Origin: a virus
Taxonomy: Duplodnaviria > Caudoviricetes
Length of the DNA: 64,000 nt
IMG/VR virus record: IMGVR_UViG_3300031867_000021
Span: 1-64,000 of that record
Strand: one strand, 5' to 3'
In this document: positions 1 to 64,000 of the stretch, piece by piece
Position numbering within the stretch: the stretch's first letter is position 1
Layout of the letters: each line of letters opens with the position of its first letter
Notes under the pieces: generated by a model
What the model saw: only the letters and a program-made list of their open reading frames with translations
Database searches by the model: none
Told to the model about the DNA's origin: nothing
Made by a program: the position numbers and the translations under genes

Positions 1-442
1 GAGCGTTGTTAAGCTGGCCAATCAGGATGAGGATGCTATTCAGCCAGTCATCATATGGAGCCGGTGGTACACCACCCTCCACCCCGGTCACGGAGGTATT
101 GACCGTCGTCGGGATAACACTGCTCTTTTTCAGCAGCCCGTTGTCCGGATGGTTCAGCGCCCGGATTTCCGTATAGCCCAGCCCCGTATGCGCGGTATCG
201 GAGTCCGTGACCGTCCATGTCAGGATTTTCGTATCCGCGTCGTAGCTCGTATTCGTCGTCAGCGGAACAACCGCGTTATATGGCATGAAAAGCAGATGGA
301 AGACAGGATTGTCATACCCCATCTCGCTCAGTTCTTCCACCCAGGCCGACATGTCGATATTGATCTGGGTCGCGTTGCTCTCGCCCTGCTGACCGATTGT
401 CAGGTACTGAAGCTTCTCGATTTCGTAATCCACCGAAGCCAT
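1..442 (-). CDS. Tail fibre/baseplate upper (BppU-like) protein, N-terminal part, runs off the window
   Basis: Translated by hand (not in the ORF track): MASVDYEIEKLQYLTIGQQGESNATQINID...PPAPYDDWL; open to the window edge; GxxGExxA motif typical of fibre N-termini. Confidence 0.6.
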   Translation of the reverse strand, partial: MASVDYEIEKLQYLTIGQQGESNATQINIDMSAWVEELSEMGYDNPVFHLLFMPYNAVVPLTTNTSYDADTKILTWTVTDSDTAHTGLGYTEIRALNHPDNGLLKKSSVIPTTVNTSVTGVEGGVPPAPYDDWLNSILILIGQLNNA

Positions 443-443
443 A

Positions 444-701
444 TCATCTCACCCTCTTCCATGCATAGATTCCGACCAGGTCGGTAGTTACCTGTTCCCA
501 TTCGCCAAAGGCAAATGGTTTCACAGGCGTTCCGGTTTCACTCGTCCTCACGCTCAGCGCCACGCTCCCGACAGGGTAGGCGCGCTGCCATCTGATCTGT
601 TCAAGCAGGTCGCGCAGGCTGAACGCGAAGCGCCGCTCCTCCTCGCCCCATCTCGTCGGGATCGTCGGAAAGAGGAGACCGTAGTTATTAGGTTTTCTCA
701 T
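444..701 (-). CDS. Small tail protein with a Gp10-C-like YPVG...GxWE...WxRV motif
   Basis: Motif RAYPVGSV...FGEWEQ...YAWKRV; lies within the tail operon. Confidence 0.5.
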   Translation of the reverse strand: MRKPNNYGLLFPTIPTRWGEEERRFAFSLRDLLEQIRWQRAYPVGSVALSVRTSETGTPVKPFAFGEWEQVTTDLVGIYAWKRVR

Positions 702-710
702 AAGTCCTCC

Positions 711-2315
711 TTAGTCCGGATCGAGTTCCAGATCGATCTTGATCCCGCCCGCGATGGTGTATGGCAGGGCGTCATGGCTCCGGATTTCCATCCGGAAAAT
801 CCTACCGTGCGTATTCAGGTTCGTCCGCAGGAGCTTGTTCGGTTTCACCTTGATGCGTTTCTCTTTGAACTTGCGCTCCGTCCGGATGCCCATCCACAGC
901 TCGACAGGAGCCTCGCACTCGACCATCAGGTACACGGTGAATGCACTTTTGATGGAGCTCTTCACGCCTAAGTCCTGGTATCCGGATACCCACTTCACGG
1001 GCATAACCTTACCCTGGGTGTCATCCAGCTCGAACACCTCACCCGGGAAAGCGGCGCTCGTATAGAACAGCCGCTCATTGATCTGCAGGAAGCTCTTCAC
1101 TGTCATCCCCGTCCGCAGGCTGATCGTCCGGTTCCGGGTGTCATACTGAAGAATCGCGTTGCAGTAGGGGCTGTCGTTGATGGGAAGCGCAAGGCAGTAC
1201 ACCCCGTCCCACATCCCTGCACAAACCAGATCGGTCGGGCTTCCAGTCACCTCTTCCCAGTGCTCCGGAGTCCAGGATTCCCCGGCGATGGAGCCGTCTG
1301 GCTGTGCCTCAGCCAGAATCGGAACAATGCACCTGTAAATCGTTTCCTCGTGAGTGCTCAGATCGCCGTAGCTGTAGGATCGATTCTCGGAATATTCCGG
1401 CGCAATGTACTCCCGGCTGAGCTGCTCCCGCATGAGAATCTGGGTTGGCTCCTGCAGAAAAGGATGTGCCCCGCTTCCGTCGTACCGCATCATGCCGTAT
1501 TCACCCATCATGTAGGCGTACTCGCCTTCAACGGCAATCGTGTTCTCCGCGATGGTGCCGCCACCGTACTGCCGCTGGATCGTAAACTCGCCGGGGTTCG
1601 TACCGGAGATACGCCAGATGGAATTGCGCTTGATCGCCAGCAGTGTATTACCGTACTGCTTCAGGCTCAGGAAGCTGTCTCCGTCCCATGTGGGCTGAAG
1701 GATATCCCCGGCTCCGTCCTCCGGGATCTGCGTATTGGCCGACCAGTCAAACGGATCATACGGTGCGCTGTACACCAGCATGTCCGGCTCGTCGGTGATT
1801 CCGCTGCCCCAGATGCGCTCGTTGTACCGGGCCAGCACTCCGAAGTTTTTAGGCGTCGTCACCCTGCCAACTTCCTGCGTATCGCCGTACAGGCAGAACA
1901 TCCCGTCCGTGGCGTTGGTGAAAAGCAGAACGTCCACTGGCTCGGACAGGGAGGCCCCGGCTCGTGTGTTGACTTCGTAGGTCACCCAGTCGCAGTTATC
2001 GTCGGTCAGCCCGCTGTATCTCTGCACCCAGTCGTCGCCGCCGTCCAGCGTCTTGGTGTAAACCTTGCCCCGGCTGATCGCGACCAGCAGTGTTCCCTCC
2101 GTGCCGTATCTGCGGTGCAGGTAGGCGAGGGTGCCGATCGGGTCATGCAGAGTCTGCTCCAGCTTCCGGCCTTCGCGCATAGGTTTGAAGCTCCCGCCTG
2201 AGATATCGACATTCTCCATCTCCCGGGCGAGCTGCATCGACATGTTGTAGCCATCCCCGGTCTGGTTCAGCCCGCCGAAGCTGTTGATGTTGAAGGAGGT
2301 TTGATACTGCGGCAT
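711..2315 (-). CDS. Podovirus-type tail nozzle/tubular protein B-like (stabilisation protein)
   Basis: 534 aa; N-terminal FGGLN motif; beta-rich; follows the capsid and adaptor genes. Confidence 0.65.
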   Translation of the reverse strand: MPQYQTSFNINSFGGLNQTGDGYNMSMQLAREMENVDISGGSFKPMREGRKLEQTLHDPIGTLAYLHRRYGTEGTLLVAISRGKVYTKTLDGGDDWVQRYSGLTDDNCDWVTYEVNTRAGASLSEPVDVLLFTNATDGMFCLYGDTQEVGRVTTPKNFGVLARYNERIWGSGITDEPDMLVYSAPYDPFDWSANTQIPEDGAGDILQPTWDGDSFLSLKQYGNTLLAIKRNSIWRISGTNPGEFTIQRQYGGGTIAENTIAVEGEYAYMMGEYGMMRYDGSGAHPFLQEPTQILMREQLSREYIAPEYSENRSYSYGDLSTHEETIYRCIVPILAEAQPDGSIAGESWTPEHWEEVTGSPTDLVCAGMWDGVYCLALPINDSPYCNAILQYDTRNRTISLRTGMTVKSFLQINERLFYTSAAFPGEVFELDDTQGKVMPVKWVSGYQDLGVKSSIKSAFTVYLMVECEAPVELWMGIRTERKFKEKRIKVKPNKLLRTNLNTHGRIFRMEIRSHDALPYTIAGGIKIDLELDPD

Positions 2316-2327
2316 ACTTCCACCTCC

Positions 2328-2729
2328 TTATGTCGGGATGTTAATGAAATTCTTGTACTGCTTTATGGTTCCATCCGCATTCAGTCCGGAGAGGCCACCT
2401 TCTCCGTTGATCCGGGAGATCACTTCATCGAAGGCCTGTTTGAAGTATAGCCCGCGCTGCTGCTTCTGAGGGTTCCCGTTTCGATAGACCAGCCAGGTGG
2501 CATAGTCTGCCAGCGCCCGGTGAATCCAGTGCGGCACCGCCGGGATGTCCTCGTCATACACCAGCCTCGGGTAGCCTCCCGTCGGAACGTGGCCCTTCGC
2601 CCAGGCCTTGATGATCTTGTCGTACCCCTCGTTGACATAGTCCTCCACATGCGGGAGGTAGTCCTCCAGGTCGTCCGCGTCATTGTTGGTCTGGAACATG
2701 ACCTGCTCCTTGATCTCTTTGAAGGTCAT
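2328..2729 (-). CDS. Head-tail adaptor (tail tubular A-like)
   Basis: MTFKEIK...YVNEGY...P.VP.W.HRALADYA pattern; position in the operon. Confidence 0.55.
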   Translation of the reverse strand: MTFKEIKEQVMFQTNNDADDLEDYLPHVEDYVNEGYDKIIKAWAKGHVPTGGYPRLVYDEDIPAVPHWIHRALADYATWLVYRNGNPQKQQRGLYFKQAFDEVISRINGEGGLSGLNADGTIKQYKNFINIPT

Positions 2730-2740
2730 AGCCTCTCACC

Positions 2741-2986
2741 TCACAGATTCGGATACCGCTGTTTCAGCATGATGTAGACTTCAGGAGTCACATCCACGTA
2801 CTCGCCCCGCTTGATCCGGGTAAAGTCATCGCCCGTCTCGTTGCTGATACTGACGTGTTCATACTGATCCACAGCGACGCCCGTTGCGTCGTCATTCTCC
2901 CGCTTCGGGATGTAGATCCTCACGCGGGTCTCCTCGACCGGCTTTTCCTTTTTTGGTACAGCAATCGTCTGACTGCTCTTAGGCAT
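2741..2986 (-). CDS. Small virion-associated hypothetical protein
   Basis: AAAGGAG RBS before MPKSSQ; IKRGEYVDV motif is common in genes right after capsids. Confidence 0.5.
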   Translation of the reverse strand: MPKSSQTIAVPKKEKPVEETRVRIYIPKRENDDATGVAVDQYEHVSISNETGDDFTRIKRGEYVDVTPEVYIMLKQRYPNL

Positions 2987-3048
2987 AAATATTCTCCTTT
3001 CTAAGAATTGCCCCGGAAGAAACACTCTTCCGGGTCAATCCGTATAAC

Positions 3049-4278
3049 TTAGGCGCTTACACCGTGTTCAACCCGGACGATGAAGTCATCCTGGATAATC
3101 GCGGCGCAGAAGTGTTTTACCTTCCAGGCGATAGTTCCGCGCTGGTTCAGCGGGTCATCAGAGCCAGAAGAACCAGGGGCCTTCACGATGGTCTGGATGT
3201 TCGGGGTACCTCTGCCGCCCAGCTGCACGATGCCGTAGGCGTCGCGGCCATAGATCAGGGTGGCATGCACTTCGTCACCGCTGGAAGCGCCGCCGCTGGG
3301 GACGACCTTCAGAAAGTTCGTGGTAGTCCAGTCCGTAGTGTCGGCGGGCACCCAGCGGAACGTAACGGTCTTCGCCGCAGCGTCCACGTACTCGATGCAC
3401 ATGGGCGTCACATAGTCGGTGCTGGACTTGGTGTACTGCACGTAGACCAGCTTGCCGGTCAGCTCGCGGGCCTCGTCCTCGCTGATCGTATCAGACACGG
3501 TCATGGTACGGGTCGCAGCGTTGAAGGCGGTCGCAGTCAGAGCTGTCTTGGTGCCATACAGATAGGTCTCGTTGGTGAAGATCTTGCCGTTGTCCACTTC
3601 GAAGAACTTGACCTTATAGATAGTGCCGAGCTCATACTTCTGCACCCGGGCATCGCTCTGATACGTTGCCACATCAATCCAGTGCTGATCCTGCGTCAGA
3701 TCAAAGTAGGTGTCGTGGTCGATCTTCGCGTGGTAGTAGCCGTCAGAGAAGGGCTGAGCGCCCGCCTTCTTCAGCTTGCGAACCACGCGCTTAATTACCG
3801 CATAGTTAATAACGTTCGCACTGGTCAGGGCGGCGCGGCTGGTCACGGAGCCGGGATACATGACGTTCAGTCCGGCGCAGATCTCATCACGCACGATGGT
3901 GTCGATGGACAGCCGGGCCTGATTGTTCAGCCGGTCGGACATGGCTTTGGTCATGTTGTCGATATGGAAAAGATCGAATTCATCCGTGTAGGGGATGTAG
4001 CCGCCGTAGGGCTTGGTCATCACGGAGAACTCGGTTTCCTGCAGCTTCTGGCCGTCAGGAGTCACGCCTTCATACAGGGGCTTCGTGATAGCGGGAAGCT
4101 CGGTGAAGCGGTGGAAATGAACGTGCTTGCCGTTGTGCTCAGGCTGCTCGATCATCTGAGCGTCGGAGGCATAGCCCAGGTTGGGCTGCACGTTCTTCAG
4201 CGCCTGCCTCTGGAAATAGTCCTGCAGGGTAGGGCTTACGCCCTGGTCGTAGGAATAGTTCATGTTGGTAATAGGCAT
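3049..4278 (-). CDS. Major capsid protein, N4-gp56 family
   Basis: Motifs LxEGVTPDG, YELGTIY.V.F.E and GSDDPLNQRGTIAWK; RBS AAGGAG. Confidence 0.9.
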   Translation of the reverse strand: MPITNMNYSYDQGVSPTLQDYFQRQALKNVQPNLGYASDAQMIEQPEHNGKHVHFHRFTELPAITKPLYEGVTPDGQKLQETEFSVMTKPYGGYIPYTDEFDLFHIDNMTKAMSDRLNNQARLSIDTIVRDEICAGLNVMYPGSVTSRAALTSANVINYAVIKRVVRKLKKAGAQPFSDGYYHAKIDHDTYFDLTQDQHWIDVATYQSDARVQKYELGTIYKVKFFEVDNGKIFTNETYLYGTKTALTATAFNAATRTMTVSDTISEDEARELTGKLVYVQYTKSSTDYVTPMCIEYVDAAAKTVTFRWVPADTTDWTTTNFLKVVPSGGASSGDEVHATLIYGRDAYGIVQLGGRGTPNIQTIVKAPGSSGSDDPLNQRGTIAWKVKHFCAAIIQDDFIVRVEHGVSA

Positions 4279-4293
4279 TCGTAGCACACTCCT

Positions 4294-5064
4294 TTATACT
4301 TTGAAGCGCGCTCCTTCCTCCAGCCTCTTGTTCAGTCTTTCAAACTGCTCATCCGTCATGGAAGCGATCGTGGATTTCTCCGCGCCGCTCGCGCCGTTGG
4401 AGGAGCGCATCGGAGAGGGTGCCCTTCTTCCGGCCTTCTTCTCGGTGAGATAGTCAGCCACGTCATAGAAGTCCCACTCTCCGCTGATCACTTTGTTCTT
4501 GGTTTCCTGGTTGGAATTGAACTCAGCCAGCACGTCGATCTTCCGTGTACCCATGATCTTGTCGGCCTGATGCTGCAGCATATCAATCCGGGTCTGGATC
4601 GCGGTGTCGTCGTTCTTCCTGGCAAACTGTCCGTTGTCGTTCCGGGGCTGCTCGGGCTTGGCCGCGGGAGTGCTGGCCTGTCCCTGCCCCTGCCGGTAGC
4701 GCACAAGCTCCTTGGCGGTCTCAAGGTCTTTCACCTTGCCGCTCCGCACAAGCTCCTGCGCGTCCTGCTCCATCATTCTTTCCATCAGCGGAGCCAGCTT
4801 CGCGTCGTACTCGGCGCGGATCCTCTGCTCCGTTTCCCGGATGGCCTTGTCCACCGCCGCCCCGACCCGCTTCTTAATCCATCCGGGTTCACTGTTCCCG
4901 GAGGCTTCTGCCGGATTCGCCGGTTCGCTTTCGGTCTGCTGGGGTGCCTCGTCCATCACGGAGTCCAAAGTTTCCGATGCATCGTGTTCCTCGGTGACAG
5001 GAGCCTCAAGCTGGACGTCGTCTCCAGCAGCCTCTGCCTGAATGTTCTCGACCATTTCTTCCAT
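4294..5064 (-). CDS. Capsid scaffolding protein
   Basis: Acidic coiled coil with RNDNGQFA and MTDEQFERL motifs; directly upstream of the capsid gene. Confidence 0.7.
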   Translation of the reverse strand: MEEMVENIQAEAAGDDVQLEAPVTEEHDASETLDSVMDEAPQQTESEPANPAEASGNSEPGWIKKRVGAAVDKAIRETEQRIRAEYDAKLAPLMERMMEQDAQELVRSGKVKDLETAKELVRYRQGQGQASTPAAKPEQPRNDNGQFARKNDDTAIQTRIDMLQHQADKIMGTRKIDVLAEFNSNQETKNKVISGEWDFYDVADYLTEKKAGRRAPSPMRSSNGASGAEKSTIASMTDEQFERLNKRLEEGARFKV

Positions 5065-5154
5065 GGAAAAAATTCTCCTTTCATCCGGCGCGAAAACGCT
5101 GTCCCGGGTGTATATGCAAAAGCCCTGCGAAAACGCGGGGCCGATTGCCGGTGA

Positions 5155-5370
5155 TTATTTCTTCAAGTCCTGTATTTCGTGCTGAACCTCGCTCATCTGG
5201 CCTTCCAGTATGTAGGTTCTTTCAATCACGCTATTATGCTTGTCAACCTTGCTCTCAAGCTGTTTCAGCCTGTATTCCATCAGCGCCTATGACCGCCGAT
5301 TACTCAGGTAAGTGCCGATCAAAGCACACCCTGCTGTGATCAGGCTCCCTGCGATTGCCGTCCATTCCAT
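5155..5370 (-). pseudogene. Holin/XhlA-like membrane protein interrupted by an in-frame TAG (5287-5289)
   Basis: Hand translation MEWTAIAGSLITAGCALIGTYLSNRRS*ALMEYRLKQLESKVDKHNSVIERTY...; one TM segment plus a coiled coil. Confidence 0.65.
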
Positions 5371-5373
5371 CGG

Positions 5374-6081
5374 TTACACCTCCTTGTTCTTTAAGAATTT
5401 GGTCATGATGTAACCATCAGCGGCGTACCGGACACGTGCCCAGTCGCCCTCGATCTCGAGCACCTCACATTCCTCGCCCTCGCGGAGGACGCCAAGCTTC
5501 GTGCTCTGAACGGTCGCCCCTTTCCGGATGTTCACTGTGCCGTCATTCGGCACGTCCACGTAGGCCTTTCCAGGTTTCAATCCGATCACCTCGTCTCTTT
5601 TGTCGGAGTAGCCGATCCCCCGGATCAGCCCGTAGTGCGACCATTCGGACAGGGAAGAGGAGACGACGCCCGCCTGGGTGCCCTTCGCCTCGACCACCTG
5701 ATTGTTCCCGACGTAGATCCCCACGTGGTAGAAGTCCGTCCCGTTCCGCAGCTTGAACACAAGCGCCCCGGCAGGGACGGAGTTTCCAGGAATCGCGCCC
5801 TTCTCGAACAGCGCGTCCCTCCACTGGGAATTGCTTCCGTGTGCTACGGAGACCCCGCACTTCTTGCACAGGTACTTGACAAGCCCGGAACAGTCAGCCA
5901 CGTAGTGGCCGACCCACTTCCGTCCGTACCTCCGTGCCTGCTCGTACTTTTTGTCGGTCGTCTTGTCCATCTCGTTCTGCATCTCTGCAGTCCATTTGAC
6001 CCCGGCTCGGCCAAAGATATAGCCCCACTTTTTCTGGAGGATCTCCCTGGCCATCTTCGCCAGGTCTTCGCCCATGTACAT
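5374..6081 (-). CDS. Endolysin, NlpC/P60 peptidase plus SH3b
   Basis: DCSGL (catalytic Cys), YHVGIY (His), C-terminal VNIRKG...DWARV SH3b; RBS AAGGAGG. Confidence 0.85.
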   Translation of the reverse strand: MYMGEDLAKMAREILQKKWGYIFGRAGVKWTAEMQNEMDKTTDKKYEQARRYGRKWVGHYVADCSGLVKYLCKKCGVSVAHGSNSQWRDALFEKGAIPGNSVPAGALVFKLRNGTDFYHVGIYVGNNQVVEAKGTQAGVVSSSLSEWSHYGLIRGIGYSDKRDEVIGLKPGKAYVDVPNDGTVNIRKGATVQSTKLGVLREGEECEVLEIEGDWARVRYAADGYIMTKFLKNKEV

Positions 6082-6094
6082 GGTCATCACCTCC

Positions 6095-8008
6095 TTATGT
6101 CGGGAGCGGAGCCCCGGTCTGCACCCCAAGGGTGTTCCTCGCGGCGTCCACCACAGCATTGGCGCTGTCTGGAGACTGGAGCATGCTGGTGGCTCCGACG
6201 GTGCCCGGGCTCTCGCCGGGCGCGGGAGCGCCGCCGCCCCGCTGCCGGTTTCCGACAGTGGCCAGCGTGTTGCTCATCTCAGCGGTCGTCTTCCGCAGGC
6301 TCGCGTTCTCAGCCCGCATCTGTTCCATCTGCTGGCCCATCTGCTCAACCTGCTGCTGGAGCTGCTGCATCTGCTCCTGGTAGTGCTCGTTCGCCTCGAT
6401 GACGGGGAGAATCTTATCCTTGCCGTCAAGGTTCAGAATCCTGAACAGAGCGCTGACGGGGAAGAACTGCTGTGCCTGTGCCGCCATATTGTAGGCTTCG
6501 ACGAACATCTGGTTCTGGTTGGCGATGCGCTGAGGATCCCTGCTGGATACTTCGATCTGCACGGTATAGGGAGGAGGGTTGACCACGCCCTTGCTCTTCT
6601 TCCCGAACAGCTTCTTCGTATCGACCTTGACCGGGAGCTTCCGGCCTGTGATCATGACGACCCTGTCGTCATCATAGAACTGGGCCATCAGCCAGATGAT
6701 CTGCTCGACGATCTGCTTGAACCCGTACTTCAACTGTTCCGTCCGCATGGAAGCAATCTTGCCGCCCGCCTGGATCAGGCTGTTGATGGCCTTGCCGGAG
6801 ACGATGCCGCCCGTGGTCTCGCCACGGGTGAACTGATTCGCGCCGGAGTCGGCTTTCAGGTCGCTCTGAAGCATCGTCATCAGCTGAACAATGGTCGTGC
6901 CGAAGGGCTGGTTCTGTAGCCACTGCAGATTGTCCGGCGTGATGTTGTCGCCCTCGATGATATCGTTCTCCCAGTTGGCCAGCGCTTCCTTATCGATGCC
7001 GGAACCGTTCCGGATCAGCAGCCTTCCCTTGGAGCTCATCCTGGCGTTCATGTCCGCGTAGCTCATGTACCGGTTGATATACCGCATCATGGGGACAAGC
7101 TCATGCACAAGCCCTTCGCCCGCCAGGCTTCCTTCGACGCTGTCGTGAACATCCACAACGAAAGGATACATACCATGTGTATACACATCCTTCTGCTTCT
7201 CAAGCAGCGCCCCGCCAGCGGCGTAGGCGACGTTCACGGTGTATCTCCGGGTGGAAGCGTTGTACTCTCTCCACCAGTATTCAATCATCAGCGCCCGCTT
7301 CTCGTCGCTGACATGCTCGGCATCCTCCTGCCCTGCGGTCATGCCCACGTCGGCGTGGGTACCGTCCTCAGAAGTGACGTACTTGCCTTCTTCCGGATAG
7401 TGATCCCGGAACCAGGATAGCGGTCTCCATCCAACCTTCATGACGGCCCTGCAGTCCTGCAGGTTGTCAGCGGTCGGATCCCAAAGGAAGGCCTCCAGCG
7501 GCCAGCGCACCAGCGCGATCTCGCCCCTGCCATAGTTCGCATCCTGATCCCACGCCACCTGGGTGATCGCCGTGCCCGGGCCGTAGAAGTCCTCACACCT
7601 GCGATAGTGGAGCTGCTCAAAATTATTCGCACAGTACACCACGTAGTGCACCATGTCCTGCAGGTCGTCGGCGGCATCCTGCGCGTCCACGGTCTCCGGC
7701 ATAAGCTTCGCCTCCGGCATGGAGAGCATCTGATCAGCCACGACGTTATTGATCGTGGACTTCAGTGTCTGCATCTGCAGGGTTTTCTTTCCCTTGTTCT
7801 GATTGATGGTTATGGCTGTGTCCTGTTCCGGGTCGTCCATATGCAGGATACGCCGGGACTCCTTCGCCGCGTCGTGGTACGGCCTGTTCATCTCCTCGAA
7901 AATGTCCAGCCGGTCATAGATCGTTTCCAGCAGCTCCTTATCCTCCTCGGACAGGGGCTGTTCCTCCAGATATTCTTCCGTCAGGGCCTCGCGCTCTTTA
8001 TCCGTCAT
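6095..8008 (-). CDS. Portal protein (podovirus/P22-like)
   Basis: 637 aa after terL; YPFV, SGxAI and Q-rich coiled-coil C-terminus typical of podovirus portals. Confidence 0.8.
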   Translation of the reverse strand: MTDKEREALTEEYLEEQPLSEEDKELLETIYDRLDIFEEMNRPYHDAAKESRRILHMDDPEQDTAITINQNKGKKTLQMQTLKSTINNVVADQMLSMPEAKLMPETVDAQDAADDLQDMVHYVVYCANNFEQLHYRRCEDFYGPGTAITQVAWDQDANYGRGEIALVRWPLEAFLWDPTADNLQDCRAVMKVGWRPLSWFRDHYPEEGKYVTSEDGTHADVGMTAGQEDAEHVSDEKRALMIEYWWREYNASTRRYTVNVAYAAGGALLEKQKDVYTHGMYPFVVDVHDSVEGSLAGEGLVHELVPMMRYINRYMSYADMNARMSSKGRLLIRNGSGIDKEALANWENDIIEGDNITPDNLQWLQNQPFGTTIVQLMTMLQSDLKADSGANQFTRGETTGGIVSGKAINSLIQAGGKIASMRTEQLKYGFKQIVEQIIWLMAQFYDDDRVVMITGRKLPVKVDTKKLFGKKSKGVVNPPPYTVQIEVSSRDPQRIANQNQMFVEAYNMAAQAQQFFPVSALFRILNLDGKDKILPVIEANEHYQEQMQQLQQQVEQMGQQMEQMRAENASLRKTTAEMSNTLATVGNRQRGGGAPAPGESPGTVGATSMLQSPDSANAVVDAARNTLGVQTGAPLPT

Positions 8009-8270
8009 GCCTGCTCACCTCTTTCCCCTCACACTTCCAGCCAAACGTCGGGCCAAGCGGATGCTTGTCCGTGTGAAGAATGAACTGCAGGGTATCTATG
8101 TTCAGCTCCACCTCAGTGCCAGTGCTCTGAATCTGCTTTACAAGAACCGGGAAAACCTGAGCCACATCTGAAAGCAGCTCCTGATCGTTCTTTGTGTTCA
8201 GCACAACATAGGCCCCATACAGAGAAGTCTCTGGAAAAGGCCGAGCACGGAGGCAGAAATCCGTCGACAT
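7998..8270 (-). CDS. Hypothetical protein
   Basis: RBS GGAGG; overlaps the portal start. Confidence 0.45.
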   Translation of the reverse strand: MSTDFCLRARPFPETSLYGAYVVLNTKNDQELLSDVAQVFPVLVKQIQSTGTEVELNIDTLQFILHTDKHPLGPTFGWKCEGKEVSRHDG

Positions 8271-8362
8271 AAAGGGATTCCTCCTTTTTCTTTTATTTTT
8301 TTATATGCACGCACAAACAGAGGGGGAGCTTGTTCAGCATCACCGTGCTCGGTCTTGCTTTC

Positions 8363-9772
8363 TCAATCTATATCAAACGGGCTGAACGGCTTATACACCT
8401 GCGGCGGCTTCTTCGTCGGCGTCAGCGGGTGCGCCATGAGCACGTATCTTGTCTCGTCGTAGATATGATCCTCAGCGTCCGTGTCGATATCCTCCGGTTT
8501 CGTCTCGCTGTAGGGGAGCGTGGAGACCGTCCGGATGAAATCCTTGCAGGTCGAGAACACCTGCAGCTTTGGCCGCCCGTGCTCATCGAACCTCAGCCGC
8601 TCATGCATCTGCATCTTGCCTGCGATCCGGGCGTTATCGCCCTTGTCAAACACCACGCCCTGCCGCCGCCCGTAGAACCCGGGAGCCATCTGATCCGCGA
8701 CGGAGTCGCCCCGGCTCTTGTCGAAGATGGCCGGGTCAGCCACCCGGAGAACCTTGATGTTGTCCCTGATCTCCGGAGCCTCCCGCTCCAGGATGCCCTC
8801 AGCGATCTGCGCGGGCGTCAGCTCGATGCCGACGTTCGCCTGCCGGGGTTTGCACCCGTACCATTCCTTGTACCGGTACAGGCAGCCGTCAGGGCCCATG
8901 GCGAACCACCCGCAGGAGAAGGGCTTCGAGTACCCATGGTCGAACCCAAAGTACCGCGGCCAGTCCGCAGGAATATCGAAGGGCTCGATCACGTGCGTCC
9001 ACAGCCGGTCTTTGTAGTGCGCCGGATCATCCTTCCACTCCTTGAACACCTGTCCCTCGAAGGAATCCCAGTCGCCGTTTAGCAGCGCCCGCCTGAGCGC
9101 TTCCGGCTTCTGCTCCAGCTCGAAGATGTAGTCGTCCGTGATGTACGGGTTCTCTGTCGCCAGGGAGGGGATGTACTGGGTCTTAATCTTCTTCGTCTTG
9201 TGCAGGGTCTCGGAATAGACCTCCTGTGTCCGTATCTCCATGTATGGCCCTGCGTCCACGAACAGCTTCTTCACCCATCCGTGCCCGATGTTTCCGGGGT
9301 TGCTCGCGCTCTTCACAATCGGGACGCACCCCAGACTGCGCTTTGCGCGGAGACGGGTCTTCAGGAAATCGTAGACCACCTGCTCGAAGGTCGTGAGCTC
9401 ATCAAAATACATGTGCTGCGCTTCAAGTCCCGAATATCTAAAACGGTCAGCGGCGTTCTCACAGTGACGGAAGAGAATTTTGCTGCCGTTGACCAGTCTG
9501 TATTCATGCCTCCCGGCATTGTACGTGGCAATGCTTTCCGGATAGCTCGACTGAGCTTCCTTGATATCCGTATCCTCCAGCTCCTGATAGGTTCGCCGGA
9601 AAATGACCGCTACCGTGTTCGGCCACTTCAGGCACCTGAACAGCGCATCCATGATCAGGGCCTTGGTCTTGCCGCCTCCCGCGGCCCCGCCATAGAGGAT
9701 CTCGTTCGCCGGGGAAGCGTGAAACATAGCCTGCTTTTTTGTAGGCTGATAATTGATCACGCAGGTTGGCAT
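8363..9772 (-). CDS. terL: Terminase large subunit
   Basis: Walker A GGAAGGGKT, Walker B YFDELT, ASNPG motif, nuclease residues FDHGY and EDHIYDETRY. Confidence 0.95.
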   Translation of the reverse strand: MPTCVINYQPTKKQAMFHASPANEILYGGAAGGGKTKALIMDALFRCLKWPNTVAVIFRRTYQELEDTDIKEAQSSYPESIATYNAGRHEYRLVNGSKILFRHCENAADRFRYSGLEAQHMYFDELTTFEQVVYDFLKTRLRAKRSLGCVPIVKSASNPGNIGHGWVKKLFVDAGPYMEIRTQEVYSETLHKTKKIKTQYIPSLATENPYITDDYIFELEQKPEALRRALLNGDWDSFEGQVFKEWKDDPAHYKDRLWTHVIEPFDIPADWPRYFGFDHGYSKPFSCGWFAMGPDGCLYRYKEWYGCKPRQANVGIELTPAQIAEGILEREAPEIRDNIKVLRVADPAIFDKSRGDSVADQMAPGFYGRRQGVVFDKGDNARIAGKMQMHERLRFDEHGRPKLQVFSTCKDFIRTVSTLPYSETKPEDIDTDAEDHIYDETRYVLMAHPLTPTKKPPQVYKPFSPFDID

Positions 9773-10182
9773 GGTGTACTCCCGTCAAACCCCGGGGAAT
9801 GGTATAACGCCCGGAGCACGTTATAAATTTTTTTCTTTAGGAGGGGTCTGTCGTGGTATCGGGGTGCTGAGGTTATATACGGCCCGCTTACCAGAGCGCG
9901 GAGTCCCTGGCACGATTCAGCCCCCCGGGGTCTGATCGGGGTACCCCCACCCCCACCTTGGCGGGGGGAGGGGGGTGGCTTTACCTATATTTTCCGGCTG
10001 GGGCTGGTGGCTGGGGCCGGGCTTTGGCCTCTCGCTACTGCATAACCAGACCAATCAGCAATGCATAAAGCTGTGAATACTCATAGCTTTATGCTGCATA
10101 AATGCCTGAAAATAACATGGCAAGTAATATCTGGTCAGAAACAAATACCAGAATAAACAGAAACAGGCGAAAATACCTGTTT

Positions 10183-10218
10183 CAACTATTCGTAAAACTA
10201 TGCTTTTACGAATAGTTG
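10183..10218. repeat. Perfect 15-bp inverted repeat with a 6-bp spacer
   Basis: CAACTATTCGTAAAA-ctatgc-TTTTACGAATAGTTG. Confidence 0.9.
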
Positions 10219-10247
10219 CCAGCTTCCGGTCAGGGGCTCATACCAGA

Positions 10248-10661
10248 TTAGCCATCATCATCGGGGGAGCCGATTTCTGGCATTCCTTCTATTCTGACAT
10301 TGACGGCCTTCTCATCCTCGCCCCAGATCAGCGGCTTGGCAAAGGTCAAGCTATCATTCGCGGCCTTGTTGGCCAGCCACCCATTGTCATCTCTTATCTG
10401 AGACTTGATCTTCTTCAGGGCCTCCGAAGACATGGCAATGCTGATTCTCCTGATCTCATCTTTCCATATCTCATCGTACCAGGGCTTCCGACGCCAGCGG
10501 GACATTTGCATATCAGCGTTCCTAATGAGGTTATCTGCTGATACTCCAACTTCCAGACCGAAAACCTCTTTCAGGATTGCGGGCCTGCCTTCAGCCCTGG
10601 CTTCCATGCGAACGAACATGTCCTGCTTGACCGTCGCTTTCGGGGATCCTCGCTTCGGCAC
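10248..10661 (-). CDS. Probable terminase small subunit
   Basis: Upstream of terL; HTH-like N-terminal half; GTG start after AAAGGAGG. Confidence 0.6.
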   Translation of the reverse strand: MPKRGSPKATVKQDMFVRMEARAEGRPAILKEVFGLEVGVSADNLIRNADMQMSRWRRKPWYDEIWKDEIRRISIAMSSEALKKIKSQIRDDNGWLANKAANDSLTFAKPLIWGEDEKAVNVRIEGMPEIGSPDDDG

Positions 10662-10852
10662 TGTCTCGCCTCCTTTCAGCCGGACGTCGGGCACCCCCGG
10701 AGGGGTGTCTCATGCTCTAACGTTTATGTAATGGGTGTAAAAAAGAAGAGCAACCATAGAATACGCTCTAAGGTTGCTCCTGGTTAGATTTACCTCTAAT
10801 CCACCGATTGCATTATACCCCAAATCATGTGGTTTGTGTAGGCCTTAAATTT

Positions 10853-11266
10853 CTATTTCCCCATCAGCTTATCCAGCTCTCGCAGGGCATATCCTCGTGC
10901 CCTGTATACGCTTTTGCTGTCCTGATACTGCATGATCTCCGATATCTCCCGCATAGGCTTGCCGATAAAATAGTGATAAATCAGCACCTGCCTGAAGTTG
11001 AAAACGGGAATCCGATCTACCAGCGCTCTGGCCTCTTTAATCAGTTTGGCATAATCAGCCAGCTTCTGATCAATCTCCGTCGTGATATCAGCCATGCCTA
11101 CGGCTGCCGTCTCCACCCGACTATGGTTATCGTGGGCTCCAGGCATACCGGCGAAATTGGCGGCTAAAGCACCGCCTAAAGCCAGATAATGTTCCCTCTG
11201 CTCAGCCAGCAGTCTCATCTCCTGCTCAGCCTTCTGGACACTTTCCATGTATTCCTTAGCTCTCAT
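10853..11266 (-). CDS. Late transcriptional activator (RinA/ArpU/DUF1492-like, sigma-region-4-like HTH)
   Basis: RQVLIYHYF..KPMREISEIMQY...YRARGYAL; located just before the packaging genes. Confidence 0.75.
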   Translation of the reverse strand: MRAKEYMESVQKAEQEMRLLAEQREHYLALGGALAANFAGMPGAHDNHSRVETAAVGMADITTEIDQKLADYAKLIKEARALVDRIPVFNFRQVLIYHYFIGKPMREISEIMQYQDSKSVYRARGYALRELDKLMGK

Positions 11267-12617
11267 ACTTATCAATCCTCGCTTTCACCGCGTCGATCAG
11301 GGCATCCTGCCGTTCGGCCTTGCCCGTCAGAATTTTAACCACGCCTTCGTCTACCGTATCCTGTGCTACCAGATGATATATCTTGACCGGCTTATCCTGT
11401 CCCTGCCTGTACAGTCTGGCATTAGCCTGCTGATACAGCTCCAGAGACCACGTCAAACCGTACCACACCAGTATATGTCCTCCGCGCTGCAGATTCAGCC
11501 CGTGCCCGGCGCTGGCAGGATGTGCGATCAGCAGGGGAATCTGTCCGTCATTCCAGCGCTGTACCTCGTCATACCCCTTCAGCTGGACTGCCTGCGGAAA
11601 CCGCCTGCATATCCTCTCAGCATCGTGCTGATAACTGTAATACACCAGCACCGGCTCGCCGTTGGCCGCCTCAATCAGATCCTCCAGGGCATCCAGCTTG
11701 GTATCGTGCACCAACTGCCATTTATGATCCTCAGTATAAACCGCCCCATTTGATATCTGCAGGAGTTTTCCTGCCAGAACCGCCGCATTTTGTGCCGTGA
11801 TCGTCTCACCCCGCATCGGAAGGACTAAATCCTTTTCCAGCGTGTCGTAGGCTCTGCGGGCCTTTTCTGACAGCTTTACTGGGATTGTGATATCCACTCT
11901 GTCCGGCATCTGCAGATAATCCTCCGCTGTCATGCTCATACAGATATCCTTAATCCTGCCGTAAATCTCTGCTGATGCGCCCCGGATCGGCACCCAGTTG
12001 TACACCACATTTCCGCTTCTGTGGCCCGGGATGAACCACCTTTCCCGATAATGCCCGATGAATTTTCCAAGGCGCTCGCCCCTGTCCAGCAGATAGATCT
12101 GGCTCCACAAATCCAGCAAACCGTTAGGTGCCGGTGTACCGGTCAGTCCAACAATCCTCCTGACAGCAGGCAGCACTCGCCGAAGGGCCTTGAAACGCTC
12201 TGCTTTTGGGGACTTGAAACCGCTCAGCTCGTCGATCACCAGCATATCAAACGGCCAAACCTTAGTCTCGGCCTGATGATCCACAAGCCAGGCAACGTTC
12301 TCCCGGTTGATCACGTAAACGTCCGCATCTTTCCGAAGTGCCGCCTCCCGGTCTGTGCTGCTCCCAAGCACCTTCCTGATCCTCAGCCCCTGCAGATGAT
12401 CCCACTTCCGGGCCTCTTCGGCCCAGACCGTCATGGCGACCCGTAAAGGGGCGATCACCAGCACCTTTGAAACAGCAAAATCCTCAATCAGCTCCTTGAC
12501 TGCCGTCAGCGTGATCACAGTCTTGCCAAGCCCCATCTCCAGAAAGAGCCCGCACCGCTTATGATCCAGAATCCACTGCTTTGCCGCTTCCTGATATGGA
12601 TAAGGCCTGTAAAGCAT
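11256..12617 (-). CDS. SNF2-family helicase
   Basis: EMGLGKT, IDELS, LTGTP, SAGHGLNLQ and QANARLYRQGQ motifs. Confidence 0.93.
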   Translation of the reverse strand: MLYRPYPYQEAAKQWILDHKRCGLFLEMGLGKTVITLTAVKELIEDFAVSKVLVIAPLRVAMTVWAEEARKWDHLQGLRIRKVLGSSTDREAALRKDADVYVINRENVAWLVDHQAETKVWPFDMLVIDELSGFKSPKAERFKALRRVLPAVRRIVGLTGTPAPNGLLDLWSQIYLLDRGERLGKFIGHYRERWFIPGHRSGNVVYNWVPIRGASAEIYGRIKDICMSMTAEDYLQMPDRVDITIPVKLSEKARRAYDTLEKDLVLPMRGETITAQNAAVLAGKLLQISNGAVYTEDHKWQLVHDTKLDALEDLIEAANGEPVLVYYSYQHDAERICRRFPQAVQLKGYDEVQRWNDGQIPLLIAHPASAGHGLNLQRGGHILVWYGLTWSLELYQQANARLYRQGQDKPVKIYHLVAQDTVDEGVVKILTGKAERQDALIDAVKARIDKYES

Positions 12618-12897
12618 CCGCAATCACCTCTTCCTCCACAAAATCCAGCACCTGATCCCTGCCATACAGCGTCCGCACGTCCATGCCCAGCTCCTCCAGC
12701 CGTCGGTGTGTTTCCCGCTGCAGTGGAGACAGACGTCCTTTTTCCTGCTTAAGCTCCACAAAAATAACCCTGCCTCCCGGAAGCAAGACCAGCCTGTCAG
12801 GCACCCCCGCATTGCCGGGGCTCACCAGCTTGATGGCCCAGCCGCCTGCCTCTTTGATCCTCCTGCACAGCAGTTTCTCACTTCTTGACTCCAGCAT
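12559..12897 (-). CDS. VRR-NUC domain nuclease
   Basis: GVPDRLV...FVELK...GRLSPLQ. Confidence 0.9.
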   Translation of the reverse strand: MLESRSEKLLCRRIKEAGGWAIKLVSPGNAGVPDRLVLLPGGRVIFVELKQEKGRLSPLQRETHRRLEELGMDVRTLYGRDQVLDFVEEEVIADALQALSISGSGKAVDSGS

Positions 12898-13153
12898 CCA
12901 GCCTCGCCTCCCATCTGGCCCGCTTGGCCTGCATAACCTCCCGGACGTGCATCTTGCTGTAGCTGATCTGCTCCAGATACAGCATCACGTCCGCAATCTC
13001 CTCCTCGAACCTGTTGATTGCATCCTGTTCCGTCATAGGCGTCGGATTCACCCCGTCGAATACCCTCCTCAGTTTAAGAGCCGCCTGCCCCAGTTCACAG
13101 CATTCCTCTGATAATCCTGCCAGTAGTTCCACAAGTGGTAAATAGATTTTCAT
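12878..13153 (-). CDS. MazG-like nucleotide pyrophosphohydrolase
   Basis: EECCEL...EEIADV acidic motifs. Confidence 0.7.
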   Translation of the reverse strand: MKIYLPLVELLAGLSEECCELGQAALKLRRVFDGVNPTPMTEQDAINRFEEEIADVMLYLEQISYSKMHVREVMQAKRARWEARLDAGVKK

Positions 13154-13183
13154 CGTCTAAGCCTCCCGGTCGAAAAAAGGTCT

Positions 13184-13279
13184 GTGTAGGATGTGTTGCC
13201 TAATATACAAACTCTTTCTTATAAGGGATAATTTATAGACATGGAACGAACATTGGTATTTAAACGACACATCCTACAC
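13184..13279. other. Candidate replication origin
   Basis: 13-bp inverted repeats GTGTAGGATGTGT (13184-13196) and ACACATCCTACAC (13267-13279) flank an AT-rich core, immediately downstream of the primase gene. Confidence 0.45.
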
Positions 13280-13304
13280 TATCTGTACATCTAAGCACAT
13301 CGTG

Positions 13305-15734
13305 CTACGCATCTGTTTTCAGACGCAATCCGCGCCAGTATCTGGACTCGGCTGTTCTGAATTTCTGGTAGTCGTTATTCTCCAGAGCCTGCGCGAAGTC
13401 GCGAGCCCGCTTCGGGTGGATACCATTCTGCCCGGCCCACACTTGGTACGCTTGATACAGCTCTCCGGCCTGCACCTCATAGTCTTCGCTAACCTCGCAG
13501 ACATCTGTCACGAAGGTATTAAACCAGTCCTCTCCGTTCAGGTATTCTCCGGTTGCCTTCTTCACACATCGAGCCATCGGGAGCTTGCAGCCGTTCTCAT
13601 AGAATCTGACTGCGCCGTCTATTACCCATTGCAGGACGGCGGGCCCGCACTCCTTGAACAGCACTCCCTGGTAATCTGTGATCACCTGATCCGGAGGAAG
13701 TGTGGAAGGGAAGGGCGCGATGGCAATCCTTCTCTTTGTGCCTCCGTCCATGCTGCCTAGGCGGGGCAGGTGGTTGGTGTGCATGATCGTTGTGTGTGTC
13801 GGGATGAATTCCATCGGGTCTTTGTACAAAGCCCTTGCTGAGATCACGTCCCGGGATGTGATCCGCTTGAGCTGGGCATTGGACATATAAGCAGACTCCT
13901 CAGTCTCACCCAGCACTGCGAGCCGCACCCCGCGCAGAGCGGCGATATAGCTTTGATCAGGCCGGGAACCGGGAGACGGTGCCAGCACGTCGGCATTGAT
14001 GGCCTTGGCATAATCGCCAAACACGCTCTTGAGCACTCCGAAAAAGGTGCTTTTACCGTTGCCGCCTTTGCCGTAGCTGATAACCAGCCCCTCCTCATAT
14101 ACCTTGCCCACGGCAGCCATTCCGGCCAGCGTCTGCAGGTACTCCGCGAAATCCTCGTCTCCTCCGGTAATATGGTCAATAAAGTCTTCCCATTTGGCTT
14201 TACCCATCAGCCCCGGGGAGACTGCCGTGCACTTGGTGCACCTCGCCTTCGGGTTATGCGGGCCCAGCTCGCCAGTACGCAGGTCAATGATCCCGTCCGG
14301 GGTGTTCATGGCCCATGGGTCTGCGTCAAAGCTGTCAGTCCGTGGCTCGTCGGCGATACTTTTGAGGATCGTTGTCAGGTGGCTGATTCCCGGGGCTGTC
14401 CGGAGTCTGCAGACCGCTGCAAATTCCTTTTTGGCTGCCGCTGTCTCCTCCTTTGTGTCGGCCAGTGCCATCCGGGTCTGAGCGTTTCGGTACAGCACGT
14501 CGGTAAACTGCATCATGAGCATGGCCGCCTCGGCGTCGGCGTCCAGGAGCCACTTGGTGCCGTCCCAGAACATCCAGCCGAAGGCTTTGTTTCTCATCAC
14601 GCCATAGCCATAGGTGTCGGACATGAGCACGGACAGCCCTATCTCCGTCAGGTCACCCTTGAAGGCTTCCAGATCGGCACTCTTTTCAAACACACTTTCC
14701 GGCGTCAGGAGGACGCCTTCAGCCAGCTCAGCCCGTACCCGGTCGTCCGTCTGGCACATCTTTTTCATGGCGGCCACGCTTGGCAGGCTTCCGATGGGTT
14801 CCTGGCTGTCCTTGTCCAGCTCGCCGAAGAGATGGATCCGTACCATGTCAAAGGCATTGCAGAGCCGGTTGCTGATCGGGTCGGTGCTGTGGTGCGAGTA
14901 GATGAAAGTGTCGTTGTCATAGGTCGCCGCGCCGTTGGTCGTGGATCCTTTTGTGTATGTCCAGCGGCCTTCCGTCACCGGGCTGTAGACGTCTGGCAGG
15001 AATTTTTGGATAGCCTCCGTGATCGTGTAGGCCCGGTTGAAGGCTCCGACGATCCCTGGCTTGGTCAGGGGATCCCCCTGCACTTTGCCCATCTTGACGA
15101 CGGCCTCGGCCTGCCTGCTTGATGTAGGCCATGTCCGCATATCCTGCCAGTCATCATACATGGCGAGGATTTCGTCCGGATCGACCCATCCGGGGCCCGG
15201 ATGCACCTTGACGATGAACTCTCCGTCAGAGCACACTGACGGCCAGAACATGAGCCTGGAGGCCTCATAGGTCGTGTCATCAAAAGCGTCAATGTCGATC
15301 AGCTTGGCCAGCATCCGGGCGACGGGCTCATACTCTGCCGCCGAGACAGGCCGTGAGAGGGGAATGACAAACCTGAGCCTGGGCTGTTCCGGGGTGTGGC
15401 TGTGGCTGGTGTGCATCAGGCAGGCCTTGCCTACCATGATGTCCCACAAGTCCCACAGCCCCATATCCGCATAGTCCGCGTCCAGACAGATGAGCTGCCG
15501 GTCGGTGATATTCCCGGCCCGGCGCACCCCGCCCTCGATCCTGCCGCCGACGTACCCGCCGACGTCCTTGGCGTCCCCGCGCTGATCTTTGGTCATGGCA
15601 GCATATTCTGCCATTGTTTCATTGGTCACGACAGGAGTGGAGAGCTTCCGACAGAGCCGCTCCCAGCTCACCGTCTTGGGAACCCAGCGGGTGGCCCGCT
15701 TGGACTCACCCACTGAGATTGTGATATCAGGCAT
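13305..15734 (-). CDS. Primase-helicase, P4/D5 family (AEP-like N-terminus, SF3 helicase C-terminus)
   Basis: LDAD and HTSHSH primase motifs; D5_N (DADPWAMNTPDGIIDL); Walker A GKGGNGKST; TNHLP. Confidence 0.9.
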   Translation of the reverse strand: MPDITISVGESKRATRWVPKTVSWERLCRKLSTPVVTNETMAEYAAMTKDQRGDAKDVGGYVGGRIEGGVRRAGNITDRQLICLDADYADMGLWDLWDIMVGKACLMHTSHSHTPEQPRLRFVIPLSRPVSAAEYEPVARMLAKLIDIDAFDDTTYEASRLMFWPSVCSDGEFIVKVHPGPGWVDPDEILAMYDDWQDMRTWPTSSRQAEAVVKMGKVQGDPLTKPGIVGAFNRAYTITEAIQKFLPDVYSPVTEGRWTYTKGSTTNGAATYDNDTFIYSHHSTDPISNRLCNAFDMVRIHLFGELDKDSQEPIGSLPSVAAMKKMCQTDDRVRAELAEGVLLTPESVFEKSADLEAFKGDLTEIGLSVLMSDTYGYGVMRNKAFGWMFWDGTKWLLDADAEAAMLMMQFTDVLYRNAQTRMALADTKEETAAAKKEFAAVCRLRTAPGISHLTTILKSIADEPRTDSFDADPWAMNTPDGIIDLRTGELGPHNPKARCTKCTAVSPGLMGKAKWEDFIDHITGGDEDFAEYLQTLAGMAAVGKVYEEGLVISYGKGGNGKSTFFGVLKSVFGDYAKAINADVLAPSPGSRPDQSYIAALRGVRLAVLGETEESAYMSNAQLKRITSRDVISARALYKDPMEFIPTHTTIMHTNHLPRLGSMDGGTKRRIAIAPFPSTLPPDQVITDYQGVLFKECGPAVLQWVIDGAVRFYENGCKLPMARCVKKATGEYLNGEDWFNTFVTDVCEVSEDYEVQAGELYQAYQVWAGQNGIHPKRARDFAQALENNDYQKFRTAESRYWRGLRLKTDA

Positions 15735-15846
15735 ACTCAGTATCCTCCATATGTTCGCGGCATACCCACACCGGCACCCCGCGGATCCAGATGTACCCGA
15801 CGGCATCCCGGTCACGGAACATTCGGGCGCATAGTTCACAGATCAT
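15727..15846 (-). CDS. 39-aa CxxC...CxxH mini-protein
   Basis: Hand translation MICELCARMF...VCREHMEDTEYA; overlaps both neighbouring genes. Confidence 0.45.
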   Translation of the reverse strand: MICELCARMFRDRDAVGYIWIRGVPVWVCREHMEDTEYA

Positions 15847-16058
15847 TCTGCATCACCGCTTTCTCCGTCTGCACAGAACCAATCAGGTTTACACCATCCG
15901 TTGTGGAAGCAAACACTGTCTGAATTGTCGCACGCTTCTATGTCTTTATTCCAATAATTGCAATCCTTGCATAAAACCAACGGCTTCATTTCGAGCACGC
16001 AACCAGTTTTGTCCTTATCAAGTTTCGGGATCATTACCCACGCTTCAGATTCAGCCAT
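15843..16058 (-). CDS. Cys-rich hypothetical protein (CKDC...FCADGE family)
   Basis: ORF track; motif shared with 16065..16535. Confidence 0.6.
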   Translation of the reverse strand: MAESEAWVMIPKLDKDKTGCVLEMKPLVLCKDCNYWNKDIEACDNSDSVCFHNGWCKPDWFCADGESGDAE

Positions 16059-16064
16059 CCCACT

Positions 16065-16535
16065 TCACCGCCTTTCCCCGTCAGCACAATACCAATCATC
16101 AGTTGTCCAACGCTTGTGCAATTCACAATACCGATACAACTCACCATTTAACTCTGTCTCGTGTTTGTCAAGATGTTTCACGCAATCCTTGCATCTGACA
16201 ACAGGTTGTCTATCTTCAATGGCAATAGCGCAGTTTTCACAATTGTCCTGTTCTTTCAGCAGTTCTTCCTTTGTAGGCACCGGAGATAATTCCACACGTT
16301 TTTTCAGAATGTCGAGCCACCACTGATAGTTCAGCACAACAACGCCCTTCCCAAGAAATTTAACCGTAGACCCTTCCCGGCATCTGCGGATGATTTCCGC
16401 ATCTGCTTCCTGCTCTTTCAGCAGTTCCAGCTTTTTGCAAGCATCCTCAATCGTTTGAGCAAAATCTTCTCTTCCTATATTTGACAGATACAGACTTATT
16501 TCGGAAAGGCCATAAATAATATCATCACTTTTCAT
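16065..16535 (-). CDS. Modular hypothetical protein (two LLKEQ motifs plus CKDC...CADGE)
   Basis: ORF track; repeated motifs. Confidence 0.6.
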   Translation of the reverse strand: MKSDDIIYGLSEISLYLSNIGREDFAQTIEDACKKLELLKEQEADAEIIRRCREGSTVKFLGKGVVVLNYQWWLDILKKRVELSPVPTKEELLKEQDNCENCAIAIEDRQPVVRCKDCVKHLDKHETELNGELYRYCELHKRWTTDDWYCADGERR

Positions 16536-16546
16536 AATTACCTCAT

Positions 16547-16792
16547 TTATTGTTTGTTGTCATATTTTGCACAAAGCTTAGGATACTCTGGAATTGCACC
16601 CCTGCATCGTTTCACAAGCAAATCAGCAATTTTTTCCAGCCCTTCGAATAAATATCCTATGTCTGTATGTAAAGCGTAACCTTTAGAATCAACCCACATG
16701 CTGTTTGAACAAAACGATTCTTCATTGTTCAAATAGTCAATAAGTGTTTGCGCCGCTTTTAATGCCCTAACAGCTTTTTTGTCATTATTCAT
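16547..16792 (-). CDS. Hypothetical protein (AT-rich)
   Basis: ORF track; coupled to the upstream gene. Confidence 0.5.
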   Translation of the reverse strand: MNNDKKAVRALKAAQTLIDYLNNEESFCSNSMWVDSKGYALHTDIGYLFEGLEKIADLLVKRCRGAIPEYPKLCAKYDNKQ

Positions 16793-17054
16793 TCCATTTC
16801 ACCGCCTGTCCGCATTGATCGCAATACTTTTGTTTCTCATAGAAAAAGCATTTATGACACTTTGGGCACCTGTAAAGACGGTCGATTTCGTTCAGCACTT
16901 CTGCTTCCGGCTCAACCGCTTCCTGCTCTTTCAGCAAGGCAAGGACGGCTTTTGCCGTCTCTTGTACCTCGCTGTCGCTGTACCACTGCTGCCAGTCATC
17001 CTGCGTCAGCCCTTCCAAGCAGCCCATTACTGTCAATCTATCCATCATTCCCAC
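16785..17054 (-). CDS. LLKEQ plus zinc-ribbon hypothetical protein
   Basis: CPKC...YCDQCGQAVKW. Confidence 0.65.
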   Translation of the reverse strand: MGMMDRLTVMGCLEGLTQDDWQQWYSDSEVQETAKAVLALLKEQEAVEPEAEVLNEIDRLYRCPKCHKCFFYEKQKYCDQCGQAVKWNE

Positions 17055-17341
17055 TTCACCTCATGACCGCAATAACCGCAGTAATTGATTTCCTTGTCTG
17101 CCCTCTTTCTCGGCAATCTTTGACCACATTTTCCGCAATACACTTTTCCTTGGCTCCATGTTGGCTTCACGGGTTCCTGCTCTTTCAGCAGTATTTCTAC
17201 TTCTGTCTTTATCTGGTCTATGTAATCGCATAAACTGGAATACACATCCCAGTTGCCTGGGCTAACTACAGGATGAACGGTCACATCTGCGAACAAGCGC
17301 AAATCATCCAGATGAGTTATAACCACTTCTCTATCAGTCAT
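17045..17341 (-). CDS. LLKEQ plus zinc-ribbon hypothetical protein
   Basis: CGKC...YCGYCGHEVKW. Confidence 0.65.
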   Translation of the reverse strand: MTDREVVITHLDDLRLFADVTVHPVVSPGNWDVYSSLCDYIDQIKTEVEILLKEQEPVKPTWSQGKVYCGKCGQRLPRKRADKEINYCGYCGHEVKWE

Positions 17342-17597
17342 CCCACTTTACCGCCTTCCCACAATATGGGCAGAACCGTGTGCCAAGGTGCAATCTCTGC
17401 GCTCCCATTTCGATGCTTCTGTCCGTAGAGCACCACGGACAATAAGCATTTCCATACATGTCCGTTTTAACTTGCATCGGTTTCTGCTCTTTCAGCATGG
17501 AAAGCACATACTCTGCGTCTTCCTTTGAAAGACGAACATCCTTAAATTCTCCAGCCTCGTTTATGGCTGTTTCCAAAGTTAATTCTAAAAGAGTCAC
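17334..17597 (-). CDS. LKEQ plus zinc-ribbon hypothetical protein
   Basis: CPWC...FCPYCGKAVKW. Confidence 0.65.
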   Translation of the reverse strand: MTLLELTLETAINEAGEFKDVRLSKEDAEYVLSMLKEQKPMQVKTDMYGNAYCPWCSTDRSIEMGAQRLHLGTRFCPYCGKAVKWDD

Positions 17598-17603
17598 CCT
17601 ACT

Positions 17604-17966
17604 TCACCGCCTGTCCAGCTTCGGCAATTCTGGCCTATACATCCATGCCGTTATTTCTCTTATGTCTCGTCCGCTGTCGAGCATGATTCCATCGTCAACA
17701 CCGTCCACATAATCGTCAATCCAGATATCTTTCCCGTCTGTCATGAGATACTGCCCATCATCTCCCGGTAAGCCGTGAATAATACCGTCATCGTCCTCTG
17801 TGAGCAGATTCCACTCCTGCTCTTTCAGCAGTTCCAGCGCATCATCTATATATTTTATGCCGCTCTTACATCCAAGATTCCCGACAACGCCATCAGCTCG
17901 ATTGCTTCCCATCTCAAAAAACAACCTTGCGGCTTTCAGTTCCATGATAACCTTCTCTCTGTCCAT
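17604..17966 (-). CDS. LLKEQ plus DUF551-like hypothetical protein
   Basis: LP...G.YL...ITAWM..PE.P pattern. Confidence 0.55.
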   Translation of the reverse strand: MDREKVIMELKAARLFFEMGSNRADGVVGNLGCKSGIKYIDDALELLKEQEWNLLTEDDDGIIHGLPGDDGQYLMTDGKDIWIDDYVDGVDDGIMLDSGRDIREITAWMYRPELPKLDRR

Positions 17967-17971
17967 TCACT

Positions 17972-18130
17972 TCATCGACCTTCCGTTATATCTTTTGATA
18001 CACATTCCCATCCAATGAGTTCTACCTCGCTAATCGGTTCAAAATCGAATAATTCTTCCATTCTTTTTTCTGCTTCTTCTTCTGTTTCGCCCTCAACCCA
18101 TAAATCAATATTGAATTTGAAATGTGCCAT
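17972..18130 (-). CDS. 52-aa acidic hypothetical protein
   Basis: Hand translation MAHFKFNIDLWVEGETEEEAEKR...EGR; bounded by the array junction motif. Confidence 0.5.
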   Translation of the reverse strand: MAHFKFNIDLWVEGETEEEAEKRMEELFDFEPISEVELIGWECVSKDITEGR

Positions 18131-18149
18131 TCACTTCACCGACCTTCCT

Positions 18150-18284
18150 TCATTCTTTGTCCACAAGAACACAAAGAAATTCTTTTGTGTTATCAAAGCC
18201 TACCGCTATATAACCAGTTCCTTCCAACGCATCGTTGATCTTGTTGAGGATTTCAGCTATGTCTTCTTGCCTTATGTCACTCAT
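18150..18284 (-). CDS. 44-aa hypothetical protein
   Basis: MSDIRQEDIAEIL...; start re-assigned to follow the junction motif. Confidence 0.45.
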   Translation of the reverse strand: MSDIRQEDIAEILNKINDALEGTGYIAVGFDNTKEFLCVLVDKE

Positions 18285-18289
18285 TGCTC

Positions 18290-18631
18290 TCACCGACCTT
18301 CCGACATATCTGCGCCACAGTTTGGACAGAACGAATAGCAAGCTGTTTGTCCATCCTGTGAAACACCGCATTGGCTGCATTTCATCCAACTGTGTCCATT
18401 TGTGTTTCCGAAAATCCAATGCCCTTTTTCGCGCTGATGTTCAAGAAAACGAATTTGTGCTTCATGCTCTTTCATCGTTCTCACTGCGTTGTAAAACCCG
18501 CGATCATAAGCGTTATGTACAGCCTCACAGATTTCATCACTTACAGCATCCATGCAGAAACCGCCGACCGGAGAGCAGTTCCCAAGATTCCCACGCATTG
18601 GGCAATCTTTTCTCATATCTGGATCATACAT
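18290..18631 (-). CDS. Zinc-ribbon hypothetical protein (GHW...CSQCG...FCPNCGADM)
   Basis: Motif typical of Firmicutes phage accessory genes. Confidence 0.65.
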   Translation of the reverse strand: MYDPDMRKDCPMRGNLGNCSPVGGFCMDAVSDEICEAVHNAYDRGFYNAVRTMKEHEAQIRFLEHQREKGHWIFGNTNGHSWMKCSQCGVSQDGQTACYSFCPNCGADMSEGR

Positions 18632-18773
18632 CCCATTTCACCGTCTTTTACCAACATTTACAGAAACTGCAGACATCTGACATGTTCTCTGTCTTTCGCC
18701 CATTAATCGCTTTTTTGACGTTTTATCCTCTGATTTTGCATTTTTTCTGCAAAAAGCGGGGTTAAACCGTGTT

Positions 18774-19082
18774 CTAAACAGCCTTTTCTGTTTTGCTGGC
18801 CTGATTTGTCATTCCCGGACCTTCCTTTTCCACGATCGCGGTTGCATACTCGTCATTCACGAGCTTCTCCAACGTGTACAGAGCTTTCATATCCTGATAC
18901 ATCATGTTCCATGTGTCATGCACCTGACCAAGCCCAACCATTTCAGGGTATTTTTCCGCGCTGAATGCCTTTTCCCATTTTGACCAAACCGCACCAGCTA
19001 AATGCTGAAGCGCAATTCCGCATTCCATTTCCTGTTCCTGACTCCACGCCATGCCCCAATTTTCATCAGCCTTTTTGCTCAT
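18774..19082 (-). CDS. Hypothetical protein
   Basis: ORF with RBS GAGGAG. Confidence 0.5.
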   Translation of the reverse strand: MSKKADENWGMAWSQEQEMECGIALQHLAGAVWSKWEKAFSAEKYPEMVGLGQVHDTWNMMYQDMKALYTLEKLVNDEYATAIVEKEGPGMTNQASKTEKAV

Positions 19083-19085
19083 CCG

Positions 19086-19589
19086 TCAATCCTCCTCTGG
19101 ATAGATCGTTATATCCAAATGTCTGCCAAGAAAACGGAGCCCATAATCCGTCAAGCTATACCACGCTTGCTTTCCTTCCTCTTCCGGCTCGTGTTTCCTG
19201 ATGATTCCGAGTGCCCCGCTGAAGTAGTCCAGATATTTGTTGTTTCCTGCCCAATAGTTCCGATACGGCTTATAAAAAATCTTTCCGTGCCGCTTATAGG
19301 CATGGCGCACGCCTTCCGGCCACATTCCGATCATGTGCATCATGTTCTCAAGCACTTTCTTGAGATCCCAACCTTTGTTCCTGAAGTCATCCTCCACACC
19401 CATGTCTGTCCCCATGTCGCCGAGATAATTTGAATATTCTTCCTGGAACCGGTCGAGCTGCTTCCGGGTAAACCTGCAGCCATAGCTCCCATCCTTGAAG
19501 GTTCTCTGGTCCTCTTCTGACGCGAAGCATTCAGGATAATCCCCGGCCTCGCTTCGCTCCGGTTCATATGGACATTTGAAACACTTCAT
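19086..19589 (-). CDS. Hypothetical protein (HAYKRHG..FYKPYRNY family)
   Basis: ORF track; start re-assigned to MKCFKC. Confidence 0.55.
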   Translation of the reverse strand: MKCFKCPYEPERSEAGDYPECFASEEDQRTFKDGSYGCRFTRKQLDRFQEEYSNYLGDMGTDMGVEDDFRNKGWDLKKVLENMMHMIGMWPEGVRHAYKRHGKIFYKPYRNYWAGNNKYLDYFSGALGIIRKHEPEEEGKQAWYSLTDYGLRFLGRHLDITIYPEED

Positions 19590-20077
19590 TCCCACGGCAC
19601 CTCTTTCATCTGCTCTTCGGTTGGCTTTGCGCTCCACGCCCTCCAGCCCATCGGATGAGGCTTCTTCTCCGGGTACACATCACACATCAGATAGAAGTCC
19701 CCGTCCCACATGTCGTCATCCGCGTCCACAACGTTGAACTGAACGCCACCTGGATAGTTGTATGGTTTATCCTCCGGCGGAGCTATGCCCTCAACAGCGA
19801 GCCCCCAGAAGCACCTACCGACACCTTCCTCGACATATACGGCATCATGATTCTTTCCGGCTTCAATCATTTCTTCCCGGGTCAGAACATGTGGCACTTC
19901 ATAAGGTATTTCTTCCGCTTCATTTATATACTTGATGGCATCAAGCAGCCCATCAATGGCTCCGCACTCATAGCAGTCTTCATCGACCCAGCCGGCCGCC
20001 TCGGAACAGATTTCGCTCTTGAGCTTTTCGATACGTTCGACAAGCGCATCTGCATCAATCAGTCTCATGCTTCTCAT
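19586..20077 (-). CDS. Hypothetical protein (MRLIDAD N-terminus)
   Basis: Common phage MRLIDADAL start motif; C-terminal WRAW..KPTEEQ. Confidence 0.6.
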   Translation of the reverse strand: MRSMRLIDADALVERIEKLKSEICSEAAGWVDEDCYECGAIDGLLDAIKYINEAEEIPYEVPHVLTREEMIEAGKNHDAVYVEEGVGRCFWGLAVEGIAPPEDKPYNYPGGVQFNVVDADDDMWDGDFYLMCDVYPEKKPHPMGWRAWSAKPTEEQMKEVPWE

Positions 20078-20252
20078 CAACCTCCCTGATTGGAAAAGGA
20101 TCGTCAATGGCCGCTATGGTTCTCTGTACGGCCTTTTGCATTATCTTGTTTATTTCGATCATATCTTCCCGCTGCAGGACATCACTTAACACGAGGTCCC
20201 GGATTTCCTCAAGCAGGTTCCGCTTTTCAAACGCCGTCATTTCATGCGTCAT
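20055..20252 (-). CDS. Hypothetical protein
   Basis: ORF track; coupled to neighbours. Confidence 0.45.
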   Translation of the reverse strand: MTHEMTAFEKRNLLEEIRDLVLSDVLQREDMIEINKIMQKAVQRTIAAIDDPFPIREVDEKHETD

Positions 20253-20827
20253 TCGTGCACCTCCAGCACTTTTGGGTTTTCAATTTCCTTTCTTAATCCA
20301 TCTGCAACGGCTCTGCCAACTTCTTCTGCGAGGAACTTCATTGCAGCAGAGGCGTTCAACAAAAGGGCACTGTCTCCTAACTCTATCCAGGGCTTTCCTT
20401 CCGTTTTGAGTTGATCCTTGTTTATAAGATAAAGTTTGAAGTTTGTTAAGATTGCAGGCCAGAAATCCATTTCGAGAAACTCATTGATTTTATTATCAGA
20501 AGCACTGTCTCCACTTTTAGCCGTATTGTCTTTGATGTTCTTCCCGGCTTTTTCGGATATGCCCAAAGTCATGCAGGCAGAATGAAAGTCATGATCCGGA
20601 GATTTGAAATCCGAGATACCAAGTAACCAATCTGCCGAAACACTAAGCTTTTCACAAATCTGAAAAAGGGTTCTTGCATCAGGAACCCTGTCCCCGTTTA
20701 GGTAATAACTTACCGTTGCTCTGTTTAAACCGAGAACCGTTGCAAAACCGTTGATTGTCTTTCTTGAAGCATTCTTGCACCAATCCATGTAGAGTTCATT
20801 TAATCTTTCTTTGAACATCTGTTGCAA
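20249..20827 (-). CDS. XRE-family HTH transcriptional regulator
   Basis: FATVLGLNRATVSYYLNGDRVPD...VSADWLLG. Confidence 0.85.
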   Translation of the reverse strand: MQQMFKERLNELYMDWCKNASRKTINGFATVLGLNRATVSYYLNGDRVPDARTLFQICEKLSVSADWLLGISDFKSPDHDFHSACMTLGISEKAGKNIKDNTAKSGDSASDNKINEFLEMDFWPAILTNFKLYLINKDQLKTEGKPWIELGDSALLLNASAAMKFLAEEVGRAVADGLRKEIENPKVLEVHE

Positions 20828-21303
20828 ACCACCTTTCTGATATACAGCTTTGCCATCGTGATGTTTTCAAGAAGCCAAACCAAACTTTCAGCCTGTTCTT
20901 TCGTCAAAGGCTCCTCCACACTGTCAATGTGGATCTGTGCACTTTCTGCAAGGTATCTTGCTATCGCATCGATTGTGAAGGAACAGCCATTTTCAACGAG
21001 ATAATTCACACTTGTGGCCAGTTTTTTATCGTTTACAGAAAGTGCAAATACTGATTCTTCGGAAAGTCCAGTTGAATTACAAAATGCAAGATTTTCCGTT
21101 CTTGCACCCGCAACAAGCCAATCAATGGACACATTGAATTTTTTTGAAATCGCTAATAACGTATCTGAATCAATTTTGTCTCCCAATTCCCATCTTTGAA
21201 TGGTCGATCTACTTACACCAAGAAATTTAGCAAACTCATCTCTTGTCATGCCATGATCTTTGCGAAGACCATATATTCTTGTTCCAAGACTCATTCTCAA
21301 CAC
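20800..21303 (-). CDS. XRE-family HTH transcriptional regulator
   Basis: FAKFLGVSRSTIQRWE...VSIDWLV. Confidence 0.85.
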   Translation of the reverse strand: MLRMSLGTRIYGLRKDHGMTRDEFAKFLGVSRSTIQRWELGDKIDSDTLLAISKKFNVSIDWLVAGARTENLAFCNSTGLSEESVFALSVNDKKLATSVNYLVENGCSFTIDAIARYLAESAQIHIDSVEEPLTKEQAESLVWLLENITMAKLYIRKVVCNRCSKKD

Positions 21304-21338
21304 CGCCTCGATTTTTTCACCGAAGTTTCTGTCGGCAT

Positions 21339-21827
21339 TTAAACCGCCTCCAGCGCTTTATCGACTTCTTTGAACGCCTCTATTAACCAGCCCTCTACTT
21401 TCTTTGCACATTTCCGGCAAAGCTTTCTCCTGCGTCCGTAGACATACGAAGGCATCTGACAAAGCACATCAAAGCCGTCACCAGTTTTGTGCCACTTATG
21501 GCAACGATCACAGAAAAACTCCGGCTTCTTTCCTCCTGTCTGCCGCTGCAAATTTGCAAAGCGGTTCATTGGCGAATACTTCGGTTTTTCATCATCACTC
21601 TTGACACCAACATCCAGAACAAGCATTCTCTCATCAACTCGCCGGTTCCAGACTGCTGCAGCTTCCTCTTTTGTGGTAACGCATCCATCCTCTTCACCGG
21701 GCGCAATCATGATAATTCCGCAGTCGCAACACTCGACGTCCCAATCCTCGAAATCACCTTCAATGCCAAGATCGGTGAACTTTGCGGCCCCGCCGCAGAA
21801 CGGGCACGGTTTTAATCTGGTTTCCAT
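21339..21827 (-). CDS. Lar-family restriction alleviation protein with an extra C-terminal Zn-finger
   Basis: LKPCPFCGG...C..CG...AAAVWNRR. Confidence 0.75.
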   Translation of the reverse strand: METRLKPCPFCGGAAKFTDLGIEGDFEDWDVECCDCGIIMIAPGEEDGCVTTKEEAAAVWNRRVDERMLVLDVGVKSDDEKPKYSPMNRFANLQRQTGGKKPEFFCDRCHKWHKTGDGFDVLCQMPSYVYGRRRKLCRKCAKKVEGWLIEAFKEVDKALEAV

Positions 21828-21848
21828 ACTTTCCCTCCTGCTTCATAG

Positions 21849-22202
21849 TCACTTTTTGTGTTTCTCAATCAGATCCAAGATCTCGTTAGCGAATTCCCTG
21901 TACTCATCTCTAATCTCAGCTGGAACATAGCCTCTTTTCATAGCCTTTATTTGACCGTTTCTTTTGCTTTTCTCAAAGTTTACATTTCTCAGCGTGATAT
22001 CAATGATGTTGTTTATCTGAATATATAAATCATCCCTTTCCGACCAAAGTAAACCTTCACCGCTTTCCTCTAAATCGTGAGGGAATATTTCCTTGAGCCT
22101 TTCTTTTGCTTTTGTTAGATTATTTTTGCTGACAGCCTTGCAAGCTTTCAGCTCCGTCTTAATCTGCTCGATTTGTTCTGCTGTGAACTGATCAATTAAC
22201 AT
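21849..22202 (-). CDS. Hypothetical protein
   Basis: ORF with RBS GGAGG. Confidence 0.5.
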   Translation of the reverse strand: MLIDQFTAEQIEQIKTELKACKAVSKNNLTKAKERLKEIFPHDLEESGEGLLWSERDDLYIQINNIIDITLRNVNFEKSKRNGQIKAMKRGYVPAEIRDEYREFANEILDLIEKHKK

Positions 22203-22227
22203 ATTTTCCCCTCCTGATTTTTCTCCG

Positions 22228-22887
22228 TCACATATCCCCGACAGGCCACTTGATCCCGATCCCGGCCAGAGCCATTCTGATTTCCGACATGCTTTTGCTG
22301 CCGAGATTTGTCATTGATTTTGCGCTCTCCTGCGTCGGGAACGTCTGCAGGAAATCGCCGACATTGTGACAAGCGGCCCGCCTCATGCAGTTGTAAGCTC
22401 GAACAGAAAGACCAAGTTCTTCAATCGGCATCTGCAGAAGCTCCGGTCGAACTTCGCCGCTGCTGCTTTCACTTTCAGCCAGGATAAGCTTTGCTCTGTA
22501 CGCCGCCTCCAGCTCTTTCTTCTTACTCTCCAGCTTGACCTCGACCTCTCCGGCCACCCGCGCATCCACGTAAGCCTTTACACCGTGAGAAATCACGAAC
22601 TTGGCATCCTTGCTCCCGCGCATTTTCCGCATCGATCTCGCCTCAACCTGCCGCACCCGCTCCGCCGTAACACCAAAGTCTTCGCCGATTTCTTTTAAGG
22701 TTTTCCCCTGAGCAAACATCATACGCAGCACGTTCTTTTCGCGCGGTGTAAGCCTCGCTAAGCTCATGGCCACTTCCATGGTACCGGAATCATCCAGAGC
22801 ATCCAGAGGATCTGACAGCCCCATCTCCATGGCCTGCAGAAAGTTATAAGGCCATTCGGACGTTCTCAACGCAACTCTTGTTTCCAT
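22228..22887 (-). CDS. Sigma70 region-4 plus RNA polymerase alpha-CTD fusion protein
   Basis: LTPREK.VL...TLKEIG..FGVT.ERVRQVE (sigma region 4) and PIEELGLSVRAYNC...NLGSKS..EI (alpha-CTD). Confidence 0.8.
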   Translation of the reverse strand: METRVALRTSEWPYNFLQAMEMGLSDPLDALDDSGTMEVAMSLARLTPREKNVLRMMFAQGKTLKEIGEDFGVTAERVRQVEARSMRKMRGSKDAKFVISHGVKAYVDARVAGEVEVKLESKKKELEAAYRAKLILAESESSSGEVRPELLQMPIEELGLSVRAYNCMRRAACHNVGDFLQTFPTQESAKSMTNLGSKSMSEIRMALAGIGIKWPVGDM

Positions 22888-22901
22888 ATCCACACCTCCA
22901 A

Positions 22902-23258
22902 TCAGACAATGGTTTTCGCGCCGCAATTCCGGCACACGCTCCAGCCAACCTGCCACCCCAGGGTCACTTTGTTCCGGTAATAATGGGTTTCCACGCAGGC
23001 TTTCCCACCGCAGCCAAATACCATGCCCTCCAGCTCAAACTTCGTGCAGTCTTTCATCTCGACCTTTGTCTCGTGCCGAACCTTTAGCCACTCAACCATT
23101 TCAGGATCCGCAACCTCGACATCTTTTCCGCAGCTCGCGCAACAGTATTTGCCTGCGTCGTTCAGAAACACAGGCTCTTCGCACTCCGGGCACCCAGGGC
23201 GTTTATAGAGCTTGTCCGTATGGTAGTCATAGTCCTCAATCCAGATTGCTTTCATCAT
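22902..23258 (-). CDS. Cys-rich hypothetical protein
   Basis: CPEC, CASC and CRNC motifs. Confidence 0.5.
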   Translation of the reverse strand: MMKAIWIEDYDYHTDKLYKRPGCPECEEPVFLNDAGKYCCASCGKDVEVADPEMVEWLKVRHETKVEMKDCTKFELEGMVFGCGGKACVETHYYRNKVTLGWQVGWSVCRNCGAKTIV

Positions 23259-23511
23259 CTTCCTCCCAACCCGCAAGAGCATTCGCGAGCGCATTTATTG
23301 TTGTCTGCAGAGCAACCTTGTCGCAAAAATGCAGATCCACTTCCATGCTCTCCACATCATCGATATCAAACTTGTCTCCGGTCTCGAAGTCCTTTTTCAG
23401 TCTAACAATACCGACATCCAGCCCGCCGCCCTTGAAGAGCTTGCTTTTGAACACGAAAATGCCCTTTTTGAAATTTCTGCCGATTATTATTGGATAGTTC
23501 CGATTTTTCAT
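23236..23511 (-). CDS. Hypothetical protein
   Basis: ORF track; coupled to neighbours. Confidence 0.5.
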   Translation of the reverse strand: MKNRNYPIIIGRNFKKGIFVFKSKLFKGGGLDVGIVRLKKDFETGDKFDIDDVESMEVDLHFCDKVALQTTINALANALAGWEEDDESNLD

Positions 23512-23807
23512 GTGGCCTCCTCAACGAACTCCGGCATCGGACCGAATTCCCCGGCCAGAGCCAGCGAAGCTGCGCAGCACACAATATTCATCATGGTGTG
23601 CTCCAACGAATTCCAATCTACATGACCGGAAGCCATTCTCTGGCCTGCCGTCTTCTGCGTAGCCATCCGAATCAGCCGAGCCACAGAATCCTTCAGGCTT
23701 TCCTTATCCTTTTCCGTACCAAGATCCCCGGCATTCGCTTTCAGCCAGAACATGGCCCACATGGTATCGGCGCAGTCCTTTTTCCAGTCAATCTTGCTCA
23801 TGATCAA
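23508..23807 (-). CDS. Hypothetical protein
   Basis: ORF track; coupled to neighbours. Confidence 0.5.
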   Translation of the reverse strand: MIMSKIDWKKDCADTMWAMFWLKANAGDLGTEKDKESLKDSVARLIRMATQKTAGQRMASGHVDWNSLEHTMMNIVCCAASLALAGEFGPMPEFVEEAT

Positions 23808-23998
23808 TCTTTCCTTCCGCTGATAAAATCCGTCATCGCCCTGAAGGATTTAAACTCCTGACAAAAATCGCCGTTGGAATCATACAGCCTGTAGCACTTC
23901 CCAATCTTCTGGAAAGCCCACTCTTTGCTGCCCAGATACCAGACATCTGAAATAAAGCCCTTTTCTTTCATTCTGGCATCGCTCAGAATTCCATCCAT
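23804..23998 (-). CDS. Hypothetical protein
   Basis: ORF track; coupled to neighbours. Confidence 0.45.
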   Translation of the reverse strand: MDGILSDARMKEKGFISDVWYLGSKEWAFQKIGKCYRLYDSNGDFCQEFKSFRAMTDFISGRKD

Positions 23999-24000
23999 CC

Positions 24001-24225
24001 TTATTCACCTGCCTTCGGCCACGTTCCGCCGAGAGCCGTTTTCTCAATCAGATAAGCATTCCTGATGGGAAACATATCCGAAAAGCTCGTCTTCGCGGCC
24101 GTTTCGCCCGCGGAGTAGTAAACAAAAGCACCATCTTCAGTCAGCCGCTTGATTTTTCCGATCTCAAAATTGTCCCCATTGCGATAGATGATCAACTGAC
24201 CCGTGCGAAACTTTTTCAAACTCAT
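24001..24225 (-). CDS. Hypothetical protein (SH3-like beta fold possible)
   Basis: ORF track. Confidence 0.5.
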   Translation of the reverse strand: MSLKKFRTGQLIIYRNGDNFEIGKIKRLTEDGAFVYYSAGETAAKTSFSDMFPIRNAYLIEKTALGGTWPKAGE

Positions 24226-24428
24226 TCTTCAGGCCCTCCGTTCTTCTGTTCAAGCTTTGCTGCCAGGAACTCCACGAAATCTCTGGTCGGAACATCGAAA
24301 CTCCGCAAAACCTCGCGGCATCCACTCGATCCCATTTCATCGCTCAACACATCCACCCGAACAGGCCCCAGCAGCTTCCGCTGGCGGCACCGGAGGATCC
24401 GCCCATCATTCAAAGCAAAAGTCATCAT
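24222..24428 (-). CDS. Hypothetical protein
   Basis: ORF track; RBS GAGGGG. Confidence 0.4.
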   Translation of the reverse strand: MMTFALNDGRILRCRQRKLLGPVRVDVLSDEMGSSGCREVLRSFDVPTRDFVEFLAAKLEQKNGGPEE

Positions 24429-24449
24429 GAAACATCCCCCTCTCTTTTT

Positions 24450-24701
24450 TCAATATTCTAAATATGATTCCATACAATCAATCTCATATTCCATCTCTTT
24501 ATAAAGCCACTTGATTCTCTCGTCCTGCGCCTTGACCTCGCGCTCAAATTCCTGAGCGGCCTCTTCGTTGCGCCAGCAATAACGAGCAATCTGAGCCTGA
24601 ACTCTCTGGCTTCCTTTTGTCTCCAACGCCACAATGAGCGCAGCCAGCTTTTCCGAGGTGCTTTTTCCCGTGTAAATCTCCACAAAATCCTCAAATGACA
24701 T
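24450..24701 (-). CDS. Hypothetical acidic protein
   Basis: Start re-assigned to MSFEDF after GGGAGG. Confidence 0.5.
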   Translation of the reverse strand: MSFEDFVEIYTGKSTSEKLAALIVALETKGSQRVQAQIARYCWRNEEAAQEFEREVKAQDERIKWLYKEMEYEIDCMESYLEY

Positions 24702-24718
24702 TTCCCATTCCCTCCCTC

Positions 24719-24961
24719 TCAGCACTTGAAAAACCGATAAGCATCCTGATCCTCGCCGCAGCCCTCGACCCATGCCCAGTAGGCATCCTCGTCGCGCCGC
24801 CGCAGCTCATCCAGGATCCAGCCCCTGACCGTGGGCATCGTCTCGGCATACATCGCGGGATTCTTGTCCATCAGAATCCCCGACATAACCAGATCGCCAA
24901 TCAGCGCCTTCGTCGGCCTGTCGGCCAGCTTCCCGCGAGCCATTTCCTCAATCGCCATCAA
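24719..24961 (-). CDS. Hypothetical protein (RGW..DEL.RR motif)
   Basis: First gene after promoter P1; RBS GGAGG. Confidence 0.55.
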   Translation of the reverse strand: MMAIEEMARGKLADRPTKALIGDLVMSGILMDKNPAMYAETMPTVRGWILDELRRRDEDAYWAWVEGCGEDQDAYRFFKC

Positions 24962-25034
24962 TCAGTACCTCCAGAATCAATCTGCCGGCATCGGCCGGAG
25001 AGCTCCCACCGGACAACCTTCCCGGTTCATTATT

Positions 25035-25063
25035 ATTATAAACTACGTTCACACGTAATTCAA
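25035..25063 (-). promoter_or_regulatory. Sigma70 promoter P1
   Basis: TTGAAT-17 bp (TACGTGTGAACGTAGTT)-TATAAT. Confidence 0.75.
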
Positions 25064-25179
25064 GGCTTTTACAGCAAAATATAAAGTTTATTTTTCTTGT
25101 AACACTTCTTTTTCAACACTTTAAGCAACTTTTTCAGAAGTTTATAACCTATTTATCTTCCGAAAAAAATAGGGCACGG

Positions 25180-25488
25180 TTAATGTTCCGTGCCATAGCC
25201 AACTGCTTCAATTCCGGCGTCCGATCTGATTTCCATCCGCTGCGGATCCTTGTGCCCTCCGGCCACCCATTTTCCCAGGAACTGGCATTCTGTCAGAGCT
25301 TCTCCCCAGCCGTTGATCTTCCAAAGATCAATTCTGACATCGGAGCAGTCTTCCATATCCATCATCTCGAAAATCTTATTCGCGTCCATAATCTCGGCGA
25401 ACTCGCTGTCATCACAACCGCAAATCCCGCATACCAGATATTTCGCTTCGCTCTCGTCCATCAGGCCATTGCTCAGAATTTTCATCAT
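25180..25488 (-). CDS. Hypothetical acidic protein
   Basis: ORF with RBS. Confidence 0.5.
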   Translation of the reverse strand: MMKILSNGLMDESEAKYLVCGICGCDDSEFAEIMDANKIFEMMDMEDCSDVRIDLWKINGWGEALTECQFLGKWVAGGHKDPQRMEIRSDAGIEAVGYGTEH

Positions 25489-25522
25489 CTTCCTTCCTTT
25501 CTGTGCTCAGCACACATCCCCG

Positions 25523-26080
25523 TCAGATGAAATCACCAACGCTCATTCCAGGAGCATCCCAAGGGTTTGACGGACCATAATCTTTCTCAACGCCATGCCG
25601 GCGGTTGTAGCTGTTCATCAGGCTGTCATCTCCGCAGGCACTCGCCATACATGCATCTTCATACTCGCTGCTGTCCCGGTAGTTCGCGAGCCGTTCGTCC
25701 TCACTCTTCAGGAAGTCCCTGTCAAGGAACTCCGGCTTCACAAGGCACTTTTTGACCCCGCTCTCCCGGGCCAGCTTCGCGAACCGTTCCATCGCCTGCG
25801 TGGCTGTCAGCCCGTCGGCATAATCCCATTCGCCGTTGATCCTGGAAGATACGGCGTACCAGCACTCGCATTTCCAATTGACAAGGATCATCACATTTTC
25901 ACTCTGGGCAACAGCTTCCGCGCATTCCATGTCGTTCTGCATCTCCGCCAGCAGTTCTTCCTCGTCAAGCGCATCCATCTCACGCTCAATCTCGCGCTGC
26001 TTCTCTTCACTGCAGCTTTCCGAATAGAACATGCGCGCCAGCTCATTCTTCCGCTCTTCGATCTCATCAAAAGTTCTCAT
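25523..26080 (-). CDS. Hypothetical acidic early protein (C-terminal DYGPSNPWDAPGMS motif)
   Basis: Start re-assigned to MRTFDE after GAGGAGG. Confidence 0.55.
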   Translation of the reverse strand: MRTFDEIEERKNELARMFYSESCSEEKQREIEREMDALDEEELLAEMQNDMECAEAVAQSENVMILVNWKCECWYAVSSRINGEWDYADGLTATQAMERFAKLARESGVKKCLVKPEFLDRDFLKSEDERLANYRDSSEYEDACMASACGDDSLMNSYNRRHGVEKDYGPSNPWDAPGMSVGDFI

Positions 26081-26260
26081 GCCGGCCCCTCCTCTTTCAA
26101 TCGCTAAATCCGATGATCCCGACAAAGTTATCTTTCTCAGCAAGCTTCTCACAGAACCGGGCCCGGGCGGCCTCCGTCCTGAAGGCCCGTCGCCGAACCA
26201 CAATCTCGAAACGCCTGTTGATTTCCCGCCAAGCCACTTCCCACATATCGCTCCGCCTCC

Positions 26261-26431
26261 TCAGTAAATCTTTTCGCAATCGCTTTTCCGGGCCAGCCGG
26301 AGAACAACCCCTTCCGCAAGCTTCACATACACATACCGGCTGTTGTACCGATCAACGCGGAACGCAGAGCCGGCGGGAATCAATCCCCATCCAGGAACCA
26401 CAATATCCCGGCGAACACAAATCTTTTTCAT
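26261..26431 (-). CDS. 56-aa hypothetical protein
   Basis: Hand translation MKKICVRRDIVVPGWG...CEKIY; RBS GGAGG. Confidence 0.45.
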   Translation of the reverse strand: MKKICVRRDIVVPGWGLIPAGSAFRVDRYNSRYVYVKLAEGVVLRLARKSDCEKIY

Positions 26432-26449
26432 CTTCGCTATCCTCCATCC

Positions 26450-26770
26450 TCAGTTGTGCCGGCACCAATTCATGCAGGCTTCAATCGCATGTCCGGCATC
26501 CGCATAAAGCTCGCCACCGAGCCAAATCAGCATCAGCCGAGAATCGACATCAAGTGTTTTCTCGCAGCACTCATAAACCGCAGCGGCCACGCCATCCTTC
26601 CTGCTCGCCGCCAGGAGAACCCGGTCTCCGTACCGAACCATGGCTCCATGCAGCACACCACCGGCATAGCAGTCAAGGCTTTCCATTGAGGCGAACACAG
26701 GGAAGGCCATTTTCAGGCCGTCAACCTTCATGACCCACTCTTCTTCGCCGCGAATCACAACTCCCATCAT
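26450..26770 (-). CDS. Hypothetical protein
   Basis: First gene after P2; RBS GGAGG. Confidence 0.5.
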   Translation of the reverse strand: MMGVVIRGEEEWVMKVDGLKMAFPVFASMESLDCYAGGVLHGAMVRYGDRVLLAASRKDGVAAAVYECCEKTLDVDSRLMLIWLGGELYADAGHAIEACMNWCRHN

Positions 26771-26810
26771 GTCGAACCTCCAATCTCTCACCCGGCCCGG
26801 CGCCGGCACC

Positions 26811-26891
26811 CCCCGGAGGCCCATCCCCCGGGGACAATTATATTATATGCTATGCAACACTATTTTACAATGCTAAATGAGCAAAATAGAA
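26811..26891. repeat. 81-bp direct repeat, copy 1 (contains promoter P2; copy 2 at 34087-34167)
   Basis: 3 mismatches between the copies by manual alignment. Confidence 0.9.
26842..26870 (-). promoter_or_regulatory. Sigma70 promoter P2
   Basis: TTGTAA-17 bp-TATAAT. Confidence 0.75.
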
Positions 26892-26994
26892 CCGGCCAAT
26901 CCACCTGTTTCAGGGAAAGGCCGGTACCTATCCGGTCTGCTTCTGCAGTTTTTATCTTTTATCTCTCCCGACAGAGAAAGTTGAAGCCTTTATT

Positions 26995-27216
26995 TCACTC
27001 AAACTCTCCGTCCAGGATGAACTTCGCGTATTCTTTCTTGCCTTCTCCCGTGCCAAGAAACGTAACCAGAAGGAAGAGGCCGTGCTCGTAGGCCAGTCGC
27101 TGAACCTCGTGAACATCAAGCATATTTGTCGGCCCTGTCTCCCGAATCTCAAGGATCTGCTTTTTCAGGATCTCATAATCCCGTGCGGTCGTCTCATCCA
27201 TTTCAGCCATTTTCAA
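26995..27216 (-). CDS. DUF5049-like protein
   Basis: QILEIRETGPTNMLDV..VQRLAYE...EY..FIL.GE. Confidence 0.7.
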   Translation of the reverse strand: MKMAEMDETTARDYEILKKQILEIRETGPTNMLDVHEVQRLAYEHGLFLLVTFLGTGEGKKEYAKFILDGEFE

Positions 27217-27535
27217 TCACCTCCAAATCATTCCGTCCAATCCTGTCCAGAAACTTCCGCGCATAGTCGCCGCAGAGCTCTTCAAGGCAAAGCTCAATCT
27301 CCGCCTGATTCTGCTTGCTCCTGCGCTTCGCTGGAATGACCAGCTCGAAAGTCTTTGTCTGGATCTCGAAATACTCCTGTCCGAAAACCACGCTGACCAT
27401 GCCGGCAGCCCGATGAACCGGAACACATTCGATCCCGAAACCGCCCCTGTCCTTGTCGAACACATCATCAACCCTCAGAGAATCGCAATCGCAGTAAACC
27501 GGGCCGCTCAGCTTTACGTACTTCGTCATTTTCAT
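27203..27535 (-). CDS. Hypothetical protein
   Basis: ORF track; start re-assigned. Confidence 0.5.
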   Translation of the reverse strand: MKMTKYVKLSGPVYCDCDSLRVDDVFDKDRGGFGIECVPVHRAAGMVSVVFGQEYFEIQTKTFELVIPAKRRSKQNQAEIELCLEELCGDYARKFLDRIGRNDLEVIENG

Positions 27536-27969
27536 TCTCCCTTCTTCCAGGACCTCTGCCAGGCCGCATAGTATTCTCCGCAAACCTCTTTTGTTTGCGC
27601 TTCCCGAATGATGGAATCAATCAGATCCTCAATTCCAAGCCTGTAATCCACCACAAGATCCGCGATGACGTCCTGTTCTTCCTCTTCCTTCTGTGCTTCA
27701 TCCTCTGGAACAGAGTGATCCACGATATCCCACGGATTGAACCCCTTGATCGTCGTCACGAAGAACAGCTTGCGCTTCTCACCATATCTGGGCTCCAGCC
27801 AGGAACCGTCCCCTTGCGGCTGCTCAAGCCCCTCAAGCTCGCCATCTTCCCAGAGATACAGGCTGTACTGAATACGCCCGTGGCACTTCATGACCGTCTC
27901 GTAGTGGGAAACCATGTACTCCGCAATGGCTGCACGGTTGGCCTCAATAGCTTCCGATCTCCGCATCAT
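27532..27969 (-). CDS. Hypothetical acidic protein
   Basis: ORF track; coupled to neighbours. Confidence 0.5.
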   Translation of the reverse strand: MMRRSEAIEANRAAIAEYMVSHYETVMKCHGRIQYSLYLWEDGELEGLEQPQGDGSWLEPRYGEKRKLFFVTTIKGFNPWDIVDHSVPEDEAQKEEEEQDVIADLVVDYRLGIEDLIDSIIREAQTKEVCGEYYAAWQRSWKKGE

Positions 27970-28223
27970 ATTCTCCCTTCCTCCAATCCGTTCGTGATCA
28001 TTCTTCTGGCTTCTGCATCGCTCATGAATTCCGGCTTGACATCGTCATAATCAACCCTGATATTCATTCCCTCGAAATCGTCAAGCTTGATTGTTATCGA
28101 CAGATCGTTCAGCCTGATGACCTCACCCTTGTATCTGTATGCCCACCTGGGTGTTATGTGGGTCGTTCGCCAGCCGTTGTCGAAAATCTCGACCCGGTCG
28201 CCAATGTTTGGAATGTAACCCAT
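27966..28223 (-). CDS. Hypothetical KOW/SH3-like protein
   Basis: IGDRVEI...KGEV...ITIKLD; RBS GAGGA. Confidence 0.5.
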   Translation of the reverse strand: MGYIPNIGDRVEIFDNGWRTTHITPRWAYRYKGEVIRLNDLSITIKLDDFEGMNIRVDYDDVKPEFMSDAEARRMITNGLEEGRI

Positions 28224-28284
28224 TTGCACTTCCTCATCCTCTGAATCTTTCTCCCGGGGATTTGCCGCTCCGGATCGGCTCATC

Positions 28285-28449
28285 TTATTTCTTTGGGTGA
28301 TCTTCCATATAGTCAATCAAGTTTTCAATCTTACCAGCGATTTCACGCAATCCTTCAGAACTTTCCGTCCTGCCTTTCTTCTCAAGCTCGTTTGCGTATC
28401 CAATCAGGTCTTCTGCACACACCCAGATTTTCGTTTCAATGCCGTTCAT
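28285..28449 (-). CDS. 54-aa hypothetical protein
   Basis: Hand translation MNGIETKIWVCAEDL...HPKK; RBS GGAGG. Confidence 0.5.
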   Translation of the reverse strand: MNGIETKIWVCAEDLIGYANELEKKGRTESSEGLREIAGKIENLIDYMEDHPKK

Positions 28450-28489
28450 GTTGCCCTCCAACGCCGGGGATATACCGCCCCGGCTCGGT

Positions 28490-28654
28490 TCAGTGCTTCT
28501 TCATGAAGTAATAATATTCGCCAAGCTGCCCGAGGTCTTTATCAATGGCGTAGCACTTCGCAATATGCTTGATTGCGGCCTGCGGTGTTTCAAACGTCTG
28601 ATTAACGCAATCATCCCTGCCGCTGGAAAGGTGCCTGCAATATACGTACCACAT
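28490..28654 (-). CDS. 54-aa hypothetical protein
   Basis: Hand translation MWYVYCRHLSSGRDD...FMKKH; RBS AAGGAGG. Confidence 0.5.
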   Translation of the reverse strand: MWYVYCRHLSSGRDDCVNQTFETPQAAIKHIAKCYAIDKDLGQLGEYYYFMKKH

Positions 28655-28666
28655 TATTCTTCCTCC

Positions 28667-28945
28667 TTATGAATTTCTGCTAAAATTCTCATCTTCGTCA
28701 AGTATTCCATAAAGCACACTATAATCCCGGTAATGGTAAAGTCCGTTATTCGGTACATCGTCTCCCATGAGGATCAGCAACACAGTCAGCACTTTATCTT
28801 TTGTCCTGTCAGTGAAATTATAATGATCCGTCATATCTTTTCCTGCAATAAGATGATTCTCTTTCAAAACGTTCTGACAGATGATTTCACGTTTAATTTC
28901 TGTCAAAATATTCAGAAGGTATTTTTCTTTCGTGCTTATGCTCAT
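28667..28945 (-). CDS. Hypothetical protein (AT-rich)
   Basis: RBS AAGGAGG. Confidence 0.5.
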   Translation of the reverse strand: MSISTKEKYLLNILTEIKREIICQNVLKENHLIAGKDMTDHYNFTDRTKDKVLTVLLILMGDDVPNNGLYHYRDYSVLYGILDEDENFSRNS

Positions 28946-29019
28946 TGTTCTTCCTCCTTCATCAATTGTTCATTACTCCACCTCCGGAGGGTCTTGCTCC
29001 AGAACGGTGAATCAGCCTG

Positions 29020-29283
29020 TTACGGTGTGTAAGCATCCCCGGGGAGCAAAGGTTCCGGCCAGTAATCCCAAGCAATAATCTGGACACTTTCCGGGCCAAT
29101 CAGACCGTTTTGCAGATCACCGGCTTCAAAGTAATGATACTGTCCGTCCCGAGGATCCTTGAGGTAATAGCAGACCGTGGCCAAGGTCTCATTGTGCTTC
29201 TGCCAGTCCCGGTGGATCGTGACATGCAGCGGTTGGCCAACTGGTGGCGGCAGTTTCTTCGGGTCTCTCCATTCAGCAAACAT
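29020..29283 (-). CDS. DUF551-like hypothetical protein
   Basis: W.DP..LPP...IIAW..WPEP. Confidence 0.5.
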   Translation of the reverse strand: MFAEWRDPKKLPPPVGQPLHVTIHRDWQKHNETLATVCYYLKDPRDGQYHYFEAGDLQNGLIGPESVQIIAWDYWPEPLLPGDAYTP

Positions 29284-29332
29284 ATTTCGTTTCCTTTCTC
29301 CCGGGGATTAGCCGCCCCCGGTCGGTATATCC

Positions 29333-29788
29333 TCAGGCCTCTTCCAGCCAGCTTCCATAACTCGCAGGCTTCACAGGCAGCACACCCGACGCTTTCCGGT
29401 CGTTCTTCCTCTTCCTGTCCGCTTTAGGCTTCGCCGCCCATGCTTTCTGTTCCTCAGTCATCGGCTCCACCTGTGCGGCAGAGAAGAAAGCGGAAGTCTT
29501 CATGAACAACCGAGTTTTTCTCGTCGGTTCGGTTGCATTCCCTTCGTCATCCTTTACGGCCTGCTCCACACCTTTCCAGATCGGAAACTTCGCCAGGGCA
29601 TGTTCGCCCTTTTTGACAGAGAATCCAAGCTCTTTCCAGTGGCTGAAGGTGTGAATCGCTTCAGGCTCCTGCAGAACTCTCTCTGATCCATCTTCAGCGG
29701 TCACGGTGAAGGTCCGTCCGGTCGTGCCGAGCAGCCCCTGTTCCATCAGCTTCACGCTCTCCCACAGAATGATCATCTCATTTGTCAT
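29333..29788 (-). CDS. ArdC-like ssDNA-binding (antirestriction N-terminal) domain protein
   Basis: IHTF..WKELGFSVKKGEHA...FF..AQV motif. Confidence 0.7.
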   Translation of the reverse strand: MTNEMIILWESVKLMEQGLLGTTGRTFTVTAEDGSERVLQEPEAIHTFSHWKELGFSVKKGEHALAKFPIWKGVEQAVKDDEGNATEPTRKTRLFMKTSAFFSAAQVEPMTEEQKAWAAKPKADRKRKNDRKASGVLPVKPASYGSWLEEA

Positions 29789-29844
29789 CTCATGTCTCCT
29801 TTCTGGCCGTCTCAGCGGCTCGTTTCTCGGTTGCACGGGGCGGC

Positions 29845-30078
29845 TCAAGCCCCGAGCAGCCACTGATGATAAACATACATGTAATCAGCATCGATGATCT
29901 CGGCGAGCTTACCGAAGCAGCGCTCCCGGATGGTGCTGTCGCCAACGCCCAGATACTGGTAAACATCCTGATGCGCATCCAGGGTATTGAACAGGCCCTC
30001 GAACGTCGCGCCTGCATTCAGGCTCGCTCCAAGATCGTCCATGGGATAAGCTTTCATGTACCAGTCGCGGATTTTCAC
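29845..30078 (-). CDS. Hypothetical protein (DVY..LGVGDS.IRER.F family)
   Basis: ORF track. Confidence 0.55.
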   Translation of the reverse strand: MKIRDWYMKAYPMDDLGASLNAGATFEGLFNTLDAHQDVYQYLGVGDSTIRERCFGKLAEIIDADYMYVYHQWLLGA

Positions 30079-30285
30079 TCAGCACACCTCCTCATCCGGG
30101 TCACCAATCAACCCGATTTCGCAAATCATCCACGCTTTCCAGCCTCTCTGCCGTGCCCGGATGGTCAGGTCATCAGAAGTATCCTTCAGCGCGCCAGCGA
30201 TGTCATAATCCCAGACAAACGCCTTATCCTCCCAATACTTACCGGAGGCATCCCGCACCGCGTAATCGACCCGCCACTTTTTCAT
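30079..30285 (-). CDS. Hypothetical protein
   Basis: RBS GGAGG. Confidence 0.5.
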   Translation of the reverse strand: MKKWRVDYAVRDASGKYWEDKAFVWDYDIAGALKDTSDDLTIRARQRGWKAWMICEIGLIGDPDEEVC

Positions 30286-30501
30286 GCTATCTCCCTCCTG
30301 CAGCGCTCAACGCTGTCTTCGGCTTCATTCTCGACCAACATCTCCGCCCAGAGCTCGGCAACCAGCTTGTCAATGTCCTTCCTCCGGTACTTTTCCTCGC
30401 CATGCATCTGAATCGCGAGATTAACCGCATCAGCGTAGCTCCACAGCATTGGCAACCTCTTTCTGCCGGGATTTTGGGCTCCCGGCCGGCCCCGTCGATC
30501 A

Positions 30502-30780
30502 TCAGGCCACCACAAACCGGCGGCAGGTCGTGCTCTTCATGAAGGGCGCCAGAGCTTCCTCAGGGAAGGCCTTCTTGACGGCCGCGGTATCCAGCCGGGA
30601 AGAAGTAACGCTCTTGTAAGTCACCTTGAAGGGCCCGGCCACCAGAACCTCGTCAGAACCCATCTGCGCCTTGATCTCGTCCTTCGCGGCCTCGATCTCG
30701 GCAGCCAGCTCTTCGGCCATCCTCTCAAGCTCTTTCAGCTCGGAAATCTTGGCCACCATGTCCTTCGCGCTCATCGTCAT
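30502..30780 (-). CDS. Coiled-coil hypothetical protein (resembles the YqaJ C-terminus)
   Basis: KVTYKSVTSSRLDT...RRF motif; first gene after P3. Confidence 0.55.
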   Translation of the reverse strand: MTMSAKDMVAKISELKELERMAEELAAEIEAAKDEIKAQMGSDEVLVAGPFKVTYKSVTSSRLDTAAVKKAFPEEALAPFMKSTTCRRFVVA

Positions 30781-30975
30781 CGCTCATGCCCTCCTGTTCT
30801 CAGTCTCATCGGGATCCCGCGGGGAGAATCACCACAGGCCGCTCCAGACGCTCCGCTTTGCGGGCCGCTGACCCTGCGATCGGCGAATCCTCATTGTGGC
30901 TCATGCCCTTGAGCCCCCTCGGAACCCCGTTCCGCATCCCCCGGAGGGGAACCCCCACCTCCCGGGGACAATTGT

Positions 30976-31004
30976 ATTATAAAATAGTCCATACTATATT
31001 TCAA
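30976..31004 (-). promoter_or_regulatory. Sigma70 promoter P3
   Basis: TTGAAA-17 bp (TATAGTATGGACTATTT)-TATAAT. Confidence 0.75.
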
Positions 31005-31091
31005 CCCCCTTTTTGCGAAAAATAATAAATATTTTTACTTCTTTACAACTAAAATAAAACATGTTATTCTTCTGCTGGAGGTAAAATAGGC

Positions 31092-31607
31092 ATGAACAAT
31101 CCAGATATCATCGCCGAAAAGGAGCTGGAACAGGCCAGGATCCGGCAGAAACGGCGTACCGAATCGCTGAAGGCCAAATGGAAAAAAGAGCATTACGATG
31201 CCATCACGATCCTCGTGCAGAAAGGCGAAAGATCCATCCTTTCCAGGGCGGCAAAAGAAGCTGATTCCTCCGTCTCCCGCTTTATCGTTGATTCCGTCAA
31301 TGTCGCGCATCCGGGGCTGCTGACGCCCCTTGACGATCAGAGCAAAAAGAAGAAGCCGGAAGAGGAACCGGAAGAACTGATTGAGCAGACAGAAGAGCCC
31401 GCAGAGGCCCCCGATGAGCCCGAACAGCCCAAGCGAAGAGGCGGGAGGCCAATGGGCTCCAAGGACAGCGTGCAGCGCAAGAGGCGAACCAGAGAGGAAA
31501 TAGAGATGGATCAACAGGCCAAGGAGGCGAATCCCGCACCAAAGAAAAAACTTGGCCGTCCGTTCGGCTCTAAGGACCGTATACCAAGAGGACCCCACAA
31601 GAAATAG
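31092..31607 (+). CDS. Ribbon-helix-helix-like regulator with AT-hook-like GRP motifs
   Basis: YDAITILVQKGE...AA...SVSRFI (RHH-like); RGGRPMGSKD and LGRPFGSKD; RBS GGAGG; divergent from P3. Confidence 0.65.
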   Translation: MNNPDIIAEKELEQARIRQKRRTESLKAKWKKEHYDAITILVQKGERSILSRAAKEADSSVSRFIVDSVNVAHPGLLTPLDDQSKKKKPEEEPEELIEQTEEPAEAPDEPEQPKRRGGRPMGSKDSVQRKRRTREEIEMDQQAKEANPAPKKKLGRPFGSKDRIPRGPHKK

Positions 31608-31644
31608 AGTTCCGCAGGCGGGAAACAATCCACCACTTTCCTGC

Positions 31645-31685
31645 ATAAAAAAAGGCCGGCGATTTTCGCCGGTCTTCCTTTTTAT
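31645..31685. terminator. Bidirectional intrinsic terminator
   Basis: A8-GGCCGGCG-atttt-CGCCGGTC-T-rich, between convergent genes. Confidence 0.7.
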
Positions 31686-31687
31686 AT

Positions 31688-33283
31688 TCAGGCGCTGATT
31701 CCGATCATCTCACTCCCCGCGGCCAGGAAATAATCCGAGTGAGCAACTACCGCATTGTACTTCTTTCCATCTCCCATGAAGGAATCCACAACCTTTTTCT
31801 CTTCCCTGTCCAGATCCTCGTACCTCTTCCGCCCAAAGCTCGGCGGCAGCCAATTCTTCCCACGTGCGGCGAAGATGTTGAACTTTGCCAGAAGATCCAG
31901 ATTTTTGAATTCAAGATGGCAGGTTCCTTTCTTATAGAAGGTCAGATAGAAATACTTCGTTTCCACCTTTCGTGTGTTCCCGGTCTTTTCCACCTCGCAA
32001 AGCACCTCGGTCAGGCTCTTCTCAGGCGTCCGGCCTCCGTCCAGATAATTGAACACTTTTTCAATGTCCTGAAGCTTTTCCCGGACATTGTACGCATGGA
32101 ATTCAGGCGCAAACCGTGAACCCCAGTCGGTATAGGCCCGCAGCGGGATAATCACTTTGCGATTGACCGCGAAGGCGTCATTCGTGCGCCAGCCGTCGAA
32201 ATAGTGTCTGTTCTGCGCATTTTCGTCCCAGTGATATTTCCGCGTCCAGTCATCGAAAAGGTCCATGATCGTACTTTCCACACCTTTGGTCACCTGAGCA
32301 TTCATCTGCGCCATGATTTCCCTGATGTTGAAATAAGAAAACTCGTAGTTTTCCAGCTCCCCGACACGGTTGTACATCTGCGTCCGCAGGTTGGTCGTCA
32401 ATTGATCCATGAACTGCGGCGCGGCGAAGAGCGTTGACCAATACTTCCGGCGCACCTGCTTCACCCATTCGTTTTCAGAAACCCCATCCTTTCCGATACT
32501 CAGAGTCATTGAAGTGCTCAGAACGTTCGAAACGGCCAGATATTCCCGAATCAGCCGGATTCCGCTTTCCACCTCGTAGTTGTAACGATCAATGATCGCC
32601 TCCACAAAATCGGCCTTGGTCAGCCCGGCAACCTGCTCGGCCTCCATCTCCGCATACCTGTGCGCCGGCCGGAGCTTTTCCAGAATCAGGCTGTCCTCAA
32701 GCTCTTCCGCAGGCGCCTGATAGCGAATCATGGCGATTTCCACGTTTGTCTTCCGATCCGCATCAACGAACTCATCCTGCAGAAAATCAATCTGCGCATC
32801 GCCCAGGAGCCGGAGCAGAAGGCTTCTGTCGTTGGTATAAGGATTCCGAATGGTCTCTGCATTGCACAGGGCCACAAGCTGTCCTTTGCCCTGCAGCAGA
32901 GAAATCGCCTTCAGGATATGCCTTGCCCCATCCTCAAACGGAGGATTCATGACAATCAGGTCGTACCGTTTCATCGTCTGGTAGGTCAGGAAGTCATCAT
33001 GCACCACGCGAAGCCCCTGCGCCGTTAAAATAGCCCGCAGAGCCGGGTCGATCTCCACACAGTCCAAATCTACCTTTGACAGGCTGAAGTCGCCACGGTA
33101 ACCCCTGAAGGCCCTCTTTGCTGCAGCCATGGCAAGATCCCCACGCCCGGCGCTCGGTTCCAGGATTGAGCCCACCCGGTTCCAGTCAATCCCGGAAAGC
33201 ATCTTATCAATCAGGCGGACAGGAGTGGGATAAAACCCACTCTCTGCTTCCTTTGAACAGGTCATCAGCCGAACATCCGTCAT
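31688..33283 (-). CDS. N6-adenine DNA methyltransferase-like protein with DUF4942
   Basis: FYPTP, ILEPSAGRG and MNPPF motifs; C-terminal YF..TFYKKGTCH. Confidence 0.85.
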   Translation of the reverse strand: MTDVRLMTCSKEAESGFYPTPVRLIDKMLSGIDWNRVGSILEPSAGRGDLAMAAAKRAFRGYRGDFSLSKVDLDCVEIDPALRAILTAQGLRVVHDDFLTYQTMKRYDLIVMNPPFEDGARHILKAISLLQGKGQLVALCNAETIRNPYTNDRSLLLRLLGDAQIDFLQDEFVDADRKTNVEIAMIRYQAPAEELEDSLILEKLRPAHRYAEMEAEQVAGLTKADFVEAIIDRYNYEVESGIRLIREYLAVSNVLSTSMTLSIGKDGVSENEWVKQVRRKYWSTLFAAPQFMDQLTTNLRTQMYNRVGELENYEFSYFNIREIMAQMNAQVTKGVESTIMDLFDDWTRKYHWDENAQNRHYFDGWRTNDAFAVNRKVIIPLRAYTDWGSRFAPEFHAYNVREKLQDIEKVFNYLDGGRTPEKSLTEVLCEVEKTGNTRKVETKYFYLTFYKKGTCHLEFKNLDLLAKFNIFAARGKNWLPPSFGRKRYEDLDREEKKVVDSFMGDGKKYNAVVAHSDYFLAAGSEMIGISA

Positions 33284-33300
33284 CTTGTCATCCTCCCCTC

Positions 33301-34062
33301 TCAGGCATCCCGCCAATATGTCCAGGAGCGAACCTTGCTCAGCCCGTACCGCTTCAGGTAGGCATTCAGCCGCTTCTCAAACGCAGCCCGAACCCTCTGA
33401 TATCCCTCCAGGATTCGCTCCCGATCCTCTTCGGAAACCTCGGCAGGCTCTTTGCCCGCCGAATAAACCGAGCGATGATAGGTTACATAGTGAGCAACCC
33501 CGGGTTCCTCATTCTCCACAGCCGCAAAGCTGTTGTAAGCAATCTCACCATTCCGGTCACGGCTAAGGAAGGCGATGACGGCATCCAGCGCTTTCAGATT
33601 CTCTGCCCGGAAATAATCCTCACTGCTCAAGGCCTTCGTGACAGAGTTGTTTGCTTCCTCGGAATCGTACCCGGATTCGCCAAAGCAGAAGTTTGTCTCA
33701 ATCCTCGGCTTCCTGATGCAGACGATCCGCCCGTCCTCAAGCTTCACCAGCCCGCCGATATAATCCTCGTAATACTTCCGCCACCGCTCATCCTCACCGG
33801 CCATAACCCGGGCCATATACTCATCATGCAGAGCCTTTTCCTCGGCCTTGCTCATCACCGGCCGCTCGTGCACAACAACGGAATCGATCATTGCTCGTAT
33901 CTCGCTGTCGCTCATCCTGTCGAGCGCGACCCACGCCTTGCGCCACTCATCCCAGGAGAAGCCATGAGCAATCAGCTCGTTCCGAACCTCAACGGGCGCA
34001 TGATCCGCAAACTGCACAGTAACCATCTGAGCACCCTCATGCCGCTTGATCTCGTAAATCAT
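33301..34062 (-). CDS. Hypothetical early protein
   Basis: F...P..VR..L..HGF.W....AW N-terminal domain; first gene after P4. Confidence 0.55.
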   Translation of the reverse strand: MIYEIKRHEGAQMVTVQFADHAPVEVRNELIAHGFSWDEWRKAWVALDRMSDSEIRAMIDSVVVHERPVMSKAEEKALHDEYMARVMAGEDERWRKYYEDYIGGLVKLEDGRIVCIRKPRIETNFCFGESGYDSEEANNSVTKALSSEDYFRAENLKALDAVIAFLSRDRNGEIAYNSFAAVENEEPGVAHYVTYHRSVYSAGKEPAEVSEEDRERILEGYQRVRAAFEKRLNAYLKRYGLSKVRSWTYWRDA

Positions 34063-34086
34063 CTCACAACCTCCTCCCGATCATCA

Positions 34087-34167
34087 CCCCGGAGGCCCAT
34101 CCCCCGGGGACAATTATATTATATACTATGCAATACTATTTTACAATGCCAAATGAGCAAAATAGAA
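34087..34167. repeat. 81-bp direct repeat, copy 2 (contains promoter P4, TTGTAA-17-TATAAT at 34118-34146)
   Basis: Matches 26811-26891. Confidence 0.9.
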
Positions 34168-34178
34168 GCCTCTATTCC

Positions 34179-34601
34179 TCAATCCTTGCCGGCTTTCCGC
34201 CGATAGCAGTAAGTATTTATAGCCACGATGGCTTTCACCCGCATCTGCGACATCAGAGTGTTAATCAAATCAGCTTCCCCGAAGTACAGCCATCTAAGGC
34301 TCGGACCGTCATCTGTCAACTCTTCACTCACAATCACCGCATTCCCAACAATCGGGTGCCCGTGCTTGTGCATCTCGTACAGATAGCTGCCATATACGTT
34401 CAGCTTCGGCTGACCTTTGAGCAGCCCTTCCTCATCGACAATCATCACATACCCTTCCGGCAGTCCATTCGGCCGAACAACTTCCAGATGTTCACATCCG
34501 ATCATTTCACGCAGCGCATCCATCGGTTCCGCATCCTCAGATATCTCCACAAGCTCCCAACCAACGCTGTCAGCCAGGAGTACGATTGCATACTTTCTCA
34601 T
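34179..34601 (-). CDS. DUF3846-like protein
   Basis: L...IGC..LEVV...MIVDEEGLLK...N...IVGNAVI. Confidence 0.7.
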   Translation of the reverse strand: MRKYAIVLLADSVGWELVEISEDAEPMDALREMIGCEHLEVVRPNGLPEGYVMIVDEEGLLKGQPKLNVYGSYLYEMHKHGHPIVGNAVIVSEELTDDGPSLRWLYFGEADLINTLMSQMRVKAIVAINTYCYRRKAGKD

Positions 34602-34615
34602 CTTTAAATCCCCTT

Positions 34616-34837
34616 TCAGCAGCGAGCCCTGAAAACCATATCTTCAGGAGCAGCACTTTCCGAATACTCCACCGCGGAAAAATAATCATACACACCATAG
34701 GATTCGCATTCGAGCAGGTCCTTCTGGTCATCGGTCAGGCCTGCATCGTTGCGGAAAGCCTCATTGATCTTCTTGAGCTCGTCCATACTTTCCGCCGCAT
34801 TGATCTTCGCCAGATACGTTTCGAACAGGTTTTTCAT
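34616..34837 (-). CDS. Small acidic hypothetical protein
   Basis: First gene after P5; RBS AGGAGG. Confidence 0.5.
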   Translation of the reverse strand: MKNLFETYLAKINAAESMDELKKINEAFRNDAGLTDDQKDLLECESYGVYDYFSAVEYSESAAPEDMVFRARC

Positions 34838-34878
34838 CTCAGCACCTCCTAATTCAGCCACCATCCGGGGACATTTTT

Positions 34879-34907
34879 ATTATATGTTACGTTCTTACGT
34901 ATTTCAA
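34879..34907 (-). promoter_or_regulatory. Sigma70 promoter P5
   Basis: TTGAAA-17 bp (TACGTAAGAACGTAACA)-TATAAT. Confidence 0.75.
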
Positions 34908-35020
34908 TATCTTTTCAGAAAAATAAAAAAATATATTTCCATCGAGCCAGCAAAATACATGGCTTTTCGGCGTTTCTGTTGTCATTTATATCCTATTTAT
35001 TTATATGTACGAAGGCATTT

Positions 35021-35038
35021 TATAACCTATAGGTTATA
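35021..35038. promoter_or_regulatory. Perfect 18-bp palindrome, candidate operator
   Basis: TATAACCTATAGGTTATA. Confidence 0.55.
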
Positions 35039-35050
35039 TTTTCAGGCAAA

Positions 35051-35082
35051 ATAAAAAAACCGCTCCCCGAAACAGGGAGCGG
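35051..35082 (-). terminator. Intrinsic terminator ending the lysis operon
   Basis: CCGCTCCC-loop-GGGAGCGG followed by T7 on the minus strand. Confidence 0.8.
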
Positions 35083-35086
35083 ACAG

Positions 35087-35272
35087 TTAATGCCACTTGA
35101 CTTTTCGTCTCAGATTCTTTCGCAGAGCTTCACGCATCATGTGCTGTTCCATGGCAAGGAACTTTTTGTGCCTGACCTCTTTGCGCCACTCATCATATTC
35201 CTGATAGGCCGCGCACCGGCCATGGCATCCGACCTCTCGGTCCTTGCAGTCCCTGTCACAGGGGTTTTTCAC
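35087..35272 (-). CDS. Small Cys-rich hypothetical protein
   Basis: PC..C.DR..GCH..C..Y motif. Confidence 0.55.
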   Translation of the reverse strand: MKNPCDRDCKDREVGCHGRCAAYQEYDEWRKEVRHKKFLAMEQHMMREALRKNLRRKVKWH

Positions 35273-35604
35273 TTTTTGGCTTCTTCGATCTTAAGCTCTT
35301 TGACCATGGATTCTATCAGCGCATCCATGGTCGGTTCGATCTGCTCTGCGTCCACAATATACCCTTGCTTCTTCAGGAGCTCAATCACATATTTCTTTTT
35401 TTCCTGCCCCTGATCGCTGTTATAGAGCTGCCCGGCAGCATATACCGCCGTCTTGACGGCAATCCTCAGCACCTCAAGCTGATTGCTGTCGAGCTTGCTC
35501 TTCGCCCAGGGGATCAAATACCGGCTTATCAGACCGAAAATCAGGGTTATCACCGACAGAATGATCGGCGTAAGATCAATCTGTACTCCACCAACCTGCA
35601 ACAT
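35269..35604 (-). CDS. Holin, LL-H family-like
   Basis: N-terminal TM segment; AV.AA.Q...G.EKK.YV...IES.V. Confidence 0.8.
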   Translation of the reverse strand: MLQVGGVQIDLTPIILSVITLIFGLISRYLIPWAKSKLDSNQLEVLRIAVKTAVYAAGQLYNSDQGQEKKKYVIELLKKQGYIVDAEQIEPTMDALIESMVKELKIEEAKK

Positions 35605-35673
35605 GAAATTTCCTCCCTTTTTTCATCTTACACGAGATTAAATCCTCGGTTTACGCTTAAAAACGTCATGGAA

Positions 35674-36627
35674 TTACCCAACGCCAACGAACTTGGTCAT
35701 GATATACCACCCTTTCCGGGATCCATAGTTCACCCGGCACCAGTTTTCGGCAAAGCTGACCATCTCGACCTCCGTACCCACCGGCAGCTCATCATAGAGA
35801 TCGCATCCGGTTGACGGCCTCGCCCGAAGCTTGACGGGCTTCCCATTCTCCGCCCAGACCGTCACAACGGTTCCGGCCGGAATGCCGGCATCTGGATCTG
35901 GTTCAGGAGCAGGTTCAGGATCTGGAACAGGCTCAGGTTCAGGAATGGGCATATCCGCATCCACCAGGAACGCGCTCATCATCCATCCGGTCTGCTTTTT
36001 CCACGTTATTTTTGACCACCTTCCGCTGATTTGAGTGACGGTGACAAGCTCCCCGACCGGAACTTCGTCCAGGATTCTTTTGTTCAGCGAAGGCCCATAC
36101 CTCAGATTGACAGGCTTCCCGTTCTCCGCGAAAACCTTCTTTGTGACGATAATCGGCTCCGGCGAAGGTTCAGGATCCGGTCCAGGACCAGGGTCAACCC
36201 CGTAATCCACGGCCTTCAGCTTGCCCCAGTAAGCCCATTTCCCGATAGTGGAATCCGTCTTCGCGACAGGGCTTGTGCAGTGCGTAATCTCCAATGGATT
36301 GACGCTCGTGACGAATCCTATATGGCTCAAATTGCCGGGCTCTGTCCCGTACCACCTGTTGCCCTTGTCGGCATCCGTCCAGGGTTTGCACTTGAACACG
36401 GCCATACCGACCTGCAGATCCTTGGCGCTGGAGATCTTCCCGGTTTCCGAACAGTATTCCCGGAAGATCGTGTTGCTGCCATGGTAGATTTTCGCGCCTT
36501 GCTCGCGGTACATTTTGACGAACATGCCGGAACAGTCAATGCCGTCTTTGTTATTCGTCCCCGGTGACTCATACGGCCATCCGATGCACTCGTGCGCGGA
36601 ATCAATCATTTTTCTCAGATCCAGCAT
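35674..36627 (-). CDS. Endolysin: NlpC/P60 plus Pro-rich linkers plus two SH3b domains
   Basis: GIDCSG and SHIGFV catalytic motifs; two ENGKPV.LR..PS repeats. Confidence 0.85.
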   Translation of the reverse strand: MLDLRKMIDSAHECIGWPYESPGTNNKDGIDCSGMFVKMYREQGAKIYHGSNTIFREYCSETGKISSAKDLQVGMAVFKCKPWTDADKGNRWYGTEPGNLSHIGFVTSVNPLEITHCTSPVAKTDSTIGKWAYWGKLKAVDYGVDPGPGPDPEPSPEPIIVTKKVFAENGKPVNLRYGPSLNKRILDEVPVGELVTVTQISGRWSKITWKKQTGWMMSAFLVDADMPIPEPEPVPDPEPAPEPDPDAGIPAGTVVTVWAENGKPVKLRARPSTGCDLYDELPVGTEVEMVSFAENWCRVNYGSRKGWYIMTKFVGVG

Positions 36628-36968
36628 CAGCCATTCCCCCCTTCGCCATCTTCCTTTTCAGACTTGTCCTTGTCCTTATCCTTATTCACGGACCCGTTGA
36701 TGGCTTTGGCAATCTCCGCGGCCCAGTAGAACCACTTCTCATCGATGGAGTTTTTCGTATAGGCAAGCACAGAGACGATCATGACGGCCGTCACCATGAT
36801 TCCAAGATAAACAACCGACAGCGCGGCCTCCGGCGCCACAACGATGGCCACAATCGTCAAAACCATATACAGGAACCAGTACCATTCAGTTCTTCCTGCC
36901 AGCCTTTTTGAGAATTGCTTCCTTGGATCAATCTTCCTCGGATCATCCTTTTTGGTAGCCGTAGCCAT
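36627..36968 (-). CDS. Two-TM membrane protein (holin/antiholin candidate)
   Basis: Two hydrophobic segments; within the lysis operon. Confidence 0.55.
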   Translation of the reverse strand: MATATKKDDPRKIDPRKQFSKRLAGRTEWYWFLYMVLTIVAIVVAPEAALSVVYLGIMVTAVMIVSVLAYTKNSIDEKWFYWAAEIAKAINGSVNKDKDKDKSEKEDGEGGNG

Positions 36969-36981
36969 AGCCTCACCTCAT

Positions 36982-37272
36982 TCACAGATGGGTCGGGAGC
37001 TGAAAATACTTCACATGGATATCATCCATGACGCCATTTGCGCCGAGCGTGTGATACTGCTGATACATGTTTTCAAAATTACTGCGGTCGTCAGGATCCG
37101 CATATCCTCTTCCCTCATGATACCTATAGTCCTGCAGCAGCCGGTCGCGCAGAATCGCCTGAAGTCCTTTCTTAAGAGCCTTGTTCTGTGCGACCTGAAT
37201 CTTTATGAATCCGATAAGAGCCAAGAAAAGGCTTGGAACACCAAACAGAGTCAGCCAATTGTAAACAGTCAT
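36982..37272 (-). CDS. Holin-like membrane protein
   Basis: N-terminal TM segment; LRDRL...Y..YH.LG.NG motif. Confidence 0.65.
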   Translation of the reverse strand: MTVYNWLTLFGVPSLFLALIGFIKIQVAQNKALKKGLQAILRDRLLQDYRYHEGRGYADPDDRSNFENMYQQYHTLGANGVMDDIHVKYFQLPTHL

Positions 37273-37421
37273 ATTTCCTCAATCCTTTCAAAAGCAAAAA
37301 TGCACCTTCAGTCCGATTAACCGGGCGGACATCGCCCTATACAAAAGATCTTCATGCCAGCCCTCTGTTCCTCTGTTTTTCTTTTTCTGTCTCTTATCTC
37401 TCTGTCTATTGTCTTTTTCCA

Positions 37422-38132
37422 CTATCTCTCGCAGCAGTCATTTCTGACCTGAAGCCTCAGATGGTTCGCCAGAACGTAACCTTCCTGCCCCTCGTAGGTC
37501 ACTTTGTTCCAGACCGGAGTGCCACCTGTGACGAAGACTTCTGCACCTGCAGGAATCTGTCCGACTGCCTCAAACTTACGTCCGGGACCGGAGCGAAGAT
37601 TAACGGCTTTTCCGTCCTTCTCATCCAGGATGATTCTGGCCGCAACGGCTGCGGATTCTCTCTGCGGCGGCTCCACCTTCCGAAGCTGAGCATGATATCC
37701 CCATTTTTCGGTATCATGATCCAGCCTCATTCTGGCCTTGCTCATGCTGCGTATACGAAGCGGGTGGACGCTCACTACCACGCCCACCCGCCTGTAATCC
37801 TTCAGATCCCCATTGAAACAGTCGCCGAATCTTCCATAGCATTCTTCCAGTTCATACCCACCCTGATTGACTTCAAAGGCAGCCAGAACGATTTCTCCCG
37901 CACCGAGCGGAACATCCTTTTCAATCGGCCGAATGCGCCCGCGAATCTCGTTCCGGGCCAGATGATTGCAGGTCGCTGCTCCACGCCACTGTTCACCGTT
38001 CCTGCGCAGCGCACCGATGATCAATCCGGGATTGTCGCAGTATCCATGTTCTCCGTCGCAACCGACCCGGAATCCAGGATCCTCCGTCGCGATCTGCTCG
38101 ACCGCCATAATGAACTTCTGAATCGTGACCAT
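37422..38132 (-). CDS. NlpC/P60-like plus SH3b protein lacking the catalytic Cys/His
   Basis: CDNPGLIIGA where DC.G is expected, DYRRVGVV where YHVG is expected; intact SH3b (VNLRSGPG). Confidence 0.6.
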   Translation of the reverse strand: MVTIQKFIMAVEQIATEDPGFRVGCDGEHGYCDNPGLIIGALRRNGEQWRGAATCNHLARNEIRGRIRPIEKDVPLGAGEIVLAAFEVNQGGYELEECYGRFGDCFNGDLKDYRRVGVVVSVHPLRIRSMSKARMRLDHDTEKWGYHAQLRKVEPPQRESAAVAARIILDEKDGKAVNLRSGPGRKFEAVGQIPAGAEVFVTGGTPVWNKVTYEGQEGYVLANHLRLQVRNDCCER

Positions 38133-38155
38133 TTCCCTATCCTCATCCCCGGAGG

Positions 38156-38629
38156 TTACTTGTTATCAGTGCAATAGAAAACTCCGCCGATGTTGCCGAA
38201 GATTTCCTTTGCCAACTCCTGATACAGCGTGCTCCGGTTTCCGTGAGCGTCACCGAGATCATCGTTGAAATATTGCACGACTTCCTTTTCAAAAATCACA
38301 TAAGTGATCGGATTGCTCATGAAGGCTTCCGTGGTTGACCAGATTTCAGAAACGGCTCTGTTTCCGGCAAAAGCATCCCGGAACAGCTTCTCCGGGGTTT
38401 CATTTTCGTTCGCCGGAACAATGGTGATCGTCATCACGATATTGCCGAACACTTTCTCTTTCGGCAGCAGCTTGCTCAGAGCATCGGCCTTGCGCGTGTT
38501 AGCCACGAGCAGCTTTATCTCGTAGGTATCCTCGTCATACTTGACGGTCACTTCGGGATCTTTCTCGAACATGGCTTTCAGGGCGCCGGAGAATTCAAAC
38601 CAGGGCGGCGATAATTTGGTTTTATTCAT
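38156..38629 (-). CDS. Conserved hypothetical protein (LSPPW...VVQYFNDD..D..GN.STLY)
   Basis: RBS AGGAGG; ORF track. Confidence 0.6.
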   Translation of the reverse strand: MNKTKLSPPWFEFSGALKAMFEKDPEVTVKYDEDTYEIKLLVANTRKADALSKLLPKEKVFGNIVMTITIVPANENETPEKLFRDAFAGNRAVSEIWSTTEAFMSNPITYVIFEKEVVQYFNDDLGDAHGNRSTLYQELAKEIFGNIGGVFYCTDNK

Positions 38630-38666
38630 TCTTCCTACCTCCTATAAAATTATTTTATTAAACCAC

Positions 38667-38695
38667 TTGACAATCGTATTTTTTGGGTTCAGAAT
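38667..38695 (+). promoter_or_regulatory. Possible promoter for the recombinase gene
   Basis: TTGACA-17 bp-CAGAAT. Confidence 0.4.
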
Positions 38696-38703
38696 AAAAG
38701 ACG

Positions 38704-38741
38704 AAAAAAAGAGCGTTGGTGTCTTGCACGCACCATCGCTC
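38704..38741 (-). terminator. Minus-strand intrinsic terminator upstream of the recombinase gene
   Basis: GAGCGATGGTG...CACCAACGCTC followed by T7. Confidence 0.5.
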
Positions 38742-38832
38742 TGCGGAAGATGTGGGTTGGGCACATCATCCATGGAAATAATGATACCACACTCTTTCGC
38801 TATAATCAACAAAGAAAGGGTGTGTTTTGTTT

Positions 38833-39816
38833 ATGGCAACGCAGGATAAGGTTTTACTCATAAACCAGATCGAAGGAACTCTCAAACCAAGGATGTTCGC
38901 CAACCTTCTCGAGGAAGCCGTTACTGAAATCCAGGAGCACCTTGACGAATACGATGTAACACATCTCGCAGCGGAGTCCACCGGATCCGACGATATGCTG
39001 GACACCTACATCAATGCAAAGAAGGTCAGCGGCAGATCCGAAAAGACGCTTGTGCGTTATCGGTATGTGATAGAAAGGTTTCTGAAGGCAGTGAACGTGA
39101 AAACAAAAGATATCACTACCGAACATATCCGAAATTATTTTGCTAAAGAAATGACGCGCGGTGTGGCTGAAAGTACAGTTGACGGGATTCGCCAGATCTT
39201 GTGCGGGTACTTCGGTTGGCTGGAACATGAGAAGATGATCCGTGCGAACCCTATTTCCAGCATCGAAGCAATCAAGTTTCAAAAGAAAGAACGAACATCA
39301 ATGTCTGATGCGGATATGGAACTTTTGAAACGGCACTGCCAAAATATCCGTGACCGCGCCATCTTCCATTTTCTGCTGGCCACTGGTTGCCGAATCAGTG
39401 AAGTCACCAGTCTGAACCGCACTGACGTTGATCTGGACAACGGAGAATGCATTGTCCTCGGAAAAGGAAATAAGGAACGCACCGCGTTTCTGGATGACGT
39501 AGCGATTTTGACATTGCGCGAATATCTATCCAGCCGGAACGATACGTGCGAAGCACTGTTTGTAAATAAAAATGGCGGTCGGCTCCAGCCCGGTGGTGTC
39601 CGTGCAATGCTTAAGGTACTTTCGGAGAAAGCGGGAGTAGATAATGTGCATCCGCATCGGTTTCGCAGGACAATGGTTACCCGGTTGCTTAATCGCGGAA
39701 TGCCTATCCAAGAAGTCGCTATCATTGTCGGGCACGAAAAAGTTGACACAACCATGCGGTACTATTCATCGAATAAAAACCGGATCAGGAATTCATATCG
39801 AATCTATATGGCTTGA
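38833..39816 (+). CDS. Tyrosine recombinase (XerC/D-like)
   Basis: Complete catalytic set: GCRISE (R), GKGNKER (K), HPHRFRR (HxxR), GHE (H), TMRY (Y); SAM-like N-terminal domain. Confidence 0.93.
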   Translation: MATQDKVLLINQIEGTLKPRMFANLLEEAVTEIQEHLDEYDVTHLAAESTGSDDMLDTYINAKKVSGRSEKTLVRYRYVIERFLKAVNVKTKDITTEHIRNYFAKEMTRGVAESTVDGIRQILCGYFGWLEHEKMIRANPISSIEAIKFQKKERTSMSDADMELLKRHCQNIRDRAIFHFLLATGCRISEVTSLNRTDVDLDNGECIVLGKGNKERTAFLDDVAILTLREYLSSRNDTCEALFVNKNGGRLQPGGVRAMLKVLSEKAGVDNVHPHRFRRTMVTRLLNRGMPIQEVAIIVGHEKVDTTMRYYSSNKNRIRNSYRIYMA

Positions 39817-39820
39817 CAAA

Positions 39821-39856
39821 GGAACCGGGATGCAATCGCACCCCGGTTTTTCTTTG
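39821..39856 (+). terminator. Terminator after the recombinase gene
   Basis: AACCGGGATGC-aatc-GCACCCCGGTT followed by a T-tract. Confidence 0.7.
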
Positions 39857-39886
39857 CCTTTTGCCTTACGTTTGACCCCGACTAAT

Positions 39887-39906
39887 TGATTTAAAGTCCT
39901 ATTTAA
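39887..39906 (+). other. Putative recombinase core site B
   Basis: TGAT-TTAAA-GTCCTA-TTTAA (5-bp inverted arms, 6-bp spacer). Confidence 0.55.
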
Positions 39907-39911
39907 CGAAC

Positions 39912-40097
39912 TTAACTTATTGCATTGGGATAATGTTGTTTCATCTTGCTCCAGATGTAGTTTGCACTCTGCTTCGCTCCAAGTGCATTCGGATGAATGT
40001 TGTCAATGAAATACTGCGGAGTATTCTCGCTAATCTGACTTCCGGCATATTCCTTAATAACAGGGATGCCAAGAAACGCATCACAAAAACTTATCAA
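39912..40097 (-). pseudogene. C-terminal remnant of an SGNH/GDSL esterase domain
   Basis: Block V motif DNIHPN..GAK; no RBS and no N-terminal blocks; directly behind the fibre stop codon. Confidence 0.65.
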
Positions 40098-40107
40098 AGA
40101 CCTTCAA

Positions 40108-42786
40108 TTATACAGTGTTCAGCAATAACGGTAAATTGTTGAAATTATATTCGCCAAGAAGATTGTTGTTCGGGTCTTGCAGACTTACATCCGCTCCGTT
40201 GTTTCCAAACGCACCGAAATTCTGGAAATTATAATTATATGTGCCGCCTGTATATCCACTGATGACTGCAAATCTTGCTCCATACTGTTGGTGTGGTGCG
40301 TATGATATGCTATTGCGAACGGTAAGTCCTTGATTTGTTTGATTGTCCGCCAACCCGGTATGTACAAACAATCCGCCATGCCCAACGTCTCCGAATGTAC
40401 CGTCACATTCGCTTATAAAAGTGCAATTTTCAAACGTAAAGTCGCAATCCTTACATGTACCAATGCCAACAGCCGCACCTGCATTGCTAACAAATTTGCA
40501 ATTTATGAATTTAACTTTGCAGGAACCGAAATCAACGTGAACGGCATAGGCAAATGTTCTGCCTTGTGTCTGCGTGTGGTGTTCCTCATCTGTCATGTTT
40601 ATAAAACTGATTCCTTGAATTGTTCCGTTTGTCTGTATTTCTGCGGGTGGATATGAATAATCACCCAAATTGTCAAAAACTATCGTGGTGTTTGAATCAT
40701 ATCCAAACAGCGAAATCCATCGTGGCGTTTGATAAGTTGCACCACGCAGTTTGAACCGTTCATAATTGCCGGGTAGTATGACAATCGTATATGGTTTAGA
40801 TGGGCTATCATCTTTAATACTGTCAATGGCGTCCTGTATGGTTGTATAATCACACCCATTCTGATTCCCGACATATATTATTGTTGGTATATTGTGTTTT
40901 AATTCACGTCCATTCCTGTATAGGATAACATCAAGACAATAATTGTTACCGCAATAAGACCAAATGTCTGTGCTTTCGGACGATGGAATATATTTGTTTG
41001 TGTCAGTTGACCCGGAAGGCATCGCAGTACAATTTGATGTTGTTTCGTTCGGCGTTGATGCGACGTTGCCTGTTGCGGCTTTAATGCTCACATAAAAATT
41101 TCCGGACAATTGTACAGGTGAATCGAAAACGGCATCAACCCATTGCATTGCGCTGTTTGATTGTACTGCAACCGTTTTTGATGCAAGCACACTTGTAAAT
41201 GATCCATCCCAAATTGCAATTTCAACATTAATCGTTGCTGAAGCACCAGAGCATCTGGCATAAACCGATACTTTATCAACTTCACCAGTAAAAGAATATC
41301 GTGTTGCAAATGCCCGAAACGTAGTAGAACCAACACCTTCAACGCTTGTATCAAATCCTTTGAATTCATTAACAAATGCGTTATTTGATATATCATCAAA
41401 AGCAGATTCTGTTCTATCGCTTAATTGATTTATTTCTGTATCAATTGTATTTATCGCACCGTTAATTTCTGCATCAATGGTTCTTTTCAAATTTGCAAGT
41501 GCACCATTGATGTAGTTAATTACGACATAAGCATTAGGTGAAAACTGTGTGCGTGTGCTAAAACGAACATAACACGTTCCCTGCGGAATAGTAACGCTGT
41601 CAGAGCTGAAATGCCCGTCAAAATCTCCATTCCCACTATCTGGAATCATTTCTTTATTTTCATCATAGAAAGCATAACCATAACAGTACGCTTTCCATGA
41701 CGAATTATTAAAATCAAAAAGCTCAAATTTATCATTTTGTGAAAACGGACATAATTCAGATATGGAAAAACTGTCAGATGGCCCGGTCGGATTCCCCGTC
41801 ATACCTATATAGTAACCAACAGCCAAAGGAACGGTTAGCGTGTTTATTGCACCGTTAATTTCTGCATCAATGGTTCTTTTCAAATTTGCAAGTGCACCAT
41901 TGATGTAGTTAATTACGACATAAGCATTAGGTGAAAACTGTGTGCGTGTGCTAAAACGAACATAACACGTTCCCTGCGGAATAGTAACGCTGTCAGAGCT
42001 GAAATGCCCGTCAAAATCTCCATTCCCACTATCTGGAATCATTTCTTTATTTTCATCATAGAAAGCATAACCATAACAGTACGCTTTCCATGACGAATTA
42101 TTAAAATCAAAAAGCTCAAATTTATCATTTTGTGAAAACGGACATAATTCAGATATGGAAAAACTGTCAGATGGCCCGGTCGGATTCCCCGTCATACCTA
42201 TATAGTAACCAACAGCCAAAGGAACGGTTAGCGTGTTTATTGCGCTCTTTAAATCAGTAACCGCCTCCCCCATTTCGGTGTAATCTTCCGGGATTGATTC
42301 GAGAACTTCCTCTGCCGCGGTTGCCGAAGCTGCGGCCGCAGAGGCAGAACCGGCCGCAGCAGTCGCACTTCCAGCCGCCGCAGTCTCATGAGAAGCCGCC
42401 TGCTCAGCATAATACTTCGCGTTGTTGTGATACGCCACATCTGTTGATCCTACATCCGCGCCGTGGCGTCTCCCGATCGCATAGGCTTCCGCATCGGCAA
42501 CCCTGTCAGCCGCGTCTTCCGCATGTCCTTCGGCATCATCAACGCACTGCTGAGCATCCGCCAGGGCGTCAGCGGCTTCCTGAGCACTGGCCGCCGCCGC
42601 CTGAGCCGCCGTTTCGGCTGAAGTCTTTGACCCTGAAGCCTGATCCGCATACTGCGCAACCAGTCTCGCGTTCTGGGCAAACTCCGCCTGATCCTGACAA
42701 AACTGGGCATAAGTTCCCGCATAGCCGCCCCGCACAGCAGCGCCGTAAGCAGTTACGATCCCGGCTGAATATCTTCTGTCTGCCAT
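40108..42786 (-). CDS. Tail fibre/receptor-binding protein with a pectin-lyase-like beta-helix C-terminus
   Basis: Ala-rich constant N-terminus (AY..AV..GY.GT, YHNNAKYY) up to DLKSA; then CDYTTIQDAID...TIVILPGNYE beta-helix start. Confidence 0.8.
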   Translation of the reverse strand: MADRRYSAGIVTAYGAAVRGGYAGTYAQFCQDQAEFAQNARLVAQYADQASGSKTSAETAAQAAAASAQEAADALADAQQCVDDAEGHAEDAADRVADAEAYAIGRRHGADVGSTDVAYHNNAKYYAEQAASHETAAAGSATAAAGSASAAAASATAAEEVLESIPEDYTEMGEAVTDLKSAINTLTVPLAVGYYIGMTGNPTGPSDSFSISELCPFSQNDKFELFDFNNSSWKAYCYGYAFYDENKEMIPDSGNGDFDGHFSSDSVTIPQGTCYVRFSTRTQFSPNAYVVINYINGALANLKRTIDAEINGAINTLTVPLAVGYYIGMTGNPTGPSDSFSISELCPFSQNDKFELFDFNNSSWKAYCYGYAFYDENKEMIPDSGNGDFDGHFSSDSVTIPQGTCYVRFSTRTQFSPNAYVVINYINGALANLKRTIDAEINGAINTIDTEINQLSDRTESAFDDISNNAFVNEFKGFDTSVEGVGSTTFRAFATRYSFTGEVDKVSVYARCSGASATINVEIAIWDGSFTSVLASKTVAVQSNSAMQWVDAVFDSPVQLSGNFYVSIKAATGNVASTPNETTSNCTAMPSGSTDTNKYIPSSESTDIWSYCGNNYCLDVILYRNGRELKHNIPTIIYVGNQNGCDYTTIQDAIDSIKDDSPSKPYTIVILPGNYERFKLRGATYQTPRWISLFGYDSNTTIVFDNLGDYSYPPAEIQTNGTIQGISFINMTDEEHHTQTQGRTFAYAVHVDFGSCKVKFINCKFVSNAGAAVGIGTCKDCDFTFENCTFISECDGTFGDVGHGGLFVHTGLADNQTNQGLTVRNSISYAPHQQYGARFAVISGYTGGTYNYNFQNFGAFGNNGADVSLQDPNNNLLGEYNFNNLPLLLNTV
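41456..42243. repeat. Exact in-frame tandem duplication, 2 x 393 bp (131 aa)
   Basis: 41456-41850 equals 41849-42243 by manual comparison; the protein repeat is identical. Confidence 0.92.
42237..42256 (-). other. Putative recombinase core site A, in frame within the fibre gene (DLKSAI)
   Basis: Minus strand reads TGAT-TTAAA-GAGCGC-AATAA; inverted relative to site B; coincides with the GC step. Confidence 0.55.
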
Positions 42787-42820
42787 AGAGCTTCCTCCCC
42801 ACAAAAAAGCAATTTTAAAG

Positions 42821-43291
42821 TCACTGCTGATGAATCGTTACAATAAGTTCGCCGGTGTTTTCATTCACAGAAAACGAAACATCATCATCAATCGCCTGAA
42901 TCACAGTCACATACATGTTTCCGTCATTTTGATCCACGTCGAACCAGGCATATCCGGCTTCCTTTTCCAGATTTTCAATCGCCTCATCCGCCCGGTCGAT
43001 CGCGTCCTGAATGTCATCAAGCTGAGCATTAATCATGCTGGCGCAATTATCAGCAAAATATTTCGCATTGTAATGGAAATATGTTCCCGATTCTACAGCC
43101 GTCCCATCCTGCTCTCCTACTGCGTATCCTTCCGCTTTCAAGGCGCTTGCTGCGGCCTCTGCTGCTTTTTGTATAGCCAGGGCCGTCACGTCAGCCCCTA
43201 CCGCCGTGCTGATTCTCTCAAGAGCCTGAGCGATCCTCAGGAACTCCGGGTCAGCCAGCGGCAAATAACCGAACTCTCTGTTGACCGACAC
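42821..43291 (-). CDS. Tail fibre-associated protein
   Basis: Shares AE.YA.G...Y..NAKY motifs with the fibre N-terminus. Confidence 0.55.
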   Translation of the reverse strand: MSVNREFGYLPLADPEFLRIAQALERISTAVGADVTALAIQKAAEAAASALKAEGYAVGEQDGTAVESGTYFHYNAKYFADNCASMINAQLDDIQDAIDRADEAIENLEKEAGYAWFDVDQNDGNMYVTVIQAIDDDVSFSVNENTGELIVTIHQQ

Positions 43292-43306
43292 GATATCACC
43301 CCTCTC

Positions 43307-44098
43307 TTACTCAAATCTGGCCCCGCGCACCACACCATTGACCGTCAGACTGGCGAACGTCGGGGAGGAAGTCATATTCAGCTCCTGATTGACCCTGTCA
43401 TGCAGCGTGTCGAGCCATTCCTTGTCGGTCGTCGACATATAGCCGTGCTTTGCGGTCGTCGCGTCGTCATGATCATGGTCGGCCGTCGCGAAGAAATCGG
43501 CATCGTGCCCGTCCAGTGTGTTCGCGTCTCCCGTGATATCCACATCGAACTTTCCATTAGCATTCAGCCGCAGGAGCTTACCGGCTTCTTTTTCGTCCTC
43601 GCTGGAAAGCACATCATCATTTGTGATCATTCCAGACTGAGAAATCATCACGGTAATGTTCGCAGAACCATTGAACACATACGGAATATCGTAAACCCGC
43701 TGCACCGTTGCGGTCGCCTCTGACAGAATCAGGTCCGGTGTGCCCCCGAAAGTCATATAACTGAACAGGCACTCTGAATTCGCGATATCGTTCCCCTGCG
43801 CGTCCACGAGCTTTGCAAAAACACCAATTTCGTCCACATAAGTCGCGGCCTCCAGATTGGAATTCAGATACTGCACCGTCACAATCATGACTCCGTTGCT
43901 CCGGGTTATTTTTCGGGCAATCACAGCATCCCTGAACTTCGCGATCAATTGAGTATAGTTCTCCAGGATCGCCGCATCGGCAGCAACTCCGGTTCCGAGT
44001 TCCGCCCGGGTAAAAACAACCCTGGCATCCGTGCCAAGCGCAGTGGCCAGAAGGTTTCGACCCACAGCCGTAATAACGTTTTCAACCGCTCTACTCAT
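43307..44098 (-). CDS. Tail-collar/proximal fibre protein
   Basis: IT..G..LLA...FTRAELG.G...EIGVFA; DA.TLDG.DA motif. Confidence 0.65.
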   Translation of the reverse strand: MSRAVENVITAVGRNLLATALGTDARVVFTRAELGTGVAADAAILENYTQLIAKFRDAVIARKITRSNGVMIVTVQYLNSNLEAATYVDEIGVFAKLVDAQGNDIANSECLFSYMTFGGTPDLILSEATATVQRVYDIPYVFNGSANITVMISQSGMITNDDVLSSEDEKEAGKLLRLNANGKFDVDITGDANTLDGHDADFFATADHDHDDATTAKHGYMSTTDKEWLDTLHDRVNQELNMTSSPTFASLTVNGVVRGARFE

Positions 44099-44101
44099 CG
44101 C

Positions 44102-45070
44102 TTATTCCTCCTGTTCTGCAGCTCCCTGAAGCCCGACCTGCATAAAGTCGGATCCAAGCCGTGTATCTGTCGTAATATTTGTATTAGCCACAGTATCAAT
44201 GATTTCATAAACGACATCAACTCCGGCGGGCCGTGGCGCAATCAGGTCGCCACGAACCATCTGCTTCTGAATATCTGACAACTTTCCACGAATCTGGTAT
44301 TTCATGGTCATCAGTCCTGTTTCCGGATCAACGCCGCCATCTGTAAAAGAAAAACCGTAGTTGGAGAAAACTGCTCTCAAGATGTTCGTAAGCCCTTGGT
44401 TGGTTCCGTCCCACATGTTTGAGGCGATCCGCGCCTGAATCAGCAGCCTGAAATCGTCATCGTTCAAAAGTCCGTCCGAGCCTTCTATTGCAAACGGAAG
44501 CTGACGTTCCGCTCCGACAATGGCGCCAATGAAATCAAGCTGCCTGCCGACAGCAGAAGTCAGGTCAAAATCCAGGAGCGTCTGTTCGAGCATGTTTCCG
44601 ATTTCGATCCCCTGCACGCAGCACAAAAGCACGAACTCCGCGAACCGGCTCCGCTCAGGCGTGTAGGATTCTACGATGTAGAAATATGTAAAAGGCAGGG
44701 CTGAATCTTCAACCCCGCTGACCACAATTCTGCTAAATCTGCTGAAATTCTGCCCGGAAGCGGTTTCCTCCGGAAGGTCGAACGTTTTGCCGTTCAATCC
44801 TTCATTGCCGGCGGCCACTGTGGCAATGAGCCTTTCCTCTTCCTGTCCTCCGGTTCTGACCCTGTAATAAACCCGAAGTTCCGCATTTGAATTCTTGCTT
44901 GTTGTGCTGATGTAAACTTCGTTTCCAATCAACTGATTCAGATAGGCGATACTGGCTGTTTTTTCCGGCCCTTCGCCTGAATATGTGACATCAAAAATCG
45001 TCCAGATTTCGCCCTCTCTCGGAATCCGATGCGCCGGCGGAATCATTTCCTCGTATCTCTGATAATCCAT
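44102..45070 (-). CDS. Baseplate wedge protein (DUF2612-like) with an N-terminal extension
   Basis: FDL.SAVG.QLD.IG..VG..R...WDGT...PRPAGV. Confidence 0.75.
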   Translation of the reverse strand: MDYQRYEEMIPPAHRIPREGEIWTIFDVTYSGEGPEKTASIAYLNQLIGNEVYISTTSKNSNAELRVYYRVRTGGQEEERLIATVAAGNEGLNGKTFDLPEETASGQNFSRFSRIVVSGVEDSALPFTYFYIVESYTPERSRFAEFVLLCCVQGIEIGNMLEQTLLDFDLTSAVGRQLDFIGAIVGAERQLPFAIEGSDGLLNDDDFRLLIQARIASNMWDGTNQGLTNILRAVFSNYGFSFTDGGVDPETGLMTMKYQIRGKLSDIQKQMVRGDLIAPRPAGVDVVYEIIDTVANTNITTDTRLGSDFMQVGLQGAAEQEE

Positions 45071-45072
45071 TC

Positions 45073-46275
45073 TTATTCCACCTCAATTACCCAGACATTC
45101 GGTGAAGTCTCCGTCAGCGTTGTCACGGTTCCGGCATTTTTCCACATATAATCATAAGGCGCCACAAGCGTATCGCTCTGGACGCTTTCGCCATGCCCCG
45201 CCACATACAGGTTTGAGATAGAGAAAATCGGATAAGCGGCCTTATTTGCGCTGAATATAATCCCATGCAGCAGACCGACAATCAGGTTTTCCCCGACACC
45301 CAGCGAATTGATATACTCGGAAACGACCCGTGGAATATCTTCTGAAAGCAGCGTAGGCTCAAACTCCGCAAATATTCGCAGCGTCATCGATACTTTGACG
45401 TTTTCCTTTGTCGGCCGGCTGAATCGAATCTCATTCTCGTGATTGTATTCATCTACATAAATCACGGCTTCTGTTCCGCTAAGCCCACACCCAGGAGCTT
45501 TTTTTAACCACAAAACCTCCGCAATATCAGCATCTTCTCCGCCATCTACAACAGCGCAGATGGAATGGGCCGGAATATCCCCCGGCGTGGATGTCCTGTT
45601 TTCGACCACATTGACCGAGTTGACTCCGCTCACATTTACCAGGGCACCCACAATCCCGCTCATGATGGATCTTGACGGAAGCGAAACACTTGCACTCCTG
45701 CGCTTGCGCAACTGCGCGTCCGTCTCAATCTCGTTACCAAGAATCGCCGGTGCTTCGTTTGTCACGCCGTACCAGTGAACAACAGCCGTATTGATCTCAT
45801 TGATTGCACCAATACCTGCGGCAATGGCCCCTGTCTCTGTGCAGTATGCGGTCGCTGTGGCTTTACCTTCATTGTTAAAAGTCACAGGCTCCTGAATCTG
45901 CCAGACATGAGAATCTATGTCAATTGCCTGTAGTCCAGCCGGAAGGGTTACGCCCGCCGTCCCGGTCAGCGTGAGAACCGCAGAGGAGCTTGTGGCCTGT
46001 TTGCGGACAATACCGTTGAGTGGCACCAGAAGGTCAAGGGCTGAATCCGTCGCATAATTCGGATTTCTGGAGTTGTAGTTATCCAGGAGCACCGAACCCA
46101 GATCATCCCAGCACTTCGCCACAATCGAAAGCAGCTGATAATCCATGGTATCCGGCTCAATATACACATCTGAGCCGAAAATCTTCCGATATCCGGCAAT
46201 CAGATCCTCCAGTCTCTCCGCATAACTCGGAAGGTGGATCCCACCCTCATCGAGATAAGGCGCGAAGTAGCTCAT
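45073..46275 (-). CDS. Baseplate J/gp47 protein
   Basis: A...LD......GI.RK.AT; ETDA.LR.RR; IPAHSI..VVDGG. Confidence 0.88.
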   Translation of the reverse strand: MSYFAPYLDEGGIHLPSYAERLEDLIAGYRKIFGSDVYIEPDTMDYQLLSIVAKCWDDLGSVLLDNYNSRNPNYATDSALDLLVPLNGIVRKQATSSSAVLTLTGTAGVTLPAGLQAIDIDSHVWQIQEPVTFNNEGKATATAYCTETGAIAAGIGAINEINTAVVHWYGVTNEAPAILGNEIETDAQLRKRRSASVSLPSRSIMSGIVGALVNVSGVNSVNVVENRTSTPGDIPAHSICAVVDGGEDADIAEVLWLKKAPGCGLSGTEAVIYVDEYNHENEIRFSRPTKENVKVSMTLRIFAEFEPTLLSEDIPRVVSEYINSLGVGENLIVGLLHGIIFSANKAAYPIFSISNLYVAGHGESVQSDTLVAPYDYMWKNAGTVTTLTETSPNVWVIEVE

Positions 46276-46633
46276 TCATGTCCACGCTCCTCTCTACATT
46301 TTCTCCAAATTCCGATCTGACGGTGATATCCGCCCGAATGCTGTGCTTATACCTTGTGGTGGAGGTCGAAACCAGTTCCTTTACCCCTCTCGTCTGCTTG
46401 ATATAGGCTGCTACATAGCCGATCATGGTATCAACGCCCTTTTCCGATCTCAGGCCGTTCACGAGGAACTGCGGAATTTCAAGCCCTATATCTCTGTCTT
46501 CCCACCAGTCCCCGCGGTGCAAGTCCATCCGGCTCTGCACCGCGGCCGCCACAGCATCCGTATCCACGAGCATCTGTGAGGAATTCTGAACCGGCCTCAT
46601 ATCTCCGTCTTCATCCACAGGTCTGTATCTCAT
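46247..46633 (-). CDS. Baseplate gp25/W-like sheath initiator
   Basis: MRYR..D.DGD...AV..R..L..G.WW.D...G. Confidence 0.7.
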   Translation of the reverse strand: MRYRPVDEDGDMRPVQNSSQMLVDTDAVAAAVQSRMDLHRGDWWEDRDIGLEIPQFLVNGLRSEKGVDTMIGYVAAYIKQTRGVKELVSTSTTRYKHSIRADITVRSEFGENVERSVDMNELLRALSR

Positions 46634-46639
46634 TCCATA

Positions 46640-48955
46640 TCACGCTCCCGAAATCAGATTGCGAATCGCATTGATAACCGCCGCTGAAGGATACTGCGAA
46701 GAAACAGTCACCCGCGGCACTTCCTCACCAACTACGGTATAGCAGGCGCGAATCGCGGCAGCGAACCGTTCCATAATCGTTTTCCACTTCGCGAAGTACC
46801 CGTTTTCAGTCTCCTGATTCAGAACAATCTCCGCAAGGCCGTAGGCGGCCCTTTTCGCATTGATCATCTGCCACATCTCCGTGATATCCGCCTTGTGAGA
46901 AATGCTTTCGTTCGAAATGATATCTCCCGAAGCGATTTCTCTGAAAAACTCTGTCTCAGACAGAGTGATCGTCCAGGACGCATCCGCAAGGCAGTGTGCC
47001 AGCTCGTCACTGACCCGCGCGAAGAACTCATAGGTTCCGGCGGCCTGCAGCTCAGCCCTGAAATAGGCAATTCCGGCTGCAGAAGAAACGCTCTTTGAAC
47101 TGCTCCATACGGTTTGACCATCTTTGACCGCCCACATGGACACGGTCTGCGCCATTCCGTCCGGCTCCGCTGAATAACTCACCTTAAAGGCCGGAGTTAA
47201 TGTCGCCATGGTGTTCACAACCGGAAGCTGAATCACCGGAGTTTCCGGCAGCCGGTTTTTCCTGACCGTTGTCGTTTCTGCATAGGCGCTCATCGCGCCG
47301 ATGGTATCTCTGGCCGCCACCCGATACTTGATAAAGCTTCCGCGAGGCAGAACCATCAGCGTCGGCGCATGGTTGTAGCTGGTTCCGATGACCGTTGCAA
47401 GACTTGTCCAGCTGCCCCATGAGGATCCGTCGGATGAAACTGCGTACTGCAGAACATAATCGCTCAGATTTCCATCCGCATCCGTAGAAGCCTCCCATGA
47501 GAGAACGATATTTCCGCTCTCATATCTTGCCGGCGTCACTTCAAAGCTTCCCGGAACAGTCGGCAGCGAGTTTCTGGTTACGACGCTTGAGGCAATCCAG
47601 TCGGAAGCAACACCCAGAGCATCGATCGCCCGAACGTAGTATTTTATTTTCGCTCCACGAGAGAAAGACGGAGCATCGAATTGATAACTGGTTACATTTC
47701 CAACGTTCGTAGCCGTTCCGCGCGTCCCGTTGTTGCTTGCATCAAGCGCAACCTCATAATAACTGATGTTTGAGGTCGTTTTTGCCGCAGCGGTCCATGA
47801 AACGGTGATTTTCCCATTCTCCCAAACCGCCGGGCTTGCCGAGATCCCGGAAGGCGCTCCTGGAACAATATTCTTCTGCAGCGAAGAGAACTCCACATAT
47901 CCGCTTGCTACACCGAAGGCGTCCACCGCCCTGACCCGGTACTGGATTTGGTATCCTCTCGTCAGAGAAGGCGAGGCGGTATAGGTTCTGTTTGTGCCGT
48001 TGCTCCACTCGCTCGACCACGCACTCCAGCTCGACCCGTTGTACGTTCTGTAGCTCAGGTTGTACTGGCTTATGCTTGATGTTGAGGAAGAGGAAGCATT
48101 CCACGAAAGAGTAATCGCACCTTCAAAGACTGCAGGCGTAGCGCTCAGCCCGCTCGGATTTGTCGGTGCAATATCCCTCCGCAGGGTACCGCTCGCGACA
48201 TAGCCGGAATAATAGCTCTCTCCGGCGCTGCCCTCTGTTCTGACCCGGAACTGCCGATAATAGCCCCTCGTGCCAGAAGGCGCAACCGCGACACTGGTAG
48301 CGGTTGTTGTGGTGTAATCAGCCCACGCGCCCCATGAGCTTCCGTCGGAGGATTCTCGGTACTGTATACGATATCTCTGAATTGAGTTGCTGCTTCCGGC
48401 AGAGCCCGCGTTCCAGCTCAGCGTCACATTCCCTTCAGAAATGGCACTGCTCAGCCTGACATTGCTCGGCGCTCCGCAGGCGGTATACACAAGGGCTGTC
48501 GTGATTACGACGGTCGCCTGTTCCCACCAGCCGACACCGTAATCCGCGTAACCCGTTCCGCCGTACCCCTTCTTCAGGGCAATGGTCTTCCCCCGAAGAT
48601 TTGTCCACGACTGGCCTGACTTATTGAAGTTTCCGGCCCCGTAGGATTCGCCAGGAGAAAACGAATGCTTCCCAAGTGAATAGGCGTTTCCGCCGGAAGA
48701 ATCGCAGATGAATAATTCGATGGACTGATCCGTGTCATCATAATTGTAAAACGTTCCATTAATCGAAATGCCGGTCGGGTATTCATCCGGCCCAAGAGCG
48801 ATCGTTCCGCCGCTGTTAGGCCAAACAGAATCCGGCTGTGCGTATATACATCCCTTTGTCGCGCCAAGGCAAGAATAGCTGTTAAACCGATACCGCCACA
48901 AATCTTCATAGGTATGGCGCTCCGGGTTTCCGATATAGCCAGTCCTTGAACCCAT
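46640..48955 (-). CDS. Fibronectin type III repeat virion protein
   Basis: About four repeats of P..P..L...ITLSW.A...I..Y...YRVRA.D..G..S. Confidence 0.75.
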   Translation of the reverse strand: MGSRTGYIGNPERHTYEDLWRYRFNSYSCLGATKGCIYAQPDSVWPNSGGTIALGPDEYPTGISINGTFYNYDDTDQSIELFICDSSGGNAYSLGKHSFSPGESYGAGNFNKSGQSWTNLRGKTIALKKGYGGTGYADYGVGWWEQATVVITTALVYTACGAPSNVRLSSAISEGNVTLSWNAGSAGSSNSIQRYRIQYRESSDGSSWGAWADYTTTTATSVAVAPSGTRGYYRQFRVRTEGSAGESYYSGYVASGTLRRDIAPTNPSGLSATPAVFEGAITLSWNASSSSTSSISQYNLSYRTYNGSSWSAWSSEWSNGTNRTYTASPSLTRGYQIQYRVRAVDAFGVASGYVEFSSLQKNIVPGAPSGISASPAVWENGKITVSWTAAAKTTSNISYYEVALDASNNGTRGTATNVGNVTSYQFDAPSFSRGAKIKYYVRAIDALGVASDWIASSVVTRNSLPTVPGSFEVTPARYESGNIVLSWEASTDADGNLSDYVLQYAVSSDGSSWGSWTSLATVIGTSYNHAPTLMVLPRGSFIKYRVAARDTIGAMSAYAETTTVRKNRLPETPVIQLPVVNTMATLTPAFKVSYSAEPDGMAQTVSMWAVKDGQTVWSSSKSVSSAAGIAYFRAELQAAGTYEFFARVSDELAHCLADASWTITLSETEFFREIASGDIISNESISHKADITEMWQMINAKRAAYGLAEIVLNQETENGYFAKWKTIMERFAAAIRACYTVVGEEVPRVTVSSQYPSAAVINAIRNLISGA

Positions 48956-48984
48956 TAAACCACCCCTTTCTCCCCGGTGGGCAC

Positions 48985-49569
48985 TCAGCTAACCCTTGTC
49001 CAGCAGTACATCAGCATTTCCGGCATTTCTTCCCACACTCCGCCGAACAGCGTACCAGGATTGGTCTCAACTGTGCTGAAATAAACGGCGCCGACCGGAT
49101 AAATGAGATCCAGAACGACATTTTTGCTCAGCATTTCCGTCCCATTAAGGTTCTGGATCCTGTTTGGCTTGCTTCGGAATCCGACAAAGGCAAAACCGTC
49201 CGAAATATCATGTTTTCTTACAGAGATCGGCGAACTGGATCCCCCATTCTGGAACCATGCATCGATACAGCAGTCCGAGAAAACCACAAGGCACTCATCG
49301 CCCTGCGAAATCGGAAAGGTGAATCCGGCTCCCTTTCCTCCGGGAAAGAATACCGGCACATCAGAGAGAAGCGGCGGCCGCACGTTCTTGCCGTTCATCA
49401 AGCTTCGGATAGCCAGTTCCACGGTGACTGTCTGTTCCGCCTCGTTATATGATCGGACAATCCCCGGCTGCGCGCAGTGAATCTCCTGTTTAATCAGCTC
49501 TTTCAGCCTGTCAAACTCCGCGCCGGGTGCCTGTACAATTTCATCGACAGAAACCTTACTCATCAGCAC
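48985..49569 (-). CDS. Baseplate spike (Gp138-like N-terminus) with a Gp10-C-like tail
   Basis: DVPV.FP......FPI..GDECLVVF.D..ID.W...RKHD.SDG. Confidence 0.8.
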   Translation of the reverse strand: MLMSKVSVDEIVQAPGAEFDRLKELIKQEIHCAQPGIVRSYNEAEQTVTVELAIRSLMNGKNVRPPLLSDVPVFFPGGKGAGFTFPISQGDECLVVFSDCCIDAWFQNGGSSSPISVRKHDISDGFAFVGFRSKPNRIQNLNGTEMLSKNVVLDLIYPVGAVYFSTVETNPGTLFGGVWEEMPEMLMYCWTRVS

Positions 49570-50357
49570 CCGCCTCCCCAGTCATTCCAGTTGTCGATCT
49601 GCGTTTCATCGACCAGAATCAGCTCGGTTTTCCAGAGTCCCTTCATGCTGTCCGCGTCAATCGTCTGACAGAGAAGCCTGTAGCTCGCCGCGGAATCCGG
49701 CAGTTTAATCGTCTGTCCGACAGGAAAACCCCGCATCCCGACAATCTGCACGATATACGCCCCTTCGGCCTGAGCAACCCGGTTCATGATATCCTGCGAG
49801 CCGAAGGTGATGGTGTCTGTTGATCTTCCCTTCTGGAAAATGAACAGGCCCCCGCGGGTGAAGTACGCGCGGGACTGCATGGATTTTGCCAGCTCGCTGA
49901 TATAAACGGCCGTTCTGCCATGAAAAGCCTGACCCCGGAACAGCGTGGCGTCATCCGCTCGAATCGCCACAATCGGGACCGGGCGGGAGCACTGCTCCAC
50001 CAGCGTCCGAATCGTCTTCTGAATGGAGTTTCCGGCTCGCAGGCTCAAAGAAACCGAGGACATCCAGAAATCCATCCCGTCCGAAATGACGATGGTCGTC
50101 ATATCCTTGTTGTTGTCCGTATGGGTGTAAATCTCTTCCACCTGACCGCGAACCAGCAGGCTTTCCTCCTGTCCCTTGACGTCCAGAACCTTCGCGTCAT
50201 GGATCCTTCCGGCGGCATCCTCCGGCAGCAGGTGAACCGTCAGCTCCCATAGGTCCGGCCGGAGACTCATCGTCGCCCTGCCCCGCAGCCGCATCCGGCA
50301 CCCTTCCGCGATCCGTACCCCATCCGCGAACAGGCTTAGTTCTCTCAGCTCGTCCAT
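49563..50357 (-). CDS. Baseplate hub protein
   Basis: Position between the tube initiator and the spike; size fits. Confidence 0.55.
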   Translation of the reverse strand: MDELRELSLFADGVRIAEGCRMRLRGRATMSLRPDLWELTVHLLPEDAAGRIHDAKVLDVKGQEESLLVRGQVEEIYTHTDNNKDMTTIVISDGMDFWMSSVSLSLRAGNSIQKTIRTLVEQCSRPVPIVAIRADDATLFRGQAFHGRTAVYISELAKSMQSRAYFTRGGLFIFQKGRSTDTITFGSQDIMNRVAQAEGAYIVQIVGMRGFPVGQTIKLPDSAASYRLLCQTIDADSMKGLWKTELILVDETQIDNWNDWGGGC

Positions 50358-50698
50358 GGACTATCCCCCCAGACAAGCTCATACTCTTGGATGTTCGTCA
50401 CCATATTCGGCGTTTCGATCTTGTTAATCACAGGGAAACAGACAACCGCCCCACAGAGCTTGTAAGAAACCTGCTTCAGCAGGTCATTAAGCGAACCGTC
50501 TTCGGACGGCACAAGCGGGAAATTCCGCAGCACATCCTCGCCAGTGCTCACATCAATCACCGTGGCGAAATACTTCCCGACAAATTCCCGGTAATCCAGA
50601 ATCAGCCGGTATGTTCTGGCCTTCTCATTCGGCTGCACGTCCATCGTTTGAGACTGACTGACATAGTCAGGATTGATCTGCAGCATGATCTGTTCCAT
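50345..50698 (-). CDS. Phage baseplate plug-like protein
   Basis: Gene order; PLV...DLLKQ..Y motif. Confidence 0.5.
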   Translation of the reverse strand: MEQIMLQINPDYVSQSQTMDVQPNEKARTYRLILDYREFVGKYFATVIDVSTGEDVLRNFPLVPSEDGSLNDLLKQVSYKLCGAVVCFPVINKIETPNMVTNIQEYELVWGDSPWTS

Positions 50699-50716
50699 TG
50701 CCCGTCACCCTCTTTC

Positions 50717-51661
50717 TCAGATGAAGTTCGCACCGACCCAGTTGACCCAGACCGAAGGAGTGCATCCGCTTGACTTTCCGGTATGCTTTGTGACTTCGGT
50801 GGATCTCTCTTCTCCGCCGCCGCCTCCACCGCCGCCTTCCGGCTTTTCCTGGAACGTAAGCTGCCCATACCAGCCGAAATGCGTGGTATCCGCATCCTGC
50901 GACAGGGAAAGCCCGGCCAGAAGCATATCCTTGTAGGTCATGAGGTTCGTGATCACATCCACAAGAACCCGGCTTCTTTTGATCTCATTCAGAACAATCA
51001 GAGCCGAAACCGACCGGGTTTTGTCCTTGTTGGTCAGGGCATTCCGGTCGGTGTAGACATCCGACATAATGACATCGAAAGTCACCTTGTTCGGCTCATT
51101 CAGGGCATTGTTGACATAGTCCGCGCCCTCTTTTGACGGCTCTTCCTCCAGCTTCAGCGTCATGGTGTGAGCAACTTTCAGAACGCCGTCCATCATGTAG
51201 GTTTCATTATTACTTTTGTTGTAGATATAGAAGGCCTGAGGAGTGATTGGGAATTCATTTGTGCCGGTGTAAGTGGAGGCCGGCATATTGCTTCCGCCGC
51301 CGCCTCCACCTCCGCCGCCACCTTCTCCACCGCCTCCGCCGCCTCCGCCTGAGCCGCCAGAACCGCCAGAGTTTCCATTCCAAATGCAGTTCATTCTCCG
51401 GCCACAGATACTACAGGTGGCATATTTCTTGTTTTCGGAGGCAACATGCACTGGCGTCCCGCTCGAATTGTGATCGCCAAATGCAGTTTGGGTGAATCTG
51501 CCATTCGTATAAGTGATCACTTTCCAATGTCTCGACGCATCATGCTGCCATGTTTCGCTGGAAACTTTAGCAACTACGTTTGCCGCAACCCTTTTGGCTG
51601 TAGTCACTGCCCTGCTCGCAGCATTTGCTGCAGCATTCACAATGTTCTGAATGGTTACCAT
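50717..51661 (-). CDS. Tail tube initiator/Dit-like protein with Gly-rich linkers
   Basis: H...L.EEP...GA....A..EP..V...VIT.L..Y.DML; follows the tape measure gene. Confidence 0.65.
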   Translation of the reverse strand: MVTIQNIVNAAANAASRAVTTAKRVAANVVAKVSSETWQHDASRHWKVITYTNGRFTQTAFGDHNSSGTPVHVASENKKYATCSICGRRMNCIWNGNSGGSGGSGGGGGGGGEGGGGGGGGGGSNMPASTYTGTNEFPITPQAFYIYNKSNNETYMMDGVLKVAHTMTLKLEEEPSKEGADYVNNALNEPNKVTFDVIMSDVYTDRNALTNKDKTRSVSALIVLNEIKRSRVLVDVITNLMTYKDMLLAGLSLSQDADTTHFGWYGQLTFQEKPEGGGGGGGGEERSTEVTKHTGKSSGCTPSVWVNWVGANFI

Positions 51662-54600
51662 TACGCAAACACCCCCCTCAAAGTCCGAAGCAGATGGCGC
51701 TGCGCCGCATCATAAGCCCTTTCGCCGACATCCTCGGCTCCAACTCCGCTGGCCTGCACGTTGATATTGATCGGAGCGGTTACGGTATTGTTGTTGGTCA
51801 CAGAAGCGGAAGAACCCATCGCACTGGCAATGGAAGCATAATCCGCGCCAATCGTGTTTCCTCCGGCGCCGATTCCAAGGTCGCCGATGATTTTGCTTAC
51901 CGCAGAAGTGCCCATTTCACCGAACATCTGCTTGATGAGCTCCGCAGCCCGGCTCGGCTTCGTGATAGGAATGAGGTATTCAGGACCATCTTCGCCTGCT
52001 GTCAGGTTGTTAATTTCACGGCCGATACGACCGCCAAAGGCTCCGCGCGGTCCCGATTTCTTATATCCACTGCCGCCAGAGCCTTTGTCGCCATTTGGGA
52101 GCGAGCCTACGATGTTCCCCATTCGCATGTTGACCAAAATATTTATCTCGCCGGGGATCTCCTCCAGAGCGGGTGTAACCTCATCGTTTCCGACAAGAAG
52201 AGATGCTCTTGTTTCCGGCGTTCTGGATTCAAGCTCGTTGATCTTTTCCTCGGCTTCAGAGGTATCCATGGTCAGCTTGCCGACATTGGCTCCGGCCCCA
52301 CCTGGAGAGCCGCTGCTGCCAGAACCGGCAGGCGCGCTCGGCTGCGCATATTGACTATACGGTGAGAGCGGATCGTTTTTGAAATTGTACAGTCTGTTGT
52401 TTTGTACGTTTTCTGTACCCAATGGGGTCCAACCCCAAGGATCTCCACTGTAATCCCAATTATGTTCGATCCCTGTGTTCAAATATGGAATAAAGAATTC
52501 ATCAAACTTTTGGTTCCCGGTAAGTTCTCCAGAGGACATGAATTTGCCGTTTCGTATTGTAGTGTATTTAAAGAACGGTTCAAACTCATCATAAACACTT
52601 TTGGGAACAGTTGCTGTTTCCCCGCTGGATGATACGATTTCTACGGTCTGATTTCCTTTATCGTCTGTTCCTACGATTACATTCCCTTGCGCATCTTTTT
52701 TAGCGGAAGAGGAGCTTGGATCATCGCCAAAGAGTCTCAGAAAATCCTGGAAAACAGGGCTGGCTGCACTGAACAGATTCTGCATGATTGTTTGACTCCA
52801 CTCGGAAGCCAGTTGGGCTATTTTCCCAAAGATATCTCCAAAAATGGAATCTATGTCCAAATCTTCAAAGAGGAAATTCTTAAGTCCTCCGGTCTTTCCC
52901 CCATGTCCATCATCAACGCCGTTCAAGAACTCATCAAGCTTGTTGCTGAGCCGATTTTTAAATCCATCCTGCCCATTGGCTCCGTTCCACCACTCATCAA
53001 GCCCCTGCGTCAGACTCTGCCAGAGCGGTTCAAGAGCTTTGCGCAGACCATTATCACTCCGCATGGTGTGAGCTTCGTCGGCCCATGTTCCCATCCAGAT
53101 GGTTTCAAAAGCATCTCGAATGGTATTTATGTCATCCTGAAGGGTCTGCATTCCCTCTGCCGAGCTGTAATACTTGAACGCCTCAGCAAGTCCGGCAAAG
53201 ATTCCGAGAGCATCGCTCCCGGTGGCGGTTTTAACCGTCATGCCAGTAAAAAACGATTTCCAGAAACCGGTCTTTGTGATTTCCTCAGATACAGTTCTTG
53301 CTATCTGGTCTTCATTGCTTCCTTCAGAGAAAATCTTTGAAATAATACTCTGAAGCAATCCGCCGACAAGGTCACTGCCCGCCTCCAGAGCGTTGAATGC
53401 TGCCTTTAAACCTTCAAAAATGAGAGTTGCGATTGAGGTAAAGTCAACTCCCATGTTGGTTAGCATCTGCTCCGTTACTTTTTGACCATATTCATCGTCC
53501 GTCCAGTTCGGATCTCTTATGACCTGTTTCATCGCGTCTTCCCGCGCTTCGGTGAACATGGTCACAATGCCGCCGATGATCGAACCGACATCAGACACGC
53601 CGAGGAGCTTGAGTATCAGCCCGGCGCCAATACCAGAACTTACGCTGTTCCCGTGAGCAGCTTCTTCAATCGCCTGAGTCAGGGCTGGATTGTTTCCGGC
53701 AAACATCGTCGCAATCAACCCGCCGAGTTCTGCGGTAAGCCGGCCTCCGGCGCCAAGCGCGCCCGTCAGGGTTCCGATGATGTTCCTTGCAAGATCGATG
53801 ATTTTACTCTGTCCATCAGTTGAACCAATATATGATGTTACGGCACCGAAAATGCCTCCTACGCCCTCTGCGTCACCGATGAACAGATCCCAAATACTGA
53901 AATCGCTGAGTGTCTGTCTGATTTCCCCAAGCTTATTATTGACAGCCTCAAGCACCATCTCGAAAACGCCGGATACCCGCTCGCTGACGCTTCGGCCTTC
54001 GTTTTGCGGTCCCAGCAGGAAATCCCACATTCCAGTGAAGGCTGTTTCGGTATACTGATAGGTCTGTCCATTGACCACAGTGGTCGGATTATCAGGGGTC
54101 AGCCCGAGCCGCTGATTCCTCTGATAGTTGTTCATATCGTCGATGACGCCGCCGATAGCCGTAATCAGGAACAGGATCTGCCCTATCGGCCCGGATTTTA
54201 TCAGCCCCATAACGAATATAATGGCTTCACCGATCTTCCGAATCGCCGGGTCAATCTCATTCACGGTTTCCAGGATCCCGGTAAAGCCCTCCACGATTCC
54301 CTCCACGCCCTTGATGAATCCGGTGATGTAAGAGGAGATTTTCATCGTGATAGAATCCAGATTGTTCTGCAGCCACTTGGCAACGCCTCTGAGCTTGTCC
54401 GTAATCCTCTTGACCGGTTCCTCAATCTGCGTCAGAACCCTCGCACCGATCCAGTCCAGGACATTCTTGGCAGTCGCCCGAAGCTCCCAGAATGCACCAC
54501 GCAGACTTTTGAGTCCTTCAATGGTGTTGTTGATGTTGGGCATCGCCATCTGCTCGTTGATTTTGACAAGTTCCTGATAAGTCTTGTTCAGCTCTTTATC

Positions 54601-55008
54601 CGCTTTGACTTCCTTCAGGGTTTTGCCCATGGCCTGCAGCGCGTTTTCGGAAGCCCGAACCGCCTCCGTGGTCTTTTTCTGCTGCTTTGCCATCTTCTGG
54701 AGACTGAGCTCCGTATCGAAAATGCCCTTCGCGAACTTATAAATCGCGGTCGTCGCGGCGGCAAAAATACCCGCCAGAAGCATCGCGCGCTGTCTGGCGG
54801 CCTCGCTTGAATTCCCGAGCTTCTGCAGTTGGGATTCCGCGCCCTCAACGCTGTTCGCGAAACCCTCAACCGCAGCAGCGGATTCGGACACGGAAGAGGC
54901 CATTTCCATGGCTTTCGACTTCATCGAATCCATGAGTCCGAGCATCGAATTGAAACTTTGATCAATCTGCGCGGACAGCTTTATGGTTTGTTCGTTCTCG
55001 TTCGCCAC
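51661..55008 (-). CDS. Tape measure protein
   Basis: 1115 aa, helical and amphipathic; C-terminal A.GG...AGEDGPEY.IP motif. Confidence 0.85.
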   Translation of the reverse strand: MANENEQTIKLSAQIDQSFNSMLGLMDSMKSKAMEMASSVSESAAAVEGFANSVEGAESQLQKLGNSSEAARQRAMLLAGIFAAATTAIYKFAKGIFDTELSLQKMAKQQKKTTEAVRASENALQAMGKTLKEVKADKELNKTYQELVKINEQMAMPNINNTIEGLKSLRGAFWELRATAKNVLDWIGARVLTQIEEPVKRITDKLRGVAKWLQNNLDSITMKISSYITGFIKGVEGIVEGFTGILETVNEIDPAIRKIGEAIIFVMGLIKSGPIGQILFLITAIGGVIDDMNNYQRNQRLGLTPDNPTTVVNGQTYQYTETAFTGMWDFLLGPQNEGRSVSERVSGVFEMVLEAVNNKLGEIRQTLSDFSIWDLFIGDAEGVGGIFGAVTSYIGSTDGQSKIIDLARNIIGTLTGALGAGGRLTAELGGLIATMFAGNNPALTQAIEEAAHGNSVSSGIGAGLILKLLGVSDVGSIIGGIVTMFTEAREDAMKQVIRDPNWTDDEYGQKVTEQMLTNMGVDFTSIATLIFEGLKAAFNALEAGSDLVGGLLQSIISKIFSEGSNEDQIARTVSEEITKTGFWKSFFTGMTVKTATGSDALGIFAGLAEAFKYYSSAEGMQTLQDDINTIRDAFETIWMGTWADEAHTMRSDNGLRKALEPLWQSLTQGLDEWWNGANGQDGFKNRLSNKLDEFLNGVDDGHGGKTGGLKNFLFEDLDIDSIFGDIFGKIAQLASEWSQTIMQNLFSAASPVFQDFLRLFGDDPSSSSAKKDAQGNVIVGTDDKGNQTVEIVSSSGETATVPKSVYDEFEPFFKYTTIRNGKFMSSGELTGNQKFDEFFIPYLNTGIEHNWDYSGDPWGWTPLGTENVQNNRLYNFKNDPLSPYSQYAQPSAPAGSGSSGSPGGAGANVGKLTMDTSEAEEKINELESRTPETRASLLVGNDEVTPALEEIPGEINILVNMRMGNIVGSLPNGDKGSGGSGYKKSGPRGAFGGRIGREINNLTAGEDGPEYLIPITKPSRAAELIKQMFGEMGTSAVSKIIGDLGIGAGGNTIGADYASIASAMGSSASVTNNNTVTAPININVQASGVGAEDVGERAYDAAQRHLLRTLRGVFA

Positions 55009-55019
55009 TTCAATTCACC

Positions 55020-55247
55020 TCAATTCTTTGCCGCGTCCATACTCCGCTTTTCGTTCTCATGCTGGACGTTTAATAGTTCAATCGCGTCCCACAGGTCATC
55101 CAGATTGTAGGTTCCGTCCCACAGCTCATGCTGCTTCCACATTCCGGCGGCTACGGGAGCGAAAAGTGTCTCATCTATGTTTTCGGCTCTTGCCGGGAGC
55201 CAATTTTGCGGCCGAGGAGAGAAGTCAAGCCGCTTTCTTCGAAAAAA
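55020..55247 (-). CDS. Tail assembly chaperone T segment (-1 frame)
   Basis: LWDGTY.LDDL motif; reached by a -1 shift at T TTT TTC (55241-55247). Confidence 0.7.
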   Translation of the reverse strand, partial: FFRRKRLDFSPRPQNWLPARAENIDETLFAPVAAGMWKQHELWDGTYNLDDLWDAIELLNVQHENEKRSMDAAKN

Positions 55248-55666
55248 TCGGAACAATTCAGCGCGACAACCTCATAAACCAGCCGCAGGCAGGCCATGAC
55301 GTTATACTCCAGCTCCTCCACCCCGAAATTTCCCCTCTCGTCCACAACCTGCTGATACCCGGCCGGAAGAGACATCTGCACCGTCTTCAGGCACAGGATG
55401 GTCAGCTTTTTCAGCTCTTCCTGCGACAGAGAAGCGAACATTTCAGGCAGCTGATTCGCAATCATATTGATATTGACAGTGAAGTTGTCTTTTTCCTCGT
55501 CCTCATTCTCAACGTTGAACTTGACCGCCGCCTGCAGCAGCGGCATCACCTTTTCCGAAACGACCTTCAGCAGGTACATTCCGTCATAGGCATTCATTTT
55601 CTTGATGTAGAACTTCCTAAGTTCCCCATCCACTTCAAACTCCACGTTTTTGGTGATTTCACGCAT
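55175..55666 (-). CDS. Tail assembly chaperone
   Basis: Between the tube and tape measure genes; contains N..DFF at the slippery site. Confidence 0.75.
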   Translation of the reverse strand: MREITKNVEFEVDGELRKFYIKKMNAYDGMYLLKVVSEKVMPLLQAAVKFNVENEDEEKDNFTVNINMIANQLPEMFASLSQEELKKLTILCLKTVQMSLPAGYQQVVDERGNFGVEELEYNVMACLRLVYEVVALNCSDFFEESGLTSLLGRKIGSRQEPKT

Positions 55667-55702
55667 GGTTTTGCCTCCTGTTTGATGGATCTCGACAGAA
55701 AA

Positions 55703-55740
55703 GCATCCGGCCGGGAGTTTGATTCCCGGCCGGATACTGG
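55703..55740. terminator. Hairpin after the tail tube gene
   Basis: ATCCGGCCGGGA-gtttgat-TCCCGGCCGGAT. Confidence 0.55.
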
Positions 55741-55755
55741 TGTGGTGATAAAAAT

Positions 55756-56190
55756 TTAGGTCTCGCTGATTTCCGCTGCCAGGAACGTATAGTTCCGGGT
55801 GGAGGAAGTCTGGTCGTAGTTCTCATCGGGCCACTTCTGCGGGGTCAGACCAACCAGAGTTGTGACTTTGCCACCCGCCGGGTCATTCAGCGTCATCTTG
55901 GTCAGCGCGAAACGATCCGTCGCCGCCGTGGTCAGATACTTGATGAGCTTGCGCAGATACTTATCCGCGGGAGAATTCTGCGGCAGCTCCAGAGCCACAG
56001 AGCCGTTCACGCTCCGCAGCTTATTCACGACTACATAGCCCGTGGCCGTCACAGTGTGGGAAGACAGGTCGCCCTGACGGGTAATCACCACCCGGCCGCC
56101 GCCTTCCTCGGAAATGACACACTGACCCACGTTGGGGTTGTTGATGGTCACTACGACATCCGCAAGGGAATATACAGAGAATTTATCCAT
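55756..56190 (-). CDS. Tail tube protein (DUF3277-like)
   Basis: YS..DV...G.V.L.L.QNSP; follows the sheath gene. Confidence 0.75.
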   Translation of the reverse strand: MDKFSVYSLADVVVTINNPNVGQCVISEEGGGRVVITRQGDLSSHTVTATGYVVVNKLRSVNGSVALELPQNSPADKYLRKLIKYLTTAATDRFALTKMTLNDPAGGKVTTLVGLTPQKWPDENYDQTSSTRNYTFLAAEISET

Positions 56191-56204
56191 CCTGTCTCAC
56201 CTCC

Positions 56205-57299
56205 TTATTCCTGAACAGTCACATTGATCTCAATGGACTCGACAGAACCGCAGAAGCAGATCGCAACCTGAATCGGCATACCCTTCCGGGCGCGGCGGTT
56301 CGTTTCAGACTGATTGTCGAAGCTGTCCGCATACAGCGAATAACCCTTTTCCAGGGCATCCCCGGTCGCGATATTGCCGAAGGAGGCTCCACGCCAGATC
56401 CCGGGCTGAATATACCCGGCAGCCACGAAATTTTCCAGAACGCCGGTGATGACAGACATGAACCGGGTGGAGGTTGTGTCATTCTGCGGCAGTTTCCGCT
56501 CGCTGCTGCGCATAAGTGCCAGACAGGCTTCCTGAATTTCGGCGCTGAGCCGGTCCAGAGCGATGACTTCGTCCACGCGCAGAGAGCTTGCGGTCGCACC
56601 GAACTCCAGCATCGTGTGAGAATACCCGCGCACGACATAGACGCTGCAGTTGGCCCCGTGAAGGGTATCCACTTCGGCCTGCGTCAGCGTCGCGGGAGTC
56701 AGTCCGTTGACTTCCTTATACGCGAGCTGCCATGTGGTATCCGCATACTGAGAAGCACAGCCCATGGCCTCGCCCATGACCGCAGCAGCCTCGTTCGCGG
56801 CCGCGCTGTAATGGACATGAGTCCGGCGGCTGAGCCTGGAATCCAGCGTAGACAGAAGCCCGGAGGAAACCACGGTCGCCACGGCTCCGGTCACAGTCGC
56901 GAACTGCATACCGCGATTGATGGTATTCAGATACTCATCGATATCGCCCTGCTGCGCGGCGCTCGCGCCGTCCCAGTAAACGCCATACCACTCATTGCGA
57001 ACATTCCGAATCGCATCCAGAGCGGCGGAAACGCTTTCGCCCTCGCCGGCAGCACCGATAACCAGCATCGCCGGAGTGGGAGTCACGCCGAAATACTTCT
57101 GAGCCGCCAGATAAACACTGCTCGTTGCCGCAAAGTCTTCAGCGACCTTGGCCAGACTTTCATAAGCTTTGGCCCGAATTGCCGTCGTAAACGTCTCCGT
57201 CGCGGCGGTCACAATCAGTCCCACATCATAGTTGGAAGAAGAAGCTGTGGCCGCGGTAACGGATACGTTTACCTTTACTACAGGATCAAGTGTAAGCAT
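56205..57299 (-). CDS. Tail sheath protein (DUF3383-like)
   Basis: VV.VNV; A.KYF...P; PGIW.G...L.KGY; Q...R.ARK. Confidence 0.85.
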   Translation of the reverse strand: MLTLDPVVKVNVSVTAATASSSNYDVGLIVTAATETFTTAIRAKAYESLAKVAEDFAATSSVYLAAQKYFGVTPTPAMLVIGAAGEGESVSAALDAIRNVRNEWYGVYWDGASAAQQGDIDEYLNTINRGMQFATVTGAVATVVSSGLLSTLDSRLSRRTHVHYSAAANEAAAVMGEAMGCASQYADTTWQLAYKEVNGLTPATLTQAEVDTLHGANCSVYVVRGYSHTMLEFGATASSLRVDEVIALDRLSAEIQEACLALMRSSERKLPQNDTTSTRFMSVITGVLENFVAAGYIQPGIWRGASFGNIATGDALEKGYSLYADSFDNQSETNRRARKGMPIQVAICFCGSVESIEINVTVQE

Positions 57300-57322
57300 T
57301 GATTCTTATCCTTTCCGGCGGT

Positions 57323-57883
57323 TTATTCCGCCACGTTAATTCCGACCTCCGGCACCTCTTCCACCGGGGTCATGCCCATCGTCTCGACAGACAGATAGGA
57401 CATTGAGAGCCTGAGATCACACCGCCTGCGCCACAAAGTTCCTTCCAGCTCCGGAACGGAAACTGGCCGGGGCGGCATCATACCGAGCCCATAATTGAGC
57501 ACGATCTTGTTTCTCCTGAGAATCTCTCTCGGGCATCCGTACCCGGTATCGATCATCAGGCGCGACCTGAAATCTTCCACCCGGTCCTCCGCGTTCGGCC
57601 CGTAAAAGGTGAACAGAACGGATACAGGAATCACCTTGGTCACCTCCAGCGCCTCTTCTGCCCCTTTTATAAAAACGCTGTTCAGATCCTCGCTGGTTTC
57701 TTCCTCGACCGCAAAAAAGATTACATCATCGTCGCTGTTGTACTGAGGCGTGGTTACGTCCGGCTCATAGGCAGGCACAATCCGATCCGCTGTGGACTGC
57801 GCATCAGGATCCATGCCAAACGCCGCTGCAGTCGCTTCGTAAACCGCATCCTTAACAACCTTAATCCATCCCAAAGGTACCAC
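57323..57883 (-). CDS. Tail terminator/neck protein
   Basis: FYGPNA...PEL....W..R.D motif; position. Confidence 0.6.
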   Translation of the reverse strand: MVPLGWIKVVKDAVYEATAAAFGMDPDAQSTADRIVPAYEPDVTTPQYNSDDDVIFFAVEEETSEDLNSVFIKGAEEALEVTKVIPVSVLFTFYGPNAEDRVEDFRSRLMIDTGYGCPREILRRNKIVLNYGLGMMPPRPVSVPELEGTLWRRRCDLRLSMSYLSVETMGMTPVEEVPEVGINVAE

Positions 57884-58247
57884 TCCTCACTCTGGTCGCG
57901 TAGGCCACAACGAAGCCCCAGTCTTCCCAATTGTCAACCCGCGTCACACGCCACCAGGAATTCTTGTAGAACACTTCATCCGCTCCGGTCGCTCCGGTTT
58001 CGTCTCTTGTGCCGGCCTGAAGCGTCGTCGTGGTTCGAATCACGATCTGCTCCGAAAGCTTGTCCTCGCTGGAATCCTGACTGGCTGATTTATCCACCGG
58101 CTGAATGTTGCCTGTGGCCTCGATGGGCACGAAACTCTTCTCGACAGTGGCGCGGCTTCGCACCAGTCTGGGCCTGCGAATCGTGAAAGATACGCCTCCA
58201 CCCAGCTCCGGGTCGTCCAGGATTTCGGTTACATCCGGGTTCAGCAT
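57861..58247 (-). CDS. Head-closure/head-tail joining protein
   Basis: DV.E.L.DP...G.IQP...W.DWGF. Confidence 0.6.
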   Translation of the reverse strand: MLNPDVTEILDDPELGGGVSFTIRRPRLVRSRATVEKSFVPIEATGNIQPVDKSASQDSSEDKLSEQIVIRTTTTLQAGTRDETGATGADEVFYKNSWWRVTRVDNWEDWGFVVAYATRVRSGTFGMD

Positions 58248-58265
58248 GGGAACACCTCCCCTCCG

Positions 58266-58736
58266 TTATTTTCTCCGCACCTCATAGGAAATGGAGTTCA
58301 TCAGGGATCCGGTTTCAATCAGCGGCGAATTGAAACCCTTCTTTCTGACCGTTGACGGCGCGTTGGGCGGCGGGATCTTCCCGAACTGCTCTTTGACGGC
58401 CGCCACGCCGATCATTCCAGCCTTTTCGTAATACGGCTGAGCCGCTTCCGGCCCGCTGAGCAGGGCTTTCATCATGCCCTTCCGAATCAGCTGGTTCATC
58501 TGCTTTTTTGTTTCCTTCTCTTCAAGCCCGGCTTTCAGCACATTCCGGGGAGGAATGTTCCGGGCCGGACAGCCATTGCAGTGAAGGTACAGCAGATTCG
58601 CATTCTTGCCGCTGCCTCCGCCTCCGTCAAAAACGCCGATCGCAACTTCCGTGTTCGCGATGAAATCAACCTTTTTCGCGATGTTCAGGAACTCTTTCAT
58701 CTTGTCAAAGGTCATTTTCAGGGTCAGCAGAGTCAT
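58266..58736 (-). CDS. Neck/tail completion protein
   Basis: IPPR..L...PNAPST..KKG...PLI.TG.L..SISY. Confidence 0.7.
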   Translation of the reverse strand: MTLLTLKMTFDKMKEFLNIAKKVDFIANTEVAIGVFDGGGGSGKNANLLYLHCNGCPARNIPPRNVLKAGLEEKETKKQMNQLIRKGMMKALLSGPEAAQPYYEKAGMIGVAAVKEQFGKIPPPNAPSTVRKKGFNSPLIETGSLMNSISYEVRRK

Positions 58737-58747
58737 CGGGCTTCACC

Positions 58748-59023
58748 TCATTTTTTACGAGTGGTTGTTTTCTTCACAACCGGCACTTCCTCGGCCTCTT
58801 CAGAGACTGTCGGAACAGGCCCTTCCCCGGCAGGTTTCAGATAGGGATCTTCCTCCGGCTGCACCTTAACCTCTACCAGCGCACCGGAACTGAGCGCCAG
58901 CCTGAAATACGGGTCTCTCTGGAACTCTTCCGGCACATCCTCCGTCTGCCAAGGATAGATATACATGAACTGACGGTCGTTCCGAAGCTTGATGGCATTC
59001 GGCGTTGTGTTCTTTACGAGCAT
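58748..59023 (-). CDS. Hypothetical virion protein
   Basis: ORF within the head operon. Confidence 0.45.
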   Translation of the reverse strand: MLVKNTTPNAIKLRNDRQFMYIYPWQTEDVPEEFQRDPYFRLALSSGALVEVKVQPEEDPYLKPAGEGPVPTVSEEAEEVPVVKKTTTRKK

Positions 59024-59038
59024 GGTCACACCTCTTCC

Positions 59039-59443
59039 TTACGGTACATATCTGCCGCCGGCAGTCGCGATCTTCAGGAGCTGAATGAGCTGCAACCCGA
59101 AAGCGGTCTGTTTCAGATCCCCGTATCCGGTGATAGAACCGACCGCAGAACCTTCGGATTTGGAAACGCTGACCCCGCCGACAGACTTGCTGAGCGCCTG
59201 CGCCGCAACTCCAGCCCCGGAAAGCTTCTTCATCGCCACGCCATCGGCAAGCCCACTCGGCACTTCCACGAACGTCTGCGCCCACAGCGTGAGCTTATGA
59301 GCCGTGTACAGCCTCCGGGCCTCCTCGGCCGCATCCAGACAATCCATAAAGCGCAGATTAGACTGGTCAATGTACTCATTGATCACCACATCGCTCACGG
59401 TGCTGAACTGCGGATAGAAGGCGAGAAAGTTTTCAAGCGTCAT
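59039..59443 (-). CDS. Head-tail adaptor (DUF4054-like)
   Basis: F...YPQF...LY.AH.L...SKSVG.VS.S...T.FG. Confidence 0.75.
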   Translation of the reverse strand: MTLENFLAFYPQFSTVSDVVINEYIDQSNLRFMDCLDAAEEARRLYTAHKLTLWAQTFVEVPSGLADGVAMKKLSGAGVAAQALSKSVGGVSVSKSEGSAVGSITGYGDLKQTAFGLQLIQLLKIATAGGRYVP

Positions 59444-59805
59444 GCTTCATCTTTCCCCTCTGTTTTAGGCTCTGTGGCCTCTTCAGCGTTCTGGACGGGC
59501 TCCGCTTCATTCTTCTTCCGGGAAGCACGTTTGGGGGCATTCTGAGCCTTTTTCTCGGCAGTGTGGATTTCCTTGCCGTCCGCACCCAGCCCGAGCAGCG
59601 GCTCATTCTCCGCCTGGATCTTGTTATGCGGGGTCACAAACTTCAGCGAGCCATCAGCGGCCAGAAGATCGAACATTCTGGTTTTCTGGATCCACGCGGG
59701 CGCAGAGAGAACGCACCCGAGTTCTTTGGGCTTCACAGCATACACTTCCCCGCCATTTCCCTTGAACTCAGCGGCCACGGCGCAAATGATTGTGATAGTT
59801 TCCAT
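59440..59805 (-). CDS. Hypothetical protein following the capsid gene
   Basis: P.WI....F.L..ADG motif. Confidence 0.5.
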   Translation of the reverse strand: METITIICAVAAEFKGNGGEVYAVKPKELGCVLSAPAWIQKTRMFDLLAADGSLKFVTPHNKIQAENEPLLGLGADGKEIHTAEKKAQNAPKRASRKKNEAEPVQNAEEATEPKTEGKDEA

Positions 59806-59830
59806 TTTTTGCCTCCTGTTTTCTGATAAG

Positions 59831-59866
59831 CCACGGGGCGCAGAGGAAAGCCCCTGCGCCCCATGG
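59831..59866. terminator. Hairpin after the major capsid gene
   Basis: GGGGCGCAG...CTGCGCCCC. Confidence 0.5.
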
Positions 59867-59878
59867 AAAGTCCGGTGA

Positions 59879-60841
59879 TTAGATACCGTCGGCGTAACGG
59901 ACGGTCGTGGGATAAACGAACTGAACCTCGGAGAACTGAGACACGAAGGGCGTATGGAAGCCCATGTTGTGGATCTCAGTCTGCAGGCGCTGCAGCGGGA
60001 CAGACTGGGTGAACCGCACCCGGTCTTCCTCGTTGATATAGCCGACCATGCGGTCGGTATTGCCGGCGCCGATACCCTTGCACCACTTGCTGGGCGAAAT
60101 CACCAGATTGCCGCCCTGCTGATTGGTCAGGTTGTTCTCAAGGATATAGGTCAGGATAGACCGCTCGGAGTCGCTGGAAACCTTCCGGGTCACCAGAGCG
60201 CCGAACTGCTCAACGGGAACCAGAATATGGTTCGGCAGAGCATCGGAAGCGCAGTCGTTGGCCGTCCAGATGGCCGCCAGCAGATCGTTGACATCCGCCA
60301 GGATTTCATCAGCGGTCTTGGTCGCCCAGGTCGCGGTGCCGCCGGCGCCATTCGCCACGGTGCTGCGAACGATCGCGGCATTGTTCAGCAGACCGGTCGT
60401 GTTCGCCTTGCCGAAGCCGACATACACGTTGCGGTCGATGGTCTTATCCAGATGAAGCCGGATACCCTTGTTCATGGTGTCCTCAAGGTTCAGGGCCAGC
60501 TTGCGGAACTTCTGCTGCTCGACATAGCCGATCCGCATGTATTCCTGGAAGTTGAACACCTTGCTGACATCCTTATTGAAGTCAGCCTGCATGACCGGGA
60601 TATCATTGCCGTTCTCCACGAACAGGGCATCATCCTCGCCGCCAGTGGAGGCATAGCTGACATCGATCACAGATACATTCTCGACAAAGCCGCCGCCGGT
60701 GCGGACAGGCATGTCACGGGGCCAGTCTACGCCGGCCAGAGGCTCCATAATCTTGGGATCCAGAAGCTCAAGCTGTTTCTGGAGGAAGGCATAGGAGTCA
60801 GAAACAAAGCGCTTGGAGCGCAGGTTTGCAGTTTTCGTCAT
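59879..60841 (-). CDS. Major capsid protein (DUF2184 family)
   Basis: QLE.LDP.I.EPL...WPRD.P...GLLN...W..KT..EIL.DVN...YP...Y.DGI. Confidence 0.88.
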   Translation of the reverse strand: MTKTANLRSKRFVSDSYAFLQKQLELLDPKIMEPLAGVDWPRDMPVRTGGGFVENVSVIDVSYASTGGEDDALFVENGNDIPVMQADFNKDVSKVFNFQEYMRIGYVEQQKFRKLALNLEDTMNKGIRLHLDKTIDRNVYVGFGKANTTGLLNNAAIVRSTVANGAGGTATWATKTADEILADVNDLLAAIWTANDCASDALPNHILVPVEQFGALVTRKVSSDSERSILTYILENNLTNQQGGNLVISPSKWCKGIGAGNTDRMVGYINEEDRVRFTQSVPLQRLQTEIHNMGFHTPFVSQFSEVQFVYPTTVRYADGI

Positions 60842-60861
60842 TGCTCAATCACCCTCTCTTA

Positions 60862-61332
60862 TTACTGAATGTTCCGGTTAGTGATAACGATTTCAGCGAC
60901 GCCATTCGCGCCAACAGCCGCGCGGAACTTGCAGTTGGTCAGCTCGGTGTTGTCCGTGGAAACCGCGGAGAACTTGCCGTTGGAATCCAGATACACCTTG
61001 CCGCCGACCACGGGAGTGCCGCTCTCGACCTTCACGCAGACAGACCCGCGAACGATGATGGACATGATTTCGCTGTTGCCGTACGCGGCTTCACTTGAGC
61101 CATAGGTTTCGGGGGTCTTGACGCCGATCCGGGTCGCCACACCAAGGAAGGTCGCCATTCCGGCGCCAGAGGCGTATCCGACAGCGCCCTTGTTGGCCGC
61201 ATCCAGGAAAACAGGCGCGCCGAACGGGATGGCATTATTTCCGACATTGGTCATGGAGATGACAATGTCGTCAACGCTCCGGGAAATCGCACCGGGGAAG
61301 GTGTTGATGAAAGTAGACTGTACTTTACCCAT
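60862..61332 (-). CDS. Head decoration/cement protein
   Basis: PG.ISRS...I.FG.PV...RGSV.V; lies between scaffold and capsid genes. Confidence 0.65.
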   Translation of the reverse strand: MGKVQSTFINTFPGAISRSVDDIVISMTNVGNNAIPFGAPVFLDAANKGAVGYASGAGMATFLGVATRIGVKTPETYGSSEAAYGNSEIMSIIVRGSVCVKVESGTPVVGGKVYLDSNGKFSAVSTDNTELTNCKFRAAVGANGVAEIVITNRNIQ

Positions 61333-61365
61333 TTAGATCACTACTCCTTCTTAATCGTCGTCGAA

Positions 61366-62775
61366 TTACTTCTTGTAATTCGCATTGCGGGCAGCCATGA
61401 TCCGCTTGCCCAGATCGGCTTCAGCCTTCCGCTGAGCAGCAGCCTTGTCAGAAGCCTTCTTGCGCTGCTTCAGGGCCAGATAATCATTCCGCTTGGCCTT
61501 AGCGGTCATGCCGCAGCTCTTCCGAATGGAAGCGGCAGCAGCATCGGCAGCAGCCTTGCGCTCGGAGGGAGGCAGCTTGGCAATCAGAGGTTTCACCGCC
61601 TTGACGGCAGCACGCATCGCATCACGGGCACGCTTGTCGGTCACGGGGGCGGTTTTGTTCTCGGCCGCCAGAGCCTCTTCCTCGTCCTCATCCTCTTCGT
61701 TGATTTCTTCGGGATCAACGAAATGGGATTCGGGCTCTTCGGGATCCTCGTCGGGAGCAACCAGCTCTTCCTCGTCGGGATCGGCTTCCTCGTCGGCGTC
61801 GGTTTCGGCCTCTTCGGTCTTTTCCTCGCCCTCGGCCAGTTCGTCCTCCAGCTTCTGCAGAGGATCCTCTTCTGGAGCTTCGTCCAGCAGCTGCTTCGCC
61901 ACCAGCTTCTCCAGCAGACTGATCACCTTGTCCAGCTTGTCCTCATCCACAGCGGGCTTCGCGGCGGGATCCTGAGCTTCCTCTTCATCCTCATCCTCAT
62001 CCTCTTCGGTAGCCGCCTTCTGGGTGGGCATCTTCTGCAGCAGATCGGTGATGGTGTCCAGCTTCTCGGTCACTTCCGCGTCCATCGCCTTCGGCTCTTC
62101 CTTCTCGGGCTCAGAAACGATCTCATCAATCGCCTCTACCGCCTCGGCAACTTCTTCGGGCTCAGCGTCCTTCGCAAAGGAAGCCAGCATCTTAGCCAGG
62201 ATTCCATGTTTGTTCTTGCGCATTCTGTGATTTCTCCTTTCGTTGTTTGGGGCAGAGTCTTTTATGCAAACGCGGTGACCGGCTCGCCCTTTGTCCACAA
62301 TGGCGATATGGTTACCACGGATTTGCCGTTGAACCAGCTTTCCGTCTTCCTCGCAAAGCTCGTAGTTGTATCCGCAGGAAATCTCCCGCTTTCCGTCCAG
62401 AACCTTCTGGATGGTGTCAGGGTCGGTGATGAACAGATCGGCAATCAGCATGTTCTTTTCATCCCCGGTTCCCCGGTGAACATTCTGCACATGCCCGCGA
62501 GAAAGCCATTTGGCATTCTCGGCGGTTACACCCTCATCACCGTCCGGGTGGTCATCCGTGACCGGCAGTCCCTCGAATGAGGCCATCGTCGTTTCAGAGA
62601 AAACCTCTTCCTCCGGGCGATATACGGTGACCATCTCGTCCCCGTCCTGATCCACCTCTTCCGGCAGATACTTTTGCGTTCCTGACCGCGCAATCGGAAC
62701 ATTCACGCAGATGAGATAGCCTTCCGGCTCTCGCTTGCGGATGTTGTCAGATATCCGAGTCGCGTAGTACAGCAT
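61366..62775 (-). CDS. DUF2213 prohead protease/scaffold
   Basis: EGYLIC..VPIAR.G.Q.Y; SFEG.PVT.DHP; EISCGY; NHIAIV..GRAG; acidic scaffold C-terminus. Confidence 0.88.
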   Translation of the reverse strand: MLYYATRISDNIRKREPEGYLICVNVPIARSGTQKYLPEEVDQDGDEMVTVYRPEEEVFSETTMASFEGLPVTDDHPDGDEGVTAENAKWLSRGHVQNVHRGTGDEKNMLIADLFITDPDTIQKVLDGKREISCGYNYELCEEDGKLVQRQIRGNHIAIVDKGRAGHRVCIKDSAPNNERRNHRMRKNKHGILAKMLASFAKDAEPEEVAEAVEAIDEIVSEPEKEEPKAMDAEVTEKLDTITDLLQKMPTQKAATEEDEDEDEEEAQDPAAKPAVDEDKLDKVISLLEKLVAKQLLDEAPEEDPLQKLEDELAEGEEKTEEAETDADEEADPDEEELVAPDEDPEEPESHFVDPEEINEEDEDEEEALAAENKTAPVTDKRARDAMRAAVKAVKPLIAKLPPSERKAAADAAAASIRKSCGMTAKAKRNDYLALKQRKKASDKAAAQRKAEADLGKRIMAARNANYKK

Positions 62776-62800
62776 TTGCATCACCTTCCTTTCTGGCCAC

Positions 62801-62839
62801 AATAAAAGCGCGCCGGTTAAATTCCGGTGCGCTTTATTC
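62801..62839. terminator. Bidirectional terminator-like hairpin
   Basis: AATAAAAGCGCGCCGG-ttaaatt-CCGGTGCGCTTTATT. Confidence 0.65.
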
Positions 62840-62873
62840 CTGTGTATAATCTTAATGGAGTCCTGTTTTTGCT

Positions 62874-63311
62874 TTATTCGCCATCTACATCCATCAGGAA
62901 GTACAACGCCCTGTTGTACTTTGCCTGACGTCTCACGTCCCGCTCCGTGACTTCAGCAAAGCGGGCCAGATTGCTGTTATCAATCAGGTCGGATATCTTG
63001 ACCGCCCGAGCGATCGGATTCCTTTTGACCCGACACAGATAATCAGACCACATTTCACCCTTCCGATGCGTCAAAGCATCAACCGCATCTGCTATTTCGG
63101 CCCCGAATCCATCTCTGATTTCGTCAAGAGATACTTCCGTGTCCTCGACAACATCGTGCAGCCACCCGACAATCTTTTCCTCAGGATTTTTCAGCCTCTC
63201 CGCAACCCTTGCCGGATGGTTGATATACGGTTTCCCGGCCTTGTCGACCGCCCCGGCGTGAACCTTCCTTGCCAAAGCCTCGGCACCATCCAGAAGCTCA
63301 ACGCAGCCCAT
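62874..63311 (-). CDS. HD-domain alarmone hydrolase (Mesh1/SAH-like; Aph1-type candidate)
   Basis: H....DKAG.PY..HP..VA...LHDVVEDT...VK..D..DN. Confidence 0.85.
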   Translation of the reverse strand: MGCVELLDGAEALARKVHAGAVDKAGKPYINHPARVAERLKNPEEKIVGWLHDVVEDTEVSLDEIRDGFGAEIADAVDALTHRKGEMWSDYLCRVKRNPIARAVKISDLIDNSNLARFAEVTERDVRRQAKYNRALYFLMDVDGE

Positions 63312-63317
63312 CCTGCA

Positions 63318-63569
63318 TCAACCTTTCTTTTCGGCCTTTTTGTAGACATCCCGGATCTTTTCCATCCAGTATTCCACATCTTCCTCTGGAACGTCGTCGT
63401 ACCACGTCCAGTCTCCGTTCCCTTCAGCAATACTGTCCTTTACCGGAGTGCGTTCCCATTCTCCCGGAACATCCGGCCGGAAAGTATAGCATTTTCCGCC
63501 GTCAAACCGGATCAACGTCATAAATCCATTGCTTTTGTTGATCATGTAGACATAATCAGTCTTTGCCAT
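63318..63569 (-). CDS. Small putative immunity protein
   Basis: Between the toxin domain and the HD hydrolase; RBS GAGGAGG. Confidence 0.5.
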   Translation of the reverse strand: MAKTDYVYMINKSNGFMTLIRFDGGKCYTFRPDVPGEWERTPVKDSIAEGNGDWTWYDDVPEEDVEYWMEKIRDVYKKAEKKG

Positions 63570-63612
63570 CGATTCCGCCCTCCTCTCCGGGCCCTCTTCC
63601 GGGCCCATATAC

Positions 63613-63641
63613 ATTATAACCTATTTTATAATTCCTGTCAC
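63613..63641 (-). promoter_or_regulatory. Internal promoter for the immunity genes
   Basis: GTGACA-17 bp-TATAAT just after the toxin stop codon. Confidence 0.6.
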
Positions 63642-63649
63642 CTGCTTTT

Positions 63650-64000
63650 TCAGGGGAAATTCTTAATTCTTTCAATGTTTCTGGGCCTTTTTAAACCTGA
63701 CATATTATTATACATAATATTGCCAAGCTCGTCCTTCCGCTTCTGTGCCGTTTCCGGCTTTCTCTGCTCTTCGTACTGAGGATGCTGCACTTCCTTGCCG
63801 ACCAAGCTCTCCGGCGTATGGAACTGAAGCTCGAATCTCGTGCCGGTCGGTGATTCGAATACGCAGTTAACACCACGATAAGCTTTTTTGATGGAATAAC
63901 TGTCCCACGTATTCTTGACTTTTACGGTTTTGTACCCCTTGGCTTCGAGCGCCTTTTGAGTCTTCTCGAAATGCTCCACCAGATTGTCAGTCGTACATGC
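63650..64000 (-). CDS. C-terminal RelA/SpoT-like nucleotidyltransferase toxin domain, probably of a MuF minor head protein (partial)
   Basis: KVKNTW...YRGVN......G..FELQFHTPES; open to the window edge; located just upstream of the head genes. Confidence 0.75.
   Translation of the reverse strand, partial: ACTTDNLVEHFEKTQKALEAKGYKTVKVKNTWDSYSIKKAYRGVNCVFESPTGTRFELQFHTPESLVGKEVQHPQYEEQRKPETAQKRKDELGNIMYNNMSGLKRPRNIERIKNFP

Follow-up and report, generated by a model that had tools for sequence, protein, structure and literature searches.

A phage contig carrying two virion modules is most likely an assembly chimera of a podovirus-like fragment and a complete myovirus genome

The DNA analysed in this study (the window) is a stretch of 64,000 nucleotides, positions 1 to 64,000 of IMG/VR record IMGVR_UViG_3300031867_000021, and the whole record is one contig of 107,602 bp. 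Two sets of virion genes lie on it, and our results indicate that their presence together most likely reflects an assembly artefact rather than a phage with two capsids. The contig is very probably a chimera of 'lollipop' shape, in which a podovirus fragment is followed by a complete myovirus circle and a re-entry into that circle. The first-pass annotation had described two co-oriented morphogenesis modules with no host DNA between them. This description agreed with our results, as a head, packaging and replication set on the minus strand was found at 1-16 kb and a myovirus set at 40-64 kb, and no host genes were found between the two sets. No host gene was recognised either within the annotated portions of the 107.6 kb, which cover a subset of the ORFs.

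The layout of the record became clear from self-blastn. The 2,435 bp at the right end (105,168-107,602) are 100% identical to 16,908-19,342, the doubly entered segment, and three segments therefore make up the contig: a tail (16,907 bp), a circle (88,260 bp) and a re-entry (2,435 bp), which sum to 107,602. By this self-overlap the path re-uses sequence already traversed (a graph cycle), which is a mark of a chimeric contig; no repeat was found at the contig's own termini. The tetranucleotide profiles of the two halves of the tail correlated with each other at r = 0.80 and with the circle segments at 0.57-0.65, while the circle segments correlated among themselves at 0.76-0.87. A megablast search with each half against a set of 50,697 phage records gave no match, and neither did exact look-ups of the primase and of the MmeI gene, probably because of a start-codon difference.

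The first part (1-16,907, minus strand) was assigned to a podovirus-like temperate phage on the basis of Pfam, PHROGs and collinearity with complete relatives, and it corresponds to about 37% of a genome of ~46 kb. Besides a virion protein, it encodes an adaptor-like protein with a weak SU10-adaptor match in the profile search (2328-2729), a major capsid (head) protein (3049-4287; PF25209, 8e-7; phrog_1357, 1e-52), an NlpC/P60+SH3 protein (5374-6159), a P22/SU10-type portal (6095-8008; PF16510, 1e-35) and a large terminase (8363-9772; Terminase_3 and Terminase_6N). These are followed by an SNF2 helicase (11256-12623), a VRR-NUC gene and a D5-type primase-helicase (13305-15839; D5_N and DUF5906), which is the last large gene of the fragment, and by three native mini-genes; all coordinates given here are on the minus strand. 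A PDB sequence search with the capsid and the 534-aa virion protein gave no match. The portal has 53 related loci in IMG/VR, and the longest contigs that carry them are 41.7-46.6 kb, none approaching 100 kb.

Two complete IMG/VR genomes with end repeats and a CheckV value of 100%, G002 (46,635 bp) and G003 (45,879 bp), are collinear with positions 711-15,839 only, at 60-93% protein identity. The capsid is 91-93% identical and the primase 82-83% identical in both. Against 17.4-105 kb, these genomes showed no significant match except a weak lysin-domain match, and the podovirus homology to genomes of ~46 kb ends after the primase and the mini-genes. The family consists of uncultured genomes of ~44-47 kb with PolA, DUF2800 and a 4,409-aa ORF; G002 and G003 both carry PolA, and G002 carries DUF2800. 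The first-pass annotation had remarked on the absence of a family A polymerase, DUF2800 and DUF2815, and none of the three was found in the whole 107.6-kb record. Their presence in the native contigs and in the relatives shows that the replication block was truncated by the join. In line with two separate gene sets, the DUF2184 capsid (PF09950), which occurs once in the record that served as positive control, was found in 0 of 5 podovirus-type genomes, and the podovirus portal in 0 of 5 genomes with the myovirus TerL, the latter being weak relatives.

It had been proposed that two genomes meet somewhere in about 15.8-19 kb, with the mini-gene array as the point of joining. Our alignments support this and place the apparent join inside the array at 16,908-16,936. 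Self-identity starts at 16,908, and the JGI contig L006 matches with 99.7% identity as far as 16,936 and diverges beyond it. The comparison with relatives recommended for locating the synteny break was likewise informative, as the collinearity of G002 and G003 stops at 15,839. The native podovirus contig (L006) and the myovirus circle have no sequence in common other than this 29-nt joint, which corresponds to the LKEQ motif found in the mini-genes, and a join inside sequence common to both genomes is a second mark of a chimeric contig. Within the record the motif recurs 10 times, and it is present too in G002, L006 and L005, a third, unrelated phage. The mini-gene modules are 96-98% identical to those of L005, which makes them natural links in an assembly graph. 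Exchange has taken place at the joint repeatedly, with modules swapped among three phage types.

The join lies within a mini-gene of 87 aa (16785-17048, minus strand), as seen from translations and alignment. The podovirus context contributes its C-terminal half and the myovirus circle its N-terminal half, and it reads in frame across the join. Because the mini-protein has full-length homologues at 73-78% identity, the junction gene looks natural. The exact product was found in this contig only, among 5.8 billion protein clusters, and an exact look-up of the protein gave no match. A 66-nt pattern across the join was absent from IMG/VR, and a 34-nt circle-side pattern was absent from the JGI metagenome contigs and IMG/VR; accordingly, the join was not replicated and the circle closure was not re-found in those collections.

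Each part was found alone elsewhere with a different continuation, which is a third mark of a chimeric contig. In ENA assembly ERZ27256863, where both phages co-occur in one sample, the myovirus forms a self-closing contig of 88,008 bp with the same gene order and without 1-16,907. The two ends of this contig correspond to 16,908 and ~105,308 and overlap by 141 nt, and 88,008 minus 141 gives 87,867, which equals 88,260 minus the 393 bp of a fibre repeat. The break in this circle falls exactly at 16,908, and some other left neighbour at this point is therefore implied in ERZ27256863 too. The podovirus genes lie in the same assembly on their own contig of 15,663 bp, equal to window positions 1134-16796, and its terminase protein is identical to that at 8363-9772. 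On the other side, contig L007 matches 1-9010 at 99.6% and extends 933 bp past position 1. The primase is followed by the same mini-genes of 71, 156 and 81 aa in three independent assemblies, and the native order in L006 and ENA ERZ27256908 is the primase and then genes of 71, 156, 81, 100, 106, 186 and 116 aa, after which come DNA_pol_A, Sequestin and an Enc34 ssDNA-binding protein. PolA and DUF2815-type genes follow the podovirus mini-genes in native contigs.

The remainder of the window (16908-64000, minus strand) is the first 47 kb of a myovirus of ~88 kb, which closes from genome position 105,167 onto 16,908 as in the 88,008-bp ENA contig. Besides the tail and head modules, it contains a lysis cassette, a recombinase, the mini-gene array and genes for anti-restriction and regulation. 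The lysis cassette (35269-36627, minus strand) comprises a holin (35269-35604), labelled Phage_holin_6_1 on the identical ENA gene, and an adjoining NlpC/P60+SH3 endolysin (35674-36627; Pfam), so that each module has its own NlpC/P60 lysin, as had been claimed. A tyrosine recombinase on the plus strand (38827-39816; PF00589, 2e-38) lies beside the tail-fibre gene. As the genes on both its flanks are unchanged in ENA and Logan contigs, this recombinase lies inside the myovirus genome and is not a prophage border.

The tail module (40108-57299, minus strand) was assigned by Pfam, including labels on identical ENA genes, and holds a fibre (40108-42804), a DUF2612 wedge (44102-45070), baseplate J (45073-46275), a tape-measure-sized protein of 1115 aa (51661-55008) and a DUF3383 sheath-type protein (56205-57299). 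The DUF2184 major capsid (59879-60841; Pfam, 1.6e-67) and a DUF2213 head gene (61366-62802; Pfam) follow on the same strand. The portal, MuF and terminase genes lie outside the window at 72.5-79.2 kb of the record, a second tyrosine recombinase lies at genome 97178-98320, and a CI-type repressor, an IS110 transposase and an MmeI restriction-modification gene are present in the record as well. The predicted sheath-type protein, the baseplate genes and the MuF-type head protein are as expected of a myovirus. Its true genome is ~88 kb and not 108 kb. No close relative of the sheath protein was found in IMG/VR. The relatives that share the myovirus TerL (50-55 kb) have little in common with the record beyond this terminase and a small number of genes. 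They do not give the myovirus genome size, and a suggestion that the 88-kb circle is itself composite was dropped.

Taken together, the data suggest that the assembler began in the fragment of the ~46-kb podovirus-like temperate phage (1-16,907) and crossed into a second phage at a short module carried in both mini-gene arrays. It would then have made one full walk round the ~88-kb circular assembly (16,908-105,167) and stopped after the 2,435-bp re-entry. The second phage is a temperate myovirus that has its own genes for terminase, portal, capsid, tail, lysis, replication and lysogeny. We infer that the join itself arose during assembly. Against this stands the length of the joint: the 29 nt shared with the native podovirus contig, which comes from another sample, are too short for a join at the large k values expected of an assembler. 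A genuine DNA junction of this type, or a shared stretch of greater length, is therefore probably present in the sample. It may be that the podovirus strain of the sample truly has the stretch right of 16,908 in common with the myovirus and that the wrong exit was taken; the link may also have been made by scaffolding over the 29-nt joint.

Four origins had been offered for the double module: a true recombinant, a dual-capsid element, tandem prophages or a misassembly. The last is best supported, and our data give no support to the dual-capsid element and the tandem prophages. A real hybrid or cointegrate, in which the two mini-gene arrays recombined at the 29-nt joint during co-infection and so linked the podovirus arm physically with a genome or concatemer of the myovirus, is unlikely. 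The exchange among three phage types at the joint, the in-frame junction gene with its full-length homologues, the co-occurrence of both phages in one sample and the break of the ENA circle at exactly the joint position would all fit it. However, past 105,167 the contig enters myovirus sequence (equal to 16,937-19,342) and not the right arm of the podovirus, so that the closed-circle junction is present and a simple cointegrate is not shown by the contig. The podovirus part moreover is without ~30 kb, PolA included, the junction product occurs in no other contig, and 105 kb is more than twice the size of the ~46-kb podovirus-family genomes. We also regard it as unlikely that podovirus- and myovirus-type phages of the same host recombined at the joint and that the contig is a hybrid or replication-stage molecule with both modules.

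That two temperate phages were integrated side by side, the contig being a piece of the host chromosome, is very unlikely. The two tyrosine recombinases, the repressor, the transposase and the MmeI gene would agree with integrated phages, and the podovirus relatives carry integrase-family genes, but no host gene was recognised among the annotated ORFs, which speaks against a chromosomal piece. The border falls within a mini-gene, and the nearest recombinase is 22 kb away; the one at 38.8 kb keeps its neighbours on both sides within the closed 88-kb contig, the podovirus is cut mid-genome before PolA, and the myovirus closes on itself. Only three repeat pairs were found in the record by self-blastn, none framing either element as att sites would. 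A first reading as tandem prophages bordered by the two recombinases was rejected in view of the self-overlap and the ENA circle. Least credible of all is one genuine phage of ~105 kb that encodes two virion types. Continuous co-oriented genes and the CheckV completeness of 100 in the IMG/VR listing would favour it, yet each half was found alone elsewhere, the contig overlaps itself internally, no related genome with both sets was found, and the parts differ in tetranucleotide composition.

Artefacts of the kind favoured here, an assembly chimera, have been described. The CheckV authors noted contigs much longer than expected and also repeated genomes, and reported that chimeras are not detected by CheckV (PMC8116208). 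Repeats and mosaic unitigs are known to yield chimeric phage contigs (Phables, PMC10104058). Like these, our record is longer than any relative, a part of it is traversed twice, and two genomes are linked via a unitig-like module that both carry. It differs from a simple concatemer, which would repeat one genome, in that a fragment of one phage is joined to the full circle of another.

Among cultured phages, Bacillus phages Page and Pony have the capsids nearest to that of the 1-16.9 kb part, with ~35% identity. Page, Pony, Pookie and Palmer, with genomes of ~40 kb, are the nearest cultured capsid relatives but are distant; they are classed as podoviruses. The likeness extends to the P22/SU10-type portal of the 1-16.9 kb part, the morphology here being predicted from genes alone. 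The best capsid match to the second module was found in Agathobaculum phages AB434P2 and AB434P3 (~44-45 kb) and other DUF2184-capsid phages, with 39% identity. In contrast to these, the myovirus described here is ~88 kb; its portal is extended, and it has in addition a toxin array and an accessory arm of 25 kb. A search of IMG/VR gave no close structural relative of it.

These findings matter mainly for quality control, as a record listed as 100% complete consists of 37% of one phage, 100% of another and a 2.4-kb re-entry. The biology is ordinary: two separate temperate phages, with one virion module each. The mini-gene modules are 96-100% identical across the podovirus-like phage, the myovirus and a third phage whose terminase is different. 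They tie assembly graphs together, and they are evidence that co-infecting phages have exchanged modules recently.

The window covers the first 64 kb of a 107,602-bp record. This record is a single contig, labelled 'linear' in IMG/VR with a CheckV completeness of 100, and nearly all of its genes are on the minus strand. The first-pass annotation had noted podovirus-like and myovirus virion modules on this one contig, and Pfam and PHROGs matches confirmed both. The podovirus-like module (0.7-15.8 kb) encodes a virion structural protein, a major head protein, a P22/SU10-type portal, a large terminase, an NlpC/P60+SH3 protein, an SNF2 helicase and a D5-type primase, with a weak match to an SU10-adaptor-like protein. 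The NlpC/P60+SH3 protein (5374-6159) is encoded within the head module, with the portal on one side and the scaffold-position gene on the other, and occupies the same place, at 70-72% identity, in two complete podovirus-type genomes, G002 and G003. This position suggests a virion-associated cell-wall hydrolase and not a lysis-cassette endolysin.

In the myovirus module (40-63 kb), Pfam recognised fibre, wedge and baseplate-J proteins, a DUF3383 sheath-type protein, a DUF2184 capsid and a DUF2213 protein, together with a tape-measure-sized protein. Past the window it continues with toxin-domain proteins, MuF, a 1136-aa portal, a terminase, a C5 methylase, ParB-N, ThyX and RecT, followed by an integrase (97,178-98,320) with a CI-type repressor; MmeI and an IS110 transposase also lie past the window on the myovirus side. 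Because the portal, terminase and replication/lysogeny genes are found there, this module belongs to a phage complete in itself. Its lysis cassette consists of a holin (35269-35604) and an NlpC/P60+SH3 lysin (35674-36627), and a second tyrosine recombinase (38827-39816) lies immediately left of the fibre gene. Window 36580-39897 has a 98.2% identical counterpart on a Logan contig (SRR35404893), which diverges just beyond this recombinase and there carries a small RHH gene (L004:3321-3678) in place of the fibre gene's 3' end. An intergenic repeat of 70-90 nt occurs four times (26811-26902, 30954-31025, 34087-34178 and 34857-34928), each copy having a GC-rich stem-like start and then an AT-rich stretch, and two of the four are 91-96% identical. 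These copies may serve the myovirus accessory arm as terminator-promoter units.

Self-blastn revealed that the right end of the contig (105,168-107,602) is 100% identical to 16,908-19,342, while the contig's own two ends have nothing in common. The record is thus accounted for by a tail of 16,907 bp, a unit of 88,260 bp and a re-entry of 2,435 bp (107,602 in total). The left flanks of the two identical copies differ, being podovirus-side sequence in one and the sequence at 105.0-105.17 kb in the other. Both junctions are in frame within a mini-gene, and alignment of the two translated products showed a common N-terminal half through LKEQEAVEP and different sequences thereafter.

An independent assembly agreed with this structure. 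Exact-protein look-up found an 88,008-bp ENA contig (sample ERZ27256863) on which the recombinase, a 98-aa mini-gene and the integrase all keep the neighbours that they have here. One of its ends corresponds to 16,908, 137 nt beyond the 98-aa gene, and the other to ~105,308, equivalent to 17,048, so that its ends overlap by 141 nt, which is what a looped contig from a k = 141 assembler would give. Without this overlap its length is 87,867 bp, which is 88,260 minus 393; the tail-fibre gene here contains a tandem duplication with a 393-bp period (41447-42243; units 99.5% identical). The otherwise matching ENA contig is without exactly one such unit, and its fibre has 761 aa against 898 aa here; either the gene truly varies in length or one of the two assemblies has collapsed the repeat. 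In the same sample, the podovirus-type genes are on a separate 15,663-bp contig that corresponds to window 1,134-16,796.

The native continuation of the podovirus part was also found. Two contigs carry the 81-aa gene (16547-16792), one of 7.5 kb from ENA (ERZ27256908) and one of 5.3 kb from JGI (L006), and in both the primase is followed by genes of 71, 156, 81, 100, 106, 186 and 116 aa. On the ENA contig these are followed by genes for DNA_pol_A (657 aa), for Sequestin, for an ssDNA-binding protein of the Enc34 type (DUF2815 family) and for a 271-aa protein. Window 13,008-16,936 is 99.7% identical to L006, which past this point shares only a 193-nt patch with 17,166-17,357. What the native podovirus contig shares with the myovirus circle is therefore the 29-nt joint (16,908-16,936), which includes the recurring motif CTGCTCTTTCAGCA. 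The divergence of L006 and the start of the circle thus narrow to these positions a join of two genomes that had been placed at about 15.8-19 kb. A further contig, L007, is 99.6% identical to window 1-9,010 and runs 933 bp beyond the first base, so the left end is merely an assembly break.

Relatives of each part were also compared. The podovirus portal has 53 related IMG/VR loci, whose full-length contigs cluster at 41.7-46.6 kb. G002 (46,635 bp) and G003 (45,879 bp) are both rated 100 for CheckV completeness, and their ends carry repeats of 107 and 127 nt. All sizeable genes in 711-15,839 have collinear homologues in both, mostly at 60-93% identity; lower values were seen for a 534-aa virion protein in G002 (34%) and for three other genes in one or both. 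Collinearity with these relatives stops at 15,839, the right edge of the primase gene. Beyond it we found only two weak mini-gene matches and one domain-level lysin match, the latter being the sole match to either genome in 17.4-105 kb. The family A polymerase, reported as missing beside the primase/SNF2 block, is indeed absent from the whole record, and is present in the native context and in four of five podovirus-type genomes. Integrase-family genes, also in four of the five, suggest a probably temperate lifestyle for this family. A search for the DUF2184 capsid detected it in this record and in none of the five. G002 carries DUF2800, a fibre with an S74 chaperone domain and a 4,409-aa ORF (G002:C1:24130-37359; L141:4130-17359, minus strand) without a Pfam match, which may be a giant virion protein; the matching region is absent from the window's contig. 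The podovirus portal was found in none of five complete genomes (50-55 kb) that have the terminase, and little else, in common with the myovirus. The sheath protein has no close relative in IMG/VR, so the ENA circle and the self-overlap are the basis for the size of the myovirus genome. Tetranucleotide composition gave modest support for two genomes: the two tail halves correlate at r = 0.80, and circle segments with one another at averages of 0.76-0.87, against averages of 0.57-0.65 between tail halves and circle segments.

The mini-gene arrays of these phages are made of exchangeable halves, with exchange joints at LKEQ in mid-gene and, at gene ends, at GQAVKW plus the start of the next gene. 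Halves at 15843-19700, at 104634-107602, in L005 and in L006 are shared in differing orders, with 96-100% identity across the podovirus-like phage, the myovirus and a third phage. This third phage (L005) has a different terminase type (PF03354) and carries four of these modules in another order at 96-98% identity. At least 199 proteins belong to the junction-protein family, and many of them match one half only; the exact junction product is on this contig only. Its full-length homologues at 73-78% identity make it plausible that a podovirus strain truly carries the junction gene. That repeats produce chimeric phage contigs is recognised (PMC10104058), and chimeras are beyond CheckV's detection according to its authors (PMC8116208). 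Shared modules of this kind link different genomes in an assembly graph. We propose that a podovirus strain of the source sample may carry the junction gene and a stretch right of 16,908 in common with the myovirus, from which the assembler would have taken the myovirus path; alternatively, a scaffolding link may have been closed across the 29-nt overlap.

Other origins of the join explain these data less well. A simple cointegrate is contradicted by the contig itself, whose sequence past 105,167 and the joint is myovirus and not the podovirus right arm. The first-pass annotation had also considered tandem prophages and a dual-capsid element. Tandem prophages fail, since the border is within a mini-gene far from either recombinase, no host gene was recognised in the annotated parts of the record and the podovirus part is cut ahead of its polymerase. 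A single phage with two capsids fails likewise, as each half was found alone in other assemblies. A junction present as a real minority molecule would agree with the ENA circle being broken at exactly 16,908, but we consider this unlikely. We conclude that the co-linearity of the two virion modules is most probably not a real biological feature, and that the phage with the toxin array, the extended portal and the fibre cassette is one of ~88 kb (16,908-105,167).

Follow-up and report, generated by a model that had tools for sequence, protein, structure and literature searches.

The tips of phage fibres set host range, and the mobility of such tips among unrelated phages is usually ascribed to chance recombination combined with selection. 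In phages Mu, P1 and p15B, the serine invertases Gin, Cin and Min, respectively, act with an enhancer and Fis on stored alternative fibre tips (summarised in PMC6109161). The R64 shufflon involves the Rci recombinase, sfx sites in which only one arm and the adjacent core are conserved, and several invertible segments, and integrons are characterised by an Xer-related IntI located next to a primary attI site and by attC-bounded cassettes. The closest known system to the locus described here is the Rin shufflon of Bifidobacterium prophages, in which an armless XerD-like recombinase flanks the variable 3' RBP end, an asymmetric crossover repeat of ≈11 bp is present in one copy within the ORF at the constant/variable joint, two to five alternative C-terminal cassettes are stored, inversions are observed in reads as well as between genomes, and a separate lysogeny integrase is encoded elsewhere (Mavrich et al. 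2018, PMC6109161). An engineered arrangement, ORACLE, performs recombinase-mediated cassette exchange at the T7 fibre tip by means of Cre and lox variants (PMC8043750); a natural counterpart of such engineered tip cassette exchange was not found in the literature searched.

The locus under study belongs to a rumen phage with a record of 107,602 bp (107.6 kb), the first 64,000 nucleotides of which constitute the stretch that was analysed (named the “window”). A sequence-only reading of the window had proposed that a tyrosine recombinase and two heterospecific core sites bracket the variable tail-fibre cassette, thereby forming a candidate natural cassette-exchange system for host range, and all of the features that it named are present where it had placed them. 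The locus is organised as follows:

38704-38832, plus strand: region upstream of the module, marking the variable left boundary of the homology to relatives, with a hairpin at ≈38710-38742
38833-39816, plus strand: armless Xer-like tyrosine recombinase of 327 aa
39817-39866, plus strand: intrinsic terminator of the recombinase gene (hairpin and U run)
39887-39906, plus strand: site A, composed of the arm TGATTTAAA(G), the 6-bp spacer GTCCTA and a partial inverted arm TTTAA
39912-40097, minus strand: 3'-terminal fossil of a former fibre tip of the SGNH type, with a DxxH block
40108-42246, minus strand: variable part of the fibre (tip cassette), residues 181-892
41447-42243, minus strand: tandem duplication in the fibre, 393 bp, with copies 99.5% identical
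42241-42256, minus strand: site B, composed of the arm TGATTTAAA(G), the spacer GAGCGC and a second, weak arm; translated in frame to (T)DLKSA
42257-42786, minus strand: constant N-terminal part of the fibre, residues 1-176 (phrog_3279 tail fibre)

The interval between A and B has a GC content of 0.393, the values for the fibre N-terminal part and for the recombinase gene being 0.606 and 0.474, respectively; the hand counts given in the sequence-only reading (19/60 at 41641-41700 versus 42/60 at 42301-42360) were exact, and an A-B interval that is AT-richer than both flanks was encountered in 8 of 10 loci. The constant part of the fibre belongs to a family with the C-terminal end SIPxDYTxLxxDVxDLKSA, to which many different tips are attached, the DLKSA joint representing a domain boundary across a large fibre family, most members of which are without a nearby recombinase. 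The tip cassette contains a 131-aa domain in duplicate, a middle part and, at the C-terminus, an all-beta tip, and relatives of the tip are found on unrelated N-termini (P0238 of a phi29-like phage, P0239 and P0240). The 393-bp duplication (131 aa), which begins 3 bases after B and had been overlooked in the earlier reading, does not occur in an independently assembled contig of this phage (88,008 bp), the fibre of which (P0123) comprises 761 aa versus 892 in the window. The fossil tip (GC content 0.398) lacks a start and is preceded by stops; a phmmer comparison aligned it with the final ≈55 residues of two fibres, P0181 (E 6e-17) and P0169, both of which are of the same N-terminal fibre family as the window fibre. 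With this match and its SGNH hydrolase DxxH block, the supposed remnant of a different enzymatic tip proved real and, since this fossil is located between A and B, at least one replacement must have ended elsewhere than at A.

The recombinase matches PF00589 (2e-38) and contains the full catalytic set of the tyrosine recombinase superfamily, R187, K211, H275, R278, H301 and Y310 being invariant in an alignment of 24 family sequences, in accordance with the earlier description of the enzyme as intact. Residues 56-134 match PF13495 and PF02899 (SAM-like, core-binding), the N-terminal extension of ≈55 aa (residues 1-55) yielded no family match, and a lambda-type arm-binding domain was not found, this being the composition of the armless Xer-like subtype. 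The best solved relatives are XerC-like, XerA and XerD; the corresponding NCBIfam equivalog models for XerA, XerC and XerD scored 216 against a cut-off of 220, 170 against 335 and 155 against 330, respectively, and integron integrase models scored 55 against 265 bits and 44 against 435 bits, all of these scores being below their cut-offs. Its 4051 homologues are near-constant in length and constitute an almost wholly uncultured family. The hairpin of the terminator (39817-39855; -20.1 kcal/mol, z -3.7) precedes the U run, and in relatives an equivalent hairpin likewise stands before the core site. A location of recombinase homologues beside fibre genes, which had been put forward as a check on the proposal, was observed in every context examined, the homologues being located in the region that separates the last tail gene from the lysis genes; the same synteny is seen in L008, L090, L186, L187, L275 and the Terrisporobacter phage TPELB_ph1.

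The phage integrase family score of this enzyme, together with a site directly downstream of its gene, would be consistent with a lysogeny integrase that uses site A as its attP, and L088 could in principle represent a phage-host junction. However, the right flank of A in L088 is a cassette that is seen beside recombinase homologues in other phages and is not host DNA; neither a repressor or cro neighbour nor phage-host junctions at the site were found, and HTH genes were not detected near the recombinase. Furthermore, the record encodes a second, longer integrase at 97178-98320, separate integrases accompanied by cI/cro-type repressor genes are present in the relatives L090 and L275, the arm-binding domain is missing from the domain matches, and a location flanked by fibre and lysis genes would interrupt the late operon. 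A lysogeny role for the recombinase is unlikely, as the sequence-only reading had anticipated in calling such a role not evident, and the assignment of site A as attP is very improbable.

Exact copies of TGATTTAAAG occur only twice in the window and in the whole 107,602-bp record, at 39887-39896 (plus strand) and, mutually inverted, at 42247-42256 (minus strand), in line with what had been reported. The cores read TTAAA-GTCCTA-TTTAA and TTAAA-GAGCGC-AATAA as originally described, their spacers being different (“heterospecific”) under an assumed 5-6-5 geometry, and B is indeed in frame within the fibre with the reading T-D-L-K-S-A. Three separate inverted repeats of at least 10 bases, the site pair included, join the 291-bp spacer and the fibre gene. 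The site repeat taken alone is at chance level, and is significant solely because it is conserved in relatives. Site A is kept downstream of the terminator in these relatives, among which it occurs in several spacer types, and forms a perfect 9-6-9 palindrome in L089. The spacer of B is the same in nearly all relatives because B encodes K-S-A. On the evidence of its codon choice, site B is constrained at the DNA level, its TTA being the only TTA leucine codon of the 60%-GC N-terminal part of the fibre and the serine codon following LK being AGY in 17 of 17 cases. Past the shared arm and G, the sequences of A and B differ in every locus, and the A and B arms of a given genome covary, on the whole, only weakly (10/17 matches versus ≈7 expected), a point against cassette exchange. 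The locus is like Xer/dif and Cre/loxP with respect to enzyme type and to an inverted-arm core with a 6-bp spacer adjoining the gene, and unlike these systems in its scores below the Xer cut-offs, in the second inverted copy within the neighbouring gene and in its constant linkage to a fibre.

An in-frame (D/E)LKSA motif at the constant/variable joint of the fibre was found at 24 homologous loci beside recombinase homologues. Among the in-frame B sites (n=24), an inverted partner is located within 2 kb past the fibre stop in 11 cases and a direct partner in 3, where ≈1.5 would be expected by chance, corresponding to a sevenfold enrichment of the inverted partner. At least 15 unrelated phages repeat this layout; a B in frame, combined with a non-coding A-type site in inverted orientation beside a recombinase, is present in the window, L186, L187, L090, L008, L105, L109, L110, L117, L124, L126, L166, L101 and L275, and the site pair also occurs without a recombinase on the examined DNA in L268, L269 and L040 (for L040, none within 10 kb). 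The expectation that the sites would be conserved around an unrelated interval holds, for example, between the window and L186, which have nothing in common apart from the two cores and a recombinase module of 89% identity. Judging from this recurrent arrangement, the locus appears to be a dedicated means of altering the host-recognition tip.

Such a change could be brought about by inversion, A recombining with B in cis in order to flip the 2.35-kb interval and thereby to alternate between a full-length fibre and a truncated fibre (180 aa followed by an 84-codon tail), or the locus could represent a decayed shufflon, being a Rin-like relic without stored tips. A and B are mutually inverted in all loci, an arrangement suited to inversion, and Rin, as the closest described system, inverts; like Rin, the window locus has an armless recombinase flanking the variable fibre end, a short repeat with one copy at the constant/variable joint of the ORF and another beyond the gene, and a separate integrase. 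Real inversions, nested and located at 11-12-bp sites, distinguish L161, L163 and L165 from L162 and L164; all five are relatives at 40% identity, which are true invertases. One conserved arm with a variable remainder is also reminiscent of the sfx sites of R64 Rci, which is likewise a tyrosine recombinase acting at the 3' end of an adhesin gene; unlike the window locus, R64 concerns a plasmid pilus gene and inversion only.

Against an inversion switch, the inverted state was seen in none of ≈25 loci of the TGATTTAAAG branch and in none of three assemblies of the window phage, inversion variants between related genomes being confined to L161-L165. The opposite strand of the window contains no alternative tip, as had been claimed, and the same applies to the relatives, two or more inverted C-terminal cassettes of the Rin type being absent: the frames opening at A, which inversion would fuse to the fibre, comprise only 13-84 codons and are not conserved. 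The divergence of A and B beyond the arm and G is a further argument against recombination between them, and an OFF state would produce virions without a receptor-binding tip. Inversion, whether active or decayed, is considered rather unlikely. Unlike Rin, the window locus contains one cassette with none stored, its site is unrelated (TTCCCTAACCC in Rin versus TGATTTAAAG here) and the host phylum is different. It would share with Gin, Cin and Min a phage-encoded site-specific recombination at the fibre C-terminus and, thereby, an effect on host range, those enzymes being serine invertases with stored tips, unlike the tyrosine recombinase of the window.

Among close relatives (recombinase identity of 88-100%), the right end of homology is always inside site A and the left ends vary. 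Homology to the window ends at 39897-39906 for L088 (98%), L089, L186 and L187, and starts at 38704 for L186 and at 38743 for L089 and L187; all comparisons among the window and these four loci terminate within the core. L088 and the window are 98% identical across 3.3 kb and diverge directly past TGATTTAAAGT, and contigs sharing an identical recombinase (P0029) part directly after the core. Breakpoints at both sites were found for one pair only, L268 and L269, being unrelated phages with unrelated fibre N-termini that have in common a 1236-bp cassette at 99% identity, delimited by the B site and by an A-type site that lies inverted 22 nt downstream of the stop; both are short contigs in which no recombinase is visible. 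The predicted clustering of breakpoints was encountered repeatedly at A alone, and a pattern compatible with cassette exchange, with both joints at sites, once. Since fibres without a recombinase on the examined DNA, such as that of the phi29-like L272, likewise have different tips at the DLKSA joint, ordinary recombination with selection for working chimeras could explain the breaks at B.

These recombinase-free fibres would also suit another purpose for the recombinase and site A, namely genome multimer resolution of the Cre/lox or Xer/dif kind or the insertion and excision of an RHH cassette, in which case the match at the fibre joint would be a by-product of a coding motif and the cassette boundaries would result from homologous or illegitimate recombination. 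Site A is a dif/lox-like inverted-arm core adjoining an Xer-like enzyme, and a 61-aa RHH gene sits between two core arms in L088, L095 and L275, the same phage backbone being found with and without it. This is integron-like in that a recombinase is located beside a primary site into which an unrelated gene, here the RHH gene between the arms of A, has been inserted; unlike an integron, the locus displays no IntI-specific score and its main cassette is a gene fragment fused in frame. Such a purpose is quite unlikely, as it would leave unexplained the constant position at the 3' side of the fibre gene in very different phages, the sevenfold enrichment of inverted partners past the fibre stop, the fixed codon choice at B and the A-type end of the L268/L269 cassette.

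The favoured reading, preferred to an inversion switch and to an unrelated role of the recombinase, is that the tip cassette is replaced site-specifically between phages; the confidence in it falls just short of even. The enzyme would be an armless tyrosine recombinase of the Xer type, dedicated to the fibre and of the Rin kind, rather than a lysogeny integrase. Site A, past the recombinase terminator, and site B, inverted and in frame at the fibre joint, bracket the whole receptor-binding tip cassette. Two genomes sharing a cell, whether those of co-infecting phages or those of a phage and a prophage already resident there, would recombine like with like (B with B and A with A), and the tip cassette would be replaced in frame. 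We infer that the recombinase makes the observed crossovers, at which positions it cleaves and that it acts in trans, between genomes. As in ORACLE, two non-identical sites would bracket the fibre tip and permit an in-frame swap without excision or inversion. The cassette-exchange interpretation of the sequence-only reading gains from the conserved sites, the unrelated interval, the breakpoints at A and the lack of a stored tip; its clean two-site model loses from the fossil inside the interval, the DLKSA joint in recombinase-free fibres and the invertases at 40% identity. Tentatively, and with somewhat less than even confidence, this may be extended to a natural host-range cassette exchange in which an Xer-like family employs a near-universal in-frame TTA-AAG-AGC-GC (LKSA) site and a multi-spacer site located by the recombinase, tips being swapped among unrelated phages and prophages and A capturing RHH genes in an integron-like manner.

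If true, a dedicated enzyme and fixed in-frame joints would provide a mechanism for fibre-tip mosaicism, would account for breakpoints piling up at one peptide motif in a large gut and rumen phage fibre family, and would constitute a natural precedent for the site-bracketed tip swapping performed in the laboratory. The isolated Terrisporobacter phage TPELB_ph1, which has the same gene order, offers a possible experimental entry. Even if the locus were to invert, a two-site fibre switch without a stored tip would differ from every described fibre shufflon.

The window, the first 64 kb of a 107,602-bp IMG/VR record, carries at the fibre locus the following genes:

42786-40108, minus strand: fibre gene (892 aa), preceded on the same strand by baseplate genes (Baseplate_J, DUF2612) and a short fibre-like gene
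38833-39816, plus strand: tyrosine recombinase gene (327 aa), converging on the fibre gene
Past the recombinase, minus strand: SH3-domain lysin-type genes and a holin gene

Domain searches assigned a PF00589 catalytic domain and SAM-like core-binding domains to the 327-aa recombinase and retrieved no arm-binding domain. The protein scores below the cut-offs of all three of the XerA, XerC and XerD models, its closest solved structures are XerC-like, XerA and XerD, and the catalytic residues R, K, H, R, H and Y are invariant across the aligned recombinase family. No DNA-level match to the window was found in the phage collection. Among genomes, the nearest relatives (44-46% identity) lie in ruminant MAGs, those of sheep included, that are assigned to Lachnospiraceae, Clostridia and Ruminococcaceae; the hosts are probably rumen Clostridia.

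Positions 16908-19342 are 100% identical to the final 2435 bases of the record (105168-107602), which makes the genome of the fibre-bearing phage (16908-105167) either a circle of 88,260 bp or terminally redundant. This agrees with an independent contig of 88,008 bp, which corresponds to 87,867 bp plus a 141-bp overlap after removal of a 393-bp duplication. Bases 1-16907 hold the P22-like portal, terminase, capsid, SNF2 helicase and D5 primase of another phage, and the record probably represents not a single 107-kb genome but a lariat-shaped path that the assembly took via the common 2.4-kb segment.

The sequence-only reading had reported an inverted pair of 10-mers, and indeed neither the window nor the whole record holds any copy of TGATTTAAAG besides the two at 39887 (plus strand) and 42247 (minus strand). 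Site A (39887-39906) lies, as had been claimed, just past the recombinase terminator, 20 nt beyond a strong hairpin, while site B (42241-42256) is in frame in the fibre gene, where it reads T-D-L-K-S-A; the hand counts of GC also proved exact, the A-B interval having 39.3% GC versus 60.6% for the N-terminal part of the fibre. Three separate inverted repeats of at least 10 bases join the 291-bp spacer and the fibre gene, so that the repeat by itself proves nothing.

The two-site arrangement of a Rin-like recombinase around the fibre tip is real, conserved and so far undescribed. Many homologues have TGAYTTAAAG, approximately 6 bases and TTTAA downstream of the recombinase terminator, the A site of locus L089 being a perfect 9-6-9 palindrome. 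In the adjoining fibres the in-frame copy encodes (D/E)LKSA and closes the conserved N-terminal domain, and it is always inverted with respect to the non-coding copy (the window, L186, L187, L090, L008, L105, L109, L110, L117, L124, L126, L166, L101 and L275), the fibre N-termini of these 14 loci being otherwise unrelated (Ala-rich, collagen-like and other kinds). Among 24 in-frame B sites, from fibres of at least 450 aa, 11 are followed by an inverted partner no more than 2 kb beyond the fibre stop, where approximately 1.5 would be expected by chance, and three have a direct partner past the stop, two of these three being palindromic cores. All 17 serine codons that follow LK are AGC or AGT and none is TCN, and the sole TTA leucine codon of the GC-rich N-terminal part is the one in B; B is therefore under constraint as DNA as well as peptide. 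Exact-pattern scans with the flanks of A and B returned 13 matches from metagenomes, of which 11 are chance matches, and nothing from IMG/VR.

Judged by alignment of related loci, site A is a natural breakpoint. Locus L088, from a different sample, is 98% identical to the window across 3.3 kb and becomes unrelated directly after TGATTTAAAGT. For L089, L186 and L187, whose recombinase modules are 88-89% identical to that of the window, the left ends of homology vary (38704, 38743) and the right ends always fall within the core; in same-spacer pairs (the window with L186, L089 with L187) likeness runs to the end of the second arm, and contigs encoding an identical recombinase (P0029) diverge just past the core. 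In a breakpoint-enrichment test on all loci, most endpoints derive from unrelated phages. To the right of A, L088 carries a small gene which also accompanies the recombinase at more than 10 other loci and is absent from the 107,602-bp record:

L088 3310-3678, L095 8045-8411 and L275 7029-7400: 61-aa ribbon-helix-helix (RHH) gene, lying inside the A core with one arm on either side

In these three loci the gene is placed as if inserted at the crossover point, and its own TTGACA-N18-TATCAT promoter has an extra arm copy in the spacer; the RHH protein may act as an accessory or directionality factor. In the related phage L090, the A-B interval holds a gene for a GIY-YIG/NUMOD homing endonuclease (11124-12167), placed between the fibre stop and A.

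Both sites bound a common cassette in one pair of phages. Proteins P0239 and P0240, relatives of the tip in the window (63% identity), are encoded on contigs L268 and L269-L271. The phages behind these contigs are unrelated, as are their fibre N-termini, and yet they have 1236 bp in common at 99% identity. The likeness begins at B, where GAGTTAAAG in L268 and GACTTAAGG in L269 are each followed by AGCGC, and stops 22 nt past the stop codon, inside an inverted A-type site (read on the opposite strand, TGAGTTAAAG-TGTCCA-TTAA); as this alignment reads, one cassette moved between both sites. L268 has GAGTTAAAG at A and B alike and L269 has GACTTAAGG at both; across genomes, our own tally of within-genome covariation of the A and B arms gave 10 matches of 17 versus approximately 7 expected, which is not significant. 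IMG/VR yielded no close relatives of the L269 cassette, nor of the baseplate-side neighbour. All four contigs (L268-L271) end 11-87 nt beyond the fibre stop. Assemblies L091-L094, L268-L271, L278-L282, L105 and L140 end at most a few hundred bases past the recombinase or fibre stop, or within 90 nt of B; such ends fit mixed populations that diverge beyond the sites, which is only a hint. In 8 of 10 loci (the L126 row, with wrong coordinates, being left out) the A-B interval has a higher AT content than either flank, which fits the recruitment of cassettes from a common pool, although a high AT content is frequent in fibre tips in any case.

Within the A-B interval of the window, the supposed remnant of a different tip (39912-40097, 61 codons) turned out to be a true fossil: it includes a DxxH block and matches the final 55 residues in two fibres whose N-termini are of the same family. 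A fossil fibre end inside the A-B interval means that some replacement did not end at A, either in this lineage or before being brought in with the cassette. The sequence-only reading had not remarked on a 393-bp (131-aa) tandem duplication at 41447-42243, which starts three bases after B and whose repeat ends have the 11-nt microhomology GCAATAAAYAC in common; the independent 88,008-bp assembly of the same phage is without it, its fibre being 761 aa versus 892. L129 carries a pair of identical B sites at a distance of 456 bp. A 'beta-helix' label for the tip is unsupported, the AlphaFold model from 4 sequences having a mean pLDDT of 48 and a sequence search having found no related solved structure.

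The core after the arm is GAGCGC at B nearly everywhere, since B encodes K-S-A, whereas A has several types (GTCCTA, GTCAGT, GATTCC, GTGTTA and others), and in every locus A and B are unlike beyond the common arm plus G; the 'spacer' so delimited is an assumed geometry. One constant site, one site of many types and unlikeness within each locus form the pattern expected of like-with-like recombination between genomes, in which like sites would recombine and unlike sites (A with B) would not. We give replacement of the tip cassette in trans a little less than an even chance.

An inversion switch, or a relic shufflon, would instead flip the A-B interval, which the inverted geometry of A and B fits and which happens in the closest described system, the bifidobacterial Rin shufflon (PMC6109161). 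Relatives at 40% identity also show nested inversions at 11-12-bp AAACACGAA sites (L161, L163 and L165 versus L162 and L164), so that the wider recombinase family includes invertases. The gut phage contigs L161 (5543-8525) and L162 (6320-9302) hold a true multi-inversion shufflon with a recombinase 40% identical to that of the window: three segments, the middle one carrying the recombinase gene, are rearranged between these sites, altering the C-terminus of a 192-aa protein. Flipping would place the AGCGCAATAAAC side of B next to A's flank on the recombinase side, and TCCTATTTAACG next to the N-terminal part of the fibre; this state was seen in 0 of approximately 25 loci and in 0 of 3 assemblies of this phage. 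The earlier observation that no alternative tip is stored holds throughout the TGATTTAAAG-branch loci, where frames fused by flipping span only 13-84 codons and are not conserved, and L008 has no shufflon-type inverted repeats apart from the site pair. Together with the unlikeness of A and B, this makes an inversion switch or relic shufflon unlikely. A candidate two-gene C-terminal swap in L110 was rejected, its 511-codon minus-strand frame being an antisense artefact of a GC-rich region in which the real gene is a small plus-strand ORF.

Cassette exchange, as proposed from the sequence, is supported by the conserved site pair, the breakpoints at A and the one cassette bounded by both sites, and is weakened by the fossil end off A and by recombinase-free DLKSA joints. 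The latter bear on a further explanation, that the recombinase has an unrelated role and the joints are coincidental. The DLKSA joint is a domain boundary in a large fibre family whose tips are of many kinds and in which most members are without a recombinase on the available DNA; L268, L269 and L040 have the site pair and likewise no recombinase there (for L040, none within 10 kb), and one relative of the tip in the window is in a phi29-like lytic phage. Recognisable joints were too few for comparing joint codon use in fibres with and without a recombinase. An unrelated role with coincidental joints is about as unlikely as an inversion switch or relic shufflon.

That the recombinase serves as the lysogeny integrase is very improbable, in line with the earlier remark that no such role is evident. 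The record holds another integrase of 380 aa (97178-98320), neighboured by an MmeI-type restriction-modification gene, and L090 (72% identity) and L275 (66%) have integrases of their own, with cI/cro-type genes, separate from an Xer-like gene placed between the lysis genes and the fibre as in the window. Record positions 97178-101194 (L086 13178-17194), beyond the window, comprise the 380-aa tyrosine integrase and then a complete 933-aa MmeI-type enzyme, likely a lysogeny module that carries a defence moron.

Protein identity to cultured phages is at most 37%. The order last tail gene, Xer-like gene, holin, endolysin found in L002, L004 and L008 is kept in the isolated Terrisporobacter phage TPELB_ph1 (30% identity), in which 15705-22112 of PP197244.1 (L283) encodes a 577-aa last tail gene product, the Xer-like 'integrase', holin, endolysin and then a second 'integrase' of 527 aa; its A/B-type sites were not pinned down by site search in this AT-rich genome. 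No description of natural fibre cassette exchange was found in the papers searched, the nearest published counterpart being ORACLE (PMC8043750), an engineered tip swap in T7. If exchange is true, A-left and B-left would be found joined to foreign DNA. TPELB_ph1 is a possible experimental model.
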